The notes under the pieces are model-generated. The model saw nothing but the letters and a program-made list of their open reading frames with translations. It made no database searches and had not been told where the DNA came from. DNA of 64,000 nt from Octopus sinensis (lineage: Eukaryota), in assembly GCF_006345805.1 (NCBI RefSeq), contig NC_043014.1:44144001-44208000 (forward strand), read 5' to 3'. A program made the translations under genes and the position numbers. Each line of letters begins with the position of its first letter. Within the stretch, counting starts at the first letter, position 1. This document shows positions 1 to 64,000 of the stretch, piece by piece.

Positions 1-908
1 CCTCGGTCAAGACCGAGGGCTGGAGAGGAGTAACAGTAGAGCTGAACGTGCAGGCGGAGAGCGAGGTACTGGCGGACCTGGCGGAGAGCATTAAATTGGG
101 AGACGTGATTATGAGAGTGTGAGTGGAGGGCAGAGCTCCATGTTGTTACAAGTGTGGCCTGAGGGGCCACATAAGAGCCTTCTGCCCTCCCCCACCAAGA
201 GAAAAGGAAATCGTTGAGGAAACTCTAAAAGAGGAGGCCCCAAAAGAAGAAGAAATGAAAAAGAAGCAGACGGAAAGGGAAACGACAGAGGAGGAGGAGA
301 TGCAAAAAGAGTGTGAGGAGGGCAGAAAGAAGAAAAAAGGAAAGAAAAGGAAAAACTGTGCGAAGCCCCAACCCACCCCAACACCACCCACACCCTTGGA
401 GACCCATCCTGCCCCCGCAAACAGCAATCCCACCCACTCCCCGCCTACAAGAAAAACGAAAACAGACACACAGAACATACAAAAGCCCCAGTCCTACTTT
501 TTATGTGTTGTGAGGAAGGGGGATACCGAGAACGCAAGAAAGCTTTTTGAAGACAATGTATGGCAGGAGTATGAGGACGGAAGTTATGCGGTGTTCGATT
601 TTGAACTCATGGGCTCTTTGATGAGCAAGTGCAATGAACTACGTATAAATTGTTTTTCAGAATACATGAAGGATGATATGATAGAGAGGTATGAGAGAGA
701 AATGAAAGGTGAGGTGAAAGACTTTGGAATCGTGATAGGAAACGGAAAGGTAAGTGATGCTGGCGGAGGGGGCCGTTAGCATCGCTTTCATGTTATCATT
801 TTTTCATTTTAACATTTCATTTAATCATAATTTTAATCGCATTGTTTTATGTCCCCCATGTTTTGTAATGTTCCCTCTTCGTGGCCCCTAGTGGGTAATA
901 AAGAAATA
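1..908 (+). mobile_element. ORF1-only LINE-like element, subfamily A, copy 1 (runs off the left edge; nonsense codon TGA at 120-122)
   Basis: Near-identical to 1486-2388. Encodes a CCHC knuckle (CYKCGLRGHIRAFC). The stop at 779 is followed by a ~130-bp UTR ending in the tail GCCCCTAGTGGGTAATAAAGAAATA. Confidence 0.8.
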
Positions 909-2388
909 GGATATTTGAGAACTTGTCGGAGACATCGAACTCTGAAGACGAGCAAACCGGTGATGTAAATAATGTGGAGATAAAAAATAGGAAAACGTAC
1001 GCAGGAGTTGCAAAAAAGAAGACGGCACAGGAAAAGGAAATAAACCTAGAAAAATTGCCAGGTTTCCAGAGGTATATGAGGAAGGACAGCGGCGAGGTGG
1101 AACTGGAACCACCGCCAAAGAGAAAGGAATGGTACGATAAAAGGACCATTATTTACAGGGTGTTCGCAAACGAAAGAAAGAAAATAGAAGTTGTAAACAT
1201 GGAGTGGATAGAGGAGGCCCTGAGAAGATCGGAGGAGGAAATCATTTTTCTGACTCGAGGATCGAAGTACGGTACGGTAGTGGTACATTTTAAAAGTGAG
1301 ACTGCAGCGAGGAAGATGGCGGCGAAGGCGGTGAAGTCAGAAAAGGTAACACTTTTACCTATGTATTTGAATAGAAGGATTACACGAGTGAGGGTGGAGG
1401 GAGTGCCACCAAACGTTGAGGCAGAGTGGATTGTGGCGGCTGTGATCAGCGGCCACGAGGAGGAAGTGGATATTCTCCATGCCTCGGTCAAGACCGAGGG
1501 CTGGAGAGGCGTAACAGTGGAGCTGAACGTGCAGGCAGAAAACGAGGTACTGGTGGACCTGGTGGAAAGCATCAGATTGGGAGACGTGATTATGAGAGTG
1601 TGGATGGAGGGCAGAGCTCCACGTTGTTACAAGTGTGGCCTGAGGGGCCACATAAGAGCCTTCTGCCCTCCCCCACCAAGAGAAAAGGAAATCGTTGAGG
1701 AAGCTCCAAAAGAGGAGGCCCCAAAAGAGGAAGAAATTAAAGAGAAGCAGACGGAAAGGGAAACGACAGAGGAGGAGGAGATGCAAAAAGAGTGGGAGGA
1801 GGGCAGAAAGAAGAGAAAAGGAAAGAAAAGGAAAAACTGTGCGAAGCCCCAACCCACCCCAACACCACCCACACCCTTGGAGACCCATCCTGCCCCTGCA
1901 AACAGCGATTCCACCCACTCCCCGCCTACAAGAAAAACGAAAACAGACACACAGAACATACAAAAGCCCCAGTCCTACTTTTTATGTGTTGTGAGGAAGG
2001 GGGATACCGAGGACGCAAGAAGGATTTTTGAGGACGATGTATGGCAAGAGTATGAAGACGGTAGCTACGCGGTGTTCGATTTTGAACTTATGGGCTCTTT
2101 GATGAGCAAGTGTAATGAATTGCGTATAAATTGTTTGTCAGCGTATATGAAGGATGATATGATAGAGAGGTATGAAAGAGAAATGAAGGGTGAGGTAAAA
2201 GAGTTTGGAATTGTGATAGGAAACGGAAAGGTAAGTGATGCTGGCGGAGGGGGCCGTTAGCATCGCTTTCATATTATCATTTTTTCATTTTAACATTCAT
2301 TTACTCATAATTTTAATCACATTGTTTTGTATCCCCCATGTCTTGTAATGTTCCCTCTTCGTAGCCCCTAGTGGGTAATAAAGAAATA
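909..2388 (+). mobile_element. ORF1-only LINE-like element, subfamily A, copy 2
   Basis: One long Gag-like ORF, then the same short UTR and tail as copy 1. No EN/RT coding sequence and no LTRs. Confidence 0.8.
923..2260 (+). CDS. LINE ORF1p-like nucleic-acid-binding protein (RRM-like region, single CCHC zinc knuckle, E/K-rich and P/T-rich linker), 445 aa
   Basis: Open frame with CX2CX4HX4C. Begins at TTG, so the true start is probably lost; the first ATG is at 1076. Homologous to 44285-45385 and to the disrupted ORF at 54208-55494. Confidence 0.75.
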   Translation: MSETSNSEDEQTGDVNNVEIKNRKTYAGVAKKKTAQEKEINLEKLPGFQRYMRKDSGEVELEPPPKRKEWYDKRTIIYRVFANERKKIEVVNMEWIEEALRRSEEEIIFLTRGSKYGTVVVHFKSETAARKMAAKAVKSEKVTLLPMYLNRRITRVRVEGVPPNVEAEWIVAAVISGHEEEVDILHASVKTEGWRGVTVELNVQAENEVLVDLVESIRLGDVIMRVWMEGRAPRCYKCGLRGHIRAFCPPPPREKEIVEEAPKEEAPKEEEIKEKQTERETTEEEEMQKEWEEGRKKRKGKKRKNCAKPQPTPTPPTPLETHPAPANSDSTHSPPTRKTKTDTQNIQKPQSYFLCVVRKGDTEDARRIFEDDVWQEYEDGSYAVFDFELMGSLMSKCNELRINCLSAYMKDDMIERYEREMKGEVKEFGIVIGNGKVSDAGGGGR

Positions 2389-2425
2389 GAAATCAGAAAT
2401 CAGAGAAAAAAATTTTCCATGTAAG

Positions 2426-3682
2426 ATGGCATCCAATCAGCAAGAGAACGATACGTACGTAGAATTGGTAGCGTATTTGGAAGAACAGAACGGTACACAC
2501 GAAGCATTAATGGTGTGTCCGGATGAAACTAGCCTTTTAGACGACGATGAGTGCGAATCAGCAACGGCGGATTCGGAAGAAAATAGCGACATATTCGAAT
2601 TGTTGATGGAAGATTCGGTAGAAGAGACCCACACATACGAAACAGTAATGGCAGATTCGGAAGAAAAGAGCGTTTTAGACGACGATGTCTGCGAATCAGC
2701 AACGGCGGATTTGGGAAAAAAGAGCCTTTTAGACAGTGAAGTATACGAACCATCAAATGCGGATTCGGAAGAAAATAGCCACATATACGGATCGTTGATG
2801 GTAGATTCGGTAGAAAAGACCCATACATATGAAACAGTAATGGCAAATTCGGAAGAAGAGAGTCATACCTACGAAAACTTAAGGGTGGATTCGAAAGAAG
2901 AGAGCCATACCTACGAAAAATTAAGGGCGGATTCGGAAGGAGAGAGCCATACCTACGAAGAAATAATGCCGGATTCGGAAGGAGATAGCCATATCTACGA
3001 AGAAATAATGCCGGATTCGGAAGGAGATAGCCATATCTACGAAACATTAAGGGCGGATTCAGAAGGAGAGAGCCTTTCCCTCGAAATAATAACTGATTCG
3101 GAAAAAACGGAAGAAACAGATGGCAATAATTCTGTAGACGATTCGACAAATGTTCCGATACTAACCACAGAAGAATCAAGGACAACACGTCGTTTGTCAC
3201 ATTCTTCTACTTCTAGCAACGCGGAAAACGAAGAAACGACCGCACTCGGACGATTTGGGCAACATCAAAATCAACATCACACGACCATCTCTTTTGATAT
3301 GCACTGGCTGTTTATACTTGCTTGTCTGGTGTCGAGTTCAGTCAATTTATCCTGCAGTTTTACATATCTGTTGCTACTGCTTCGCAAATATTCAATTGCA
3401 TCAGATTATTGGAGTGTTGTTCTGAACACGATTACGTTATTCAGCTCGTCCATAATCTTCTGCATCTTTTCCCCAATTTGGAAGCGAAAGTTAGTTTTTC
3501 CGAATAGAACTATCGGCTACAGTCTCATATATACGACCCTCAATCTCGTGTCTGCTGTCATTATCATCAATTTACGTTACACTCGGATCACCCTCGCCAT
3601 TTTTATAAGCAGTATCTTGCTGTCTGTCCTGTTATTTGTACAGAGAATCAGATTAAGATTTACAGCTTTAGAAAACCTGTAA
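2426..3682 (+). CDS. Tetraspan family paralogue G1 (418 aa): long acidic N-tail with 14-aa Tyr repeats, four C-terminal TM helices
   Basis: ATG-to-stop ORF. Four hydrophobic segments with the family motifs HWLFIL..SLSCS, WKRK..FPNR and LNLVSAVII. RRLS motif precedes TM1. Confidence 0.85.
   Translation: MASNQQENDTYVELVAYLEEQNGTHEALMVCPDETSLLDDDECESATADSEENSDIFELLMEDSVEETHTYETVMADSEEKSVLDDDVCESATADLGKKSLLDSEVYEPSNADSEENSHIYGSLMVDSVEKTHTYETVMANSEEESHTYENLRVDSKEESHTYEKLRADSEGESHTYEEIMPDSEGDSHIYEEIMPDSEGDSHIYETLRADSEGESLSLEIITDSEKTEETDGNNSVDDSTNVPILTTEESRTTRRLSHSSTSSNAENEETTALGRFGQHQNQHHTTISFDMHWLFILACLVSSSVNLSCSFTYLLLLLRKYSIASDYWSVVLNTITLFSSSIIFCIFSPIWKRKLVFPNRTIGYSLIYTTLNLVSAVIIINLRYTRITLAIFISSILLSVLLFVQRIRLRFTALENL
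2560..3100 (+). repeat. Coding 42-bp (14-aa) tandem repeat in G1
   Basis: Units such as GCGGATTCGGAAGGAGAGAGCCATACCTACGAAGAAATAATG. The Tyr codons at 2786 and 3038 are exactly 6x42 bp apart. Confidence 0.9.
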
Positions 3683-3844
3683 CCAACTTCAACTTTCTAT
3701 TTTCAATCATTCTTGTTTTATATTATCTTTCCGCGTAGTTTGTTTTAACTCTTGAACATTTCACTTGGTGTTTTTTTAAACAGGATTGTAGACAAAATGT
3801 AACCAAACATTATAAATACTGTGACTATGCTGTTGGAGTTTAAT

Positions 3845-4250
3845 ATTCTTTCAGTTGTACTTTCAGTAGTTTTAACCCCTTTTCAATAGTTTTAACCCTT
3901 TTTCAATAGTTTTAACCCTTTTTTCAATAGTCTTAACCCTTTTGAGGAGTTTTAACTCTTTTCAAGAGTTTTAACCCTTTTCAATAGTTTTAACCCTTTT
4001 CAATAGTTTTAACCCCTTTCAGTAGTTTTAACCCCTTTCAGTAGTTTTAACCCCTTTCAGTAGTTTTAACCCCTTTCAGTAGTTTTAACCCTTTTCAATA
4101 GTTTTAACCCTTTTGAGTAGTTTTAACCCTTTTGATTAGTTTTAACCCTTTTTGAGTCGTTTTAACCCCTTTCAGTAGTTTTAACCTTTTTGAGTAGTTT
4201 TAACCCTTTTTCAATAGTTTTAACCTTTTTGAGTAGTTTTAACCCTTTCA
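3845..4250. repeat. ~20-bp minisatellite (AGTAGTTTTAACCCCTTTC-like), about 20 units
   Basis: Direct reading of tandem units. Confidence 0.9.
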
Positions 4251-4879
4251 ACAATCATACTCTGGATATGTATGTAGAATTTCAAACAGAAAGATGAGCA
4301 TAATTTTATTGCTAATAATAATAATAATAATAATCCATGTTACGTTATTGAATTTTATACCCCGAACTTGAACAGAAAACCTGCCGCATTTCCCATGATG
4401 CCAGACCTACTTTTGCGTTTGATACTTGTAATGCCTACCACACAAATGAATACCCGTATATATTTCGATCTACTGCATTGCCATATAAAGAACCACACGA
4501 AAATATTTGCTCAAAACCTCGTGATTACCGTTTCTTAGCAGTTTTTTTACTGACGCAGGTTTCGGTTAATCACTTCATGTGCTTTATATAATGAGAGAGC
4601 GGGAGACAACTCTACGTATTATCAATTATTAAGGTCTTTACCGCGTACGTTTGCATTATAACAACAGTTATAAATCTGATTCCTTTTGACATCTAACATC
4701 AATTTCTGTCATTAAAGATTTCTAATCGCATGTAATTTTTCGTAAATTTCCAACGCTATTACAATCCCAAGACTAACTTTTAAGAAGACCGCTCAGAATG
4801 CAAGCCTCCACCAAGGCAACACTGAAGTCTTATTAGCCAGAGATGATTTTTAAGATGAGAATATCTGAAACAAACTCGA

Positions 4880-5125
4880 CTGCTTTCACAAACGAGATTA
4901 CTAAAAATGAACCCGACCGCCCTCAAAATTTAAGTAAAAAAAGAAAAAATGAAAAAATAATCCAGAATCCTTGTCCGGTTCCGGATAGATCCCAAAATCT
5001 AATTAGTTCGTGCCAGTCCTTGAAATTTCCGAATCCATCCCGCGGTTGAGATATCTTGTCCACCGACAAACAAACAAATGCGACTGAAAACAATACCCCC
5101 GCCTTAGCGAAGGCGGAGATAGTAA
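4880..5125 (+). mobile_element. Possible non-autonomous Helitron/Helentron-like element
   Basis: Ends in a GC hairpin (CCGCC-TTAGCGAA-GGCGG) followed by AGATAG, preceded by an (AAAC)n run. Resemblance only. Confidence 0.35.
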
Positions 5126-5378
5126 GTACTGATACAACATCATCAATTAGAATGATCAATATGCAGGAAATGTTGCTGACTAAAGAATAAAATATGAAGT
5201 AGTTAATTGTTTAACCCCTTACCCAACAATTATTTTGAAAATAAATGTATTTTTTCAAACATATTTTTTAATTGTTTTATTTTACTATGTTTTGAATGGT
5301 GATTTCGAGGTATATTTCAAACCTTATTTATTATGAATTTTAATTCAATAATATTGATTTTAAATTACCGCTTTGGGC

Positions 5379-5704
5379 TTAAAGACTCCGCCGGTTACGA
5401 CGACGAGGGTCCCAGCTGATACTATCAACGGAACAGCTTGCTCGTGAAATTAACGTGCAAATGGCTGAGCATTCCACAGACACGTGTACCCTTAACGTAG
5501 TTCTCGGGGATAATCAGCGTGACAAAGAGAGTGACAAGGCCGGCCCTTTGAAATACAAGTACAACTCATTTTTGCCAGCTGAGTGGACTGGAGCAACGTG
5601 AAATAAAGTGTCTTGCTCAAGGACACAACGCGTCGCCGGGAATCGAACTCACAACCTTACGATCATGAGCCGAATGCCCTAACCACTAAGCCACGCGCCC
5701 TCAC
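5379..5704 (-). mobile_element. tRNA-derived SINE, family B (V-domain-like body)
   Basis: tRNA-like head on the minus strand and a GTGTCCTTGAGCAAGACAC body. Flanked by the 12-bp TSD ACCGCTTTGGGC. Confidence 0.8.
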
Positions 5705-5973
5705 ACCGCTTTGGGCAGAAACGAGTTAACCCGTTTTTAGACGAAGGAACTCGTTTGCTGTCGATTTTGGCGAGTCTATCTTTTGACGAGTTAACTCACC
5801 AGAGATAGAAAAAAAAGGGTTTCGGTCAAAACGCATATATTCGTTTCTGTCGGGTAAGGGGTTAAACCGATTTCACAAACGGAAAACAATTTTTTTTTTT
5901 ACTTTCCATTGTTTCATAGATAATACAGTGGAGACATATAAAGGAACTAGCAGACGGTATTTCTGATGGAGAA

Positions 5974-6391
5974 TAAGGCGGTGAGCTGGCAGAACCGTTA
6001 GTACGCCGGACGAAATGCTTTGCGGTATTTCGTCCGCCGCTACGTTCTGAGTTCAAATTCCGCCGAGGTCGACTTTGCCATTCATCCTTTCGGGGTCGAT
6101 AAATTAAGTACCAGTTACGCACTGGGGTCGATGTAATCGACTTAATACTTATGCCTGTCTTTGTTTGTTCACTCTGTATTTAGCCCCTTGCGGGTAATAA
6201 AGAAATAGGTATTTCGTCTGCCGTTACGTTCTGAGTTCAAATTCCGCCGAGGTCGACTTTGCCATTCATCCTTTCGGGGTCGATAAATTAAGTACCAGTT
6301 ACGCACAGGGGTCGATGTAATCGACTTAATACCTATGCCTGTCCTTGTTTGTCCACTCTATGTTTAGCCTCTTGTGGGTAATAAAGAAATA
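5974..6391 (+). mobile_element. SINE family A with a duplicated body
   Basis: tRNA-like head, GCCTTTCATCCTTTCGGGGTCGATAAA core and GTGGGTAATAAAGAAATA tail. 18-bp TSD GGTATTTCTGATGGAGAA. Confidence 0.85.
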
Positions 6392-6660
6392 GGTATTTCT
6401 GATGGAGAAAACTTTTCTTATTAGTTGGCTTCGTATCTGCACAGGTAATGATTTCGTCAGAAATGAAAAAAATAATAAATGATTGTGGGAACTTAGAGAA
6501 ACTCGTAGCTTCACGAATAATCTAAATATTTTCAATTTGCTACGAACATCGAATAATTTTAGGTTAAAACCTTTTCTGGATTCTATATATTGTCCAGAAG
6601 AATGATACATATAGACATTATCGAACAAAGGATCTCGATGTCAGCACTACCTCAAATATC

Positions 6661-7536
6661 CATTTCTTTATTACCCACAAGGGGCTAAACATAGAGGGGA
6701 CAAACAAAGACAGACATAGGTATTAAGTCGATTATATCGACCCCAGTGCGTAACTGGTACTTATTTAATCGACCCCGAAAGGATGAAAGGCAAAGTCGAC
6801 CTCGGCGGAATTTGAACTCACAATGTAACGGCAGACGAAATACCACTAAGCATTTCGCCCGGTGTGCTAACGATTCTGCCAGCTCGCCGCCCCTCTCTAC
6901 CTCAAATATCACGGCCATCTCTTCACTAGCACTTACTATAACACGGTTGCTGGCAGAAACGTTAGCACGCCGGGCGAAATGCTTAGCGGTATTTCGTCTG
7001 CCGTTACGTTCTGAGTTCAAATTCCGCCGAGGTCGACTTTGCCTTTCATCCCCTCGGGGTCGATAAATAAAGTACCAGTTACGCACTGGGGTCGATGTAA
7101 TCGACTTAATACCTATGTCTGTCCTTGTTTGTCCTCTCTGTGTTTAGCTCCTTGTGGGTAATAAAGAAATTGGTATTTCGTCTGCCGTTACGTTGTGAGT
7201 TCGAATTCCGCCGAGGTCGATTTTGCCTTTCATCCTTTCGGGGTCGATAAATAAAGTACCAGTTACGAACTGGGGTCGATGTAATCGACTTAATACCTAT
7301 GTCTGTCCTTGTTTGTCCCCTGTGTTTAGCCCCTTGTGGGTAATAAAGAAATTGGTATTTCGTCTGCCGTTACGTTGTGAGTTCGAATTCTGTGAGGTCG
7401 ATTTTGCCTTTCATCCTTTCGGGGTCGATAAATAAAGTACCAGTTACGAACTGGGGTCGATGTAATCGACTTAATACCTATGTCTGTCCTTGTTTGTCCC
7501 CTCTGTATTTAGCCCCTTGTGGGTAATAAAGAAATA
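6661..7536. mobile_element. SINE family A cluster: one minus copy (6661-6895) and one plus copy with three tandem bodies (6950-7536)
   Basis: Same core and tail. The minus copy is flanked by the TSD CTACCTCAAATATC. Confidence 0.85.
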
Positions 7537-7934
7537 GGTTGCTAACTCGATGTTTCTTCTGTATAATATTCCCGTTTATGAAATGATTATCACTTTCTTA
7601 ACTCGATCACTCATCCAATGTATCTTGTCAGATTTATTTAAACTCTTAACCGCTACTTTATCTTCGGTTTCCAATAAAGTTTCCAATAACTTGTTTCTTA
7701 CTTTTGGTTCTTTCTTGTGTACCGAGGTTGACATCGAATTTTACACTTCAAATTTTGTAACCAACTTCAAATCTCCACTCTCGGGCAACCCAGTTATATT
7801 TTTCGATGTAGTTCAACTTCTAATATTTTATTTTAAAATATAGTGAAATCGGGTGGGGGTGGAATAAACGAATGTTACTATTTCAAATACCCTGGATACG
7901 TTGTCACGTATAAGAAAAAAAAATCCGAAGCAGT

Positions 7935-8130
7935 GTTAACGCATAAAGCGCGACGGGCCACGATCGTGGCCGTCAGGTACAGGTCGAAGGGCCACGATCG
8001 TGGCCCAGACAGATGCATTTAATTTATGAGCGTTTGTTGAGGTCTAATGTCACTCAAACGCTCCGATACCACCCCCCCCCCAGAATTCAAGAGGACTAAT
8101 AGCTCAACTAATGAATTTTGAATTTTTATC
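7935..8130 (+). repeat. Unclassified ~190-bp repeat with two GGCCACGATCGTGGCC palindromes
   Basis: An inverted homologous copy lies at 21030-21215. Confidence 0.7.
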
Positions 8131-8282
8131 AAGCCACAAGGGTCAAACACAGAGGAGACATACACACATGCGGGGACAAACAACACATGAAAAATGAATG
8201 AAAAACGGCTATCTCGGCCCCGCTCCGAGATGAAACCATGATTCCCCCCATCCTTTTTTTTTAGCTTTACTGTTTAACCAAA

Positions 8283-8465
8283 AAAGATTTTACATATTCT
8301 TTATTGCCCACAAGGGGTGAAACATAGAGGGGACAAACAAGGACAGACAAAGGGATTAAGTCGATTACATCGACCCCAGTACGTAACTGGTACTTATTTA
8401 ATCGACCCCGGAAGAATGAAAGGCAAAGTCGGCCTCGGCGAAATTTGAACTCAGAACGTAACAGC
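8283..8465 (-). mobile_element. SINE family A, partial
   Basis: Core and tail match the other family A copies. Confidence 0.8.
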
Positions 8466-10320
8466 AGCCCGGCAAGAAAGTCCTCGAGGGCTCTCCCACC
8501 ACCAGGAACGCCGTCATCCCCCGAACAGCTGGGCGGAGTACTCCCGAAAGGCCTCACACATTTTCTGGCCAGCGGAGACCACACCCGTTCACTATGTAGG
8601 AGAATCCAGAGGTGCCTCAACCTCAACGCATGTCTGCGCATTATTAACCAAGGCAGCCCTAAACCTCCCTTTAAAGTCTTTTGACAGCAGACAGAGCGTT
8701 TCACAAGTGGCAACCTGCCCTTCCACAAAAAGCAAAAGAGCTGTCTCTCCAGCCTGATCAACCACGAATCCGGACAGGGCACGACGGTTAGGCGGTAGGT
8801 AATGACCGATGCGATAAACACATTGGCCACCTCCTCCCTCCCTTTCAGGGATAGCCACCGCTAAGACCAGGTATTGACAACTGCAGCCACCCTGCTCAAT
8901 ACCTCCGTCCAATTTTTCTCTCTCTGGAGGCCTGGTCCAAACCAAACTCCCAGCAACTTAACCGGTCCCTCCATCCAGCGCCCAATAACGCTGTCTGAAG
9001 GCATCGATTTGCCAACCCAGGTGCCGAGCTACAAGCCGACCGACTTTTCCCGGTTGATCTTTGCTCCGGCCACCTCCTCGTAAGCCTCAATAGTCTTACC
9101 CACTTCACGTAGGCGTGCTACCGAGGTTACGCTGATAGTGATATCATCCGCGTAAGCCGTAACAAACTCCTCTAGACCTGGTTCTCTCGGGATGCTACTC
9201 AACTTTCGCAGTAGCGGCTCGAGAGCCATTACATACAGAAGTGGTGAAAGCGGACATCCTTGACGAACCGAGCGTCTGATGCAGAACGGCTTCGAAAGGA
9301 AACCGTTCACCCGAACTATCGAGTCAATGTTGTGGTACGAAGCCATAAACCACCTGAGGAAGCCAAGGCCCAGGCTGAACCGCGCAAGCACAGTCGCCAG
9401 GTATCGATGGTCAACCATATCAAAAGCTTTAGACTGATCTAAATGTACCAATGCCCCACCTTTGCCAGATTTATTACCAACCCTCTCTATGGTATAGCGA
9501 ATAAGATGGAGGGTATACTGAATGGTTCTGCCTGGGATGGCACATGTTTGTGCCTCCCCGACTATACCATTCACGACACGCGCCAACCTTTTTGCTAAGA
9601 CCTTGGCCAAAATCTTCACTTCTGCGATTAACAGAGTGATGGGCCTGAAATTCTCTATAACGTCTCTCTTGTCCGGGTCCTTTCTGACCAACGTCACTAC
9701 CCCCCGGCGCACAGATCTGGGGATAAGCCCATTCTGTTGCCAGTTCGCGTACACGTCAGCCAGTAGTTGCCCGAACAAGTCTGGCATACATTTATACAGC
9801 TCGTACAGAAGACCATCAAGTCCCGGTGACTTACCCGCTTTGCAGTCGGCCAAAGCCTCCATCACCTCCACAGACGTGATTGGCTCTTCGCAAAACTCCG
9901 CATCCGACTCCGAGAGACACGGCAGCCCAGCAAGAAAGTCCTCGAGGGCTCTCCCACCTCCAGGACCGCCGTCACCCCCAAACAGCTAGGCGAAGTACTC
10001 CCGAAAGGCCTCACACATTTTCTCGGATTCGTTTACTAAGACACCATTTTGATTCGCCAAAGATCGAATAGTGGAACTATTTCTTTGCCGAGCTTCCACC
10101 ACTCAAGCCCATCCAGCGGCCTTGATTCCTTCACTTCCCATTGCACATAACTTAGCTCTGGCAATACTTCCCATGTGTTGGGCTTCAAGATGCTGGTTTA
10201 ACTCCAGTCTTTTCACCCTCGTATGGTCCGCATTACCAGTCCTCCAGGCTTCTTCTAGTCCCTTAATTAGACCATCTTCTTTTCTACGTCCCTTCTTAGC
10301 TAAACTTATGCTAATGAGTC
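8465..10320 (-). mobile_element. L1/Tx1-like LINE ORF2 fragment (RT and flanks), rearranged
   Basis: RT motifs KSPGLDG, FRPITLL, LDQSKAFD, RQGCPLSPLLY and YADD. Post-RT segment WKGRLPLVKRSVC..GGLG. Confidence 0.9.
9029..9871 (-). pseudogene. Non-LTR reverse transcriptase domain (L1/Tx1-like)
   Basis: 280-aa open segment with canonical RT motifs including YADD. The flanking frames are disrupted. Confidence 0.9.
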
Positions 10321-10450
10321 AAAATATCAAACAAATAGCGGTTTGAACAGTAAAATAGAGTACCACAATATCAGTATGAGCGGCAAATAGTGTTCATATA
10401 TTTCTAATAGTATTTTGAAGCACAAATGAAATTTGATAATGTCACCTCTG

Positions 10451-10706
10451 GAATTGAAACCGCGCGTGGATTTAAATGATCTACCTGCAACATGTAATTG
10501 ACTAGGAGGGGAAAAAGTGAGGGTGGTTTGATGGAATAGTTTATTTAAGGTAATTTTTTTTTAAATCAACACAAAGTATTTTTTAAAATTTCTATTGTTT
10601 CCTAGACAATAAATATACAAAATGGCGAATTGTTAAGAATTCAAAGAGCGGAATTTTTTATGTTAGTTAAACTTCAAATCGGCAAAAGTTTACATCTCCA
10701 GAAAGA
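10451..10706 (+). promoter_or_regulatory. Conserved upstream block of the tetraspan family (G2 copy)
   Basis: GAATTGAAACCGC...TGCA(T/A)..GATGGAATAGTTTATTTAAGG...TTTCTATTGTTTC..AGACAATAAATA. It recurs before G3 (19457), G4 (23281), G5 (25046), G6 (32827), G8 (49005), G7 (45498, minus) and G9 (59778, minus). Function is inferred. Confidence 0.7.
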
Positions 10707-11321
10707 ATGGCGGATTCGGAATTAATGGAAAATCCTGAAAGAACTAATGGAGATAATGTGGATTATGTGAACAATGATCCAAGTAGGGGCAATTTAATAC
10801 AACCATCGAATCCTTCGAGGCCAACACGTCGTCAGTCACTTGCTTCCAGCGTTAGCAATGAGGAAAATATAGAAATGATCGCACTTGGAGCAGCTCGGCA
10901 ACCTGAACTCCGCGATCAACAGCAGAACCAGAGACACACTATTAATGATTTCACTATGCGCTGGAGCCATAAATTCATCTACCTGGTGTTATCATTTATT
11001 AGTTTATTCATCAGTATGATAGATCTGTTGAAAAGAACTCGCAATTTTTCAGCTGTGTTAGACTATTTGAATATTTTTCTCGACGTGGTTATAACAGCCA
11101 ACTCGTTGATAATTTTGTGTGTCGTCTTTCAATTTTTCAAGCGAAGAGCTGAGTTCACAAATCGCTCTGTCTTTGTATGTCTCCTATGTGCCGTATGTAA
11201 CCTGTTATCTGCCACAATTATGTACTACTTACACCATGAAGGGATGACCCTGGTCGTTCTTATCACCACTTTCATACTTTTGCTTCTGTTGTATGTACCA
11301 TGGTTGATGTCGCGTTTGTAA
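10707..11321 (+). CDS. Tetraspan family paralogue G2 (204 aa)
   Basis: MADSE start, RPTRRQSL..EENIEMIALG, four TM segments, KRR.EF.NR loop. Confidence 0.85.
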   Translation: MADSELMENPERTNGDNVDYVNNDPSRGNLIQPSNPSRPTRRQSLASSVSNEENIEMIALGAARQPELRDQQQNQRHTINDFTMRWSHKFIYLVLSFISLFISMIDLLKRTRNFSAVLDYLNIFLDVVITANSLIILCVVFQFFKRRAEFTNRSVFVCLLCAVCNLLSATIMYYLHHEGMTLVVLITTFILLLLLYVPWLMSRL

Positions 11322-12429
11322 TTATTCAAAATCTAGAATCAACTTCAACTGTATATTCAGTAATTCCTGTTTTTTTTTTAAATCATGTTTTAATGTAGTT
11401 AATTCGTTATAACATTTAAATATTTTAATTGCTTTTAAAAATAACTATAAACTTAAATAGAACCAGACACTTCGAAGAATTGACTATACTGTCGGAAAAA
11501 AACCATCTTTTGACATTCGTTTCTTTTCGGTCACTTGCGTTATTGAATTCCACTCTTACATTCAACGTATAACATTTTACATGATGTAGGACATGCTTGG
11601 GGTATGAAAGGCTAAAATAATTTCCATAAGACCAGATTCACATATAATGAATCCAACAATTTGCCCACCGCTACAATAATGGAAAAAAACTTTGCTGTAA
11701 ACACAAGGATTTCGGTCTCATGCCTACAATATCTCTTGTAATTCTTAACTTCCTACATCAACTTATTGCATCCGTTGCTCACATTCTGGATTGACACTCC
11801 GATACCCCTTACCTTCTTCCTGTATTTCTCCCCTCAAAATTCACCCATTGCAAAATTATCTTCTCTATTCATTATATTGGCCATAAAGGCCTTACATAAA
11901 AGGGAAGCAAAAATATTTTATGCGACCGCTGCCTCACTACAACACTAGCAAACTACACAGCTTTTTTAGTTCTTCGATCTTCTGCATTGCAATATAATCA
12001 TATGAAAAGATTCGTTCAAAACCTAGTAATTCCAGCTTTTCGGTGATGTGAAGATTTGCCTCGAAGTTCTTATCGATGCAGACTTTGACCAGTTACTTCA
12101 GAATAGCACACACATACACCGCTACACCTGCTCAATTAATGAGACAATTACAGTTAACATTTTGCTGTATGACTCCAAAGCTCTGATATTGATTTATTAT
12201 GACAACGACCATCTATTTCTTTTCTTTGTTCAAGGATTTTTAAGAGGATGTAATTTTCGTAAATTTCCAATGCTATTACAGTTCTAGATTAACTTTAAAT
12301 AAGTATTGGAACAGCATCAGGGTTTGCCCGCAAGAAATTGTATTTGACTAAAGAATGAAACCTGAACTATTTCATTGTTCTTGTTCAAATCGTTTTCAAA
12401 AATCCAAAACTAAATTAGCTTTTTTGTCT

Positions 12430-13130
12430 CTCTTCCATTTGTTTCTTCGATAATACAGTAGATAGGATAAAAATTAGTCAACATTGCTTCTGAAGGAGAT
12501 TTTTCTGTCACCTGGCATCATATCAGCAATAGTGATGATTTCATCAGAAATAACTGATTCCGTAGAGACTTATAGCTTCAAGAATATTTTAAGTATTTGC
12601 AATTTGCTACGAACATAGAATGGGTCCTAGTCGAAACTTCGGCCGTCGCCGGATCCCCAAACTTGTTCCAAAGAAGAATACAGAGATACGGCCGAACAAA
12701 GAGGATCCCAATATCCGAACCGTCTGCATACTACCGAATAGCCACCGCCAAGACCAGGTCTTGACTACTGCTGCCACCCTGCTCAATACCTCCGTCCAAT
12801 TCTTCTCTCTCTGGAGGCCTGGTCCAAACCAAACTCCTAGCAACTTAACCGGTCCCTCCATCCAGCGCCCAACAACGCTGTCTGAAGGCATCGACTTGTC
12901 AACCCAGGTGCCGAGCTACTGCTAACTCGATTTTCTGTATAATTTTCCCGTTTTTGAAACCATGATCGGTATACTCAACTCGATCTCACGTCCTCTGTAT
13001 TGTGTGTGATTTATTTAAACTGTTGTCCGTTACTCTTACATCTTCGGTTTACAATAAGAATAAATAATAGTAACCTTGTGTGTACCGAGGTCTATGATGA
13101 CTTCTGCATTCTTCAACTGTCTATACTCAA
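12430..13130 (+). pseudogene. Degenerate tetraspan paralogue interrupted by a LINE fragment
   Basis: Homologous to 5880-7790. GCTAACTCGATTTTCTGTATAATTTTCCCG (TM2) and TGTACCGAGG (C-terminus) are recognisable but frameshifted. Confidence 0.6.
12616..12920 (-). mobile_element. L1/Tx1-like LINE ORF2 fragment
   Basis: Near-identical to 8840-9030 (GPVKLLGVWFGPGLQREKNW). Confidence 0.85.
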
Positions 13131-13326
13131 TCATTAGAGTTTTATTTTCGATGTAGCTCAACTTTTAATATATATTTCTTAAATATTGAAGAACAAACAA
13201 CTAAAATGTAACTAAATATTTTAAATACCCTGGCTACATTGCCAAACGCAAATCAGTCAGCAATGTCAATTTTTTTTTCTTAACTCGTAATTTGTTAACC
13301 CTGTTGCCATTTTATACTGGGAGCTT

Positions 13327-15200
13327 GGATCTTTTCGGTTTGAACGGCAGTTTTTTTCTAGCGGTGTCATATGAAATTGTCACCCATAATTATGACCCTA
13401 GAATCGATCTATTGCATTTCAATCTCTTTTAGAGTTGGGGTGGGGGAAGGGTGTCTTTTTTTTCTTCAGAAATGTAAATAAACCCAATCTGTTTCTTAAA
13501 CGAGAGACATATTCATAAGACACAGAATGGTTTTTTTACCTGAATAGATATCATTGATTGGTTGAAATTGCAGAATGTGAAGAAAAAAAAACAACAAATA
13601 TCTTACAAACTATAGAATTTTCTCAATAAAGCCAAGAGAAAAAGATGTTCTATAAACACATTCTACCAGTATACGAAGTCTAAATTTTTTTAGTTACCTA
13701 GAAATTATGTTACAAAGTGCCATTCAAACCGAAAAGATCCGGGAGCTTAACTTAAAATTTCATAACTTTTTAATTAAAGAATGTTTGAAATCTTTTTGTT
13801 AGTTGTTACGACGCAATCTGTATCGCCACGTTGTTTGCTAGATGCAACCATCTCCATCAAAGTAAAAATGTTCCTTTATTAAAACTTTTACCTGCCATTA
13901 CCTCAAGTATGAAATATGAAACCGGACCAAAATATCAAAGAATTTTTTTGGAGATCTTTTCGGTTTGAACGGCAGTTTTTTCTAGCGGTGTCATATGAAA
14001 TTGTCACCCATAATTATAACCCTAGTATCGATCTATTGCATTTCAATCTGTTTTAGGGTTAGGGGTGGGGGGAAGGGTATCTTTTTTTCTTCACAAATGT
14101 AAATAAACCCAATCCGTTTTTTAAACGAGAGACATATTCACACGGCACAGAATGTTGTTTTCCTCAATAGACGTCACTGATTGGTTGAAATTGCAGAAAT
14201 TGAAGAAAAAAAAACAACAAATATCTTACAAACTATAGAATTTTCTCAATAAAGCCAAGAGAAAAAGATGTTCTATAAACACATTCTACCAGTATACGAA
14301 GTCTAAATTTTTTTAGTTACCTAGAAATTATGTTACAAAGTGCCATTCAAACCGAAAAGATCCGGGAGCTTAACTTAAAATTTCATAACTTTTTAATTAA
14401 AGAATGTTTGAAATCTTTTTGTTAGTTGTTACGACGCAATCTGTATCGCCACGTTGTTTGCTAGATGCAACCATCTCCATCAAAGTAAAAATGTTCCTTT
14501 ATTAAAACTTTTACCTGCCATTACCTCAAGTATGAAATATGAAACCGGACCAAAATATCAAAGAATTTTTTTGGAGATCTTTTCGGTTTGAACGGCAGTT
14601 TTTTCTAGCGGTGTCATATGAAATTGTCACCCATAATTATAACCCTAGTATCGATCTATTGCATTTCAATCTGTTTTAGGGTTAGGGGTGGGGGGAAGGG
14701 TATCTTTTTTTCTTCACAAATGTAAATAAACCCAATCCGTTTTTTAAACGAGAGACATATTCACACGGCACAGAATGTTGTTTTCCTCAATAGACGTCAC
14801 TGATTGGTTGAAATTGCAGAAATTGAAGAAAAAAAACAACAAATATCTTAGAAACTATAGAATTTTCTCAATAAAGCCAAGAGAAAAAGATGTTTTATAA
14901 ACACATTCTACCAGTATATGAAGTTTAAAATTTTTTAGTTACCTAGAAATTGTTAAAAACTGCCGTTCAAACCGAAAAGATCCGGTAGCTTAACTTTAAA
15001 TTTCATAACTTTTTGAATAAAGAATGTTTGAAATCTTTTCGTTAGTTGTTACAGCGCAATCTTTATCGCCACGTTGGTTGCTAGATGCAGCTATCTCCCT
15101 CAAACTAAATTTTTTTCATTTATCAAAACTTTCACCTGCCATTACCTCAAGTATGAAATATGAAACCGGACCAAAATATCAAGGAATTTTTTTTTTCTAA
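13327..15200. mobile_element. Three tandem Merlin-type MITEs, each followed by a ~210-bp spacer (period ~622 bp)
   Basis: TIR GGATCTTTTCGGTTTGAACGGCAG. Copy 1 (13327-13740) has the 8-bp TSD GGGAGCTT. The spacer restarts at 13741, 14364 and 14984. Confidence 0.85.
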
Positions 15201-15239
15201 GATCACATAAAATCAAATAGAATTTTCCCTATAAAAACA

Positions 15240-15480
15240 TTTTACATAACATGCCATAATGCTTCAGGACCAGTTACTGCAACAGCCTGGGTTTCAAGGG
15301 CCCACAGCTTTTTAATATTCTCCCAAAGAGTCTGAGGAACTTGCACAAAGTAGATGTAGGGGTTTTTAAATCAAAGCCGGACCTCTTCCAGTCGAGAGTC
15401 CTAGATGAACCTACCTCACGGCAAGAGGTGCAAATGAGGGTAGCTATATCAAACTCCATTCTTCACCAAGTGCCACATAT
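15240..15480 (+). mobile_element. CR1/L2-like LINE 3' fragment
   Basis: Translates PKSLRNLHKVDVGVFKSKPDLF..VLDEP..SNSILHQ, resembling the C-terminus of CR1-group ORF2. Confidence 0.5.
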
Positions 15481-15529
15481 TGGAGGAGGCTCTTAGTAAT
15501 AACAGTGTAGCAAAACGGCGGTGCATCGG

Positions 15530-16150
15530 CATGGCCGCAGCTCTGAGCTGAAACTGTTTCAATCATCTGACTGCGGCCATGCTGGGGCACAGCCGGGAAG
15601 GGTTTTTTAGTCGAACAAATCGACCCAAGGTCATATGCTTTTAAAGCCCGGTACTTTTTCTATCGGGCTCTCTTACCGAACCGCTAAGTTACGGGAATGC
15701 AAACACACCAATACCGGTTGTCAAGTGGTAATGGGAGTTAAACAGACACACAGACACATACATATATATATATTTCTTTACTGCCTACAAGAGGCTAAAC
15801 AGAGTGGACAAACAAGGACAGACAAAGGGATTAATTCGATTACATCGACCCCAGTGCGAAACTGGTACTTTATTTATCGACCCCGGAAGGATGAAAGGCA
15901 AAGTCGACCTCGGCGGAATTTGAACTCAGAACGTAACGACAGACGAAATACCGCTAAGCATTTCGCCCGGCACGCTAACGATTCTCCCAGCTCACCGCCT
16001 TCAAACACATACATATATATGTATACGACAGGTTTCTTTCAGTTTCCGTCTGCCAAATCCACTCACAAGGCTTTGGTTTACCCGCGGCTATGGTAGGAGA
16101 CACTTGCCCAAGGTACCCAAAACCAAGTAGTTGGGAGGCAAACTTTTTGC
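15530..16150. mobile_element. Nested SINE fragments (families C and A)
   Basis: Family C body and tail plus a family A minus copy at ~15770-16000. Confidence 0.75.
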
Positions 16151-16607
16151 CACGCATGTGTTCGTCGGAATCCATTCCTTTTTTTTTTTTCATCCACACG
16201 AAGATTTGTCAATTCTCAATGGATTGTTTTTCGAATTTCCAACACCGATGTAGTTTTGCATACTGATAACAAAATCACATTTTTTTTTTAGAAAAATCCA
16301 TAATAAACGAGATAGAAGCGTTTAAAGTAATTTATTTTTAGCCAATGAAATGAGTCCGGTGTCCTCGCAAGCGGAAGTCGAAACTGGTTTGCTGTCATTA
16401 TTGCCATGGCAACAAACAGTATCGTTGAAAATAAAGACAAAGGGAATGTGAAAACTGAATTTCTATTTTTAAAAGAGAATTTAATGAAAATAAACAAATG
16501 AAAAGAAGTTTTTATTTTTTTTTAAAGAATTTAATGAGAGAAAACAAAAGATTTATATCTATATACAATTAGAATATCCATATCTCTGCTCACCCCTTTC
16601 AGAGTAG

Positions 16608-18044
16608 AGATGACTGTTTGTAAGTTTTCCTCCAATCACAAATTTTAATCCGAAAATTTTCAAACAATATTCTTTTGATATAGTTTTGCATGCTGATGAC
16701 AAATATCATATTCATTATTTTGGAAAAATTATAATAATAAAGTTAGAAACATTTAAAATTACGTATTTTTAGCCAATGAACTTTTAAGCCACTGTCCTTA
16801 CAGCGGATGCCGAAACTGTTTGTTGTCATGGCAATTCCGATTCATTAATAATTTTTTTCATTTTATGGATGCGTATAAAGATCTTTTCGGTTTGAACGGC
16901 TCTGTGGGTCAGAGAGGCTGTTTCAGCACATCTCCCTTGCCATCCTCCGGCGCAACGCCTTTTCCAATTCGATTGCTGAGGCCAGAGCTGTAATTTATAA
17001 CAGCGTTTAACCACAGATTTCATGAAAAAGCTTATATTACTACATCGTTTTCTTGTTTATAGGATCTGAAGTATTCGAATAATAATATTAGTTTCAAGTT
17101 TTGGCACAAGGCCTGCAGACTTAGTGGAGGGACTGAGTCACTGATACATATCTTATCGACCCCGAAAGGATGAAAGGTAAAGTCGACCATGGCTGAATTT
17201 GAACATAAAGACGGACGAAATGCCGCTTAGCATTTTGTCTGGCATGTTAACGATTCTGTATAGTCACAGGTTTTTTTTTTTCGAGCTGCTAGAAATAACA
17301 GTCGAAATTCAACGAAAACACATGGGTTGTCAATGAAAGAAAGCAATGATGAAATAAAACAATATGGCGGAATGTTACGAATTTAAAGAAATTGGGATCT
17401 GCACTCCTGTGTCCTTCCAAACAAATCATATTTTTCATATCTCATAAACACGCAGAGATACGAATCCACTGTAGAACGATGAGTGCCATAACGCCGTATA
17501 TTCCCTCGCTTAAGACAGGTCAAAATGCTTTCGCCTTGTTGAGTATGGGTCCTGTCTTGTGAGTTTACAAACGCTGGGATTCACCGTTCTATGACGAAAT
17601 TGGTATCCTGATATCTCAGGAATGAGCGAGTATGCGTGCCACAATTCACTGTAAATAGTTGTTCCCGGCAGAATAAATTGACGAATGCAATTTTCGAGTG
17701 TGTTACGATCTGGAGAAGGTACGACAAAAAGAAAAATTTCACCGCCGAAAAAACCCACTGTTCGGGTAGCATATTACACGCACCCATAAAATGAAAAAAA
17801 AAAATGATTAATGAATCGGAATTGCCATGACAACAAACAGTTTCGACATCCGCTGTGAGGACAGCGGCTTAAAAATTCATTGGCTAAAAATACGTAATTT
17901 TAAGTGTTTCTAACTTTATTATTATAATTTTCCCAAAATAATGAATATGATTTTTGTCATCAACAGGCAAAACTATATCAAAAGAATATCGTTTGAAAAT
18001 TTTCAGATTAAAATTTGTGATTGGAGGAAAACGAAAAAAGATCC
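16608..18044 (-). mobile_element. Merlin (ISXO2/IS1595-like DDE) transposon relic with ~250-bp inverted repeats
   Basis: 16624-16880 is the reverse complement of 17775-18031, and the right end is AAAAGATCC. The internal fragment reads VP..DRNTLENCIRQFILPGTTIYSELWHAY. A diverged extra TIR copy lies at ~16170-16430. Confidence 0.7.
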
Positions 18045-18179
18045 GTTAGTCAATGACACTGTTTCCCCGTTCTTGACGGGTTCTTATGTCATTGACCCTG
18101 AAAGTATGAAATAACAGTCAAATGCAGTATTTTATGTGATTCGTATTCTAAAAGAGAGCTAGACATCGAAATGGAATAC

Positions 18180-18415
18180 CTATTTCTTTACTACCAACAA
18201 GGGGCTAAACACAGAGGAGACAAACAAGGACAGACAGACGGATTAAGTCGATTATATCGACCCCAGTGCGTAACTGGTACTTAATTTATCGACCCCGAAA
18301 GGATGAAAGGCAAAGTCGACCTCGGCAGAATTTGAACTCACAACGTAACGGCAGACGAAATACCGCTAAGCATTATCGCCCGGCACGCTAACGTGTCTGC
18401 CATCTCATCGCCAGA
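18180..18415 (-). mobile_element. SINE family A
   Basis: Full copy with TSD AGACATCGAAATG(G/A)AATACC. Confidence 0.85.
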
Positions 18416-18758
18416 CATCGAAATGAAATACCATTAGTGATAAACAGTGTAAATATTAGCTCTGATATAGCTGTGTGATTCAGAACATCGTACTTTCAGG
18501 TTCAATCCCTCTGCGTAACACATTGAGTCAGTGTCTTCTATTATAGGCTCAGGCTGGTCAAAGCATTTAAGAGTGAAATTTGGTAAATGGTTATTTAGAA
18601 GCTCAACGGGGCGACCGTTCCTGTTTTGTAGTTGAGAGGCTTAACAGCTACGTTCGTTTATTATCATCGCCAGAATCCACTTCGAGCATTCGATGGAAGA
18701 ACCCCCAGCTGGGAATAACTTCTTTCATGTTACCAATGTCACCGTAAAAAGGGTTATG

Positions 18759-19196
18759 GGATCTTTTCGGTTTGAACGGCAGTTTTTAACATAATTTCCA
18801 GGTAACTAAAAAATTTTAAACTTCGTATACTGGTAGAATGTGTTTATAAAACATCTTTTTCTCTTGGCTTTATTGAGAAAATTCTATAGTTTGTAAGATA
18901 TTTGTTGGGTTTTTTTTCTTCAATTTCTGCAATTTCAACCAATCAATGACGTCTATTGAGGTAAAAAAAAACATTCTGTGCCGTATGAATATGTCCCTCG
19001 TTTAAGAAACAGATTGGGTCTATTTACATTTATGAAGAAATAAAGATACCCTTCCCCCACCCCTAACTCCAACCATAACTAACCCTAACCCTAAAACAGA
19101 TTGAAATGCAATAGATCGATACTAGGGTCATAATTATGGGTGACAATTTCATATGACACCGCTAGAAAAAAACTGCCGTTCAAACCGAAAAGATCC
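18759..19196. mobile_element. Merlin-type MITE
   Basis: 24-bp TIRs and 8-bp TSD GGGTTATG. Confidence 0.9.
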
Positions 19197-19723
19197 GGGT
19201 TATGACCATTACTCTCCTACTAAGCCATAAAAAAAAACTGAAGCGAACTGTTTCCAAACAAGAATTGAAACCAGGAAGCGTTTGCAGCTTTTCACGACTT
19301 CACCTTATTCTCAGCAAATCTCAACACATTTATGATATTGATTTTGGTGTTTAAAAACACATTCTTTTTATAAGAAAGGGAAACTGGAAAGATATAGTGT
19401 TCGTATATTTTAAACGACATCTTGAAGTGAAAGTGATGTTTGATGGCATCAACTAAGAATTGAAACCGCATCGTAGATGAGAATGTACTGCATGCAAAAC
19501 ATTGTGATTGATTAAAGGAAAAAAAAAAAACGTACGTTGAAATTATGGAATTACACATTTAAGGCCATTTTTTAAAATCAGAACAAAGATTTGCTTAATT
19601 TTTATTGTTTCTTAGAGAATAAATAGAAAAAACATGGTGAGGTACTAAAATTTTAAGGAAAGGAAACATTTCAATGTTAGCTGGCTTCGAATAAGAAAAA
19701 AAAAGAATTTATCTCACGGAAGA

Positions 19724-20344
19724 ATGGAGGATTCAGACAGCGTGGAAGAAAGCATTGACACTGATAGCTCTGCGGATAATTTGAACAATGCTCCACTTAC
19801 AATTGAATCGTTACTAGCCTCGACTGATTCGTGGTCATCTTATCGTCTGTCGTTCACTTCCTCTACCAGCAACGAGGACAACGAAGAAACGACTGATCCA
19901 GGTGGATCTCAGCAAAATCAGGGCTACCGTCGCATGGCCAAGTATTCTGACATACACTGGGTGTTTATATTCATCTTCCTGGTGTTGAATGCGATCAGTT
20001 TATCCTGCAGTGTTTCATATTTGTTGCATCTCGTTCGCATATATCCAGACCTAGCACATAACTGGAGTATTGGCATGGACGTGCTTATAGCAATTAACTC
20101 GTTGATAATCTTCTGTTCAATTTTCCCGATTTCGAAGCGAAGAGTACTTTTCCCAAATCGTACTCTCACCTACTGTCTCTTCTGTACCATATTTAACCTG
20201 TTGCCCGCTGCCATTATCTTCGGATTAAATTATGACCTCTTTACACTCGCAGTTTTTTTCTGTAGTATCATACTTTTTGCATTACTGTGTGCACACCGTT
20301 TCAGGTTGAGCTTTATAATCATTCAAAACTTGGAACCAACTTAA
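19724..20344 (+). CDS. Tetraspan family paralogue G3 (206 aa)
   Basis: MEDSD start, IHWVFIF..ISLSCS, INSLIIFC, KRRVLFPNRTL, FNLLPAAII. Confidence 0.85.
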   Translation: MEDSDSVEESIDTDSSADNLNNAPLTIESLLASTDSWSSYRLSFTSSTSNEDNEETTDPGGSQQNQGYRRMAKYSDIHWVFIFIFLVLNAISLSCSVSYLLHLVRIYPDLAHNWSIGMDVLIAINSLIIFCSIFPISKRRVLFPNRTLTYCLFCTIFNLLPAAIIFGLNYDLFTLAVFFCSIILFALLCAHRFRLSFIIIQNLEPT

Positions 20345-20694
20345 AATTCTGTATATTCGATGATTCCTGTTTTATATTACTTTTCCATGTACATATAATT
20401 TTTAAATATTTCAATTGTTTTTTTTTTAAAAATGTATATAAACTATAGCCAAACATTCTAATTACTGTGACTCCATTGTTGGCGATTTATATTATTTTAG
20501 TTTTTGATAATCCCAATTTTTTATCCATGTTAAATCAATGAATTTTACACCCAGATCTTCTCAGAAGACCTGTAACATTTCACACGATGTCAGACATGCG
20601 ACAGGGATTTAATCCTAATATACCCACTGCACTAACTCCTACCTTCATATAGTGAAATTAATAACACCCAAATCATTATTACAACAGAATATTC

Positions 20695-20828
20695 CCATCC
20701 GTAAAATATATGTAAATCCATCTGTCTTTTCATCCTGTATTTAATAAGCGTGTTTGTACCCTACATGTCCCTTGTCTGTCCTTGTAACGTCCCCTCTATG
20801 TAAACCTTTTTAAAGGTAAATAAAGAAA
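20695..20828 (+). mobile_element. Short retroposed LINE-type 3' tail (other copies at 30985-31125 minus and 51815-51955 plus)
   Basis: TGTCCCTTGTCTGTCCTTGTAA.GTCCCCTCTATGTAAACC..AGGTAAATAAAGAAATA, with TSD ATTACAACAGAATATTC. Confidence 0.65.
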
Positions 20829-21029
20829 TATATTACAACAGAATATTCAGAATTTTTGCCTTCCTTTTGAAAACCGACTGTCATTAACCCATAAAGCGCT
20901 GGGATTTTCATTTACATAGCATGGATTGCAGAGCACATTTTATGAAAATGAGACTACCATGCACTTATAAAAAACAAAAAATAGCCAAAATATCTTCTTA
21001 GTATATAATAGTAGCAACTTCTACATCAT

Positions 21030-21215
21030 CTGAAAAGTCATTAGTTTAAATATTAGTCCTCTTTCATTCTGGGGGGCATCGGAGTGTTTGAGTAACATGA
21101 GACCCCCAACAAACGCCCATAAATTAAATGCATCTATCTGGGTCACGATCGTGGTATGTGTCGACCTGTACCTGACGGCCACGATCGTGGCCCGTCGCAC
21201 TTTGTTTTAATTAAC
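21030..21215 (-). repeat. Inverted copy of the palindrome-bearing repeat at 7935-8130
   Basis: Reverse-complement similarity across the whole unit. Confidence 0.7.
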
Positions 21216-21379
21216 ATAGACGATTACAAATTTCTCCAGGTACAGACATCCACATCAATCGCTACTTTATTGTCGTTTTATGAAACTCTTCACAGCTGTC
21301 TTCCAAAATCTGCGTTTTGCTCTGCTAGTTTCGAACCCCACGTTTTTAGTTTTAAGCAAGATAACCTGGAAATATATGG

Positions 21380-21720
21380 CAACCATAAATTTTCATTGAA
21401 AAACGATACAAAAGTACTGGTGTACATTGTTTCTTAGACTACATTGCAAAACCTGCTCATAATTTCAGACAGCGGAATTTTTATGTCGTTTGGTTTGAAA
21501 TCTGCTAAAGAATATCTTTATTCTTAAAAATAATGGCCGATTCCGAAATAACTGATGGACAGAGTCTCGTGAGCTAGTCAACACTGATGCAAACTAGTTG
21601 TAACCTTCTATAAACATTGATCCGTGGCCATTCTCTTAACAGTACGCCATCTTGTCTTGGTAAGAGAGCTTAAAACAATCATTAGGGCTATGCTACGAAG
21701 GTCTACGTCGTCCTTCCATC
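21380..21720 (+). pseudogene. Type-II remnant of the tetraspan family (upstream block + MADSE start, no TM region)
   Basis: ATGGCCGATTCCGAAATAACTGATGG at 21533 followed by an early stop. The body is homologous to 34237-34420. Confidence 0.6.
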
Positions 21721-21774
21721 CTTTATTTCTGTCCCGATAATTTCAAAAATTTCTAGTTGGCCCTGCTAGGCTAT

Positions 21775-21980
21775 TCTATCGATCTCGCTTAGCGAACCGC
21801 TAAGTTATTTTGTCGATCATGTTTGGCGAACCGCTAAGTTATTTTATCGATCTCCTTTGGCGAACCGCTAAGTTATTTCATCGATCACGTTTGGCGAACC
21901 GCTAGGTTATTTTATCGATCATCATTGGCAAAGCGCTAAATTATTTTATCGATCGCCTTTGACGAACCGCTAAGTTATTT
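21775..21980. repeat. 34-bp minisatellite, six units, SINE-derived
   Basis: GGCGAACCGCTAAGTTATTTTATCGATCTCCTTT units match the SINE C segment TATTCTATCGGTCTCTTTTGCCGAACCGCTAA. Confidence 0.8.
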
Positions 21981-22229
21981 TAAGATTGGACACCTTTTGC
22001 CTGATTTCAATCTAATTTTCAACATGGTAAAGTGGAAGTGGATTTGTAATTTAAGCGCGGAAATCTAATTTTTTATAAATGGGAGAGAGATAGATAGAGA
22101 AAGATAGAGAGTAAGAGAGAAAGGGAAAGTAAAAGAGTGGAAAAAGTGAGAGAGAAAGGAGAGAGAAACAAAGAGGGAGAATGTGGCGATAAGAAACAGA
22201 AAGGAAGCAACGTATAGTAACAACCACAC

Positions 22230-22415
22230 CCTCACCCGGAGGAAGTGGAGGAGGAGGAGGAGGAGGAGGAAGTGGAGGAGGAGGAGGGGGAGGAAGTGGA
22301 GGAAGTGGAGGAAGTGGAGGAGGAGGAGGAGGAGGGGGAAGTGGAGGAGGAGGAGGAGGAGGAGGAAGTGGAGGAGGAGGAGGAGGAGGAGGGGAGAGTG
22401 GAGGAGGAGGAGGTT
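22230..22415. repeat. (GGA)n purine microsatellite
   Basis: GGAGGAGGA runs punctuated by AGT. Confidence 0.95.
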
Positions 22416-22805
22416 GCTATTCGATTACATCGACCTCAGTAGCTGACTGGTACTTTACTTTATACGCTCCGAAAGTATAAGACACAGGTCAAATGCAGTA
22501 TTTTTAATGTGCTTCGACGTGTAATAGCCAGTTGAACATTGAAATGGGGTATACAGTGTAAATGTGATCGAAGACTGTCTCTGTGATTAAGGACGTCGAG
22601 GTTTCAGGTTCAATTGCTCTGCGTGATACCTTAAGCGAGTGTTGTATATTATAGCCTCGGATCAGCTTCTCACGAGCTTAAGTGTTTGCCGTGTTGCCCT
22701 CGATACATTTTTCATATTAATTCTTTGCGGCAAAGAATACAAATTTGTTTTTTAAGAGTGACTGGGAGGAGGTAGTATTCATGTATTTCCGATATTTCGA
22801 AGCCT

Positions 22806-23270
22806 AAATGAAGTTTGATAGCTGACTTCTTATTACCCACAAGGGGCCAACAAAGAGGGGACAATACAATCTGATTTTGGGGTTAGATGAGCGAATGATT
22901 ATACAAAAAGATGACATTAAAATTTTTACAAAATTAAGAAAGTATAATGAAATCGAAATGAAGTTTGATAGCTGATTTTTTATTGCCCACAAGGGGCCAA
23001 AAAAAAGGGGACAATACAATTTGATTTTGGGGTCAGATGAGCGAATGATTATACAAAAAGATGACATTAAAATTTTTACAAAATTAAGAAAATATAATGA
23101 AATCGAAATGAAGTTTGATAGCTGATTTTTTATTGCCCACAAGGGGCCAACAAAGAGGGGACAATACAATCTGATTTTGGGGTCAGATGAGCGAATGATT
23201 ATACAAAAAGATGGCATTAAAATATTTACAAAATTAAGAAATATAATAAAATCGAAATGAAGTTTGATAG
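22806..23270 (-). repeat. Three tandem 150-bp units, each a LINE-type 3' tail plus a 16-bp host duplication
   Basis: Units start at 22806, 22956, 23106 and 23255 with AAATGAAGTTTGATAG. Each contains the reverse complement of the GCCCCTTGTGGG(T/C)AATAA tail. Confidence 0.85.
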
Positions 23271-23524
23271 CGTCGATTAAGAATTGAAACCGCACGCGCA
23301 TGCAAATAGCTGTTGATTGACCAAAAGAAAAAAATTGTTGGCATGATGGAATAGTTTATTTAAGGGCACTCTTTAAAATCGATGCAAGGTGTTTTCATAA
23401 TTTCTATTGTTTCCGAGACAATAAATACTAAATATGGTGAATTGATAAAAATTCAGAGAGAGGACATTTTTTTTTACGTTCGTTAGCTTCAAATCGACGA
23501 AAGAAGATTACATCTCAAGAAAGA

Positions 23525-24142
23525 ATGGCGGATTCTGAAAGAACTAGCAGAGATAGTTCTATGGAGAGTTTGAACATTGCTCGAAGTATGATCAATTTGC
23601 CAGGAACATCATATGGTTCGAGGCCAACGCGTCGTCTCTCACTTTCTTCTAATGTCAGCGATGAGGAACATATAGAAATGACCGCGCTGGGAGCATCTCG
23701 ACAAAACCAACCCCACGATCGACAGCAGAACCAGCAGCGTACTACAAACGATCGTATGAGACACAGTGTCTATATACGATGGGTTTATGCACTCATCTAC
23801 CTGTTGATGTCTTTCATTTGTTTATTCTGCAGCCTTATAGATCTGTCGCTACGAATCCGCAGTTTTTCAACTTTGCCATACTACTGGAATATTATTCTAG
23901 ACGCATTTATAGCCGTCAGCTCGTTGGTAATCTTCTGTATCGTGTTTCAACTTTCGAAGCGAAGATCAGATTTCCGTACTCGCTCTCTCAATCTGACTTT
24001 CGCATGTTCCATAGTTAATTTGTTTTCTGCTTCCAGTCTGTACTATATGCACACGCAGTGGCTAACTTTAGCCGCTCTTCTTTGTACTTTATTGCATATC
24101 ATTCTGTTTTCGTGTGCGTTATACGTTTGCAAGAAACGATAA
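23525..24142 (+). CDS. Tetraspan family paralogue G4 (205 aa)
   Basis: MADSERT start, RPTRRLSL..EEHIEMTALGASRQNQ, four TM segments. Confidence 0.85.
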   Translation: MADSERTSRDSSMESLNIARSMINLPGTSYGSRPTRRLSLSSNVSDEEHIEMTALGASRQNQPHDRQQNQQRTTNDRMRHSVYIRWVYALIYLLMSFICLFCSLIDLSLRIRSFSTLPYYWNIILDAFIAVSSLVIFCIVFQLSKRRSDFRTRSLNLTFACSIVNLFSASSLYYMHTQWLTLAALLCTLLHIILFSCALYVCKKR

Positions 24143-24404
24143 TAAACTGTCTTACCAAAAGACCAGATTCGCACGTAATGAATCTAACGGAATTTGCCAG
24201 CCTCTACAATAATGGCAAAAATGTCATTGTTGTAAACATCAGCATTTCTGCTTCCCCACCCTGCATTGAAGCTCAGATACTCTATACACTGTTGCTTGAT
24301 GTCTCTCACTTCAAAACCCTCACATTACCAAGCCATAATCGCCTTCTCGACAATCAGATCATCCGACTACTTCTCATTGGCCCCACTCCCAATGCTACAC
24401 AATT

Positions 24405-24490
24405 CTGATTTTTTATTACCCACAAGGGGCCAACAAAGAAGGGACAATACAAATCGGGGAACTTAAAAAATAACAAAAGTGGATGAAAAT
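24405..24490 (-). mobile_element. 3' tail fragment of the LINE/half-LINE family seen at 53970
   Basis: TTATTACCCACAAGGGGCCAACAAAGAAGGGACAATACAAATCGGGGAACTTAAAA. Confidence 0.65.
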
Positions 24491-25356
24491 ATTTGCCCAA
24501 GTCTCGTATTTTCCGCTTTTCTGTAGTAGATAGTTTCACGAAATATTTTTCGACAGACTAATTATCTATCTATTTTTTTTCCTCTCCCCCTTTTTTCTTC
24601 TTTTTTCATTTTTCTTTTTTCCCTTTTTTCTTTTTCTTTTTTTTTGTTCTTTTTTCCCATTTACGATCCCTTTTGATCGAAAACCTACGCCACCTTTCTT
24701 TTTTCTTTTTTTCTCCCCCAAAAGAAAAGCTCTACCTTGTAACTTGTCCCATCTGTGTGCAGCCCTGTGTGGCCAATAAAGAAACTTATCTATCTATCTA
24801 TCTTACTATCTATCTATCTGTTTTACTATATCTATCTATCTATCTGTTTGACTATATTGATCTGTCTGTCATGTCTGTTTGTTTGACTATACCTATATAT
24901 ATATATAATATATATCCATCTGACTGGATATGACTAAGAATAGAGATTTCTTTTTGTTTTTTTTTTATAAGAGCGACTAGGAGGTGGTAGAGACCATATA
25001 TTTCCAATAACATTTTGATGCCCTTAAGAAGATTTATAACGTTAAGAATTGAAACCGCGCGTAGATTAGAATGATCTGCATGCAAGAAAACTTTGACAGA
25101 GAGGAAAAAACTGAAGTTGAAATGATGGAATAGTTTATTTAAGGTTTATTTAAAATCAACGCGAAGTATTTTTTCTGAATTTCTATTGTTTTCTAGACAA
25201 AATTCTGTCATATGTATGACAAAGTTTTTTACTAACTGGCTCACTACAAGCACTGGCCTTTCTACTAAACTACGGTTAAATACTAGAATTGATCAATTGT
25301 TTATAATGCGGGGAGAGGAAATTTTTTTTTATGTCAGTTAAACTTCAAATTTTCAA

Positions 25357-25992
25357 ATGGAGAATTCAGAAAGAAAGGAAAATTCTGACGGAATTAATGG
25401 AGAAGGTCCTGTGGAGGATTCCAATAATGGGTCAGATATGAGCAACTTGCCAGGAACATCGAATGCTTCGAGGCCAACACATCGTCTGTCACTCGCTTCC
25501 AACGTCAGTAATGAGGAGAATATCGAAATGACCGCGCTGGGAGCATCTCGCCAAAATCAACCCCGCGATCAACAGCAGAATCAACGGAACACTACGAAAT
25601 ACTATAGGATACACTGGGTCTTTCTGCTCTTCTACCTGGCGATGTCATTTATCTGTTTATTCTGCAGCATTATAGATCTGTTGGAAAGAGTTCGCAATTA
25701 TTCAGTCATGTCAGACTACTGGAATATACTTCTAGACGTGGTTATTGCCGCCAACTCGTTGACAATTTTCTGTATCACCTTTCAGTTTTCGAATCGAAAA
25801 TCAGACTTTCCAAATCGTACTCTCGTCCACTGTCTCCTATGTGCCGTATTTAATCTATTGTCGGCTACAATTATCTACTATTTGCATTACGAATGGATAA
25901 CTATAGTAATTTTCATCTGTACATTCATACTTTTATTTCTGTTGTATCTACCGAGGTTGATGTCGAATTTTACAGTTATTCAAAATCTATAA
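25357..25992 (+). CDS. Tetraspan family paralogue G5 (211 aa)
   Basis: RPTHRLSLASNVSNEENIEMTALG, YWNILLDVVIAANSL, FPNRTLVHCLLCAVFNLLSATII. Confidence 0.87.
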   Translation: MENSERKENSDGINGEGPVEDSNNGSDMSNLPGTSNASRPTHRLSLASNVSNEENIEMTALGASRQNQPRDQQQNQRNTTKYYRIHWVFLLFYLAMSFICLFCSIIDLLERVRNYSVMSDYWNILLDVVIAANSLTIFCITFQFSNRKSDFPNRTLVHCLLCAVFNLLSATIIYYLHYEWITIVIFICTFILLFLLYLPRLMSNFTVIQNL

Positions 25993-26624
25993 TCAACTTC
26001 AACTGTCTATATTCGAGATTTCTAGCATTTTTTTTTATTACGCTTTGATGTAGTTAATTCATTATAACACTTAAATATTTTAATTACCTTTAAAAACTTT
26101 TGAGATTAACTTAAACATAACCAGGCTTTTCTAAAAATAGTGACTACACTGTCGGAGAAAATTCTTCTTTTAATATTTATTTCTTGGTTCCATTACATTA
26201 GTGGATTCCACACCCAGAAAATTTATAACATTTTACATTATATAGGATATTCTTGTGGAATGGAATACTAAAATGCCTTCCACAAGACCAGATTCACATA
26301 AAACGAATCTCATAAAATTTGCCAACCACTACAATAATGAGAAAAAAAAACTTATTTTCTCTAACCATCAAGATTTCTCTCTCCCTACAAAAATAAGACC
26401 TTCACAAAATAATTTTTCTTGCACAGACACCACTAGCTTTTTTAAACTATCATACATAAATACACCTAATCTCCGAACAACTTGAATCACCAGCAACTCT
26501 TAGAAAATATACCCTCTTGCATTTGTAATATATGGCTCACATAAGGGCGGCGAGCTGGCAGAAACGTTTGCGCGCCGGACGAAATACTTGCCGGTATTTC
26601 GTCTGCCACTACGTTCTGAGTTCA

Positions 26625-27400
26625 ATAGCTCCACGTTGTTACAAGTGTGGCCTGAGGGGTCACATAAGAGCCTTCTGCCCTCCCCCAGGGAAAGAAATGG
26701 ATTCCGAACCACAGAGAGAGAAGCAGAAACCAGAGGAGAAGGAGACAGTAGAAGAGAATTCACAGAAATGGAAAGAAGCTGGAAATAAGAGGAAGAGAAG
26801 AATACGAGGAAAAGAAAATAACATAGAACACCAATCCACCCCAACACCACCCACACCCTCTGAGACCCACCCTATCCCTGCAGACAGTGAACCCGCCCGC
26901 TCCCCTCCAACAAGAAAACAAAAGAAAAAAAAATAATACAGACAGACAAGAGTTTGAAATCGAACCCAGGCCGAACATTTATATTATGACTGAACAGAAA
27001 GAAGTTAAAAGGGTAATGGAAGAGCATAAATGGTATGAAATAGGTGAGACCAGATATGCAGTGCTGGAAAAGAATATAGATGAGTTTGTGTTGAGGTGTG
27101 AAAGGGAGAATTGGGAGGTGAAAGATACAAGAATGAGCGATGAATTCGTGGAAAATATGGAGGAGTATTTCGGAGTAAGAATGGATATGGATGGTCTTCG
27201 TATTGGGAATGAACATTCAGGTGACAGTGAAAACAAAAGGACAGGTAAGTGATGCTGGCGGAGGGGGCCGTTAGCATCGCTTTCATATTATCATTTTTTC
27301 ATCTTAATATTCATTTGCTCATAAATTTAATCATATTGTTCTATGTCCCCCATGTTTTGTTATGTACGCCAGTCTTCGTAGCCCCTGGTGGGTAATAAAG
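26625..27400 (+). mobile_element. ORF1-only element, subfamily B, 5'-truncated and frameshifted, joined to a SINE head at 26544
   Basis: APRCYKCGLRGHIRAFCPPP knuckle and a P/T-rich linker. The 3' end GTAAGTGATGCTGGCGGAGGGGGCCGTTAGCATCGC and the tail are shared with subfamily A. Confidence 0.75.
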
Positions 27401-27770
27401 AATTAACTACGTTCGAGTTCAAATTCCGCCGAGGTCGACTTTGCCTTTCATCCTTTCGGGGTCGATTAAATAAGTTCCAGTTACGCACTGGGGTAGATCT
27501 AATCCACTTAATCCGTTTGTCTGTCCTTGTTTGTCCTCTCTGTGTGTCGCCCCTTGTGGGTAGTAAAGAAATAAGAAACATTAACACACCGGGTGAAATG
27601 CTTAGCAGTATTTCGTGTGTCTTTACGTTCTGAGTTCAAATTCCACCGATGTCGATTTTACCTTTCATCTTTTCGGTGTCGATAAATTAAGTACCAGTTG
27701 CATACTAGTGGCGGTCTGATCGACTGGCCCCTCCCCCAAAATTTCGGGCCTTGTGCCTAGAGTAGAAAAG
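27400..27770 (+). mobile_element. Two partial SINE family A copies
   Basis: Core GAGTTCAAATTCC(G/A)CCGA.GTCGA..TT.CCTTTCATC. Confidence 0.8.
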
Positions 27771-27789
27771 AATGTTTCACATCACCCCA

Positions 27790-28000
27790 TTCTGAAGTCC
27801 TCGTTCTCGGTGACTTCAATTCTCACAACTGATGGTAGCACTCATACTCATCCTACACCGATGCAGTCAGTGAGAAGCTAAATCTCTTGCAATTCTCAAC
27901 TCCTTACATGAACTTGTTGCATCCTTTATTCACCTTCTAAATCGACACTTAAATACTCCATACACGCTCGATGTCTTTCTCACCTCAAAACTCACACATT
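27790..28000 (+). mobile_element. Old LINE apurinic-endonuclease fragment
   Basis: Translates VLVLGDFNSH. Related decayed sequence lies downstream of G2 and G4. Confidence 0.45.
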
Positions 28001-28465
28001 ACCATACCACAATGTTCTTAACTATCAGGTCATCCGTCAAGGTGAGGAATTTGTACGCCACTGAAACCGGGAAACTGGCCCTTACGAGCCTGGCATGGCT
28101 CGAGAATGAAACATTTATTTTGTTTTATTTTATCTGTACATAACTGAGTGAAACTAAATAAAGCTTGTACAACACTTTTTGCTACTCTCTCGTTTCCATT
28201 ACAAGATGTCCGGTACTATTCTGACGATGAGTATTGTGCCGGAGTATCTCTCCCCTAGAAGAGTTGCCTTCCCCCACGGCTTTGTCAAAAACAACGACAG
28301 CCTCCTCTACCCCCGGGAAATCTATTTAGTCCATACGCGGAACTCCCAAAAGTCCTATTGATCCGGGTCAGAACAGACTGTGGAGTAATGGTGATTAAGG
28401 GTCCACGCTCTTCAGAACTTCCGAACTAGAGCCCCAAAACCGGATGCAGTTTAATGTCATATTCA

Positions 28466-28466
28466 A

Positions 28467-28515
<49 letters not shown>
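28466..28515. repeat. (CA)n microsatellite
   Basis: Direct reading. Confidence 0.95.
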
Positions 28516-28518
<3 letters not shown>

Positions 28519-28838
28519 AATATCATCGATTATTTAGGCACTCACCGCTGACATTTTGTTTTGTGATTCACAACACAATTATAATATTGATTCCTTATGA
28601 CAAGTACTATCCACTTTTTGCTAGGGTTTCTAAGAGGATGTAAGTTTTCGTAAATTTCCAACGCTATTACAATTCTACATTGCCCTGACGGTTTTAGTCG
28701 AAAAAAATCAATCCCAGTACATATTTTGAAGTCTGGTACTTAATCTATCGCTTAGTTTTGTCGATCTGTGAGCTTTCAGCAATGTAAACAAATTGAGTTA
28801 CCACCTGTATGTCCGTGGGTAACCCGAAGTGATTTTGT

Positions 28839-29432
28839 AGATCTTTTCTGTTGCTGTCAAAGTTTTTGAAATTTCAAAAGTAAATAAAAATTTTCAAATT
28901 TGGTCTATTGATATAATTTTTCACACTGAATCTGATGCTGGTATTCACGCGTTCCAGAAAAGTTTTAGAAAAATGTTACAGAGGTTTAAAAGTTGATCCT
29001 TTTTATCCAATCAGAAAACAGGATTTGGAAGCTGGCATTTTGTGCGTGATAGCTGTCTAGCACAAGATTAATACAAAAACCAAAGCAATATATTATCACA
29101 ACGAAAGTTGTAAGAAGTTTTGAAGTTTTAAGAAGTTTAAATGAATAAAGTCGTGTGAAACATTGAAACAGACAATATAGAAATGGGAAACAATGTATGT
29201 TAGATTACAAAAAAAAGACATATATATATATAGGCGCGGGCGTGGCTGCGTGGTAAGCAGCTTGCTTCTCAACGACATGGTTCCGTGTTCAGCCCCACTG
29301 CGCGCCACTTTCGGGAAGTGTCTTCTACCATAGCTTCGGGCCGACTAAAGCGCTGTGAGTGGATTTGGTTGACGGAAACTGAAAGAAACCCGTCGTTTAT
29401 GTGTGTGTGTGTATACGTGTATGTATATATAC

Positions 29433-29470
<38 letters not shown>

Positions 29471-29505
29471 GTATATATATATATATATATGTATGTATAT
29501 CTATC

Positions 29506-29551
<46 letters not shown>

Positions 29552-31403
29552 CGCGCGCGTTTTTGTGTGTTCGTCCACTATCACCGCTTGGTAGCCGGTG
29601 TTGGTGTGTTTACGTCCCCGTAACTTAGCGGTTCGGCAAAAGCGTCCGATAGAGTAAATACCAGGCTTTAAAAAAAATTGGTTTTGGGGTCGATTTGTTC
29701 GGCTAAAACGCGGTGCCCCAGCATGGCCGCAATCAAATGACTGAAACAAGTAAAAGATATTGTATGTTAAATTACACAAAAATAATAACAAAAACACGTA
29801 GACTGTGCCTTATACCATTCTAGTTCGGTTTATGTAAACAATTGATTCAATTTTCGTAGCGAAAATTCAAAAATTCTAGGATTAGACTCTCAAATAAATT
29901 GCAATTTTCGTATCTCCTGCGCCACATAAACTCGCAGAGATACGAGTCAACCATAGAACGGTGAGTCACACAGCGTCGTTTATTCTCTCTTTTTACACCG
30001 GCTCATATGCTTGTTTTCATTTGTTGTGAGTTGTTACCATTTTTCGAGTTAATAAACTCAACGTTATGGTTCTTTGTCGAAACTTATAGCCATAAGTTTC
30101 AAGAATGTGAGAGTAGGCTCTCCACAAATCACTGAAAATTGTAGTTCCAGGAAGAGCCCACAGACGTATGCATTCTTCTAGTGTGTTGCGATTCCGACAT
30201 GGTACTACATAAGAAAAATGTGTCTGGTCTCGTGACACACTCCTCCAAAAACTCACGTTATGGTTCTTTGTCGAAACTTATAGCCATAAGTTTCAAGAAT
30301 GTGAGAGTAGGCTCTCCACAAATCACTGAAAATTGTAGTTCCAGGAAGAGCCCACAGACGTATGCATTCTTCTAGTGTGTTGCGATTCCGACATGGTACT
30401 ACATAAGAAAAATGTGTCTGGTCTCGTGACACACTCCTCCAAAAACTCACGTTATGGTTCTTTGTCGAAACTTATAGCCATAAGTTTCAAGAATGTGAGA
30501 GTAGGCTCTCCACAAATCACTGAAAATTGTAGTTCCAGGAAGAGCCCACAGACGTATGCATTCTTCTAGTGTGTTGCGATTCCGACATGGTACTACATAA
30601 GAAAAATGTGTCTGGTCTCGTGACACACTCCTCCAAAAACTCACGTTACGGTTCTTTGTCGAAACTTATAGCCATAAGTTTCAAGAATGTGAGAGTAGGC
30701 TCTCCACAAATCACTGAAAATTGTAGTTCCTTGAAGAACCCACAGACGTATGCATTCTTCTAGTGTGTTGCGATTCTGACATGGTACTACATAAGAAAAA
30801 TGTGTCTGGTCTCGTGACACACTCCTCCAAAAACTCACTGTTCAGGTAGCACCCTTCCTCGGTTGTATTTAAGTTTTGAGAAGATGTTCGTTTCTGAAAA
30901 AAAAAAAAAAGAAACACCCAGGTGAAATAGGCAAAAATGGGGTCGTACAAACGATCAGAAAATAAGCACTTGTCAAATGAAATATATTTCTTTATTTACC
31001 TATAAAAAGGTTTACATGGAGGGGTATTTACAAGGACAGACAAGGGACATGTAGGGTACAAACACGCTTCTTATATACAAGATGAAAAGACAGATGGATT
31101 TACATATACGGATGGGAGTTAACTTGTCAAAGGAAATAGGTAAAAATAATATATGTGCTTTTATTAGTTTAAGCAGATCATAATTTGGCTTGTTTCTATG
31201 GAAACAGGCACCGGTATGTATGTGGCTTTCAATTGGTTAAATTACTCAAAGCTTGCAAACTTTAAAAGCTATTAACGTTTTATGGCAATAATAAATTTCA
31301 TTTCCATAATTAGCATGTAAAACTACACCAGTACACCAAATATGAAAATAGTTTTAAACAAAATTTAGAAAATTTAAAACTGTGTTAGCAACAGAAAAGA
31401 TCC
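28839..31403 (-). mobile_element. Merlin transposon relic with nested SINE C (29233-29760) and a retroposed tail
   Basis: 16-bp inverted ends GATCTTTTCTGTTGCT / AGCAACAGAAAAGATC, with no clear TSD. Transposase remnants VVPCRNRNTLEECIRLWALPGTTIFSDLWRAY. Confidence 0.65.
30059..30838 (-). repeat. 194-bp unit x4 within the Merlin transposase remnant
   Basis: Identical ORF fragments recur with period 194 (ends at 30256, 30450, 30644, 30838). Confidence 0.9.
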
Positions 31404-31575
31404 GTTTATGCTTTATGTAACTATATCCTGTGTTAATTATTGTTTCATAAGGTATGGATGTGTGATTAAGAAGCTCACCTTACAACCACGTGATTTCGAC
31501 TTCAATCCCATTGTCTGACACTGGTCCTCAAGCTGTTGAGGAGTCAAACACAAAGGCACACGCGCGCGCGCTCAC

Positions 31576-31618
<43 letters not shown>

Positions 31619-31815
31619 CAAAATAAGCAACAAGAATAACTTCGGTAATTTGGTACGATCGTTTCACGCTACATCATTTTATTAAATGTTGTAAGTATTA
31701 CAACAATTTTGAAATGCTGAGCACTCAGCCATTAATAGAGGTTTTCCATTAATACATAATTTTCATATCAATTGATAACATTATAGAGAAGGTAGATATA
31801 TAGACAAAGATGTGG

Positions 31816-31855
<40 letters not shown>

Positions 31856-32139
31856 CGAGCTTCCGCATAGTTTTCGTCAACAAAATTCACTCACAAGGTA
31901 CCGTGATGCTGAAAGGGCTGAAGAAAAATACATTCTTCCGTGGTCAAGCCCTCATTGACCGTTTCGTGTTTCATACGAATAGGATAGTGAGTGAGGAAGT
32001 GCGGCTTCCCAGTAAACTTGTTGAAAGGTGGACAAAAGTGGCGGGCATTGTCCAAGTGAACAAGCCTCTAGATTAGAGGGTGAGAGAGAGCGTGTTGCCT
32101 TATTAGTCTGGATAACCGTAATTTTCATGGGGATTTCGA

Positions 32140-32345
32140 CATGTAACATAAGACCAGCAATTTTAGGGAAGAGCTAAGTCGATTACATCGACCCCAGTGT
32201 TCTGCTGGTACTTGTTTTTTCAATAAAAAAAAGCATGAAAGGCAAAGTAGACCTCGGCGGAATTTGAACTCACAGTGTTAAAACGGATGAATTGCCACTA
32301 AGCATTTTGTCCGGAGTGCTAATGATTCTACCAGCTGGCCGCTTC
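32140..32345 (-). mobile_element. SINE family A, diverged
   Basis: GAAAGGCAAAGTAGACCTCGGCGGAATTTGAACTC core. Confidence 0.75.
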
Positions 32346-32391
32346 GACGAGTAACATAATGCCACAAACCAAAAGGAAGTTTAACAAAATC

Positions 32392-32812
32392 GGATCTTTT
32401 CGGTTTGAACGGCAGTTTTTTCTAGCGGTGTCATATGAAATTGTCACCCATAATTATGACCCTAGTATCGATCTATTGCATTTCAATGTTTTAGGGTTAG
32501 GGTTAAGGTTAGGGGTGGGGGGAAGGGTAAATTTTTTTCTTCACAGATGTAAATAAACCCAATCTGTTTCTTAAACGAGGGACATATTCATACGGCACAG
32601 AATGCTTTTTAACTCAATAGACGTCATTGATTGGTTGAAATTGCAGAAACTGAAGAAAAAAAACAACAAATATCTTACAAACTATAGAATTTTCTCAATA
32701 AAGCCAAGAGAAAAAGATGTTCTATAAACACATTCTACCAGTATACGAAGTTTAAAATTTTTTAGTTACCTAGAAATTATGTTAAAAACTGCCTTTCAAA
32801 CCGAAAAGATCC
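32392..32812. mobile_element. Merlin-type MITE inserted just upstream of the G6 conserved block
   Basis: TIRs and 8-bp TSD ACAAAATC. Confidence 0.9.
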
Positions 32813-33062
32813 ACAAAATCAACTAAGAATTGAAACCGCGTCATAGATGAGAACGTACTGCTTGCAAAGCAATGAGATTGAATTTTTAAAATCCGTTGAT
32901 ATTATGGAATAGTTCATTTAAGGTCAGAACAAAGATTTGTTTCGTTCCTATTGTTTCTTACAGAATAAATACAAAACATGGTAGAAAGAAGAAGAAAAAA
33001 AAAAAAAAAAACATCGCGTCTTAGCTTCGAGTCAGCAGAAGAACAATTTATCTCACGAGAGG

Positions 33063-33647
33063 ATGGCAGGTTCGGAAAGGGTTGAAGAAAATACTGACGG
33101 AGATTGTCCTGCGGATAAATTGGAAAATGCTACGACTACAGGAGATTCGATACCAACAAGCAGTTCGTCAATTACTTCTTCTAGCAGCACCGACGAAAAC
33201 GAAGAACTTACGCAACTAATGGCGGAATCTTGGGAAAATCAGAACCAACGTCACACGGTCAGGTATTCTGATATACACTGGCTGTTTATACTCACCTGCC
33301 TGGTATTGAGTTCGATTAGTTTGTCCTGCAGCATTACATACCAGTTGCAACCCGTTCGCAAGTCTACAAATCTATCGGACCATTGGGATTTAATTCTAGA
33401 CGCGATTATAATCGGCAACTCGTTGGTAGTCTTGGGTGTCTTTTTCCCGATTTGGAAGCAAAGATTGGTTTTCCCAAACCGCACTCTCGTCTACTGTCTC
33501 TTCTGTACCATATTTAACATGTTGTCTGCTGCCATTATTTTCGGTTTACATTATGACCGGAATATACTTGCTATTCTTGTCAGTAATGTCATCCTTTATA
33601 TTCTATTGTATGCACAGGACACCAAGTTGAGATGTATAGCACCTTAA
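33063..33647 (+). CDS. Tetraspan family paralogue G6 (194 aa)
   Basis: IHWLFILTCLVLSSISLSCSI, GNSLVVL, WKQRLVFPNRTLVYCLFC. Lacks the RRLS motif. Confidence 0.8.
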   Translation: MAGSERVEENTDGDCPADKLENATTTGDSIPTSSSSITSSSSTDENEELTQLMAESWENQNQRHTVRYSDIHWLFILTCLVLSSISLSCSITYQLQPVRKSTNLSDHWDLILDAIIIGNSLVVLGVFFPIWKQRLVFPNRTLVYCLFCTIFNMLSAAIIFGLHYDRNILAILVSNVILYILLYAQDTKLRCIAP

Positions 33648-34059
33648 TATCTGTAACAAACTTTAACTTTCCACATTCAATCATTCATGTTTTATATTTT
33701 TTTATATTTTTCTAAGTAGCTTCCAACTTTTAAATTCCAACTTTTAAACTTTTTAAAAATATATATAACCAAACATCCCACTTATAGTAACTACACTGTT
33801 TGATTTCAATTTTCTTTTAATAATCTAATTTCAATTTTCCTTTTAATAATTTTAATGTTTTATACACGTTACAGTAGTGAATTCTACACCCTGAACTTCA
33901 CAGAAAACTCGTAACGTTTCATATGATATGATATCTGCGTGTGCTATTAACTACAAACCTACTACACAAATTATACCCACATAAAATGAATCTAAAACAT
34001 CCGAACCACGCAGATCATGTTATATAATCACCATGTTTTTACTTTATGCAAAATAAACT

Positions 34060-34420
34060 GCAAGGACTTGGCAATCTTGAATTTTCAAGGTCACGAATTC
34101 ATTTAAGGCTACAAAGAAAAAAAAACCAAAGACAGTTTGCCTCCTAGAATACAAAAATTTCGTCATAGTTTCAGACAGGAAATTTTATGCCATTTGGTAT
34201 AAAATTAGCAACAGAATATAGCCATTGTTTAAAATAATGGCCGATTCTGAAAGAACTGATGGAAAAAGCTCTATGAAGTAATAAACGCTAATGCAAGTAG
34301 TTGTAACTTTATATGGAGATTGATTCGTGGCCATTCTCTTTACAGTACGCCATCTTGTCTTGGTAAGAGAGCTTAAACTAATCATTGGAGCTATGTTGCA
34401 AAGGGAGATGGTGACCATCT
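34060..34420 (+). pseudogene. Type-II remnant (upstream block + MADSERTDG, then stop)
   Basis: ATG at 34237; homologous to 21533-21720. Confidence 0.6.
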
Positions 34421-34455
34421 CATTCTCCCCCCCCGCCACCAGTGTGGGTTTTATC

Positions 34456-34896
34456 CAGGGTCGGATTAAGACCCATCGAGGCCCTAAGCACTCGAAAGAT
34501 TTTGGTGCCCCCATAAAAGCTTACGTAATTCAAAATATAAACAATAACAAACCATTTTTATTTTCAAAAAATACAACAGTAAGAGGGGGAATCTTTTTTT
34601 TTTTTTTTTTTTTTTTTTGTATACTCCCACTTCATATGAAGTTTTTATTTTTCTATTGTTTCCAAGACAATAAATACCAAACATGATGAATTGCTAAAAA
34701 TGATTTATTTTTTTCATTAATCAGATCCTCAAAATTAATCTTCGGTGACCCCTTAAGGTATCCCGAATATTATGTTAGCAAGTTTAAAGTGATTTCTTTT
34801 GTGCCGTAAACTATTTACCATTTCTGTGGTGCCCCCCCCCGCTTCCTTTCATGCCCTAAGCAGTGCTTATTTTGCTTAATGGTTAATCCGGCACCG
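34456..34896. mobile_element. hAT-like MITE
   Basis: Imperfect TIRs CAGGGTCGGATTAA / TTAATCCGGCACCG and a subterminal GCCCTAAGCA. The TSD is poorly preserved. Confidence 0.5.
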
Positions 34897-35744
34897 GTAA
34901 TTTCAGCGATTTCTGATCGGTCCGGTTACATATGGATGAATTATGATAGTACGTACCTAATCTATGAAGAGGCGTGAATGAGAAGTCGTGCAATAGCAGG
35001 GTGTCATGAATCAGTCTCCCGTTAATCAGTCGCAAGGGACATTGTGGAGATAACAAGCGGCCATATACAACACCAGATTATATGCACGGTTTCGAACTCA
35101 CTTGAAATACTATTTACCGACCCTACGAAAACAAGGGGAACGAACCAGTAATTTTTTTTTCTTTTTAAGTACGGCTTGCACATCTTCGTACCTTCGCGTT
35201 AATATTCGGATCATATGGAAGCTTGAGCTCCGTTAAATCTGTATCCTGAGGTTTCCCCTTTCATCAATCATGGGGGGGGGGGATCATCGAGGCAACAAGC
35301 GACCATATTTGAGACCATACTTCCGGGCTGTGTCCTTGCTGCCTTACCGCTGCCAGACCACCTAAAATATACCGACTATACAAATATGTATGGACCAAGT
35401 GGGCATGTTTGCTCTTGCGCAAGGCTTTCACTTCCTGGTGTTTCAGGACGGTCAAATTCCTAACTTGACCAAAAACACCGAAGTCAACTGGAGGTCACGT
35501 CGTCTGTTTTGATGCTAAAGTCTGGCTTTGGCTTGACGTCGAATTTTACAGCTCTTCAAGATCTACGACCTACTTTATCTTTGAATATTAATTCAGTCCT
35601 ATTTTAGTTTTTAAAATTTTTTTTTATGTAGCTCAACTTTAATATTATTTTGAAAAATAGTTGAAAGCCAGTAACAAACTACAATAGACTTAAACATTTC
35701 TCTACCTGGACTTTCTGCTCTCGTACACTTCAGCAGTGTGGGGG

Positions 35745-36238
35745 CGCGTGGCTTAGTGGTTAGGGTGTCAGCATCATGATCGTAAGATTGTGGTTTCGAT
35801 TCCTGGACCGGGCGACGCGTTGTGTTATTGAACAAAACACTTCATTTCACGTTGCTCCAGTCCACTCAGCTGGCAAAAATGAGTAACGCTGCGATGGACT
35901 GGCGTCCCGTCCAGCTGGGGAGAACACATACGCCATAGAAACCGGGCCCATGAGCCTGGTTAGGCTTTAAAAGGGCGCATTTATTTGTGGAGGCGCAATG
36001 GCCCAGTGGTTAGGGTAGCGGACTCGCGATCGGAGGATCGTGGTTTCGATTGTATGTGTTTATTTGAGTGAAAACGCCTAAAGCTCCACGAGGCTCCTGC
36101 AGGAGGTGGGTGGCGACCCCTGTTGTACTCTTTCGCCCCAACTTTCTCTCACTCTTCCTGTTTCTTGAGTAACGCTGCGATGGACTGGCGTCCCGTTCAG
36201 CTGGGGGGAACACATACACCACAGAAAAGGGGCGCATA

Positions 36239-36240
<2 letters not shown>
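35745..36240 (+). mobile_element. Two adjacent family B-type SINEs followed by (TAA)n
   Basis: Heads GGGGCGCGTGGCTTAGTGGTTAGGG and GGAGGCGCAATGGCCCAGTGGTTAGGG, with shared 3' ends. Confidence 0.8.
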
Positions 36241-36280
<40 letters not shown>

Positions 36281-36896
36281 AATAACACTTCAGCTGCACC
36301 TCTCCTGCCCATGAATTACACTGGACTCCTCTGTTTATGAAACATTTTTAAATATGGCTACACGAATCATGATTTAATCCTTAAGCTGAGTGAATATTTT
36401 TTTTAAATTCGAAATTTCTTAACTATATTGCAATTATACTCTCTGAGCTTAACAGAACATTTTATTTATATATGCATGTTATCTATAAGCATAAAATATT
36501 TTCGTTTGTTATAATGCAATCTTTTCTATCATTGATTAACGGACAGGGTTATCTACACTGGAGCCAACGGTTTCCTGTATTGTAAACTGAAATCTGCAAC
36601 GACACCCAGTGTGAAAATGAACGAAAATGTCGCATTTAAGAGAATTAAAATAAAATTTGCCTTGTAAATAGCATTTTTTATGAGATAAATAATAAATTGT
36701 GATTCTGAAATTGATTTCTAGGAAGCGACTGTAATCTAGGCACAAAAATAAAAGCAGCATCGGAGAGACGATGCATACTCTGCGCGCAGATAATTTTTTT
36801 TCGCAAATTATAGTGTAGCTTACAATTCGTTGCTTACCCACGCTTTTTAATTGGACTGAATTTTTTTTATTTTTTAAGTATCACAATTCTTCTGCC

Positions 36897-37286
36897 GGAT
36901 CTTTTCGATTTGAACGGCAGTTTTTTCTAGCGGTGTCATATGAAATTGTCACCCATAATTATGACCCTAGTATCGATCTATTGCATTTCAATCTGTTTTA
37001 GGGTTAGGGTATCTTTTATTTTTCACAAATGTAAATAAACCCAATCTGTTTCTTAAACGAGGGACATATTCATACGGCACAGAATGTTTTTTTTTACCTC
37101 AATAGACGTCAGTGATTGGTTGAATTTGCAGAAATTGAAGAAAATATCTTACAAACTATAGAATTTTCTCAATAAAGCCAAGAGAAAAAGATGTTTTATA
37201 AACACATTCTACCAGTATACGAAGTTTTAAATTTTTTAGTTACATTGAAATTATGTTAAAAACTGCCGTTCAAACCGAAAAGATCC
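36897..37286. mobile_element. Merlin-type MITE
   Basis: TIRs and 8-bp TSD CTTCTGCC. Confidence 0.9.
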
Positions 37287-37869
37287 CTTCTGCCTACAGT
37301 AGAGGATATTTATTACCCTGCGTACGGAAGCATGGTATTGTGATAATTCGTCTGTGTGTGTGTGTCTATACAAAATTACTGGAAATCGGCTGAATAGATT
37401 TTCACCAAATTTGGCAGAGATACTCGTTGGGTGAGTGGCTCGAAATGAGCAGGAGTGGCTGTGACATAAGAAGCTTGCATCCCAACCATATTTCGTCTGG
37501 CGCTACGTTCTGAGTTCAAATTCCGCCGAGGTCGACTTTGCCTTTCATCCTTTCGGGGTCGATTAAATAAATACCAGCTTCGCACTGGGGTCGATATAAT
37601 CTACTTAATCCGTTTCTGCTATCAGATGCAGTGGACTCGTAGTTGAGTGCTTGAATAATACGTTATAGCTTCATCGGAGCCTCGAATATAAAGAGCAATT
37701 TATTTGGGGAAGAAATTACATTAGGGCATATAATATATATATATATATGGAAAGGCAATATCAATGATAGTGTCAATACAGGTGTATATTAAAAAGTGTA
37801 TATCCAAAAGGTTATTAGATGTAACAGTAGAATTATATGTATATATACATGTACCCCGAAGCACCCGCA

Positions 37870-37921
37870 GACACACACCACACACACATACATATGTATA
37901 CACACCACACACATATATATA

Positions 37922-37975
<54 letters not shown>

Positions 37976-38359
37976 CATATATATACATACATATATATAT
38001 ACATACTTTGATACTTGATACTTTGATAGGTTTCGGCCATTATTGGCCCAGGCCATGTCTAACTTAATAGCACCACCTGGTGAAGTCTTTCAAGTCAGAA
38101 TTTGGGCACTATGGCCCACTCAAGTAGAGAGTTATGTTTACAGAGACATATCCGGGTATGTAGGGGGTTTATCCGGGATTTCTGTCCAAAGACTTCTTGA
38201 ACCCTATAGGGTCAGTTTCTGTTTTAATGTGTTTTGGTGTAATGTTAAAGAGAGCGGGGCCAATTGAGGTGAAATAATTTATATATATATACATACTATA
38301 TATATACATATATATACATACATATATATATACATATATATACATACATATATATATAC

Positions 38360-38394
<35 letters not shown>

Positions 38395-38640
38395 ACATAC
38401 ATATATATACATACATCTATCTATTATACATATATATATATATACATTTATATATATATATACATACTATATATATACACATACATATATATATATACAT
38501 TTATATACATACATACATATATATATATATATACATACATATACATACATACATATATATATATATATACATACATATACATACATACATATATACTTAC
38601 ACACACACAGACATATATATATATATATATATATATATAC
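37870..38640. repeat. (TA)n/(TACA)n microsatellite field with an embedded CR1-like LINE 3' fragment (38040-38275, minus)
   Basis: Direct reading. The minus strand translates PIGFKKSLDR..PDKPP.PGYVSVN.NSLLEW. Confidence 0.75.
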
Positions 38641-38732
38641 GAGGGACGTATGAAAAGTTTTGAGCCTTCAAGGCCTTTGACCCTTGTACCATATTTTTTT
38701 TGAGGCTCAAGACTTTTCATACACACCTCGTA
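38638..38732. mobile_element. Tc1/mariner-like mini-MITE
   Basis: ~30-bp TIRs TACGAGGGACGTATGAAAAGTTTTGAGCCT / AGGCTCAAGACTTTTCATACACACCTCGTA, in a TA context. Confidence 0.7.
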
Positions 38733-38783
38733 TATGCACACACAAGCAAACATATTTATGCACACATATACACGCATATAGAT

Positions 38784-39042
38784 CGGTGGTTCTCAACCAT
38801 TTTCTACTTGTGGACCCCTTTGATTCTTATTTTACTTGGGGTAACGTGCCTCATAGTTATTCGATGTTTAAAAACTCCCATTATATTTTTATAATTAATT
38901 ATCAGGTTTTCTATCTAAAAAAAATGTTTACGTATTTTCGGTATTGTAGAAGTACAGTCAATTTATTTCACATACATTTTTTTAACAACAAAATCTTACA
39001 TGGACTCTGAAGAGTGATATGGGACCTGGTTGGGAACCACTG
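38784..39042. mobile_element. hAT-like MITE
   Basis: TIRs CGGTGGTTCTCAACC / GGTTGGGAACCACTG. Imperfect 8-bp TSD ATATAGAT / AAGTAGAT. Confidence 0.75.
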
Positions 39043-39464
39043 AAGTAGATACATAAAAGAAAATGAAATGAACGACATTTAAAATAACTACAAGCGTTTC
39101 TACGCATTTGTACACCCGTATTACATTTGTGAGATACTGTATAATCACTATTATGCATGCAAGATGCACCTCCTCAGATGATTGTTTAAATAATTCCTTC
39201 GTTAAATTCTACCGTCATTCCATTCCATGTCAGAATGCATACCCAAAATTCACGTGTCATATACAGCAGTTTACAGTCAAAAATTCTTTTCTCTCATTTA
39301 TCTATTTATATAAACTCGACGGATACTATGGAATTCCTGATGTATATCGATTAACAGGGATGTTGCCATTGTATGATGACACCAGGTAGCCAATAACTGC
39401 GGACGATCTTTGCATAACATTCTATAAGGGTTTTACCCGAATCTTAATATATATTATTTTATTC

Positions 39465-39719
39465 TGTTACTTGTTTCAGTCATTTGACTGCGGCCATGCT
39501 GAAGCACCGCCTTTAGTCGAACAAATCGACCCCAGAACTTATTCGTTGTAAGCCTGGTACTTATTCTATCGGTCTCTTTTGCCGAACCGCTAATTTATGG
39601 GGACGTAAACACGCCAACATCGGTTGTCAAGCGATGGTGGGGAGGACAAAGACGGACACGCAAACACATATATATATATTTGTATGTATATATACATATT
39701 TGTATGTATATATATATGT

Positions 39720-39759
<40 letters not shown>

Positions 39760-39810
39760 GTTTCTGTCTTTGTCCTCTCCACCATAGCTTGACAACCGAT
39801 GTTGGTGTGT
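39465..39810 (-). mobile_element. SINE family C (3' half, with internal microsatellite and a local duplication)
   Basis: Tail TTACTTGTTTCAGTCATTTGACTGCGGCCATGCTG. Confidence 0.8.
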
Positions 39811-39820
39811 TTACGTCTCC

Positions 39821-39860
<40 letters not shown>

Positions 39861-39869
39861 GATGGGTGA

Positions 39870-40830
39870 ATGGGTGTGATCTCCGTTCGTCAAACTGTTG
39901 CTTCCTAGGTTCACTAATTTTAGTGAATTCGAACCATGGATCAAACGTAGACCAAAGTCGGGTGCTTGGCAGGCCGAATGTCGTAAGTCACTCATGCTCC
40001 TCTGCCATACGGGTAATGCTGGTAGCGTGAGTTCCGCCTCGTCATTCTATAGAGGGCTTCGACGATGGTCAACTAGCCACCTGTTCCAAAGGACATTCGG
40101 GCCGGGACCGTTGGATAACTTCCAGAGGTCCCTATCCTGGCAATGTTGCCGAGGAACCTTATCAGTTCATGATAAACTCGCAGGGCACGGTGCCTCCTGT
40201 TCACCCAAGATGTGGGCAGAACAGTGAAACTGTTCCGCACACATTTGTGCAGTGTTCGGGAATTACAGAGCTGTGGGTTTACGACGAACGACTGCTGTCA
40301 CGCCTGGGGAGAATACAGTTGTCGTCCGAGTCAGTCACAGAGATTGTTCCACCCCGCTCTCTGAACAGAAAAGGTAAGGTTTGTTTTCTCGTAGTGGTCG
40401 CTATAGCGAAAGCGGTTATATGGAGGACACGAATGAAAGGATCGGTGACAGGTGTCTTCATCTCTGGCCAAGGATTGGCTAACTTCTTTGTTCTCCTTCT
40501 ACGAAAGGAAATAAGGCTAGAGATGAGGTGCCTGTTATCGGATACGTACGGTAAAAGATGGAAGCAAGGGGTATACATGCTGCGAATGAAAGATCCTGCG
40601 TGAGCCTAGACCATAAAGATTAAACCAAAAGGTCCAGTGGAGGAACGTGTCTTGCAGGATCTTAACCGTCTCCCCACTTCATTGCAGTGTTGTTTTGTTT
40701 GTTTTTCATTCGTTTTATTATCATAAATGTTTGATTATTCATTTCTATATATTTTCATACGCTTCCCGACCCCGTGTTCATTTTGTATCATCCCCTCTAT
40801 ATTTGGCCCTTGTGACTTGAATAAAATCCT
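39870..40830 (+). mobile_element. L1/Tx1-like LINE 3' end (ORF2 C-terminal zinc-binding region and 3' UTR)
   Basis: PRCGQNSETVPHTFVQC motif and ...GKRW at the ORF end. The UTR ends CCCCTCTATATTTGGCCCTTGTGACTTGAATAAAA. Confidence 0.8.
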
Positions 40831-41149
40831 TATTCTTATGCATTAGTAAAGTCGGTATATTTTGGATGGGCTGGCAGCTGTACGGCAAACTGTACGCGAC
40901 CCGGTGTCTACTCTCGAAAATAGTAGTTCTTCGTCCTGACGACATCATTCACGACTGATCTCAAAGGGGTCCATTTCACTGGCCACTGGTTTGTAAGCTC
41001 ACAGCTGTCGCATGATTTTGATTTTCGACTATTCGTACTTTGGTCATATACACTCGTAATTCAGTCGTATATAACTGGACCAATCAGGTATGATTGCAAC
41101 TATCAGGACAGAATTAACACTGAGGAGAGAAAAAAAACAGGATGGGTGG

Positions 41150-42260
41150 GGAGCGATGTTGTCCCTTCTAGCATAGCTCTGGTCATTGGTTTAAGCTATC
41201 TTACCGCGAAAAGGGGGCATGCTATTTTTTTGATGGAAGCACTCCGTCGGTTACGACGACGAGGGTTCCGGTTGATCCGATCAACGGAACAGCCTGCTCG
41301 TGAAATTAATGTGTAAGTGGCTGAGCACTCCACAGACACGTGTACCCTTAACGCAGTTCTCGGGGATAATCAGCGTGACACAGAGAGTGACAAGGCCAGC
41401 CCTTTGAAATACAGGTACAACAGAAACAGGAAGTAAGAGTGAGAGAAAGTTGTGGTGAAAGAGTACAGCAGGGATCACCACCATCCCTGCCGGAGCCTCG
41501 TGGAGATTTAGGTGTTTTCGCTCAATAAACACTCACAACGCCCGGTCTGGGAATCGAAACCGCGATCCTACGACCGCGAGTCCGCTGCCCTAACCACTGG
41601 GCCATTGCGCCTCCACGGGCATGCTATTATGATAAAGAGGAACACAACTCATTCACTGTTTGTATTAAGTTGCAAGTATATGAATTGTTCGTATACTTCG
41701 TAGGGCTATTTCTATCAATTCTTACAGAATCGTCCATTAGTTTCTAAGGAAATAATCCTCCTTTGTTGATTTCAAACCAAATGACATGAAAATTTTCTGA
41801 ACCTTTAACCAGGTCTTGTAAATACTGGTTTCAAATTTTGGCACAAGGCCAGCAAGTTCAGAGAGGAGGGGGTAAGCCAATTATATTGGCCCCAGTACTC
41901 AACTGGCATTTATTTTATTTACCCCCGAAAGAATGAAAGGTAAAGTCGACCTCGGCTGAATTTGAACTCTGAACGTAAAGACGGACGAAATGTCGCTAAG
42001 CCTGTTGTCCGGCGTGCTAACGATTCTGCAAGTTCGCTGCCTTATGTTTTGTAAATATTCCAAGAAAGAATAGATGCGTGGTGAACAACAGCTTTCCTTA
42101 TTCAGCTTTTCGTTTTCATCTTAAATTAACTATTCCATTGTTTCCACTTTCCTGTTTTCATTTCTTTGGCCAAATTTGACAGGCAAGGAACTGACTAAAG
42201 TGTTACATGCATTTAAGACATTGGAATCAACTAAGCGGTTTCAATTCTTAGCTGACGTGA
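41150..42260 (-). pseudogene. Type-II remnant, split by SINE B (41245-41615) and SINE A (41825-42045)
   Basis: The minus strand has AAGAATTGAAACCGC (~42250), ATGGACGATTCTGTAAGAATTGAT (MDDSVRID) and GGTAAGATAGCTTAAACCAATGACCAGAGCTATGCT. Confidence 0.6.
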
Positions 42261-42477
42261 AATTTTGCTTAGGGCTTAGATGCCCTTAGATATCTATGAA
42301 CGGAATATTTTGTCAGTTTCTGTTTAAAAAAAAAAAATTAACCAAAAAAAAAGATCGTGATGGTCATTCATAAAGAATTAATATTGGATGTTTGAGACTA
42401 TCAGAGCGAAACGTCAACTTTTATACGTCAGTCGTGGAGCGTCTCATTAGCAAACAAAACCTGTCATTTCGAATGAA

Positions 42478-42605
42478 GACTTTCATTGCCGGACATTTCG
42501 ACCGAAGAATTTCATTACCGGACATTTCGAGCGAAGAATTTCATTACCGGACATTTCGAGCGAAGAATTTCATTACCGGACATTTCGAGTGAAGAATTTC
42601 ATTAT
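42478..42605. repeat. 29-bp minisatellite x4
   Basis: GAAGAATTTCATTACCGGACATTTCGAGC units. Confidence 0.9.
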
Positions 42606-42958
42606 CGTAGCAATTCGCAAGTTTTATTCGATTCGTTATATACAAATTTGGTTTTCTGTGGGTAGCATTTTAGTATTCGATCCCACAATCATATCTTACA
42701 TCATGTAAAAATCGTACTCGTTTTCCTGCAAAGTCCACGGTGTGAAGCTACTATAATATGACCAAGAAATTACAATTATTAAAGTCATCTTTGTCAGAGC
42801 AGTCACTAATTGAAATGTCTCGTTTGTATTTAAATTTATTTACAATTATTTTTAAAAGCAATTAAAATATTTTAAAAGATAATATACGAAGTACATCTAA
42901 AAGTAAATTTAAAAATCAGGAACGATCGAATCGAGAAAGTTGAAGTTCGTTACAGATT

Positions 42959-44071
42959 TTAAACAGCTGAAAAATTCGTAACCAACCTCGGTGCACACAA
43001 CAGAATCAACAGTATGGCACTACCGATTAAAACGGACAGAATAATCCAGTCATAATGTATATAAATGATTATGCTAGCAGACAACACACTAAGTGTGGCA
43101 CATAGGATGCAGTGAGCATATCTTATTTTCGAGATACCTGGGGTTGGTTTCGAAAACGGATAGACGAAGCAGAGAACTGCCAACGAGTTGGCGCCAATAA
43201 CGGCGTGCAGAACAATTGTCCAGTACTCTGCAGTGTCTAGATTAGACTTTGCAAGCTGCACTAAACACATGATACTGGAATATAAACAAAATAACGACAG
43301 CAGTATGTAGCTGAACATCAAGAAACCGGGCAAACGATAATAAGTGGTAGTGTGTTGTTGGTTTTGTTGATGCTGCGGTTGTTGTTGTTCTTGTTGCTGT
43401 TGTTCTTGTTGTTGTTGTTGCTGTTGTTGAGATCCTCCCGGCGTGGTCGTTTCTAGGTTTTCATCGATGGAAGTTAGTGATAGGCGACGTGTTGTCCTCG
43501 ATTCATTCGATGGCCGTAGCAAATTGTCCATATTTATATAATTATTCCTAGCTTCATTTGATGTCTGTAGCGAACTGTCCATATCTAGATAATTACCCCT
43601 AGCTTCATTCGATGTCTGTAGCGAACTGTCCACAACTAGATAATTACCCCTCGCTTCATTCGATGTCCGTAACGAATTGTCCATATCTAGATAATCACTG
43701 CCCGATTCATTTGATGTCAGTCGCGAATTGTCCATATCTAGATAATCACTGCCCGATTCATTCGATCTCCGTAGCGAATTGTCCATAATTAGATAATTAC
43801 TCGTAGAACTATCTGCATAATTATCTTCATCATCCGTATAATTATCTTCATTATCTGCAGAACTACCTCCGTTGTCCACAAAACTACTTTCGTTGTCCAC
43901 AGAACTACCTTCGTTGTCCACAGAAATACCTTCGTTGTCCACAGAAATACCTTCGTTGTCCACAGAATTAACTGGATTAGTTCTTTCCGGGTTCTCCATT
44001 ATTTCTTCGTATATATTTTCCGTTTGCTGGTTTTCTTCGTATACATCGTCCATTTGCTGATTTGAAGCCAT
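42959..44071 (-). CDS. Tetraspan family paralogue G7 (370 aa from MASNQQ): 7-aa and 17-aa repeats with YxxM motifs, poly-Q, four TM segments
   Basis: The ATG at 44071 aligns with the G1 start. RTTRRLSL..ENLETT precedes TM1; YWTIVLHAVIGANSL and HCILCATLSVLSASII follow. Confidence 0.85.
   Translation of the reverse strand: MASNQQMDDVYEENQQTENIYEEIMENPERTNPVNSVDNEGISVDNEGISVDNEGSSVDNESSFVDNGGSSADNEDNYTDDEDNYADSSTSNYLIMDNSLRRSNESGSDYLDMDNSRLTSNESGSDYLDMDNSLRTSNEARGNYLVVDSSLQTSNEARGNYLDMDSSLQTSNEARNNYINMDNLLRPSNESRTTRRLSLTSIDENLETTTPGGSQQQQQQQQEQQQQEQQQPQHQQNQQHTTTYYRLPGFLMFSYILLSLFCLYSSIMCLVQLAKSNLDTAEYWTIVLHAVIGANSLAVLCFVYPFSKPTPGISKIRYAHCILCATLSVLSASIIIYIHYDWIILSVLIGSAILLILLCAPRLVTNFSAV
43500..43970 (-). 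repeat. Coding 51-bp (17-aa) and 21-bp (7-aa) tandem repeats in G7
   Basis: SNESGSDYLDMDNSRLT-type units (six Tyr) and SVDNEGI-type units. Confidence 0.9.
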
Positions 44072-44156
44072 CTGAATGAAAAGTTTCCCCCTCTCGCTCT
44101 TCAATATTAGCAGTTGCCTATGTTTTGTATTTGTTACTTAAAAAAAAACGACACTA

Positions 44157-45388
44157 TATTTCTTTATTACCCACTAGGGGCCACGAAGAGGGAACATTAC
44201 AAAACATGGGAGACACAAAACAATGCGATTAAAATTATGAATAAATGAATGTTAAAATGAAAAAATGATCACATGAAAGCGATGCTAACGGCCCCCTCCG
44301 CCAGCATCACTTACCTTTCCGTTTCCTATCACGATTCCAAAGTCTTTCACCTCACCTTTCATTTCTCTTTCATACCTCTCTATCATATCATCCTTCATAT
44401 ATGCTGAAAAACAATTTATACGTAGTTCATTACACTTGCTCATCAAAGAGCCCATAAGTTCAAAATCGAACACCGCATAGCTACCGTCTTCATACTCTTG
44501 CCATACATTGTCTTCAAAAAGCCTTCTTGCGTTCTCGGTATCCCCCTTCCTCACAACACATAAAAAGTAGGACTGGGGCTTTTGTATGTTCTGTGTGTCT
44601 GTTTTCGTTTTTCTTGTAGGCGGGGAGTGGGTGGTATTGCTGTTTGCAGGGGCAGGATGGGTCTCCAAGGGTGTGGGTGGTGTTGGGGTGGGTTGGGGCT
44701 TCGCACAGTTTTTCCTTTTCTTTCCTTTTCTCTTCTTTCTGCCCTCCTCACACTCTTTTTGCATCTCCTCCTCCTCTGTCGTTTCCCTTTCCGTCTGCTT
44801 CTCTTTAATTTCTTCCTCTTTTGGGGCCTCCTCTTTTGGAGCTTCCTCAACGATTTCCTTTTCTCTTGGTGGGGGAGGGCAGAAGGCTCTTATGTGGCCC
44901 CTCAGGCCACACTTGTAACAACGTGGAGCTCTGCCCTCCACCCACACTCTCATAATCACGTCTCCCAATTTAATGCTTTCCGCCAGGTCCACCAGCACCT
45001 CGTTCTCCGCCTGCACGTTCAGCTCCACTGTTACGCCTCTCCAGCCCTCGGTCTTGACCGAGGCATGGAGAATATCCACTTTCTCCTCGTGGCCGCTGAT
45101 CACAGCCGCCACAATCCACTCAGCCTCAACGTTTGGTGGCACTCCCTCCACCCTTACTCGTGTAATCCTTCTATTCAAGTACATTGATAAAAGTGTTACC
45201 TTTTCTGACTTCACTGTCTTCACCGCCATCTTCCTCGCTGCAGTCTCACTTTTAAAATGTACCACTACAGTACCGTGCTTCGATCCTCGAGTCAGAAAAA
45301 TGATTTCCTCCTCCGATCTTCTCAGGGCTTCCTCTATCCATTCCAAATTTACAACCTCTATTTTCTTTCTTTCGTTCGCGAACACCCT
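44157..45388 (-). mobile_element. ORF1-only element, subfamily A, copy 3 (5'-truncated) inside the G7 upstream block
   Basis: Closely similar to 1157-2388. The host block ...GATGGAATAGTTTATTTAAG lies immediately 5' of it. Confidence 0.85.
44285..45385 (-). CDS. ORF1p-like zinc-knuckle protein, 5'-truncated but otherwise open
   Basis: 366-aa open frame nearly identical to the ORF at 923-2260. Confidence 0.7.
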   Translation of the reverse strand: MFANERKKIEVVNLEWIEEALRRSEEEIIFLTRGSKHGTVVVHFKSETAARKMAVKTVKSEKVTLLSMYLNRRITRVRVEGVPPNVEAEWIVAAVISGHEEKVDILHASVKTEGWRGVTVELNVQAENEVLVDLAESIKLGDVIMRVWVEGRAPRCYKCGLRGHIRAFCPPPPREKEIVEEAPKEEAPKEEEIKEKQTERETTEEEEMQKECEEGRKKRKGKKRKNCAKPQPTPTPPTPLETHPAPANSNTTHSPPTRKTKTDTQNIQKPQSYFLCVVRKGDTENARRLFEDNVWQEYEDGSYAVFDFELMGSLMSKCNELRINCFSAYMKDDMIERYEREMKGEVKDFGIVIGNGKVSDAGGGGR

Positions 45389-45540
45389 TAATCTTAAATA
45401 AACTATTCCATCGTTTCGTCTTGGGTCTTTCTATTTTCTTTGGTCGATCAAAATTTCATGAATGCAGATCATTGTAAGCTACGAAACGGTTTCAATTCAT
45501 AGCTAACGTTATCAAATTGCTTCTAATGTCAATGTTTCTT

Positions 45541-45946
45541 ATTTCTTTATTACCCACAAGGGGCTAAACATAGAGGGGACAAACAAAGACAGACAAAGGG
45601 ATTAAGTCGATTATATCGACCCCAGTGCGTAACTGGTACTTAATTTATCGACCTCGAAAGGATGAAAGGCAAAGTCGACCTCGGCGGAATTTGAACTCAG
45701 AACGTAGTGGCAGACGAAATACCTATTTCTTTACTACCCACAAGGGGCTACACACAGAGAGGACAGACAAGGAGATTAAGTCGATTACATCGACCCCAGT
45801 GTGTAACTGGTACTTAATTTATCGACCCCGAAAGGATGAAAGGCAAAGTTGACCTCGGCGGAATTTGAACTCAGAACGTAGCGGCAGCCGAAACACCGCT
45901 AAGCATTTCACCCGGCGTGCTAACGTTTCTGCCAGCTCGTCGCCTT
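45541..45946 (-). mobile_element. SINE family A with a duplicated body
   Basis: Flanked by the duplication AATTGCTTCTAATGTCAATGTTTC. Confidence 0.85.
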
Positions 45947-46127
45947 AATTGCTTCTAATGTCAATGTTTCATGAGCAGGATGGATACGAGTACTCGTTTC
46001 CAAAGAAATATGTGCACTTTTCCCGGCGATACTTTGCTTTATTGTTCTACACGAGTGATTATACAGATACAGTAATGGATTTTACAACCAAACTCGACGG
46101 CCCACCTTGACTCACGGTGGAATGGAT

Positions 46128-46510
46128 GGAAGCACTCCGTCGGTTACGACGATGAGGGTTCCGGTTGATCCGAATCAACGGAACAGCCTGCTCGTGAAAT
46201 TAACGTGTAAGTGGCTGAGCACTCCACAGACACGTGCACCCTTAACGTAGTTCTCGGGGATATTCAGCGTGACACAGAGAGTGACAAGGCCGGCCCCTTG
46301 AAATACAGGTACAACAGAAACAGGAAGTACGAGTGAGAGAAAGTTGTGGTGAAAGAGTACAGCAGGGATCACCACCATCCCCTGCCGGAGCCTCGTGGAG
46401 CTTTTAGGTGTTTTCGCTTAATAAACACTCACAACGCCCGGTCTGGGAATCGAAACCACGATCCTATGACCGCGAGTCCGCTGCCCTAACCACTGGGCCA
46501 TTGCGCCTCC
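46128..46510 (-). mobile_element. SINE family B
   Basis: Full copy, nearly identical to 41245-41615 and 53118-53500. Confidence 0.85.
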
Positions 46511-46659
46511 ACTCAACATTTTATAATAGTCTGATACATTAATATTATTGTTTGTTTTCAAATTACCAGAACTTATCATAAATAGTATTTCTTTTTTGTT
46601 CATTTTAATTTCGAAGTATTTCACTTTATCCTCGTAATTATCCAATTTCTTTTTATCAG

Positions 46660-46985
46660 ATACGAACAGTATCGCCCGGCGTTGCTCGGGTTTGTAAGGG
46701 AAATAACTATATAAGCATTTTTAGAGAGTTATAGCCAAAAAATAGCAAAAAAATGGAAAAAAAATGATGGTAAATTTTTTAAAAATCGTTGACTCACCGT
46801 AGACATTTTTAGAGAGTTACTTCCCTTTTATAATAGCGAAAAAATGCATTAAAATGGAAAAAAATGATGGTAATTTTTTTTTTAAATCGTAGACTCATCG
46901 TATACGCGCGCTAATACCCAGAAGGGATCGATATGAATCACGACTATAAGATACCCGGTTTTGGTTAAACTGCACCGCAAAATGT
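46660..46985 (+). mobile_element. Non-autonomous Helitron-like element
   Basis: 5' motif CAGTATCGCCCGGCGTTGCTCGGGTTT and an internal direct repeat. Resemblance only. Confidence 0.5.
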
Positions 46986-47225
46986 GGGTTGTCAAGCAAT
47001 GCTAGGGGGACAAACACAGACACACAAAAATATACACACACATACATATATATATATATACATATATACGACGAGCTTCTTTCAGTTTCCGTCTACCAAA
47101 TCCACTCACTGGTCGGTCCGAGGCTCTAGTAGAAGACACTTGCCCAATGTGCCACGCAGTGGGACTGAAATCGGAACCATGTGGTTGGGAAGCAAGCTAC
47201 TTACCACACAGCCACCCCTGCGTCT
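46985..47225 (-). mobile_element. SINE family C, 5' half
   Basis: Head and CORE-like segment (TTGGGCAAGTGTCTTCTACTA on minus). Confidence 0.8.
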
Positions 47226-47309
47226 GGGAATACTTTTCTTCTTTCGTGTCACCAATGTCACCTTGAAAAGCGTTACGGTCGTTACTTTTTTACCCAGTAT
47301 GGACGACGC

Positions 47310-48435
47310 GTAGAAGAGGAATTGAGACAGGTAAATTCATGTCCGGGCGCGGGTTGATTAGTTTTTTTCAACTATCACCTGAGGAGTAAGATCCGTCTGG
47401 AGAGGAAATTCCTGTCTCAAGGTATGTTCGGGAAAAGATGGACGCCTGTCGTAAGAATGATGCGAGAGGAAGGTGCCGAGCCGGTGTAGCCAGTCCGAAA
47501 GGGGGGGAAAAAAGGAAAAAAACAAAAGTGAAAAGAACCGGTCGATTGATTGGAACTCTAATCATTCGATTTCATATCAATTATATATTCTTATCGATTT
47601 CCGAATTTTATAAAATTTTTAAATTTCGCTTTATTTTTTGAATTTATACCGATTTAGAGAAGACTTTTGCGGATTCCATGGACAGCGAGGCTCACCAATG
47701 GAGAAGTTCTTAAGCAGATAAGGCCGAAAATGTCGCTAGAATCTGGGATCACCAAGCGTAGATTGGCACATTACGGTCATATTATGCGGAGAAAATCCCT
47801 GGAGAAGGACATCATGCTCGGAATGGTCAGTGGCAAGAGAGGAAGAGGCCGATCAAGAACCCGCTGGCTTGACACTATCAGGAGTGATACCGGAATGGAC
47901 ATGGCCAGTCTGAAGGAAGCGGCCCAGGATAGAACTGACTGGAAGACACTGATCCACGGTCATATTATGCGGAGAGAATCCCTGGAGAAGGACATCATGC
48001 TCAGAATGGTCAGTGGCAAGAGAGGAAGAGGCCGACCAAGAACCCGCTGGCTTGACACCATCAGGAGAGATAACGGAATGGACATGACCAATCTGAAGGA
48101 AGCGGCCCAGGATAGAACTGACTGGAGGACACTGATCCATGGAGTAACCGAGAGTCGACTTCGACTGAGCGGATAGAGAGAGATTGTAACATCGTTTTAT
48201 GTTGTGATGTCCTTGTTCGTCCCCTTCTATATAAGTCCTCAATAGACAAATAAAGAAAATGTTACTTTTTTACTATCATTTTCAGATATTATTCATATTA
48301 TCATATTTTAATTTGTTCTTCATGTGCATTTTCATGTTCATTCATTATATCATATTTTATTTTTTAATTGTTATATGTCCCCACATGTGTTGTAGTGTCC
48401 CCTCTGTATATTGCCTTTATGGCAAATTTAATAAA
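47310..48435 (+). mobile_element. Tx1-like LINE 3' remnant interrupted by an RTE element
   Basis: 47330-47470 translates RLERKFLSQGMFGKRW, homologous to 40510-40600. LINE-type tails resume at 48190-48435. Confidence 0.6.
47660..48185 (+). mobile_element. RTE-clade LINE 3' end with a 183-bp in-frame tandem duplication
   Basis: RIPWTARLTNGEVL..YGHIMRR.SLEKDIMLGMVSGKRGRGRPRTRWLDTI is a typical RTE ORF C-terminus. Confidence 0.85.
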
Positions 48436-48702
48436 ATAATGTAAAGTATAGAAGCCATCTTATCATGGCTAACCACATTGGGGGAGGGGGTGTTACTGTA
48501 GCTTTATAGCCCCAATAGATCGTCGTCTCTGCCCTTGAAGTATTTGCAAAGGGAGGCCATCCCTTTGCAAATACTTCAAGGGCACTGATATGGCGTCTAA
48601 AGCCAGCTAGAGACGACGATCTCTTGGGGCTATAAAGCTACAGTAACACCCCCTCCCCAATGTGGTTAGCCATGATAAGATGGCTTCTATACTTTACATT
48701 AT
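48436..48702. repeat. 267-bp near-perfect branched palindrome
   Basis: ~95-bp outer arms (48436-48530 and 48609-48702) plus an inner 24-bp stem (48531-48554 / 48560-48583). Confidence 0.9.
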
Positions 48703-49254
48703 CGAGCGATTACTGTTTCAATCTCACTCTGAGATTTAATTATGCTTAATAAAATAATGTTACTCTTTTACTAAGCCATAAAACATGACATGAAATGTTT
48801 CCAGTCTTGAAATTGAAACCAGGAGGTGTTTGCCGCTTGTCACGACTTTGCCTTTTGCTCTGCAACTCTCAAAAACATTTATAATATTGATTCTTGTGCC
48901 TAAGAACACAGACTTTATTAAGAAAGGGAAAGTGAGAGGATGTAGTGTTTATATATTTCAAACGGCATCTTGAAGCGTAAGTGAAGTTTGATATCGTCAA
49001 CAAAGAACTGAAACCGTATCGTGGATTTGAATGATTTGCATGCAAGAAATTTTGATTAATTAATGAAAATAAAAAAGATGAAAGTCGAAACTGATGGAAG
49101 AGTTTATTTAAGGTCACTTTTTTTTTTAATACAAGGCGAAATACAGTTGCATTTTAATCGTTTCTTCAGCAATAAATCCTAAACATGATGAAGTGTTGCT
49201 ATTTCGGAGAGAGGAAATTTTTCATGTAAGTTGGCTTCAAATCGGCAAAAGAAT

Positions 49255-50196
49255 ATGTCCCAAGAAATAATGGAGGGTTCAGAAAGAATAGAAGACTTTG
49301 AAAGAACAGATGATTCCGAAAGACTAGACGGTTCTGAACGGCTAGAAGGCGCTGAACGGCTGGAAGGTGCTGAACGGCTAGAAGACGCTGAGCGACTGGA
49401 AGGCGCTGAGCGACTGGAAGGCGCTGAGCGGCTGGAAGGCGGTGAACGGCTAGAAGGCGGTGAACGGCTAGAAGGCGGTGAACGGCTAGAAGGCGGTGAA
49501 CGGTTAGAAGACGCTGAACGGTTAGAAGACGCTGAACGGTTAGAAGACGCTGAACGGCTAGAAGGCGCTGAACTACTAGATTATTATGAAAGAATGGGAT
49601 ATTTTGGAACAATGGTGGATTCTGAAACAACTGATGGAGATGACCCTATGGATATTTTGAGCTTTGATCCAACTCGGAACCATATAATAATATACCCAGG
49701 GGATAGGAGGCCAATACGTCGTTCGTCATTTTCTTCCTATCTCGGTAGTGAGGAAAACATAGAAATGACTGCGCCAGGAGAATCTCCACAAAACCAACAA
49801 CAAAATAACAAGTATTCTAATCTCCACTGGCTCTATATAGTCGGTTATTTAGTGTTGGGTTTGGTCTGTCTATCCTGTGGCATTGTATATCTGTTGCAAA
49901 TCGTTCGCAATTTTAAAAATATGACTGAGATTTGGAGTTTTATTCTCGACATAGTTATATTGTGCAACTCGTTGGCAATCCTCTTCATTGTTTTCCCGGC
50001 TTCCAAGCGAAGAACGGTTTTCCCAAATCGCTCTCTTGTCCACTGTCTCCTATGTACTTTATTCAACCTGGTGTCTTCAACCATAATCTTCTATTATCAT
50101 TACGATTGGATAATGTCGGTTGTTCTTGTCAGTAGTATCATACTTTTGGTTCTGTTTACTCTACCGGGCACAAGATCGAATTTTACAGTGCTTTAA
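49255..50196 (+). CDS. Tetraspan family paralogue G8 (313 aa from the first ATG; frame open from 49231) with ERLEG(A/G) hexapeptide repeats
   Basis: RPIRRSSF..EENIEMTAPG, LHWLYIV, CNSLAIL, KRRTVFPNRSLVHCLLCTLFNLVSSTII. Confidence 0.85.
   Translation: MSQEIMEGSERIEDFERTDDSERLDGSERLEGAERLEGAERLEDAERLEGAERLEGAERLEGGERLEGGERLEGGERLEGGERLEDAERLEDAERLEDAERLEGAELLDYYERMGYFGTMVDSETTDGDDPMDILSFDPTRNHIIIYPGDRRPIRRSSFSSYLGSEENIEMTAPGESPQNQQQNNKYSNLHWLYIVGYLVLGLVCLSCGIVYLLQIVRNFKNMTEIWSFILDIVILCNSLAILFIVFPASKRRTVFPNRSLVHCLLCTLFNLVSSTIIFYYHYDWIMSVVLVSSIILLVLFTLPGTRSNFTVL
49300..49575 (+). repeat. Coding 18-bp tandem repeat (about 15 units) in G8
   Basis: GAACGGCTAGAAGGCGCT-type units. Confidence 0.92.
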
Positions 50197-50829
50197 AATC
50201 TATAACCAACTTCGACTTGATACATTCGATCTCTCTGGTTTCTTTCATCATTATTTTCTGTGTAGTCTGTCATAAATTTTAAATATTTCAGTTTATTTTT
50301 AATAATTGTAGATAAAACGTGACCTAATAACAGTGGCTACGCTGTTACAGATTAATTTTCTTTCCATTTTATTAATTTTAAAATTCTTTAATTTCATTGT
50401 CAATTTTTATCCATGTCATATTGAATTTTTTTCACCCTGAACTTTACAGAAAATTTTTAACACTTTACATAGTATAAGAAATGTATGATTTTAATCCTAA
50501 TATGCCTATTACATGAACATAGACCGACTTACAACAGATCTCATAACACATCCGAATAGCTACTACTGCGGAAAGGTCAAGATTCCCATCGCCATTCTGC
50601 AGACAGATCGTTAAGAAATAATTTTTAACTGACGCAAACCATCACTAGTTTCTTCGTACGAAGATATGTCACCACTTATTGTCTTCTAATGAAGTTCTTC
50701 ACGACTGGTGTCTAAAAGTTGACATTTTACTTTGATAGCCTCAAACACGCATTTCTTTGATAAGATACTGGAAGGATAAAGGATATAGCGTTCATATAAT
50801 TTTCATTTTCAAGGAATAAATTTTCAATG

Positions 50830-51780
50830 GCAGTTGAACTTTGAATAGAAAACGAGTCGGATTCGAACGTCTTGCATGCAAGCAACTGTGATTGACTACA
50901 GAAAGAAAAGTGAAGAATAGTTCGTTTAAGACGATAATTTTTTCTTCTTATAAATTACAAAAACAAGGAAACCAATTGTCTCCCTACTACAAAACATGGT
51001 TAAATGTTGAAGTGGAGAAAGTTTTTCATTTCGTTTAAAGTATATAAGGAAGATAATTTCCTCAGAAATAACAAACGATTATGTTGGAGCTTATACTCCA
51101 ACGAAGTACATTAACATTGCAAGTACCAGATCTTTTCAGTTTGAACGGCAGTTTTTTTCTAGAGGTGTCATATGAAATTGTCACCCATAATTATGACCCT
51201 AGTATCGATCTATTGCATTTCAATCTGTTTTAGGGTTAGGGGTGGGGGAAGGGTATCCTTTTTTCTTCAGAAATGTAAATAAACCCAATCTGTTTCTTAC
51301 ACGAGGGACATATTCATACGGCACAGAATGTTTTTTTTTTTTACCTCAATAGACGTCACTGATTGGTAGAAATTGAAGAAGAAAAAACTACAAATATCTT
51401 ACAAACTATAGAATTTTCTCAATAAAGCCAAGAGAAAAAGATGTTTTATAAACACATTCTACCAGTATACGAAGTTTAAAATTTTTTAGTTACGAGGAAA
51501 TTGTTAAAAACTGCCGTTCAAACCGAAAAGATCCGAGAAAGTTTTTCATTTCGTTTAAAGTATATAAGGAAGATAATTTCCTCAGAAATAACAAACGATT
51601 ATGTTGGAGCTTATACCCCAACGAAGTACATTAACATATTGCAAGTACCTACATTTCACTAAAAACCTTGAATGATTTTATGTCCATACTATTCTCTTAA
51701 TCGTACTCTACCTTGTGGCAAGCGAGCTCAAACTAGTGATCGGGGCTATGCTGCAAGAGCAACGTTACTTCCCAAACTAT
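50830..51780 (+). pseudogene. Type-II remnant, interrupted by a MITE and a 113-bp duplication
   Basis: Degenerate upstream block (TGCATGCAAGC..GATTGAC..GAATAGTTCGTTTAAG) and the body motif CTCTTAATCGTACTCTACCTTGTGGCAAGCGAGCTC..GGCTATGCTGC. Confidence 0.55.
51128..51534. mobile_element. Merlin-type MITE flanked by a ~113-bp direct duplication
   Basis: TIRs present; 51015-51127 is repeated at 51535-51649. Confidence 0.85.
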
Positions 51781-52397
51781 TTATCTCTTTTGCCTGTGGC
51801 GGTTCTTTATCAGTATAAACCCTCATTCACAATATATGTAAATCCATCCGGTTTTTCACACTGTATGTAAGAAGCGAGTTTGTACCCTGAATGTCCCTTG
51901 TCTGTCCTTGTAATGTCCCCTCTATGTAAAACCTTTATAGGTAAATTTAGAAATATCTTTCTCAGTATAAAAACTTCGTTACCCACCACCACATTTCAAC
52001 TTTCCACCCGGGAGTAGCCTGATCCCGGTTTCGGATTACTCTTGCACTGTTCACATCCCACCACCCGCTTCTCTGATTTCCCTAAAATGATAAATTCTAA
52101 CGCTTATGTGTATAGCATTAAACACGTATAACTTTCAAGATTGTAAGCCGACCTTAAAGTGTAAACATAAAGATATTGGAATTCAAATATCATAACATTT
52201 TTCGATGATGCTTCAAAAAAAATATTGAACATGAAGGATTCTAAGTCGGCAATTTTTTTTTGTTTAAATAAAGACATTTTTTCCTCCTGTAAATGTTTCG
52301 TTTGTGTTTGAAGTGTGTAAATATATATTTTGTTTGCATTTGGAAGCATTTGTTTTACTTAATAATAACTTAAAATCGTTATTTCAGTTCAAATGTA

Positions 52398-53024
52398 GGA
52401 TATTTTCCTTTTGAACGGCAGACAATTTCTAGTTAACTAAACACTTTAAAACTTCGTATACTGGTAGAATGTGTCAAAATAAAACATTTTTTTCTCTTGG
52501 CTTTCTTGAGAAAATTGTAATTTGTTTGTTTAACGTAGTTTAATTTTTCGAATTTTAACAAATCCTATGCTCTCTTTTGAGCTAAAATCATTTGCTGCAT
52601 CTAAAACTGAGACAACATCCTGTAACTAATCCTCAACCTCCCCCGTAACCCTAATTTTTTTTTCTTAATTGTTAAATTAATTTAATTGTCACACGTGTAA
52701 AAAAAACTAAAACAATGGAATTAAATTAATTTAACAATTAAGAAAAAAAATTTAGGGTTAGGGGGGAGGTTTAGGGTTAGTTACAGGATGTTGTCTCAGT
52801 TTTAGACGCAGCAAATGATTTTAGTTGGATGGAGGTAATCGATTAGTTAAAATTGCCGAAATGCTCGGATTTTCAGACGAAATATCTTACGAACTATAGA
52901 ATTTTCTCAATAAAACCAAGAGAAAATGATGTTTTATAAACACATTCTACCAGTATACGAAGTTTAAAAGTGTTTAGTTAACTAGAAATTGTGTTGACAT
53001 CTGCCGTTCAAAAGGAAAAGATCC
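52398..53024. mobile_element. 627-bp fold-back Merlin-type MITE
   Basis: Long inverted arms, ends GGATATTTTCC..GAACGGCAG / CTGCCGTTC..GGAAAAGATCC, and 8-bp TSD CAAATGTA. Confidence 0.85.
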
Positions 53025-53117
53025 CAAATGTATTAGAGATAAAAATGTAATCATATATATTTATATATTCCAAATGCGATCGAAATAAATATCTTACGTG
53101 TATATATATACATAAAA

Positions 53118-53500
53118 GGGGGTGCAATGGCCCAGTGGTTAGGGCAGCGGACTCGCGGTCATAGGATCGCGGTTTCGATTCCCAGACCGGGCGTTGTGAG
53201 TGTTTATTAAGCGAAAACACCTAAAAGCTCCACGAGGCTCCGGCAGGGGATGGTGGTGATCCCTGCTGTACTCTTTCACCACAACTTTCTCTCACTCTTA
53301 CTTCCTGTTTCTGTTGTACCTGTATTTCAAAGGGCCGGCCTTGTCACTCTCTGTGTCACGCTGAATATTCCCCGAGAACTACGTTAAGGGTACACGTGTC
53401 TGTGGAGTGCTCAGTCACTTACACGTTAATTTCACGAGCAGGCTGTTCCGTTGATCGGATCAACCGGAACCCTCATCGTCGTAACCGACGGAGTGCTTCT
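53118..53500 (+). mobile_element. SINE family B
   Basis: Full copy with TSD ATACATAAAAGG. Confidence 0.85.
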
Positions 53501-53689
53501 TCATACATAAAAGGACGGAAATGATTACCAAAAAAGGAAACCAACCAGCGGGTTAGTTCGCTAACCTGTAAAACAGTGATAAATTAACATCTATATTTTT
53601 AACCTCACATTATCCGTCATACATATCTATAAACCTATTCGTTTTTAATCTTTTGTAAAGAGTGTGTCTGACCCTTATATGTTCCTTGT

Positions 53690-53835
53690 CCCCGAGGTCA
53701 ACTTTGCCTTTCATCCTTTCGGGGTCGATAAATAAAGTACCAGTTTCGCACTGGGGTCGATGTAATCGACTTAATCCCTTTGTCTGTCCTTGTTTGTTCC
53801 CTCTATGTTTAGCCCCTTGTGGGCAGTAAAGAAAT
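53690..53835 (+). mobile_element. SINE family A, 5'-truncated
   Basis: Core and tail, with the duplication TATATGTTCCTTGT. Confidence 0.8.
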
Positions 53836-53969
53836 ATATATGTTCCTTGTTTGTCCTTTTTATATTCAGCAACCAATTGTGATATGCTTTTACCAAATTT
53901 TTGCAGTTTTTTCAGCTACAACCAATTTAGTGGAAGTTCTAATCCTTTCTCCGAGATTTACATGTGATT

Positions 53970-55560
53970 TTATTACTACCCACAAGGGGCGAACATAGAG
54001 GGGACAATACAATCGAGGAACTTAAAATAAGAAAGCGAAATGACAAGAAAAGGAAAAAAATAAAAGTAAAAAATGACATATGAAAGAATATTTACAATGA
54101 GATGTAAATGCCCACTCGATCCCCGAAATCGAGAGGTTACATTTTCGTCACATATATTTCACAATATTTTCTTTTTTCTCTTCTTTCTTCTCTCTCTTCT
54201 CACAATTTTATACGTATTCCATAATACCTTTCAAGTCTCTAAAGTCAATCACTGAGCCCTCAGGCAGCCGCTCTTTCATTCGAACACCCGTGTAAAAAAT
54301 TACACTCTCTCCGGCAGCTCTGAGGAACTCAGCGACTCTTTCTTCGGGGATCAGAGCAGTCTCCTGCCACTGATCAGTCATCCTGTTGACCCACACATGT
54401 CCCTCCGTACTACATGTCAATTCCTTCATTTCAGGGCTGAAATGGAAGGTTATTAACTTGTAGTAATCTTGTTTCCGTCCTACGTTTTCCCTCGTTTTTC
54501 TTTTCGGGCTTATTTCTTCCTTGTTCTCCTCTCTTTGTTTCTCTCTTTCTCTCTTTTTGCTTTCTTTTCTTTCTTCTTCCTTCTCTTGTTTTTTTCCTGT
54601 TGTTTCTTTTTCCTTTTTCTTTTCCTGACTCTGTTTTGGTTCTATTTCTTTCTTTTCTTTTATTTCTTTTTCTTTCGTTGACTTATTATTTCCTTTCTCT
54701 TGTTGTTTTGTCTCCTTTTCTATGTTTTCTTTTTCATTTACCGTATTCTTCCTTTCTTCAAGTTCCTGCTCGTACTCCGCTATGAATTCGTATAGCGGGC
54801 ACTCTTTTTTAATGTGCCCCCTTGTCCCGCACAAGTAGCAGTTTGGCTTTCTTCCCTCTGCAATTACACTGAGGGTTTTCTCGTCTTCGATTTCTATTCT
54901 GTAGGGGAACCTTTCAATGTCTCTTTTGTGGCCATCAAACACAGTTCTACCCCATATCCTCTCCAGTTTACTGCGTTGGACTCCTTAAAGGATTCCACCT
55001 CCACTTCCTCTTCTGCTGCTCCAGAATAGCTGTTGCCAGCCACTCTGTTTTTATTTCTGGGGGTATATTCGGGATTTTAACCCGGACCCTCTTCTTCCCT
55101 TGTATGAGGGCCACATTGTAAAATTTTCGGCTCTTAGTACAGTGGAAGCCAGTGAGGCTGCAATTTCTTCCGTTGCACATCTCACCTCCACCGTACCAAA
55201 TTTCTTGCCTCTACTCACATAGGTCGATTTTTGCATTATGTCTCCCAGACATTTTTCAATTTCGGCTATCTCCACTCTAGCCAGCTTCTTCGTATTTTTG
55301 TCTTGGGTTCTATACGTCACTGTCTTGCTTTCCTTGTCCTCTTTTGCTTTCGCGGGGGGGATTAGCTTCACGCTATCACCCTCCCTTCTGAAGAGCTTTT
55401 CATATTCTTTGAGTTTACTCTTCTCAAAGAAAACATCCTTCACGATTATCGACGAATCATTTTTTTTTCCCGTGACCCCCGCGTAAGTCGCCATGACTAG
55501 AGGGTCAATTCACCTTCTTCGGAAGGTTTCCACACGTAGAGGCAAACGCCTCGCGCGATA
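53970..55560 (-). mobile_element. ORF1-only element, diverged subfamily C, frameshifted
   Basis: Three overlapping frames (55051-55494, 54968-55180, 54208-54942) rebuild an ORF1 with TYAGV, RGKKFGTVEV, RVKIPNIPP and CYLCGTRGHIKKECP. A ~240-bp UTR and the GCCCCTTGTGGGTAGTAATAA tail follow. Confidence 0.75.
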
Positions 55561-55999
55561 TAAAATCAATTTACACAGAACAAAATTTCACTGTCTAGTC
55601 ACAGATAACAACACGTATATAGCTTGGAGCCACGTGTTCATCCGAGATTTACATGTGTTCCCTAACACATACACACGCACATACAAAAATCACAATTGCT
55701 CATACATTAATATCTCCTTTGACAGAAACCTCACAAGTTTTTCTGTAATTTATAAATATATCTTATTAGTAGTAATAAGTTAAAAGAAAAAAAATTTATG
55801 AAATAATAAAAATGACACTAGCTAGCGGGATCCGTGAATATTTCATGGAATTAATGGTAAACTTATTAGGTTGTTTCTGAAAAGATTATCCAAAAAAAGA
55901 AAAAAATCTGAAAACGTCGCCTGTGTCGTGTCTGTATAAAAAAAATAGTCGCTAATCTGCTAATCACACAAGGGGAAGGAAATTGGAATACGATGATTG

Positions 56000-56660
56000 C
56001 TTAATGCACTTTATATAGCTTGTTTACGAACCACATAGTTCCGGGTTCAGTCCCACTGCGTGGAACCTTGGGCAAATGTCTTCTACTATAGCCTCGGGCT
56101 GACTAAAGCCTTGTGAGTGAAATTGGTAGACGGAAACTGAAAGAAGCCCGTCGTATATATACATGTGTGTGTGTGTGTTTGTCCCCCCAACATCGCTTGA
56201 CAACCGATGCTGGTGTGTTTATGTCCTGTAACTTAGAGGTTTCAACAAAAGAGACTGATAGAATAAGTACTAGGCTTGCGAAGAATAAATCCTGGAGTCG
56301 ATTTGCTCCAGCATGGTCACAGTCAAATGACTGAAGCAAGTAAAAGAGTAAAAGTATATATATATACATACATATATATATATATACATACACATGGAGG
56401 CGCAATGGCCCAGTGGTTAGGGCAGCGGACTCGCGGTCGGAGGATCGCGATTTCGATTCCCAGACCGGGCGTTGTGTGTGTTTATTGAGCGAAAACATCT
56501 AAAGTTCCCCGAGGCTCCGGCAGGGGGTGCTGGCGAGTACTCTTTCGCCGCAACTTTCTCTCACTCTTTCTTCTGTTGGCCTGCTCGCTTAGCTAAAACA
56601 ATGCGAAGCGCATTGGGACCAGCGATGTGTACCAACATCTGATAGCCTGGTCGGTCACGG
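56000..56660 (+). mobile_element. SINE family C (56000-56350) followed by SINE family B (56397-56660)
   Basis: Diagnostic heads and tails. Confidence 0.8.
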
Positions 56661-57149
56661 TGAAAAACATACACACACACTTTGTTATACTTTATGCATA
56701 ATTTTATAGATTTATAATACTCAATACTCCTTTCCCTCTTTTTACTTTCACCTTTCCCCTTCCACTAGTCACGTGAAAGCGTTACAGACTTAGTTAAAAA
56801 AAAAAGAATTACACATTTCACTCACCACCGCCATTTTGAATAGTCAAAGGCTTAAGTTAATTATAGTACTAAAAAAAAATCTATAGCGGTACATTTCCCC
56901 ATTTTTTTTTTTTTTTTTTTTTATTGGCTTTACAGACAGTCACGTAAGTCGTTGCTGTGTTAACCAAAGAGAATTGATTCACATTTTTTCAACAGACGTC
57001 GTGTTACCAATTTCACTGGAATTATTGGGCTGCAAAGGTACCAATTTTAGTTGAAAGAATTTCATGTATTCATTTTTGGAACGTCTGACGTTCGCTATTT
57101 CTCCCTGCTTTTAGATGTCAGTCCCTGATGCGACACTGGGAATGGGGGA

Positions 57150-57610
57150 GAGACTAGATGGGACGACGTTGCCTTTGCTGCATAGCTCTGATCACTGACT
57201 GAAGCTCTCTTACCACAAGATGGAGTACTATTAAGAGAGTGATTGTCACAAATCATTCAATGCTCTTAGTAAGATGTAGGTACTTGTATTTTTGTTGATA
57301 TACGTCCCAGGGTCATTTCTAACAGTTCTTACAGAATCGTCTCTTATTTCTAAAGATTTTTTTTTCTCTCGGATTTCAAATGCAAAGTACATGAAAAAAT
57401 TTGTCTCAACGTTTGACCAGGGTTTTGTATTTATTCGGAAGAAACAATAGGGTGTGGGGTTAAACTGATTTCCTTTATTTTCAATGAAAATTAATCATCT
57501 TAATTGAATTGTTTCGTAGTTTCTACTTTACACATTTTTCTTTCTCCAGTCGGTCTTGCATGCAGGACATTCGAATTCACAACGTGGTTTCAATTTTTAG
57601 TGTGGAAACA
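57150..57610 (-). pseudogene. Type-II remnant
   Basis: The minus strand has AAAATTGAAACCACG..CTGCATGCAAG, GACGATTCTGTAAGAACTG and CTCTTAATAGTACTCCATCTTGTGGTAAGAGAGCTT. Confidence 0.6.
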
Positions 57611-57689
57611 AAAATAAAAATTTCACAAATGGTTCTAATGCCCTTGGAAATTATGAACACTATCGTTCCAGAAAGTAATGTCCATTCAA

Positions 57690-58100
57690 AGTATCATTAC
57701 AAGGTGTTTTGAGATTATCAGAGCAAAATTTCTTGATGTCAGACGTAAAGCGCTTCGACGACGCCGTGGTGATCTCATTCTTGCTCACAACATCATAAGC
57801 GGAAAGTGTAACCTCTCGAAAGAGCTGTTCTTCACTCCTGCTCCAGAGCGTCGGCTGCGGGGTCATTCTGAAAAGCTCTATCTGCGACGATTTCATCTCA
57901 ATCGAAGGAGAGGGGCTTTCTCCGTCCGGGTTGCGGAACCGTGGAATAAGCTGCTGGACGAGATAGTGAAGATGCCGACGACCGCTCGGTTCAAAGTCTC
58001 CCTTGACCACAAATGGCCTGAACTCTTTGCATGAACACCCTCCCTGTACATAACTCCATGTCCCCCTACAAGGCCTTACTTTTTGCTTTTTGAGCCAAAA
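57690..58100 (+). mobile_element. CR1/Jockey-group LINE 3' end
   Basis: RRRRGDLI..RGHSEKL..RRGAFSVRVAEPWNKL motif set. Confidence 0.8.
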
Positions 58101-58399
58101 AATTAACTAACTAACTAACATTTGCAGATAAAACCTTGTGCTGCCGTGAGCGATCTGAAGAAATGAGTGATAGTTTGCATCGGTAAAAATGATTTTGGAG
58201 GGTCTACCTGTAGTACGAAGACAGGAATTCGGACGGTTCGAACAAGGAATTCTTCCATCTCTGTATAATGTTGGTTCTTGGGGTTTATTAGATTGGTTAC
58301 AGGTGGATTTGGATTCTGGGTTTTGTGTGGTAGGCATTTCTTACTTTATGCGAAGTGTTACCGATTTCCTGTGAAATTCAGGACGTAAAAATTCACGTC

Positions 58400-58700
58400 G
58401 CTGTATGGTAAGAAGTTCGCTTCTCGACCACTTGGTCCCGGGTTCAGTCCCACGACGTGACATCTTGGGAAAGTGTCTACTATAATCTCGGGCCGACCAA
58501 AACCTCGTGAATGGATTTGGTAGACGGAAACTGAAAGAAGCCCGTAGTGTGTGTCACCACCGCTTGACGACTAGAGTCGATCTGTTTACGCATCCGTAAC
58601 TTAGCGGTTCGGCTAAAGAGACCGTTGGAATAAGTACTAGGCTTTAAAAATAAGTATAATGTGGTGCTCCAGAATGAGCGCAGTCTAATGACTGAATCAA
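58400..58700 (+). mobile_element. SINE family C, diverged
   Basis: Head, GGATTTGGTAGACGGAAACTGAAAGAAGCC body and tail. Confidence 0.75.
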
Positions 58701-58902
58701 GTAAAATATAATGTAGAGAAGATATTACAATTATTGAAAAATTAAAATTAAATCTCTAATACTCCTCTGTAATTAAAATTTTAAGTTGCATTTTATCTGC
58801 AATTATGTTTTTAAAGCAATAAAAATATTTAAAAGTTATAGCCATCTACATTGAAAAGTACTAAAAAGAAGCGTGAACGATTGCATGTAGAAAGGGGCGA
58901 AG

Positions 58903-59496
58903 TTACGAAACTTGGACAGCTAAAAAATTCGATATCAACCTCGGTATACACAACAGGATCAAAAGCATGATACTAATGATAAGGACGGCGATTGTAATCC
59001 AGTCATTCCGCAAACCGAAAACGATGGAAGCCGACACCAGATTACAAAAGGTACAGAAGAGACACAAGACGAGTCGGCGATTTGGTAAAATTGCTCTGCG
59101 TCTGGAAAACGGGATAACGATGCAGAAGATTATCAGCGAACAGACGCCTATAACCAGGTCTAAAGCGACACTCAGATACGAAAATATGTCATCTGGAACG
59201 TGGTGGAATACTTTCAGTATATGTACGATGCTGCAAGATAAACTCAACACAGACAACACCAGGTAATTAAGCAGATAGAACCAGTGAGTCCCGATAATGG
59301 TATTTCGCTGTGGGTTCGGATCTTGATCGTTGTGTTGACCTCTTAACGCCGTCATTTCTATGTTTTCCTCATTGTTGATGAATGACAGACGACGTGGCCT
59401 CTCATTCGCTGTTGGTGATAAATTGTTCACGCTTGGTTCACTGTTCAAATTCTCCATTGGGTTATTTTCTTCAGAATCGTTTCTCTCAAGAGACAT
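58903..59496 (-). CDS. Tetraspan family paralogue G9 (197 aa from MSLERNDSE)
   Basis: RPRRLSF..EENIEMTALRG, THWFYLL..LSLSCSI, RRRAILPNRRL, FCNLVSASIV. The start was chosen by alignment to the paralogues. Confidence 0.83.
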   Translation of the reverse strand: MSLERNDSEENNPMENLNSEPSVNNLSPTANERPRRLSFINNEENIEMTALRGQHNDQDPNPQRNTIIGTHWFYLLNYLVLSVLSLSCSIVHILKVFHHVPDDIFSYLSVALDLVIGVCSLIIFCIVIPFSRRRAILPNRRLVLCLFCTFCNLVSASIVFGLRNDWITIAVLIISIMLLILLCIPRLISNFLAVQVS

Positions 59497-59818
59497 ACTT
59501 CTTTTGTCAACTCTAGACCAACTTACACGAAAAAAATGAAATTGCCTCAGTCCGAAATCTGTTGATACTGTTCTGGCATCGTTTTGCATATATCCCCTCA
59601 AAAAACAATGGAAATTATGCAAATACTCACATGACCTTTTCTTTCTTTTTTTCTTGTTCAAAAAAGTTATATGAAATGAACTCCTCCGCCGTTTCACCTT
59701 TCGTATTATTAGTATTTTCTTTAGTCGTCCACAAATCCCTGCATGCAGGTAATTCTAATCTGCGACGCGGGTTCAATTCTTGGTGGAAACCATCAAACAT
59801 CGCGAAGTATTTTAACAC

Positions 59819-60236
59819 ACGGCGAGCTGGCAGAAACGTTAGCACGCCGGGCGAAATGCTTAGCGGTATTTCGTCTGCGTTACGTTGTGAGTTCAAATTC
59901 CGCCGAGGTCGACTTTGCCTTTCATCCTTTCGGGGTCGATAAATTAAGTACCAGTTACGCACTGGGGTCGATGTAATTGACTTAATACCTATGTCTGTCC
60001 TTGTTTGTTCTCTCTGTGTTTAGCCCCTTGTGGGTAGTAAAGAAATAGAAATAGGTATTTCGTCTGCGTTACGTTGTGAGTTCAAATTCCGCCGAGGTCG
60101 ACTTTGCCTTTCATCCTTTCGGGGTCGATAAATTAAGTACCAGTTACGCACTGGGGTCGATGTAATTGACTTAATACCTATGTCTGTCCTTGTTTGTCCC
60201 CTCTGTGTTCAGCCCCTAGTGGGTAATAAAGAAATA
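59819..60236 (+). mobile_element. SINE family A with a duplicated body
   Basis: The second body restarts at GGTATTTCGTC directly after the first tail. Confidence 0.85.
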
Positions 60237-60469
60237 GGTAATGTATGAACACCACAATCTCCCTGTTTCTCTTTCTTAACTACTTTGTACCCAGTCATAA
60301 AGAATCAGTATTACAAATGTGTTGAGAGTCGTAGAGAAAAGATTACCGTATTTTAACGAGTATAAGGAACTCCTTATTCTTTTCTTTTTTTTCTTTTTTT
60401 TGTCGAAAATTAGGTTTAAAAAATATGGGGGTTTCTTATACATGAATAGTATTATAATCGGATCTTTTC

Positions 60470-60885
60470 AGTTTGAACAGCAGTTTTTTCTAGCGGTGTC
60501 ATATGAAATTGTCACCCATAATTATGACCCTAGTATTGATCTATTGCATTTCAATCTATTTTAGGGTTGGGGTTAGAGTTAGGGTTAGGGGTGGGGGAAG
60601 GGTATCTTTTTTCTTCAGAAATGTAAATAAACCCAATCTGTTTCTTAAATGAGGGATATATTCATATGGCACAGAATGTTTTCATCTCAATAGACGTCAT
60701 TGATTGGTTGAAATTGCAGAAAATGAAGAAAAAAAACAAATATCTTACAAACTATAGAATTTTCTCAATAAAGCCAAGAGAAAAAGATGTATTATAAACA
60801 CATTCTACCAGTATACGAAGTTTAAAAGTGTTTTTAGTTACGTGGAAATTATTTTTTAAAACTGCCGTTCAAACCGAAAAGATCC
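60470..60885. mobile_element. Merlin-type MITE
   Basis: TIRs present; no TSD seen. Confidence 0.85.
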
Positions 60886-60919
60886 GGAAATTCATTTTCA
60901 CCATAAATCAATAAATATA

Positions 60920-61070
60920 ATTGGTTCTGGGTTCAGTCTCACTGAGTGGCACCTTAGGCAAATAAATGTCTTCTACTATAGCCTCAGGATGACCAAGGCC
61001 TTGTGAGTGGATTCGGTAGATGAAAACTGAAAAGAAAACTGCTGTGTGTGTGTGTGTGGGGGGGGGGGGG

Positions 61071-61105
<35 letters not shown>

Positions 61106-61207
61106 CACATGATTGCATGTGTGTGTGTGAATTTGAGTGTATGCATGATTACATGTGTGTGTGTTTGTGTGTGGGTGCACACGGGATTGCATGTATGAGA
61201 GTGTCTA

Positions 61208-61241
<34 letters not shown>

Positions 61242-62534
61242 TGTGTGTTTATGATTGTGCTACCACCACCACTTGGCAACTGGCGTTGGTGTGTTTCTGT
61301 CCCTGCAACTTAGAAGTTCAGCAAAAGATACCAATAGAATAAGTACCCAGTTTAAAAACTAAACAAGTACGGGGACCAATTCATTCTACTAAAAACTCTT
61401 CAAGGTGGTACTCCAGCATGGCCACAGTCTGATGACTGAAACAAGTAAAAGATAAAAGATAAATGATTAATCAAACCAGCTTGGGAGGCCCCACACAAGT
61501 CATGGGGATTGACCCTTCCTGCTGACTAACACCATAACAATAAAAAAGAAAAACCTTCAAACAAGGTATGAACATCATCACATCCCATTTCCCTTCCCAA
61601 TACACAAAAAAAAAAATCGATATAGGAAATCATGATTTTAAAAATATAAACACATTTGTATAATTTTATGGGTTAAATTTTTTGTCACATATTTTATAAT
61701 TTTTTTTTATTTCCACCCCTTTTTATTACACTCTGAATTGTTTTATAATTCCTTTTTATAATTCTAAAATTGTTTAAAAAATTGTAACGCAATTATATAT
61801 TATATCATAAAATTATAATCATTAAATTATATATATTAAAAAAATTATAATTATAAAATTGAAATTTCATGAAAACATAATTTTTATTATTTTCCCACCC
61901 TTTTCAAGTATTAAAAAGTACCCCCACACAATTAAATCAATTAGTCAATTAACTCTTCTCACTCAATAAATTAATTATTGTGAAATGACCAAAAACATAA
62001 CAGGAAGAAGTTTTTCTTCAAAAACAGTTGTCCAAACATACAAAACACTAATGGCTATCACCTAGATGTCCTCCAATCACAATACAAGGAAGTTAATAGG
62101 TAAAGTGGTGTGGCATAAAGGCACAGGTGTGGTTGTGTGATAAGAAGTTTCGCTTCCCAACCACATGGTTCTGGGTTCAACCCCAATACATGGCACTTTC
62201 GACAAGTGTCTTCTACCATATCTTCAGGCCAACCAAAGCCTTGTGAGTGGATTCAGAAGATGGAAACTGGAAGAAATCCATTGTGTGTGTGTGTATGTAT
62301 GTGTGTGCATATATATATATATATTATATATGTATTTGTATATATATATATATATATATATGCATAAATATGTGTATATATGTAAGTGGAGAGGCATGCA
62401 CATACACACACACACACACACACAAACATATAGATATATATATATATATATACATACATATATATATAGATATATATATATACATACATACATACATACA
62501 TATATATATATATATTATATATATATACACATAC

Positions 62535-62586
<52 letters not shown>

Positions 62587-62638
62587 CATACATATTATAT
62601 ATATATATACACATACATACATATATATATATATATAT

Positions 62639-62670
<32 letters not shown>

Positions 62671-63495
62671 ATACATATATATAGATACATATAAATACGT
62701 GTGTGTGTGTGTGTGAGTGTGTGTGCATTTGTCTTTGATCCTCTGAATCCTAGGAAGCAAGACAGTAATGTCCACAGGTTGATGATGATGATGATGAATC
62801 TTGACCAACCACACTTATCATGAAAAGCACTCCAGCCATGACCATCATGCTTTTTTTTAAGGATTTCTAAGACTACATTTGCAATGTATTCCCTTCGTTC
62901 TTTAAGAAAGCAGTGTGCGATTTGAGGGTGTTTTGCCTGCTATTCTAGCAGGACAAGCGACCATGTAGAAACTTCCTTATTGACATTTTAGTATTATTCC
63001 AGTTTGTGAATGATTCTTTTTATGTATATGAATGATGACCACATTGTAGGTATGTGTTTGTGTATGTGTATACATAGGCGCAGGAGTGGCTGAGTGGTAA
63101 GTAGCTTGCTAACCAACCTAATGGTTCCGGGTTCAGTCCCTCTGCATGGCACCTTGGGCAAGTGTCTTCTACAATAGCCTCGGGACGACCAAAGCCTTGT
63201 GAGTGGATTTGGTAGACGGAAACTGAAAGAAGCCTGTCGTATATATGTATATATATATATATATATGTGTGTGTATATGTTTGTGTGTGTTTGTGTTTGT
63301 CCCCCTAGCATTGCTTGACAACCGATGCTGGTGTGTTTATGTCCCCGTTACTTAGCGGTTTGGCAAAAGAGACCGATAGAATAAGTACTGGGCTTACAAA
63401 AGAATAAGTCCCGGGGTCAAGTTGCTCGATTAAAGGCGGTGCTCCAGCATGGCCGCAGTCAAATGACTGAAACAAGTAAAAGAGTAAAAGAGTAT
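60920..63495 (+). mobile_element. Three SINE family C copies (60920-61460, 62125-62290, 63077-63495) with expanded (TG)n/(TA)n microsatellites (62290-62730)
   Basis: CORE-like ACCTTGGGCAAGTGTCTTCTAC, internal microsatellite and tail GACTGAAACAAGTAAAAGA. Confidence 0.8.
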
Positions 63496-63503
63496 ATGTG
63501 TTT

Positions 63504-63543
<40 letters not shown>

Positions 63544-63576
63544 ATGTGTGTGTTCTATTACTTTCCTTTCAATGGT

Positions 63577-63999
63577 TCAAGCCTTTTCGCAGATAGCCTT
63601 GTGACCGTTCTTCCATGACAATTTTTGACACTTCGTCGAACAATACCAGGCCTTTTTGCATCGACTGCAAACGGCAAACTTTTTACCTTCCGGTGCTTTC
63701 TTTTGACAATTGGTGCAAACATCCGAGTCGGTCCCTTCGAACTCGCAGCGCCGACATTGACACCAGAAATGAAAAGACCGGTAGAGCCAAGCACGGCGTA
63801 ACTTCTGTTGCATCGCCGTGTCTATGTAGGTGATGTGGATCTCCTCTCCCTTGCTAATGGGCCTCCGAGCCATCACCCAGATCCCTGGCCGACCAAGAAC
63901 CTCCCCGTCTAATATATCAGCGTTGTTATCACAAGAGTGGTTTGTGCATGCATGTAGTGGGAAGAGACTGGCCAGAGATGCATGTGGTGGTTTTTTCTC
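63577..63999 (-). CDS. 3' end of a SET-domain lysine methyltransferase-like gene (SET C-terminus, post-SET, C-terminal MYND finger); 5' part is outside the window
   Basis: The frame is open from the window edge: LFPLHACTNHSC..ARRPISKGEEIHITYID..FWCQCRRC, then CTNC..CSRCKKAWYCSTKCQKLSWKNGHKAIC. Confidence 0.85.
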   Translation of the reverse strand, partial: EKKPPHASLASLFPLHACTNHSCDNNADILDGEVLGRPGIWVMARRPISKGEEIHITYIDTAMQQKLRRAWLYRSFHFWCQCRRCEFEGTDSDVCTNCQKKAPEGKKFAVCSRCKKAWYCSTKCQKLSWKNGHKAICEKA

Positions 64000-64000
64000 G

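Follow-up and report, generated by a model that had tools for sequence, protein, structure and literature searches.

A tandem array of orphan four-transmembrane protein genes in octopods

An array of nine intact genes

A 64-kb stretch of the Octopus sinensis genome, referred to as the window, contains one family of four-transmembrane (four-TM) proteins: nine of its genes, each with a single exon, are intact, and seven further copies have decayed. We conclude with high confidence that the genes, each self-contained and with one coding exon, form a tandem array and belong to an orphan family, so far detected solely in Octopoda (Octopus spp. and Argonauta). The family, of which the literature searched makes no mention, is previously undescribed, and this array of membrane-protein genes is selectively maintained and almost entirely unannotated.

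The original prediction of nine intact paralogues was borne out: there are nine uninterrupted ORFs, and a profile of the conserved module (~175 residues), run against the six-frame translation, matches 9/9 of them with E values of 7e-66 to 1e-87. The first gene, par1 (2426–3682, plus strand), starts with MASNQQ and encodes 418 residues, including a long, acidic tail in which a 42-nt (14-residue) repeat, present 6.5 times, bears HTYE[EK][IL]-type motifs. It is followed on the same strand by par2 (10707–11321, 204 residues), the orthologue of O. bimaculoides XP_014789313.1; par3 (19724–20344, 206 residues), the O. vulgaris counterpart of which is also intact; par4 (23525–24142, 205 residues), with ω = 0.06 relative to O. 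vulgaris; par5 (25357–25992, 211 residues); and par6 (33063–33647, 194 residues). Situated 0.9 kb behind par4, par5 forms with it the sole intact–intact doublet in the array. The first 66 codons of par6 are wrongly fused to a retroelement exon in O. vulgaris model CAI9737836.1. On the minus strand, par7 (42959–44071) encodes 370 residues from its true ATG, the listed ORF beginning at an upstream TTG; its tail contains a 51-nt (17-residue) repeat in six copies with YLDM, YLVV, and YINM, a 21-nt repeat in five copies, and poly-Q, and NIYEEI lies near the N terminus. The plus-strand gene par8 (49255–50196) encodes 313 residues from its first ATG; its MASN codon is a TTG (listed TTG start, 49231), and its tail has an 18-nt (ERLEGA) repeat in 13 copies. 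The last gene, par9 (58903–59496, minus strand), encodes 197 residues from its true ATG at 59496, the position at which the array was originally said to end.

As predicted, the nine paralogues share four hydrophobic segments and the motifs HW, LSCS, W..LD..NSL..C, KRR..FPNR, and CL.C..FNL.SA, and they are strongly diverged, with pairwise identities of 32–62%. Synteny with Octopus vulgaris OX597833.1, at ~94–97% identity, marks the window as belonging to a very close relative of that species. The array is far beyond chance: long ORFs are unexpected in DNA of this composition (62% A+T), and those of the family are intact in O. vulgaris and show an excess of synonymous changes.

Promoters, flanks, and decayed copies

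Every gene has its own conserved promoter/5′-UTR of ~300 bp and about 100 to 400 bp of conserved 3′ flank, which includes an A[AT]TAAA-like signal. The par2 promoter/5′-UTR block (10428–10706, plus strand) contains GAATTGAAACCGC..., ATGGAATAGTTTATTTAAGG, and a TAAATAC box ~75 bp upstream of the ATG, and equivalent blocks sit upstream of all paralogues. Inside the par7 promoter lies a gag-like CCHC retroelement (44157–45388, minus strand) that does not belong to the family. This site is empty in O. vulgaris; the insertion disrupts the promoter, the distal half of which is displaced to 45389–45517 (minus strand).

At least seven remnants had been predicted, and seven were recovered when the entire unit was used as a DNA profile; protein-level searches show only two or three. 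Remnant A (5886–7828, plus strand; behind par1) consists of pieces at 5886–5927, 6396–6558, and 7541–7828, which correspond to the promoter, the 5′ CDS, and TM3–TM4 plus 3′ flank. Remnant B (12297–13273, plus strand; behind par2) is a decayed, near-complete copy with an orthologue in O. bimaculoides (L005, 11378–12044). Remnant D (21425–21630, plus strand; behind par3) retains the promoter and the first ~40 codons (MADSEITDGQSLVS*), and an orthologous piece is present in O. bimaculoides (L005, 6383–6651). It is 74% identical to remnant C (34173–35671, plus strand; behind par6), which is split into pieces at 34173–34333, 34650–34702, and 35514–35671. Promoter and 5′ CDS are left in remnants F (41645–42268, minus strand; behind par7) and H (57240–57601, minus strand; behind par9), and remnant G (50836–51044, plus strand; behind par8) is a piece with the promoter only. 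An eighth candidate (27218–27340) was rejected, being the 3′ end of a retroelement.

The remnants form a lineage of their own, and each lies behind an intact gene, which suggests that the unit of duplication is a doublet of a gene plus its trailing copy. At least remnants B and D are older than the Octopus species split. For most paralogues, a 1:1 counterpart exists in O. bimaculoides and other octopods; the paralogues are mostly old, rather than products of species-specific bursts. The birth-and-death evolution originally proposed tells only part of this history.

Selection, taxonomic spread, and annotation

The dead copies lose their reading frames fast, which gives a picture of neutrality at the array, in contrast to the intact ORFs. 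Three species, O. vulgaris, O. bimaculoides, and O. sinensis, retain intact family ORFs, and homologues occur in Argonauta. All five comparable O. vulgaris orthologues (5/5) are intact and under purifying selection; over these five pairs, pN/pS is 0.17 for the TM core and 0.40 for the tail, and the overall synonymous excess has a binomial p of 1.4e-5. Values of ω are 0.17–0.40 relative to O. vulgaris and 0.30–0.65 at greater distance (core, between Octopus species), and no orthologue comparison, near or far, gave ω > 1. Relative to O. vulgaris, the window shows in-frame differences in repeat number, with the Tyr motifs retained. Evolution is fast yet constrained, the long-range ω of 0.3 to 0.65 amounting to weak constraint overall.

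When 1.84 billion proteins were searched exhaustively with a profile, 23 clusters only were returned, and the named ones all come from Octopus or Argonauta and are labeled “uncharacterized” or “hypothetical,” in agreement with the proposed lineage specificity. Correctly modeled copies in the stretches examined number 0/5 in O. vulgaris, 1/5 in O. bimaculoides, and 1/2 in O. sinensis. Since the copies are mostly unannotated, standard gene catalogues, orthology tables, and single-cell atlases miss the family.

This scarcity of annotation, the absence of all nine window proteins (0/9) from a 15-billion-protein collection, the retroelements interleaved across the array, and the fact that transcript evidence was not found would fit non-functional ORFs, either carried by a repeat element or remaining from one, or due to chance. 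That explanation is scarcely credible and already largely refuted by the synonymous excess in five independent orthologue pairs, the intact ORFs in three Octopus species with homologues in Argonauta, the homology boundaries, which are neither sharp nor TE-like, and the rapid loss of frames in the dead copies.

Structure and topology of the membrane core

The conserved C-terminal module of par5 (residues 34–211) was modeled with AF2. The model is a plain four-helix bundle with a pLDDT of 81.9 overall and >90 in the four helices (residues 37–80, 86–113, 120–144, and 147–177), which are connected by loops of 5, 6, and 2 residues. The TM3–TM4 loop, which has two residues in the model, spans four alignment positions (H-Y-D/E-W). 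As had been proposed, signal peptides are absent, the N termini being acidic and hydrophilic, and the positive-inside rule places both termini and the TM2–TM3 loop in the cytosol: mean K+R counts are 1.8, 3.9, and 1.7 for the predicted cytosolic segments versus 1.8 and 0.4 for the outward loops. N-x-S/T sequons occur in the TM1–TM2 loop of five of the nine window copies. Conserved polar and Cys positions comprise C-S in TM1, L-D...S in TM2, and C-x-x-C...N in TM3, the CxxC being located where TM3 begins on the cytosolic side (C126 in 21/31 members and C129 in 25/31).

Of the checks that had been recommended for the TM module, structure modeling was confident, and Pfam and Foldseek gave no match to a known family. 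When the nine full-length proteins were scanned against Pfam with hmmscan (E ≤ 1), there was no match to CD20, MARVEL, SCAMP, Mtp/LAPTM, Ndfip, tetraspanin, or claudin-type families, and in a Pfam scan of 31 members no family matched more than two. A search of the complete set of PDB sequences with the family profile (E ≤ 10) retrieved presenilin and KCNT1 noise alone, and no CD20 chains. Foldseek found nothing in the PDB at E ≤ 0.001 (best E 0.3, TM-scores about 0.3–0.5) and no match among viral structures; the top 50 PDB matches comprise fragments of GPCRs and four-helix bundles of soluble proteins, and CD20 is absent from them. No MARVEL protein is among the PDB matches listed. Membership of MS4A/CD20 or MARVEL, to neither of which the family could originally be assigned, is thus supported by none of the sequence and fold searches run (Pfam, PDB sequences, and Foldseek against PDB and viral structures).

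The bundles might oligomerize, as is thought or known for Orai, CD20/MS4A, and TMEM176, into a pore-forming or channel-regulating subunit, in which the TM2 Asp, TM2 Ser, and TM3 Asn would line an ion path and a phosphorylatable tail would control gating or trafficking. Polar residues are indeed conserved inside the TM helices (D94 and S101 each in 22/31 members and N133 in 18/31), purifying selection is strongest on the TM core, and tiny outward loops like these are also seen in some small channel subunits. We consider such a subunit unlikely, however, given the lack of structural likeness to PDB channel subunits in the Foldseek search, the absence of Pfam and PDB sequence signal, and a core ω between Octopus species that is high for a selectivity-determining pore.

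The cytosolic tail and possible functions

The N-tail is disordered and cytosolic; it is about 35 to 290 residues long, acidic (net charge down to −65), and 10–30% Ser/Thr. It contains, on the cytosolic side, P-x-R-R-x-S followed by EENIEM, a block still recognizable in the most distant Argonauta members. With a mean pairwise identity of 46%, versus 26–32% for the outward loops, this is the most conserved segment outside the membrane. Strict RRxS is found in 5/9 window paralogues and 20/36 family proteins censused, and behind the site lies an acidic block of the CK2-like form S-x-x-E. Tails have grown by tandem repeats that multiply YEEI/YxxM-type motifs. The YxxΦ motifs number nine in par1 and seven in par7, with one in every repeat unit, and include YEEI, YLDM, and YINM; none of the remaining seven window copies has more than one, so that Tyr-motif arrays occur in 2/9. 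PPxY is present just in Argonauta P0014 and P0016 and in 0/9 window proteins.

These features bear on the original suggestion of a chemosensory or immune receptor or an adaptor. A diversifying receptor family for external ligands would be compatible with the tandem array, the dead copies, the fast protein evolution, and a TM1–TM2 outward loop that, at 26% identity, is among the least conserved segments, and there is a superficial parallel with MS4A chemosensors. Nevertheless, the receptor idea did not hold up and is very improbable: predicted outward sequence totals ≤ ~16 residues with helix ends (~5 + 2 in the modeled loops), which leaves no ectodomain for ligand binding; the conserved block and all diversification in length and repeats are located in the cytosolic N-tail; and the paralogues are mostly old, with 1:1 orthologues and ω never above 1. 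Of the two suggestions, the adaptor fits better.

Our tentative interpretation is that these are tetraspan adaptor or scaffold proteins, a possible rather than a probable role. The four-helix bundle would be a putative membrane anchor or intramembrane association module, and the TM3 C-x-x-C, located at the cytosolic membrane boundary, a typical palmitoylation position, would be a candidate for this modification; juxtamembrane CxxC is palmitoylated in LAT/PAG-type adaptors. The N-tail would be the working part, acting as a regulated docking platform with a family-wide basophilic-kinase-type site (P-x-R-R-x-S; RRxS is a PKA-type kinase site), a Ser-rich/acidic E-E-N-I-E-M block, and paralogue-specific short linear motifs added by tandem-repeat amplification. 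Among these additions, YEEI/YETV belong to par1 and YLDM/YINM to par7; two Argonauta members have PPxY, and the acidic repeats of par8 lack Tyr. Phosphorylated YEEI is the optimal ligand of Src-family SH2 domains, pYxxM binds PI3K p85, and PPxY binds WW domains; different paralogues could thus recruit different cytosolic partners (SH2, WW, and kinase/14-3-3-type) to one kind of membrane site. Functionally, such proteins would resemble transmembrane adaptors and the tetraspan FcεRI β subunit (MS4A2), without homology. The adaptor reading must be weighed against the restriction of Tyr arrays and strict RRxS to 2/9 and 5/9 copies, the ease with which short linear motifs arise by chance in acidic repeats, the stronger constraint on the TM core than on the tail, the weak overall constraint indicated by the long-range ω, and the conserved intramembrane Asp/Asn, which would also suit an ion path.

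YxxΦ is equally an AP-2 sorting signal, and the same tails could belong to a vesicle or endolysosomal trafficking tetraspan resembling MARVEL, SCAMP, or LAPTM/Ndfip proteins, with a core that shapes or marks membranes and a tail carrying sorting signals (YxxΦ–AP, acidic clusters, and PPxY for Nedd4-type ligases). The N-in/C-in four-TM layout with short loops is shared with these proteins, the tails contain YxxΦ, acidic clusters, and the CK2-like block behind RRxS, and PPxY occurs in the two Argonauta proteins. We nonetheless regard this role as improbable, since the MARVEL, SCAMP, Mtp/LAPTM, and Ndfip profiles are unmatched in the nine proteins at E ≤ 1, no Pfam family matches more than two of 31 members, and the window copies lack PPxY altogether.

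Extending the adaptor reading to the family as a whole, a more doubtful proposal, one may envisage an octopod-specific class of tetraspan adaptors that combines a palmitoylatable anchor and an RRxS/acidic block with tails gaining SH2-, PI3K-, and WW-type specificities by repeat amplification, that is, a signaling toolkit grown by gene-doublet duplication and possibly tied to sucker, skin, or neural cell types. Of the many clade-restricted tandem arrays known from cephalopod genomes, few have been characterized beyond reflectins, suckerins, and expanded receptor and protocadherin families. If the adaptor reading is true, new signaling scaffolds arose from a minimal membrane anchor and repeat-amplified short linear motifs, and octopods have a concrete, testable set of such genes. 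If it is false, what remains is an orphan family that is well delimited and confidently modeled, of value to genome annotation and to work on the origin and diversification of orphan membrane proteins.

Comparison with known families

MS4A/CD20 proteins (PF04103) are small four-TM proteins with cytosolic termini, encoded by diverged paralogues in tandem gene clusters, and at least one of them, MS4A2, is a signaling adaptor that acts via a Tyr motif in a cytosolic tail. The octopod family is similar in having four TM segments, predicted cytosolic termini, a tandem cluster, and diverged paralogues. It differs in that its TM3–TM4 outward loop has two to four residues, whereas that of MS4A proteins is sizeable, in carrying its signaling-type motifs in a long N-tail, and in being octopod-restricted. 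With MARVEL proteins (PF01284; MAL, synaptophysin, occludin, and CMTM), it shares the M-shaped four-TM topology, cytosolic termini, and short loops; to our knowledge, the TM2 Asp, the TM3 CxxC...N signature, and the RRxS–EENIEM tail block are not features of MARVEL. Tetraspanins (PF00335) have a large EC2, CCG, and disulfides, whereas the octopod outward loops have ~5 and 2 residues and CCG is absent. Likewise, the long first loop of claudin/PMP22/EMP proteins, with its W-GLW-C-C signature, contrasts with a TM1–TM2 loop region of ≤12 positions that lacks this signature.

Transmembrane adaptors (LAT, PAG/Cbp, NTAL, and LIME), a functional class, resemble the octopod proteins in their negligible ectodomain and in a CxxC where the membrane meets the cytosol; their disordered tail with arrays of Tyr-based docking motifs is paralleled by the candidate motifs of par1 and par7. 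They are not homologous, having a single TM segment rather than four, and in the octopod family Tyr arrays are confined to some paralogues. Adaptors of the Ndfip/LAPTM type differ in their PPxY motifs, which are missing from all nine window proteins.

At the genomic level, cephalopods are known to contain clade-specific, tight tandem arrays without similarity to known proteins, including reflectins, suckerins, and unnamed arrays (PMC9068888). Those arrays were described in the squid D. pealeii, where their products are structural proteins or are left unspecified, whereas the octopod array encodes a four-TM family; like them, this family is taxonomically restricted, tightly arrayed in tandem, and unlike known proteins.

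Organization of the array

The window is eukaryotic and A+T-rich (G+C 34–44%), with abundant retroelement fragments and microsatellites. It contains nine intact ORFs, referred to here as par1 to par9, which lie on the forward strand (par1, 2426–3682; par2, 10707–11321; par3, 19724–20344; par4, 23525–24142; par5, 25357–25992; par6, 33063–33647; par8, 49255–50196) and on the reverse strand (par7, 42959–44071; par9, 58903–59496). The starts of three of the nine ORFs were reset to the first ATG agreeing with the conserved start region of the family. In a six-frame translation of the window, all nine ORFs match a profile of the C-terminal ~175 residues with E values from 7e-66 to 1e-87, and pairwise identity among the nine proteins is 32–62%.

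Decayed copies were located with a DNA profile of the whole unit, comprising 300 bp upstream, the CDS, and 300 bp downstream. This profile reveals seven remnants, whereas searches at the protein level reveal just two to three. The remnants are A (5886–7828), B (12297–13273), C (34173–35671), D (21425–21630), and G (50836–51044) on the forward strand, and F (41645–42268) and H (57240–57601) on the reverse strand, and their reading frames are disrupted a few codons past the start. One further candidate, E (27218–27340), was rejected since it reflected retroelement sequence in the upstream part of the profile and disappeared when a clean unit profile was used. The original prediction of nine intact paralogues and at least seven remnants is thus matched, all of the motifs that it named are present, and its structural description was right.

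Conserved sequence extends over ~250–320 bp upstream of each paralogue and includes a TAAATAC box ~75 bp 5′ of the ATG. On the 3′ side, ~100–400 bp are conserved, with an A[AT]TAAA-like element ~120 bp past the stop. Given these conserved flanks, each copy has the look of a complete gene unit of its own, with one coding exon. Transcription is predicted to begin ~30 bp past the TAAATAC box, and poly(A) to follow ~120–150 nt beyond the stop. The possibility that the gene unit is a mobile element or transposon was ruled out, since homology between copies has no sharp shared ends and dwindles at variable points (approximately −270 to −360 upstream and +100 to +400 downstream).

The long forms, par1 and par7, begin with the codons ATG-GCx-TCx-AAT-CxG (MASNxQ). 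The bases homologous to this ATG read TTG in par8 (49231), where the ATG is at 49255, and in the short forms (par2–par6 and par9) the MASNxQ-homologous bases are 5′UTR and the start follows ~45 nt later, at M-[AE]-[DNG]-S-E. The family has thus seen turnover of its start codon. Some leaders carry a minimal upstream ATG, for example, ATG-TAA directly 5′ of the par1 start.

Several repeats are interspersed with the genes. The same gag-like CCHC retroelement has inserted, in the sense direction, into the par1 promoter (123–2389, +) and the par7 promoter (44157–45388, −), and a consensus splice donor (AAG|GTAAGT) is found at the 3′ end of the element. Its two tandem copies at par1 stop 37 bp short of the ATG. 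Octopus vulgaris lacks the insertion at par7, which splits the promoter and leaves the distal half at 45389–45517. An interspersed repeat of ~430 bp is present at 13327–13740, 13953–14363, 14576–14983, 18758–19198, 32391–32812, 36896–37287, 51129–51534, and 60459–60885. Its copies are 86–94% identical, three of them are in tandem at 13.3–15.0 kb, and the SINE- or MITE-like element is also abundant in O. sinensis and O. vulgaris loci. The repeat was considered as part of the gene unit and rejected, since copies turn up at unrelated sites and face either way. Non-LTR retrotransposon debris lies at 8267–9871 (−), 40169–40603 (+), 54208–55494 (−), and 47667–48176 (+). It consists of an RVT_1 reverse-transcriptase fragment, a weak, sub-threshold zf-RVT match (E 0.009 against the Pfam cut-off), another CCHC ORF1-like pair, and one ORF with a 183-bp tandem duplication.

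History of the array

A neighbor-joining tree of the cores recovers the cross-species pairs par1/bim2/P0007, par2/P0004, par6/P0001, par8/P0002, and par7/bim4, and places most Argonauta sequences in separate, deep lineages. Since most paralogues pair across species, most duplications are older than the split of the Octopus species compared. O. bimaculoides has colinear counterparts of remnants B and D, so that these two are old as well.

All seven remnants share the strand of an intact gene and lie 0.5–2.2 kb 3′ of it (par1 followed by A, par2 by B, par3 by D, par6 by C, par7 by F, par8 by G, and par9 by H). The sole other adjacent pair, par4 followed by par5, is similarly spaced (0.9 kb), and both of its members are intact. 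In a tree of the 5′ region (347 columns; a single, unbootstrapped tree), six of the seven remnants, that is, all except G, cluster with the O. bimaculoides counterpart of D and apart from the leading genes. Identities in this region are 74% between remnants C and D, 51% between D and par3, and 70% between par3 and par6. The trailing position of the remnants and their clustering apart from the leaders suggest that the array grew by duplication of a two-copy module, whose trailing member would already have been distinct and has mostly died. Birth-and-death evolution, as originally proposed, is a fair label for this array in the sense of old, mostly stable paralogues accompanied by an old, dead trailing class, but not in the sense of rapid, species-specific turnover.

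Distribution among octopods

None of the exact sequences of the nine proteins is on record in a collection of 15 billion proteins. When 1.84 billion cluster representatives were searched exhaustively with a HMMER profile, only 23 clusters were returned at E ≤ 1e-3. The named ones are O. bimaculoides XP_014789313.1 (“uncharacterized protein LOC106882980”), O. sinensis XP_036366638.1 (“uncharacterized protein LOC118766890”), O. vulgaris CAI9737836.1, and 16 Argonauta hians clusters named “hypothetical protein Ahia01_...”, several with consecutive locus tags; all others are short contigs assembled from sequencing runs. Word-indexed searches, whether with par5, with the full alignment, or with a TM-only alignment, gave nothing or two Argonauta proteins only, and their candidate lists were swamped by low-complexity tails.

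At the genome level, O. vulgaris OX597833.1:55614401–55641470 is colinear with window positions 18410–45897 at ~94–97% identity, which marks the window as DNA of a species very close to O. vulgaris. An O. bimaculoides array holds five intact copies and a remnant in 20.7 kb, with one of the five intact copies annotated. A second O. sinensis locus, outside the window, contains two intact copies, one of which has a gene model, and a frameshifted copy (5228–5745 of that locus). Argonauta has four tandem copies in one A. hians locus and at least three clusters on separate contigs. The O. vulgaris protein CAI9737836.1 (positions 10001–17070 of the O. vulgaris locus) is a chimeric model in which a retroelement exon is fused to par6 sequence, from the 5′ leader through codon 66, and splicing then leads out of the par6 CDS to a tiny terminal exon; the true ORF of 194 aa is intact and unannotated. 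Being chimeric, this model has little bearing on whether par6 is a real gene.

No match outside the octopods appeared in the profile search of the 1.84 billion representatives, absence from other annotated proteomes being weak evidence since these genes are badly annotated even in Octopus. The lineage restriction originally proposed agrees with the named clusters, which come only from Octopus and Argonauta, and the family is, so far, restricted to octopods.

Selection and transcription

All five comparable O. vulgaris orthologues (of par3–par7) are intact. Pooled over par3–par7, the comparison with O. vulgaris gave 26.5 differences of each kind, at 769 synonymous sites on the one hand and 2717 non-synonymous sites on the other (binomial p = 1.4e-5). 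The corresponding pN/pS values are 0.17 for the TM core (p = 9e-5) and 0.40 for the tail (p = 0.015). Against more distant octopods (dS 0.34–0.90), core omega is 0.30–0.65; dN/dS at the level of paralogues is uninformative because dS is 0.5–1.3, near saturation. These substitution patterns indicate that the proteins are constrained, yet quick-evolving for membrane cores. The selection data largely refute the reading of the copies as non-functional ORFs, which we regard as very improbable.

Direct evidence of transcription was not found in short public contigs. Logan contigs from SRR11869384/85/91 were considered as transcripts and set aside as they look genomic: they stay colinear with genomic sequence into both the promoter and the 3′ flank, start in a microsatellite, and have no poly(A). 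No mention of these three run accessions was found in the literature searched.

Predicted structure and membrane topology

An AlphaFold2 model of the par5 module, based on an alignment of 31 sequences, has a mean pLDDT of 81.9 and a pTM of 0.66; it replaced an earlier model from the nine sequences only (pLDDT 56). The model contains four helices with pLDDT >90 (residues 37–80, 86–113, 120–144, and 147–177 of the module), connected by loops of 5, 6, and 2 residues; confidence is low for the 40 residues at the N-terminus. As modeled, the fold is confident but generic and simple.

The N-termini are acidic and hydrophilic, from which it follows that a signal peptide is absent, as had been stated. 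Mean numbers of Lys plus Arg over the nine copies are 1.8 before TM1, 3.9 in the TM2–TM3 loop, and 1.7 after TM4, compared with 1.8 in the TM1–TM2 loop and 0.4 in the TM3–TM4 loop. This distribution supports the predicted cytosolic location of both termini. Among the nine window copies, five carry an N-x-S/T sequon in the TM1–TM2 loop.

Positions conserved in at least 55% of the 31 members include W54, C70, and S71 in TM1; Y88, L93, D94, I97, and S101 in TM2; K113 in the cytosolic loop; and C126-x-x-C129, N133, and A137 in TM3. Mean pairwise identity in Octopus is 42–43% for each TM helix, 26% and 32% for the two outward loops, and 26% for the C-tail.

Cytosolic tails and proposed function

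Ahead of the membrane lies a cytosolic block, (S)RPTRRLS-x-x-S-x-x-S-N-E-E-N-I-E-M-T, with 46% mean pairwise identity in Octopus; a P-x-R-R-x-S/acidic E-x-E-[ML] version of it can be discerned even in the most distant Argonauta members. Upstream of the RRxS block, tail sequence is hypervariable, rich in Ser/Thr, and acidic, with net charges down to −65, and it has expanded through tandem repeats that are unrelated between members. The par1 tail has 6.5 units of 14 aa, each with H-[TI]-Y-E-x-[ILV] and with three YEEI among them; the par7 tail has six units of 17 aa with YLDM/YLVV/YINM, in addition to 7-aa units and poly-Q; and the par8 tail has 13 ERLEGA units. DGDSPEDNL and GKNGN units occur in the tails of relatives, and PPxY motifs in two Argonauta members. 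Between the window and O. vulgaris, tail repeat number differs in frame and the Tyr motifs are kept. The par7 tail (43495–43967) and its O. vulgaris orthologue are set apart by changes in poly-Q and by clean indels, in frame, of a single 7-aa unit and a single 17-aa unit, which implies that tails evolve by repeat slippage.

At most ~16 residues face outward, which leaves the protein, as modeled, no ectodomain with which to bind ligands. Outside the membrane, the conserved element lies in the cytosol, as does all of the large-scale diversification. Both observations speak against the ligand receptor of the original prediction, which we consider improbable; a chemosensory or immune receptor is thus unsupported, and the adaptor, which had been named as the other option, is the better fit. 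We tentatively favor a scaffold or adaptor anchored in the membrane. In this reading, the four-helix core would serve as an anchor or intramembrane association module, and the boundary CxxC might be palmitoylated. The RRxS motif with its Ser/acidic run would form a phospho-regulatory block common to all members, and the paralogue-specific tails could offer differing docking motifs. A small channel or channel-regulating subunit, which would use the TM2 Asp and the TM3 Asn, is a less likely reading, and a trafficking tetraspan is unlikely to the same degree. The family is clean, under selection, and missed by annotation, and a scaffold or adaptor with such tails would make it a testable case of signaling-motif evolution through repeat amplification.

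Comparison with known families

The array represents a real orphan family of membrane proteins, not described before and mostly unannotated. Pfam gave no credible family match for the nine window proteins, and in a scan of the 31 members, no Pfam family was matched by more than two. Comparison of the family profile with all PDB sequences (E ≤ 10) returned nothing meaningful. Foldseek searches of the AlphaFold2 model against PDB and viral libraries gave no match at E ≤ 0.001, the best PDB E value being 0.3, from fragments of GPCRs and from soluble bundles of four helices (TM-scores 0.3–0.5). With no credible neighbor in Pfam, PDB sequences, or the Foldseek PDB and viral libraries, the family is, by these tests, not a recognizable member of MS4A/CD20, MARVEL, tetraspanin, or claudin. 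The earlier decision not to assign the TM module to MARVEL or MS4A was therefore sound, and the Pfam and AlphaFold/Foldseek checks of that module found no known family.

Octopus genomes contain many clade-specific families. Unnamed clade-specific arrays have been described for squid in a cephalopod genome paper (PMC9068888). No mention of the octopod four-TM family or of these loci was found in the literature searched. The family shares only the generic N-in/C-in four-TM layout with MARVEL proteins, and only that layout and tandem clustering with MS4A/CD20. The working proposed here would be similar to that of transmembrane adaptor proteins and of tetraspan subunits of the Fc-epsilon-RI beta type, although the octopod family is a member of neither.

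What the first reader, a model, noticed from the sequence alone, without database searches (positions are those of the whole stretch)
2560..3100. G1 tail is a ladder of seven evenly spaced YxxL/I/V motifs (YEEI-type, ITAM-like)
Seen in sequence: YGSL, YETV, YENL, YEKL, YEEI, YEEI and YETL at exact 14-aa spacing in an acidic context. Each unit starts with (M)ADSE, so the repeat is an amplified copy of the family's own start segment. Established knowledge: pYEEI is the optimal Src-family SH2 ligand, YxN suits Grb2, and YxxL/I-x10-YxxL/I resembles a long-spacer ITAM. Inference: repeat expansion turned a short tail into a multivalent phosphotyrosine scaffold. YxxPhi endocytic signals are the alternative reading.
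Basis: partly seen in the sequence, partly recalled or inferred. Interest (0 to 1): 0.78.

Follow-up and report, generated by a model that had tools for sequence, protein, structure and literature searches.

The report
Repeat-born tyrosine ladder, octopus membrane protein
An octopus-only four-pass membrane protein has a long acidic tail in which a young 42-base repeat copied one tyrosine motif seven times; the pattern is real and could be a docking array for signalling proteins, but no sequence evidence shows it is used that way.

Summary
ORF 2426-3682 (+), 418 aa, has Tyr at residues 121, 135, 149, 163, 177, 191 and 205, spaced exactly 14 aa apart, each in a Y-x-x-L/I/V context. The cause is an in-frame 42-bp tandem repeat. 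The window is Octopus (vulgaris complex). G1 is one of nine clustered paralogues of an uncharacterised family found only in octopods, with a disordered acidic N-tail and four TM helices. It has no Pfam, PDB-sequence or fold match. However:
- The ladder is absent from the closest relative (58% identity in the TM domain).
- Units show no detectable purifying selection (pN/pS about 0.7).
- Edge units have lost the Tyr.
- Tyr is no better conserved than Ser3 or His8 of the unit.
- Sister tails carry unrelated, Tyr-free repeats.
- A repeat element separates G1 from the family's conserved upstream block.

In favour of use, a distant paralogue (G7) independently amplified a Y-x-x-M/V unit six times, and all five coding arrays have periods divisible by three. 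My verdict is a real, young, lineage-specific motif array that could serve for phosphotyrosine docking, with use unproven.

The parts
2426..3682 (+). G1 open reading frame, 418 aa plus stop: acidic tail followed by four TM helices
   Evidence: ATG sits at the family-conserved head position with A at -3 and G at +4.
2426..2566 (+). Non-repeated head (MASNQQ...), homologous to the head of G7 and to in-frame remnants upstream of the short paralogues; holds YVEL at aa 11
2567..2758 (+). Older, diverged repeat block: units of 14, 14, 18 and 18 aa (one Phe-for-Tyr unit, one YETV unit, two 18-aa variants)
2759..3052 (+). Core ladder: seven 42-bp units, each D/N-S-x3-S/T-H-x-Y-E/G-x-L/I/V-M/R
3053..3094 (+). 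Degenerate terminal unit; His and Tyr positions are both Leu
3188..3199 (+). R-R-L-S, a basophilic-kinase-type site conserved across the family (Ser invariant in the 9 paralogues)
3290..3676 (+). Four-helix TM domain (aa 289-417)
   Evidence: dN/dS is 0.38 against the closest relative.
910..2389 (+). Repeat element encoding a CCHC zinc-knuckle protein. It lies in tandem with a partial copy at 1-909 and ends 37 bp upstream of the G1 ATG.
42959..44071 (-). Paralogue G7. Its own 51-bp x6 array (43505-43810) gives six Y-L/I-x-M/V at 17-aa spacing, and a YEEI lies in its head.
49334..49573 (+). Paralogue G8 tail array, 18 bp x13.3 (ERLEGA units, no Tyr)

Best explanation
Shown: the ladder is the direct product of a young, in-frame 42-bp minisatellite, formed by slippage or unequal exchange, that amplified the N-terminal start segment of an octopod-restricted four-TM protein. 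The unit carries one Tyr with Glu at +1 and an aliphatic residue at +3, so each new copy adds one more Tyr motif at a fixed 14-aa step. Inferred: the array lies on a disordered, very acidic, cytoplasmic tail. N-tails in this family tolerate and repeatedly acquire in-frame repeats of unrelated content. I therefore read the ladder as a lineage-specific, weakly constrained by-product of a repeat-prone tail, not a conserved signalling module. By sequence it could act as a multi-site Src-type kinase substrate and SH2 docking array, and that is the most likely specific use if it has one. No sequence evidence shows it is used so.
For: The repeat is real and in frame. The tail has no predicted structure, with pLDDT below 50 over most of aa 22-288. 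Four TM helices are predicted, and the TM-domain model has pLDDT 84.7. Positive-inside count in the nine paralogues: loop 2 has 3.9 K+R against 0.3 D+E, and loop 3 has 0.4 against 0.8. This places the N-tail, loop 2 and the C-tail on the cytoplasmic side. A conserved R-R-x-S site and PPxY-type motifs in Argonauta homologues fit cytoplasmic tails. Tails expand freely: G7 carries 51-, 21- and 30-bp arrays and G8 an 18-bp array, and O. sinensis and O. bimaculoides members carry other Tyr-free repeats. The closest relative, P0007 (58% identity in the TM domain, reciprocal best), is 212 aa with no ladder. Pooled pN/pS among units is 0.70, and the three youngest junctions show 13 nonsynonymous and 0 synonymous changes. 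Ser3, His8 and Tyr10 are equally invariant in the core units, and edge units have Phe or Leu for Tyr. Variation at +3 (TTG, TTA, GTA, ATA) keeps T at the second codon position, and every codon with T there encodes a hydrophobic residue. Its hydrophobicity is therefore weak evidence of selection.
Against: Two of the most distant paralogues, G1 and G7 (27% identity in the TM domain), each amplified a unit holding Y-x-x-hydrophobic. YxxPhi motifs are otherwise rare in family tails: 0-2 per tail against 9 and 7. All five coding arrays have periods divisible by 3, and the older 14- and 18-aa units keep the frame, so the tail ORF is being maintained. The TM domain is under purifying selection (dN/dS 0.38), so G1 has been a working gene. 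With units this short and young, the selection tests have little power.
Confidence: 0.5

Rival explanations
1. One reading: the ladder is a selected multivalent phosphotyrosine scaffold. Membrane-proximal Src-family kinases phosphorylate the seven to nine Tyr. Src-type SH2 domains bind the YEEI units, a Grb2-type SH2 binds YENL, and tandem-SH2 Syk/Shark-type kinases bind neighbouring YxxL/I pairs.
For: The tail is cytoplasmic and disordered. Four overlapping neighbour pairs (aa 149/163, 163/177, 177/191, 191/205) fit YxxI/L-x6-12-YxxI/L as written for Draper. An invertebrate Src42A-Shark-ITAM pathway exists (PMC8092387). G7 carries an independent six-fold Y-x-x-M/V ladder. Acidic residues before the Tyr, Ile/Thr at -1 and Glu at +1 suit Src-type kinases (established knowledge, not tested here).
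Against: The ladder is absent from the closest relative. No purifying selection on the units is detectable. Tyr is not singled out among unit positions. The x10 spacer lies outside the classical x6-8. No expression or phosphorylation data were reachable. The family's conserved upstream block is not adjacent to G1, because a repeat element lies between.
Confidence: 0.25
2. The units are sorting signals. Each Y-x-x-hydrophobic motif would bind the mu subunit of an AP adaptor complex. The D-S-E-x-E/D stretch of each unit would act as a casein-kinase-2-type acidic cluster. Together they would drive endocytosis or endolysosomal targeting of the four-TM protein.
For: Each unit holds both a YxxPhi motif and a Ser with acidic residues at +1 and +3. 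The tail is cytoplasmic. Acidic surroundings of YxxPhi are typical of lysosome-directed signals, such as the C-terminal signal of the tetraspanin CD63 (established knowledge, not tested here).
Against: One signal is enough for sorting, and sevenfold repetition has no obvious gain. The motifs lie 80-180 residues from TM1, whereas lysosomal signals usually sit within about ten residues of the membrane (established knowledge). The same lack of conservation applies as for the scaffold reading.
Confidence: 0.12
3. G1 is silent or decaying, so the ladder has no effect. The repeat-element insertion cut the gene off from its promoter, and the repeat is expanding in an untranslated ORF.
For: The element ends 37 bp before the ATG. 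The roughly 250-bp upstream block conserved in G2-G9 and in L001 is missing between the element and G1. G1's Met at the short-paralogue start position is replaced by another residue, so only upstream ATGs can serve. G1's TM domain is more diverged from its closest relative (58%) than G6's or G8's are from theirs (71%).
Against: The 418-codon ORF is intact, with no stop or frameshift across about 670 nt of tail. All unit-length variants are multiples of 3. dN/dS is 0.38 in the TM domain. The ATG context is strong. G7 has the same kind of insertion with an intact ORF.
Confidence: 0.1

Closest known systems
ITAM-bearing signalling chains (CD3-zeta with three ITAMs; FcR-gamma; Draper/MEGF10 in invertebrate and vertebrate phagocytes)
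   Same: Repeated Y-x-x-L/I motifs in an acidic cytoplasmic segment. Neighbouring pairs fit the broad x6-12 pattern. In CD3-zeta the motif was likewise multiplied by internal duplication.
   Different: The spacer is x10, not the classical x6-8. It is a regular ladder, not discrete pairs. The protein has four TM helices and no ectodomain or known receptor partner. There is no homology, and phosphorylation is untested.
Transmembrane adaptor proteins (LAT, PAG/Cbp, NTAL, LIME) and multi-Tyr substrate domains such as the p130Cas YxxP array
   Same: No enzymatic domain, a membrane anchor, and a disordered cytoplasmic region with many Tyr motifs of defined SH2 classes. This is what G1 would work like if it is used.
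   Different: Those are single-pass or soluble proteins conserved across vertebrates. Their motifs are diverged, not a young minisatellite. No sequence relation was found.
MS4A family (CD20, Fc-epsilon-RI beta)
   Same: Small four-TM proteins with both termini cytoplasmic, encoded by tandem gene clusters. One member carries an ITAM-type motif in a tail.
   Different: No hit to the Pfam CD20 model or any other Pfam family. No PDB sequence hit. No significant fold match: best Foldseek E = 0.33, to GPCR fragments and generic helix bundles. The loops here are much shorter.
Tyrosine-phosphorylation repeat arrays of bacterial injected effectors (Helicobacter CagA, Chlamydia Tarp), named only
   Same: Tyr motifs multiplied by tandem repeat expansion, with copy number varying between lineages.
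   Different: Those are pathogen proteins acting in host cells; this is an endogenous animal membrane protein. No comparison was run.

Membership tests
ITAM | Two Y-x-x-L/I motifs | tested here: met
   Six of the seven ladder motifs end in L or I (one ends in V). Four overlapping neighbour pairs are L/I-L/I.
ITAM | Spacer of 6-8 residues between the motifs (classical), or 6-12 (broad) | tested here: inconclusive
   The spacer is exactly 10. This is outside 6-8 and inside the 6-12 used for Draper (PMC6219719).
ITAM | Cytoplasmic location | tested here: inconclusive
   Positive-inside counts place the N-tail inside. There is no N-terminal hydrophobic segment. This is a prediction only.
ITAM | Dual phosphorylation by a Src-family kinase and binding of a tandem-SH2 Syk-family kinase | not testable with these tools
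   No expression or phosphoproteome data were reachable.
YxxPhi adaptor-complex sorting signal | Y-x-x-bulky hydrophobic in a cytosolic, unstructured segment | tested here: met
   Nine such motifs lie in a tail with no predicted structure.
YxxPhi adaptor-complex sorting signal | Binding to a mu subunit and an effect on trafficking | not testable with these tools
   No data.
MS4A / CD20 | Match to the family profile or fold | tested here: not met
   No Pfam hit above noise, no PDB sequence hit, and no CD20 chain among the Foldseek matches listed (best 50 of 447).
Octopod four-TM orphan family (this cluster) | R-R-x-S site, N-I/L-E-M-T motif and four TM helices with a K/R-rich loop 2 | tested here: met
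   G1 aligns over all these features with eight window paralogues and 23 library representatives.

The most novel reading that the evidence does not exclude
Coding minisatellites in an octopod-only family of four-TM proteins are generating new membrane adaptors. G1 gained a seven-fold Src-type (Y-E-x-L/I) docking ladder. The distant paralogue G7 gained a six-fold Y-x-x-M/V ladder of a different SH2 class. On this reading the cluster is a natural series of de novo phosphotyrosine scaffolds with different readers.
Probability: 0.2. Interest if true: 0.7.

Novelty: new variant of a known kind. Interest (0 to 1): 0.38.

Why it matters
If the ladder is used, it would be a dated, traceable case of a multivalent phosphotyrosine docking site arising in one step from a 42-bp repeat. 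It would sit in a lineage-restricted gene family of an animal whose immune and neural signalling adaptors are almost unknown. If it is not used, it is a useful caution: textbook-perfect SH2 and ITAM-like patterns can arise for free from repeat expansion in disordered tails. Either way, the uncharacterised and under-annotated octopod four-TM family is worth recording. It has nine copies in 64 kb and only 23 representatives among 1.84 billion proteins.

Tried and rejected
- A whole-G1 protein search found nothing. Low-complexity words saturated the candidate list, and a true relative (P0007) appeared only when the TM part was searched alone.
- A family-profile word search returned only two Argonauta proteins, so the word index is poor for this family. 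The index-free HMMER search was the useful one.
- Exact look-ups of G1, G5 and G7 found no record. Absence of G1 from the collection therefore says nothing about its expression.
- Rfam and tRNA scans of the window were empty.
- The species of the Logan samples SRR11869385 and SRR11869394 could not be identified. Protein accession numbers occur in no held paper. A literature search for mollusc ITAM/Syk work returned only off-topic papers.
- The full-length AF2 model was too poor for a fold search (pLDDT 49). The TM-only model was good but matched nothing specific.
- The antisense ORF at 2529-3200 (-) was rejected as a by-product of the repeat.
- I considered a mini-intron that would join an upstream ATG to the conserved head. 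It fits G3 and only partly G2, G4 and G6, and stays unresolved.
- N-glycosylation sequons in loops 1 and 2 were rejected as topology markers, because both loops are too short.

Full report
**What is there**

The window is eukaryotic, about 38% GC. An Octopus vulgaris protein (CAI9737836.1) maps to it at 98-100% identity, so it comes from Octopus of the vulgaris complex.

The finding lies in ORF 2426-3682 (+), 418 aa, called G1 here. Translation gives Tyr at residues 121, 135, 149, 163, 177, 191 and 205, exactly 14 aa apart. The motifs are YGSL, YETV, YENL, YEKL, YEEI, YEEI and YETL. The cause is an in-frame 42-bp tandem repeat: TRF reports 2804-3074, 6.5 copies, 85% matches and no indels. In codon register the seven units occupy 2759-3052.

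- There is a further YETV at aa 71 and a YVEL at aa 11.
- An older repeat block at 2567-2758 has units of 14, 14, 18 and 18 aa.
- The edge units have Phe (first) or Leu (last, 3053-3094) in place of Tyr.

Shuffling the tail gives 2.1 YxxPhi motifs on average against 9 observed (P = 3e-5). The motifs are copies of one unit, though, not independent events.

**The protein and its family**

G1 has a 290-residue tail with 79 D+E against 14 K+R, followed by four hydrophobic helices. AlphaFold gives no structure for aa 22-288, with pLDDT below 50 over most of that stretch, and four helices at 289-417. A model of the TM domain alone, built from 30 family sequences, is confident (pLDDT 84.7) and shows an up-down four-helix bundle.

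Eight more paralogues lie in the window: at 10707, 19724, 23525, 25357, 33063, 42959 (-), 49231 and 58903 (-). A fragment lies at 12915-13037.

No known family matches:
- No Pfam family is matched.
- There is no PDB sequence hit.
- The fold search gives only generic helix bundles, best E = 0.33.

An index-free HMMER search of 1.84 billion representatives found 23 relatives. Those that carry names are from O. bimaculoides, O. sinensis, O. vulgaris and Argonauta hians; the rest are unnamed Logan assemblies. This is an uncharacterised family that appears limited to octopods.

**Topology**

In the nine paralogues, loop 2 carries 3.9 K+R and 0.3 D+E on average. Loop 3 carries 0.4 and 0.8, and loop 1 is mixed. 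By the positive-inside rule, loop 2, and with it the N- and C-termini, face the cytoplasm.

Other features agree with this:
- There is no N-terminal hydrophobic segment.
- A conserved R-R-x-S site precedes TM1.
- Argonauta homologues carry PPxY-type motifs in their tails.

This rests on prediction only.

**Origin of the unit**

The short paralogues start M-A/E-D/N/G-S-E/D, and G1's last degenerate unit aligns exactly there. Upstream of those starts, in frame, lies a remnant of the MASN(Q/R)Q head that G1 and G7 still begin with. In most short paralogues TTG, TTA or CTG stands where that ATG would be. The part of each G1 unit before the Met (S-H-x-Y-E-E-I-M) corresponds to that remnant, and to N-I-Y-E-E-I-M in G7's head. 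One refinement applies: the unit spans both sides of the short paralogues' start codon.

**Is the ladder under selection?**

Evidence against selection:
- Pooled pN/pS among ten units is 0.70. The three youngest junctions show 13 nonsynonymous and 0 synonymous changes.
- In the seven core units Ser3, His8 and Tyr10 are equally invariant, so Tyr is not singled out.
- The +3 residue varies among TTG, TTA, GTA and ATA. All keep T at the second codon position, and every such codon encodes a hydrophobic residue. Its hydrophobicity is therefore weak evidence.
- The closest relative, P0007, is 212 aa with no repeat and a single tail Tyr in no YxxPhi context. It comes from Logan samples of an unidentified octopod and is the reciprocal best match at 58% identity in the TM domain. 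Its dS to G1 (0.95) is twice that of the G8/L002 pair (0.43), so it may not be a strict orthologue.
- Family tails expand with unrelated content: ERLEGA x13 in G8, VDNEGxS x5 in G7, and Asp/Pro-rich and Asn/Gly-rich repeats in O. sinensis and O. bimaculoides members.
- The window is generally rich in minisatellites.

Evidence for selection or use:
- All five coding arrays have periods divisible by three (42, 51, 21, 30 and 18 bp). Most non-coding arrays do not.
- The older units keep the frame through 14- and 18-aa variants.
- The TM domain shows dN/dS of 0.38, so the ORF has been maintained.
- G7 is the paralogue most distant from G1 (27% identity). It independently amplified a 17-aa unit from a different tail segment, giving six Y-L/I-x-M/V motifs (pN/pS 1.28).
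- YxxPhi motifs are otherwise rare in family tails, 0-2 per tail.

**Expression doubt**

A repeat element encoding a CCHC zinc-knuckle protein has copies at 1-909, 910-2389 and 44157-45388 (-), 94-96% identical to each other. It ends 37 bp upstream of the G1 ATG and 86 bp upstream of the G7 ATG, in gene orientation. A roughly 250-bp upstream block is conserved in G2-G9 and in the relative's contig L001. In G7 the element separates this block from the gene, and for G1 the block is missing from the window. No transcript evidence was reachable.

**Comparison with known systems**

Neighbouring L/I pairs fit YxxI/L-x6-12-YxxI/L as used for Draper (PMC6219719), but not the classical x6-8. An invertebrate Src-Shark-ITAM pathway exists (PMC8092387). 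If used, G1 would work like a transmembrane adaptor or a multi-ITAM chain. It is not a member of any such family. The MS4A/CD20 analogy (four TM helices, clustered genes, one ITAM-type tail) fails the sequence and fold tests.

**Verdict**

The evolutionary part of the interpretation, a repeat of the start segment, is supported, and a cytoplasmic location is likely. A selected phosphotyrosine scaffold is possible but not shown.

My estimates for the competing readings:

| Reading | Estimate |
|---|---|
| Lineage-specific by-product of a repeat-prone tail, biochemically competent, use unproven | about 0.5 |
| Used phosphotyrosine scaffold | about 0.25 |
| Sorting signals | about 0.12 |
| Silent gene | about 0.1 |

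Noticed in passing
window 42959-44071 (-), arrays 43505-43810, 43858-43967, 44002-44063: Paralogue G7 has three separate in-frame arrays in its tail. The 51-bp array gives six Y-L/I-x-M/V motifs at 17-aa spacing, a second Tyr ladder of a different motif class. The unit derives from the segment just before the R-R-L-S site.
   Followed up: partly
window 49334-49573 (+): Paralogue G8 has an 18-bp x13.3 array encoding ERLEGA-type units with no Tyr. Its relative in another octopod (P0001 and P0024, 246 and 256 aa) has fewer units, so copy number varies between species and samples.
   Followed up: partly
window 1-909, 910-2389 (+), 44157-45388 (-): Copies of one repeat element with a CCHC zinc-knuckle ORF, 94-96% identical. 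They sit immediately upstream of the two paralogues that carry Tyr ladders (37 and 86 bp from the ATG), in the same orientation as the gene. Whether this is coincidence, a target preference or a promoter donation is unknown.
   Followed up: partly
window 10387-10688, 19250-19723, 23255-23524, 24996-25350, 32818-32982, 45393-45516, 48800-49254, 59660-59801; L001 540-776: A conserved upstream block of about 250 bp, plus a TATA-like AATAAATA about 65 bp before the ancestral ATG, is shared by the paralogues and by the relative's contig. It is probably the family's promoter.
   Followed up: partly
window 10674-10706, 19685-19723, 23483-23524, 33021-33062, 49231-49254: Short paralogues keep an in-frame remnant of the MASN(Q/R)Q head, most of them with TTG, TTA or CTG where G1 and G7 have ATG. 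G3, G4 and G6 also have ATG|GT about 55 nt upstream, and G3 and G6 an AG at or near the start of the head. This could be a mini-intron joining an upstream start codon. It is unresolved without transcript data.
   Followed up: partly
window 12915-13037 (+): An isolated fragment similar to residues 132-172 of the family (41% identity), probably a decayed tenth copy.
   Followed up: no
window 3861-4248: A 19-bp x20 minisatellite lies about 180 bp downstream of the G1 stop codon. The window holds about 15 strong tandem arrays in 64 kb, so the region is generally repeat-prone.
   Followed up: no
proteins P0013 and P0018 (Argonauta hians): Distant family members carry PPxY-type motifs in their N-tails. 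This suggests that tails in this family host different short linear motifs in different lineages.
   Followed up: no
window 2529-3200 (-): A 223-aa antisense ORF runs across the repeat. It is open only because the repeat unit lacks stops on that strand, and it is not a gene.
   Followed up: yes
window 27133-27243 and 33012-33263: The O. vulgaris gene model CAI9737836.1 joins a distant upstream exon to the start of G6 and then leaves the ORF before the TM domain. It is probably a mis-prediction. The family is largely unannotated in public octopus proteomes.
   Followed up: partly

What the first reader, a model, noticed from the sequence alone, without database searches (positions are those of the whole stretch)
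43500..44071. G7 independently expanded a different motif: tandem YxxM (PI3K p85-type) sites
Seen in sequence: a 17-aa repeat gives YLIM, YLDM, YLDM, YLVV, YLDM and YINM, with ENIYEEI near the start, 7-aa acidic repeats and poly-Q. The repeat unit is unrelated to that of G1. Established knowledge: YxxM is the class IA PI3K p85 SH2 docking motif (IRS-1-like arrays) and YIN fits Grb2. Inference: paralogues wire one membrane module to different signalling outputs, like paired immune receptors.
Basis: partly seen in the sequence, partly recalled or inferred. Interest (0 to 1): 0.78.

Follow-up and report, generated by a model that had tools for sequence, protein, structure and literature searches.

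The report
Young tyrosine-motif repeats in octopus membrane protein
A fast-evolving octopus-specific four-pass membrane protein recently lengthened its floppy cytoplasmic tail by in-frame DNA repeats that copy a tyrosine motif six times, but its closest relative in another octopus has neither the repeats nor the motif, so a dedicated PI3K-signalling role is unproven and more likely incidental.

Summary
G7 is an intact single-exon ORF on the minus strand (42959-44071, 370 aa). It has a 51-bp x6 array giving YLIM/YLDM/YLDM/YLVV/YLDM/YINM, a 21-bp x5-7 acidic array, a duplicated YEE unit and a poly-Q run.

G7 is one of nine intact paralogues of a family found only in octopods, with no Pfam, PDB or Foldseek relative. 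Each has a variable acidic tail, a conserved RRxS box, an E-M box and four TM helices. The tail is predicted cytosolic and disordered, so phosphotyrosine docking is physically possible.

The evidence does not support selection for YxxM:
- The six motifs are one founder unit amplified.
- Units diverge at pN/pS about 1.2.
- The youngest unit pair differs by two replacements, both inside the motif, one of them removing the Met.
- Tail tyrosines are not conserved across the family.
- The sister gene in Octopus bimaculoides (bootstrap 91) has a short tail with no repeat, Tyr or Met.
- A 1.2-kb LINE-like insertion now separates G7's ATG from the family's conserved TATA-like promoter element.

Best reading: recent growth by slippage or unequal crossing-over of a weakly constrained disordered tail. 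PI3K/Grb2 docking remains a minority hypothesis, roughly 0.15-0.2.

The parts
42959..44071 (-). G7 coding sequence (370 codons plus stop), a single exon, starting at the ATG that reads MASNQQ
   Evidence: This is the only open frame of the six: 0 internal stops, against 16-32 in the other five frames. ORF listing. It is one of nine intact family copies in the window.
44002..44063 (-). 30-bp x 2.1 duplication giving DDVYEEN and ENIYEEI. It lies in an N-terminal extension (aa 1-24) that is 5'UTR in short-tailed paralogues and in the O. bimaculoides sister gene.
   Evidence: TRF. IYEEIM matches the G1 repeat unit at 19/20 nt. The O. bimaculoides sister has TTT instead of ATG and an in-frame stop just upstream. 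Upstream alignment.
43817..43963 (-). 21-bp (7-aa) acidic array: VDNEGIS-type units x5, then degenerate ADNEDNY and TDDEDNY
   Evidence: TRF reports 21 bp x 5.2, 93% matches, at 43858-43967. Translation.
43496..43801 (-). 51-bp (17-aa) x6 array carrying YLIM, YLDM, YLDM, YLVV, YLDM and YINM
   Evidence: TRF. Unit table and pN/pS = 1.19. The last unit is homologous to the single-copy pre-RRLS segment of G2, G4, G5 and the O. bimaculoides sister gene.
43478..43501 (-). Family-conserved basic box SRTTRRLS (RRxS, a PKA-type basophilic kinase consensus)
   Evidence: Conserved in window paralogues and in Octopus and Argonauta homologues.
43448..43468 (-). Degenerate copy of the family's acidic E-M box. 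G7 reads IDENLET where the family consensus is NEENIEMT, so the Met is lost.
   Evidence: Alignments; homologues.
43353..43429 (-). Poly-Q / Q-rich run, an expansion of the family's QQNQ linker. It is modelled as a short helix.
   Evidence: TRF period 3/24. Alignment. AF2 helix at aa 217-229.
42962..43345 (-). Four-helix transmembrane module (TM helices at aa 243-275, 280-307, 315-338 and 342-369)
   Evidence: Hydropathy. AF2 pLDDT 86-89. Family-wide charge bias places loop 2 and both termini in the cytosol. dN/dS is about 0.5 against the O. bimaculoides sister.
44157..45388 (-). 5'-truncated LINE-like ORF1/gag (CCHC) retroelement copy in the same orientation as G7, inserted about 5 bp downstream of the TATA-like box
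   Evidence: 96% identical to 1157-2388 and to 1-908. Junctions, 23 ATGs and an AATAAA 97 nt before the G7 ATG. Its 3' tail is shared with SINE copies, 17 hits in the window. Weak zf-CCHC match.
45392..45524 (-). Family-conserved upstream element, probably the core promoter. It includes TGGAATAGTTTATTTAAG at 45392-45410 and is now 1.3 kb from the G7 ATG.
   Evidence: Homologous to the upstream regions of G3, G5 and G8 and of the Logan and O. bimaculoides loci. The motif lies 118-213 bp (element end to ATG) upstream of the start codon in G2, G4, G5, G6 and G8.

Best explanation
G7 is an intact, single-exon member of an octopod-restricted, otherwise unrelated family of small four-pass membrane proteins. 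Nine tandem paralogues lie in this window.

The conserved parts of the family are the 4-TM module, a juxtamembrane RRxS box and an acidic E-M box. The N-terminal tail in front of them is cytosolic, intrinsically disordered, acidic and hypervariable.

In the lineage of this genome, G7's tail grew by about 166 residues. An upstream ATG was gained, turning 5'UTR into coding sequence (MASNQQ...YEEIM). Four in-frame tandem duplications followed (30 bp x2, 21 bp x5-7, 51 bp x6, and a CAA/CAG run), through replication slippage or unequal crossing-over.

The 51-bp array amplifies the segment that is single-copy just before the RRLS box in relatives. Its founder unit happened to read Y-(L/I)-x-M, so six motif copies represent one event.

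Selection has kept the reading frame and the hydrophilic, acidic character of the tail, but no constraint on the unit sequence or on the Y/M positions was detectable in this small sample. The YxxM array is therefore most likely a young, lineage-specific by-product of repeat growth in a tolerant disordered tail, not an established PI3K docking device.

Shown: the anatomy, the family, the origin of the repeats, the lack of conservation and the retroelement insertion. Inferred: cytosolic topology, the slippage mechanism, the promoter identity and the absence of motif-level selection.
For: Coding and family membership:
- Only one of six frames is open.
- All nine paralogues are intact.
- Family dN/dS is 0.4-0.5.
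- Homologues occur only in O. bimaculoides, O. sinensis, Argonauta hians and unnamed Logan samples.
- All repeat periods inside family coding sequences are multiples of 3 (42, 54, 42, 51, 21, 30, 24, 18), unlike most non-coding arrays in the window.

Tail properties:
- AF2 models aa 1-216 without secondary structure, with 10-residue-block mean pLDDT of about 43-59.
- Loop 2 carries 78 K/R against 16 D/E, while loops 1 and 3 are net acidic, which implies an N-in topology.

Lack of constraint on the motif:
- Pooled pN/pS among units is 1.19. Units 4 and 5, the youngest pair, differ by two replacements, both inside YxxM (D to V and M to V).
- Tail Tyr counts are 0-2 in most of the 31 family members, with no positional conservation.

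Orthologue evidence:
- L004:14707 of O. bimaculoides groups with G7 (bootstrap 91).
- It has a 204-aa product with no repeats, no Tyr or Met at the homologous positions, no upstream ATG and an uninterrupted promoter.

Hypervariable tails elsewhere in the family:
- Two Logan contigs of the G8 orthologue differ by 0.8% in sequence but by 30 bp in the acidic repeat.
- The G9-like gene is 303 aa in O. bimaculoides and 377 codons in O. sinensis, through repeat number.
- The G1 orthologue in O. bimaculoides has one YEEL unit instead of an array.
Against: - Tyr-bearing units look over-represented among the family's expanded arrays: G1, G7 and the Argonauta P0016 PPxYESDE unit, about 3 of 6 arrays seen. 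The chance per random founder unit is roughly 0.06-0.1. This is a post-hoc estimate, P about 0.01-0.02.
- All ten tail tyrosines of G7 sit in acidic contexts typical of tyrosine-kinase substrates.
- The IYEE(I/L)M unit is shared at nucleotide level by G7, G1 and the O. bimaculoides G1 orthologue (19/20 and 22/24 nt). That could reflect selection on this Tyr motif. It could equally reflect constraint on the Kozak context of the ancestral start codon that directly follows it.
- The pN/pS test on six 51-bp units has low power, and lineage-specific function does not require conservation.
Confidence: 0.5

Rival explanations
1. G7 is a membrane-anchored phosphotyrosine scaffold. A Src-family kinase docks on or phosphorylates the N-terminal YEEI, then phosphorylates the evenly spaced (17-aa) acidic Y-L/I-x-M sites. 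These recruit the tandem SH2 domains of the class IA PI3K regulatory subunit, and Grb2 through YINM. G1 would couple the same 4-TM module to YEEI/YExx(L/V)-binding SH2 proteins.
For: - Five exact YxxM motifs, one also YxN, plus YEEI.
- The tail is predicted cytosolic and disordered.
- Every Tyr has acidic residues upstream.
- Tyr-bearing units may be enriched among the family's arrays.
- The YEE(I/L)M unit is shared between G7, G1 and the O. bimaculoides G1 orthologue.
- Multiple YXXM motifs are the accepted requirement for p85 binding to adaptors (PMC4738311; general SH2 specificity is established knowledge).
Against: - The array, the Tyr and the Met are all absent from the O. bimaculoides sister gene.
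- pN/pS is about 1.2 among units, and the youngest unit pair lost the Met.
- There is no family-wide Tyr conservation.
- G8's array and the O. bimaculoides/O. sinensis G9-like arrays lack a Tyr motif, apart from two DGYIPE units in the O. bimaculoides array.
- No expression or phosphorylation data exist.
- A retroelement with 23 ATGs and an AATAAA sits between the conserved promoter element and the G7 ATG.
Confidence: 0.18
2. The tyrosines act as YxxPhi sorting signals for clathrin adaptor mu-subunits. Together with the acidic clusters, they control endocytosis or lysosomal/TGN trafficking of the 4-TM protein. Both the G1 units (YEEI, YETV, YENL, YEKL, YETL) and all six G7 units, including YLVV, fit Yxx[ILMV].
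For: - Yxx[ILMV] is the only pattern common to every unit of both arrays, and it explains YLVV where YxxM does not.
- The tail is cytosolic and rich in acidic and Ser/Thr residues.
Against: - Established knowledge: functional YxxPhi signals usually lie close to the membrane, often 6-10 residues away for lysosomal targeting, and occur once or twice. Here they are 65-150 residues from TM1 and repeated.
- The same lack of conservation applies as for the SH2 model.
- Short-tailed paralogues manage with no such motif.
Confidence: 0.08
3. G7 is a recently silenced or decaying gene. The LINE-like insertion uncoupled it from its promoter, and the still-open frame only reflects how recent the event is. 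This is compatible with the best explanation for how the array arose.
For: - The insertion lies about 5 bp after the TATA-like box that sits 118-213 bp upstream of the ATG in five other paralogues.
- The resulting leader would be 1324 nt with 23 ATGs and a poly(A) signal 97 nt before the G7 ATG.
- G7 has the most divergent module in the cluster, at 33-43% identity. It has lost the family's KRRxxFPNR loop and the Met of the E-M box.
- Retroelement copies are only 4% diverged, so an intact ORF is weak evidence of present function.
- A frameshifted family pseudogene exists in O. sinensis at L003:5141-5760.
Against: - The 370-codon ORF is intact, including more than 500 bp of indel-prone repeats.
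- Module dN/dS against the O. bimaculoides sister is about 0.5, like other family members.
- G1 carries the same kind of insertion and is also intact.
- The element could supply a promoter or be spliced out.
- The promoter assignment is itself inferred.
Confidence: 0.2

Closest known systems
Multi-YxxM docking proteins for class IA PI3K (IRS-1/chico, Gab, CD19, CD28-type YMNM, PDGFR kinase-insert YMDM/YVPM)
   Same: - Several Y-x-x-M motifs in an acidic, disordered, cytosolic segment.
- One motif, YINM, doubles as a Grb2-type YxN, as in CD28.
- Spacing is compatible with tandem SH2 engagement.
   Different: - No PH, PTB or kinase domain.
- The motifs arise from one 51-bp unit amplified recently.
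- They are not conserved in the sister gene of another Octopus species.
- No evidence of phosphorylation or binding.
Transmembrane adaptor proteins (LAT, PAG/Cbp, NTAL, LAX)
   Same: A minimal or absent ectodomain, a membrane anchor and a long disordered cytosolic tail studded with Tyr motifs.
   Different: - Those are single-pass proteins with C-terminal tails and juxtamembrane palmitoylation motifs.
- G7 is four-pass with an N-terminal tail.
- There is no sequence relationship.
MS4A family (CD20, FcepsilonRI beta)
   Same: - Small 4-TM proteins with both termini cytosolic.
- Tandem gene clusters and fast evolution.
- One member, FcepsilonRI beta, carries a Tyr signalling motif in a cytosolic tail.
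   Different: - No member matched Pfam's CD20-like family or any other Pfam family above threshold.
- No PDB sequence hit.
- No CD20 or MS4A structure among the Foldseek matches, whose best E-value was 0.18 on generic helical bundles.
In-frame minisatellite expansion of short linear motifs in disordered protein regions (general phenomenon)
   Same: - Periods are multiples of 3.
- Edge units are the most diverged.
- Copy number differs between species and between near-identical samples.
   Different: Here several paralogues of one orphan membrane family each amplified a different piece of the same ancestral short tail. Two of the three arrays in this window carry Tyr motifs.

Membership tests
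Class IA PI3K (p85 SH2) docking scaffold | Y-x-x-M consensus present, preferably two or more copies | tested here: met
   Five exact YxxM (aa 93, 110, 127, 161, 178) plus one YLVV.
Class IA PI3K (p85 SH2) docking scaffold | Motifs exposed to the cytosol in an accessible segment | tested here: met
   This is a prediction only. The family-wide positive-inside bias puts the N-terminus in the cytosol. AF2 models the tail as disordered.
Class IA PI3K (p85 SH2) docking scaffold | Tyr and Met+3 maintained by selection in orthologues and among units | tested here: not met
   The O. bimaculoides sister gene has no repeat, Tyr or Met at the homologous site. pN/pS among units is 1.19, and the Met is lost in the youngest pair.
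Class IA PI3K (p85 SH2) docking scaffold | Tyrosines phosphorylated in vivo and bound by p85 SH2 domains | not testable with these tools
   Needs phosphoproteomics or pull-downs. No expression data were obtainable, because the Logan contigs are genomic.
Octopod 4-TM tail-variable family (unnamed; e.g. XP_014789313, XP_036366638, Argonauta hians GAB16032xx) | Four TM helices with the family's sequence profile | tested here: met
   G7 aligns over the whole module. The profile retrieves 22 representatives, all the named ones octopod. AF2 gives four helices at pLDDT 86-89.
Octopod 4-TM tail-variable family (unnamed; e.g. XP_014789313, XP_036366638, Argonauta hians GAB16032xx) | RRxS box followed by an acidic (E/D)-x-(I/L)-E-M box upstream of TM1 | tested here: inconclusive
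   The RRLS box is intact. The E-M box is degenerate in G7 (ENLET, Met replaced by Thr).
Octopod 4-TM tail-variable family (unnamed; e.g. XP_014789313, XP_036366638, Argonauta hians GAB16032xx) | Single-exon coding sequence in a tandem cluster with a conserved TATA-like upstream element | tested here: met
   Nine clustered single-ORF copies. The element is present at 45392-45410 but displaced by a retroelement.
MS4A / CD20-like | Match to the CD20-like Pfam family, or structural similarity to CD20 | tested here: not met
   No Pfam hit in any of 31 members. No PDB sequence hit. No CD20 among the Foldseek matches.
YxxPhi adaptor-complex sorting signal | Yxx[LIMVF] in the cytosolic tail, close to the membrane | tested here: inconclusive
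   The pattern is present in all six units, but 65-150 residues from TM1. Binding is not testable here.

The most novel reading that the evidence does not exclude
An octopod-specific orphan 4-TM family acts as a set of membrane adaptors whose signalling output is rewired by de novo birth and tandem amplification of phosphotyrosine motifs. G1 would carry Src-type YEEI arrays. G7 would carry a Src-priming YEEI plus a PI3K/Grb2-type YxxM array. This would be signalling scaffolds caught at the moment of origin, within one genus-level time span.
Probability: 0.13. Interest if true: 0.72.

Novelty: new variant of a known kind. Interest (0 to 1): 0.3.

Why it matters
If the array were functional, it would be a rare, datable example of a new PI3K/SH2 docking scaffold created by minisatellite growth in an invertebrate lineage-specific membrane protein. 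It would also give a handle on an uncharacterised octopod gene family.

As the evidence stands, the value is more modest:
- It documents an unannotated, Pfam-less, fast-evolving 4-TM family clustered in octopod genomes.
- The conserved features of that family are an RRxS box and an E-M box, and its tails are hotspots of in-frame repeat turnover.
- It shows that motif-level reading of repeat arrays overstates the evidence, because six motifs here equal one event.

Tried and rejected
Searches that found nothing:
- Whole-G7 and G7-module searches of the 5.8-billion protein index found nothing, not even a self hit. Only the profile search found relatives.
- Pfam on 31 members gave only sub-threshold noise.
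- PDB sequence searches and Foldseek against PDB gave no specific relative.
- Rfam and tRNA scans of the window gave nothing.
- Literature searches for octopus plus YxxM, and for the RefSeq/UniProt accessions, gave no papers. A broad search on cephalopod gene-family expansions gave nothing on this family.

Ideas considered and dropped:
- Logan contigs as expression evidence. They contain the upstream promoter element and are colinear with intergenic DNA, so they are genomic.
- Tyrosine sulfation of an extracellular acidic tail. Considered because of the DYLDMD and EDNY contexts, but the family-wide charge bias predicts an N-in topology.
- An exon structure that removes the tail. There is no support, since the ORFs are continuous in all copies and species.
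- The L003:5141-5760 pseudogene as the O. sinensis orthologue of G7. Rejected because it is only 64% identical in nucleotides to the O. bimaculoides G7-like locus, and its residues are not G7-like.
- Recent gene conversion as the source of G7's 5' end from G1. Unresolved: the retroelements are 96% identical, but the flanks down to the ATG are only about 70-80% identical.
Full report
**What is at the coordinates.** The finding lies on the minus strand. An ORF runs from the ATG at 44071 to the stop at 42959-42961 (370 codons). It is the only open frame of the six, with 0 internal stops against 16-32 in the others.

Tandem Repeats Finder reports four arrays inside it:
- 30 bp x 2.1 at 44002-44063
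- 21 bp x 5.2 at 43858-43967
- 51 bp x 6.0 at 43495-43802 (85% matches, score 392)
- a period-3/24 CAA/CAG run at 43353-43429

The 51-bp units encode SNYLIMDNSLRRSNESG, SDYLDMDNSRLTSNESG, SDYLDMDNSLRTSNEAR, GNYLVVDSSLQTSNEAR, GNYLDMDSSLQTSNEAR and NNYINMDNLLRPSNESR.

Five YxxM against 0.41 expected in residue shuffles gives P = 5e-6. That figure only restates that the segment is a tandem repeat. For a single founder unit drawn from non-repeat tail composition, P(YxxM) is about 0.008, and P(any common SH2 or sorting Tyr motif) is about 0.06.

**The gene family.** The window holds exactly nine paralogues, all intact:
- plus strand: G1 2426, G2 10707, G3 19724, G4 23525, G5 25357, G6 33063, G8 49231
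- minus strand: G7 44071, G9 about 59400-59538

They share a basic box (S-R-P-T-R-R-L-S), an acidic box (S-N-E-E-N-I-E-M-T), a Q-rich linker and a four-helix hydrophobic module. The segment N-terminal to the basic box is variable.

No member matches any Pfam family above threshold. No PDB sequence matches the profile.

An exhaustive profile search of 1.84 billion representative proteins found 22 relatives. Every one that carries a name is an uncharacterised or hypothetical protein of Octopus bimaculoides, O. sinensis or Argonauta hians. The rest come from unnamed Logan assemblies. I therefore infer that the window is from an octopod. It is not one of those three species, because orthologue identities are only 43-69%.

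Family dN/dS is about 0.4-0.5 in both the module and the alignable tail. These are real genes under weak constraint.

**Topology and structure.** Hydropathy gives four TM segments. Across 31 family members, the TM2-TM3 loop carries 78 K/R against 16 D/E. Loops 1 and 3 are net acidic. By the positive-inside rule, both termini, and hence the tail, are cytosolic.

AlphaFold2 with the 31-sequence alignment models four helices (aa 243-275, 280-307, 315-338, 342-369) at pLDDT 86-89. Residues 1-216 have no secondary structure, with 10-residue-block mean pLDDT of about 43-59. Foldseek against PDB gives nothing better than E = 0.18, on fragments of generic helical bundles.

The tail is therefore physically available to cytosolic kinases and SH2 domains.

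**Where the repeats came from.** The last 17-aa unit plus its flank (NNYINMDNLLRPSNESRTTRRLS) aligns without gaps to the single-copy segment before the basic box in G5 (NNGSDMSNLPGTSNASRPTHRLS). It also resembles that of G2 (VDYVNNDPSRGNLIQPSNPSRPTRRQS). The 51-bp array is thus an amplification of an ancestral tail segment.

G1's 42-bp array amplifies a different piece, containing IYEEIM. However, G7 also keeps G1's unit: ATATATACGAAGAAATAATG matches G1's repeat at 19/20 nt and is itself duplicated once.

The first 24 codons of G7 (MASNQQ...YEEI) are homologous to the 5'UTR of the short-tailed paralogues. G7 and G1 have an ATG where the others have TTA or TTG.

Every array inside family coding sequence has a period divisible by three (42, 54, 42, 51, 21, 30, 24, 18). 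Most non-coding arrays in the window do not. The expansions therefore happened under selection for an open frame.

**Tests for selection on the motif.**
- Among the six units, pooled pS is 0.150 and pN is 0.179, a ratio of 1.19.
- The Tyr codon is invariant, but so are the neighbouring SNE and D codons, in an array where about 65% of nucleotide columns are invariant.
- The most similar pair (units 4 and 5) differs by two replacements, both inside the motif (YLDM against YLVV), one of which removes the Met.
- Across the family, most tails contain 0-2 tyrosines with no positional conservation.
- On the other side, three of roughly six expanded arrays seen in the family carry Tyr in the unit: G1, G7 and Argonauta P0016 with PPxYESDE x2. 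This is more than the 0.06-0.1 per-unit expectation. It is a post-hoc, weak signal, and I record it as evidence against my preferred reading.

**Orthologue evidence.** The 20.7-kb O. bimaculoides locus around XP_014789313 (L004) contains five family members. In a neighbour-joining tree of the alignable columns, L004:14707 is sister to G7 with 91% bootstrap. L004:4463 groups with G1 at 89%.

The G7 sister encodes 204 aa. Its tail reads MENPERTNEDSVNDVNNDPSTGNLLRTSNDPSPTRRLS, with no repeats. It has Asp/Val where G7 has Tyr and Asn/Thr where G7 has Met. At the MASNQQ position it has TTT instead of ATG, with an in-frame stop just upstream.

The G1 orthologue has a single NIYEELM and no array. All of G7's extra 166 residues are therefore lineage-specific.

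Rapid repeat turnover is general in the family:
- The G9-like gene is 303 aa in O. bimaculoides and 377 codons in O. sinensis.
- The G8 orthologue has far fewer ER-type units than G8.
- Two Logan contigs of that gene differ by 12 mismatches in 1.47 kb but by 30 bp in the acidic repeat.

**Promoter context.** A conserved upstream block ends in TGGAATAGTTTATTTAAGG, a TATA-like box. It lies 118-213 bp (element end to ATG) upstream of the start codon in G2, G4, G5, G6 and G8, and also in the Logan and O. bimaculoides loci.

For G7 it is at 45392-45410, 1.3 kb from the ATG. A 5'-truncated retroelement copy (44157-45388) is inserted about 5 bp after the box, in the same orientation as G7. The element encodes an ORF1/gag-like CCHC protein. 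It is 96% identical to copies at 1157-2388 and 1-908, and its 3' tail is shared with the abundant SINE.

A transcript from the old promoter would carry a 1324-nt leader with 23 ATGs and an AATAAA 97 nt before the G7 ATG. G1 has the same element 38 bp upstream of its ATG. The O. bimaculoides orthologues of both genes have uninterrupted promoters.

The element copies differ by 4%, while repeat units differ by about 15% at synonymous sites. I infer that the arrays predate the insertion, and that the intact ORF says little about present expression.

I found no expression evidence. The Logan contigs are genomic.

**Interpretation.** What is shown:
- a real, intact gene of an orphan octopod 4-TM family
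- a cytosolic (predicted), disordered acidic tail
- four recent in-frame tandem expansions, one of which multiplies a Y-(L/I)-x-M unit
- no conservation of that unit or its key residues in the sister gene
- near-neutral divergence among units
- a retroelement between the conserved promoter element and the ATG

What I infer as most likely (about 0.5): the array is a by-product of slippage or unequal crossing-over in a tail where only frame and hydrophilic, acidic character are constrained. The conserved, probably functional tail elements are the RRxS (PKA-type consensus) and E-M boxes.

It has an attractive internal logic: a YEEI priming site followed by evenly spaced acidic YxxM sites. A YxxPhi trafficking role (about 0.08) is the only pattern that fits every unit of both G1 and G7, but the distance from the membrane argues against it. 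Recent silencing (about 0.2) is compatible with the main reading.

**Comparison with known systems.** Functionally, the closest analogues are multi-YxxM docking proteins and transmembrane adaptor proteins. Architecturally, the closest is the MS4A family (4-TM, cytosolic termini, clustered genes).

Membership in MS4A was tested and not met. The motif and accessibility criteria for a PI3K docking site are met, the conservation criterion is not, and the biochemical criteria cannot be tested here.

I found no literature on the family. I rate it a new variant of a known kind, namely a repeat-generated linear-motif array on an orphan membrane module. Interest is modest until expression and phosphorylation are shown.

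Noticed in passing
window 1-908, 1157-2388 (+) and 44157-45388 (-): Three 96%-identical copies of a LINE-like ORF1/gag (CCHC) element. Two lie directly upstream of G1 and G7, 38 and 86 bp from the ATG, in the same orientation as the gene. The O. bimaculoides orthologues lack them. This may be insertion preference for the AT-rich promoter, or possible co-transcription.
   Followed up: partly
window, 17 sites (e.g. 6183, 7512, 45540, 60212): The element's 3' tail GCCCCTAGTGGGTAATAAAGAAATA is shared with the abundant ~184-bp SINE-like repeat. This suggests a LINE/SINE partnership. No tRNA or Rfam match was found for the SINE.
   Followed up: partly
window 10532, 23347, 25126, 32905, 49095 (+); 45392 and 42119 (-): A conserved TATA-like promoter element, TGGAATAGTTTATTTAAGG, lies upstream of family members. 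The copy at 42119-42137 (-) is an orphan with no family ORF downstream and is followed by a SINE. It is probably the remnant of a lost paralogue.
   Followed up: partly
window 49231-50196 (+), G8; L005/L006: G8's MASNRQ codon is TTG rather than ATG, while its Logan orthologue has ATG. G8 therefore probably starts at the downstream MSQEIM. Its 18-bp x13 ERLEGA array has no Tyr. The orthologue shows a 30-bp repeat-length difference between two samples that differ by only 0.8%.
   Followed up: partly
window 2426-3682 (+), G1; L004:4463: G1's 42/54-bp arrays multiply an xHxYExx(I/L/V) unit about ten times. The O. bimaculoides orthologue has one NIYEELM, and a Logan orthologue (P0007) has NLDEDEM with no Tyr.
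   Followed up: partly
all family members (alignments A1, A2, A4): The RRxS box and the (E/D)x(I/L)EM box 20-50 residues before TM1 are the only tail features conserved from Octopus to Argonauta. The RRxS box is a likely basophilic-kinase (PKA-type) regulatory site. G7 has lost the Met of the E-M box.
   Followed up: no
P0016, P0014 (Argonauta hians): Some Argonauta homologues carry PPxY-type motifs (PPPYESDE, APPYESDE, PPPEY) in the tail. That would suggest WW-domain or Nedd4-type ligase binding rather than SH2 docking.
   Followed up: no
L003:5141-5760 (O. sinensis): A frameshifted, stop-containing family pseudogene sits next to XP_036366638, indicating birth-and-death evolution of the cluster. 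The RefSeq model of XP_036366638 omits 33 bp of a continuous genomic ORF inside its repeat.
   Followed up: partly
window 8267-9871 (-), 47667-48176 (+), 54208-54942 (-): A reverse-transcriptase ORF fragment, an internally duplicated (183 bp x2) retroelement-tail ORF and a second, distantly related CCHC gag-like ORF. Together with many TA/TG microsatellites, they show a retroelement-rich intergenic landscape.
   Followed up: no
window 42465-42604, 3861-4248, 22238-22413, 30054-30838: Non-coding arrays: 29 bp x4.8 just downstream of the G7 stop, 19 bp x20 downstream of G1, (GGA)x58, and 194 bp x4. The 150-bp x3 array at 22806-23271 creates a spurious 165-aa ORF.
   Followed up: no
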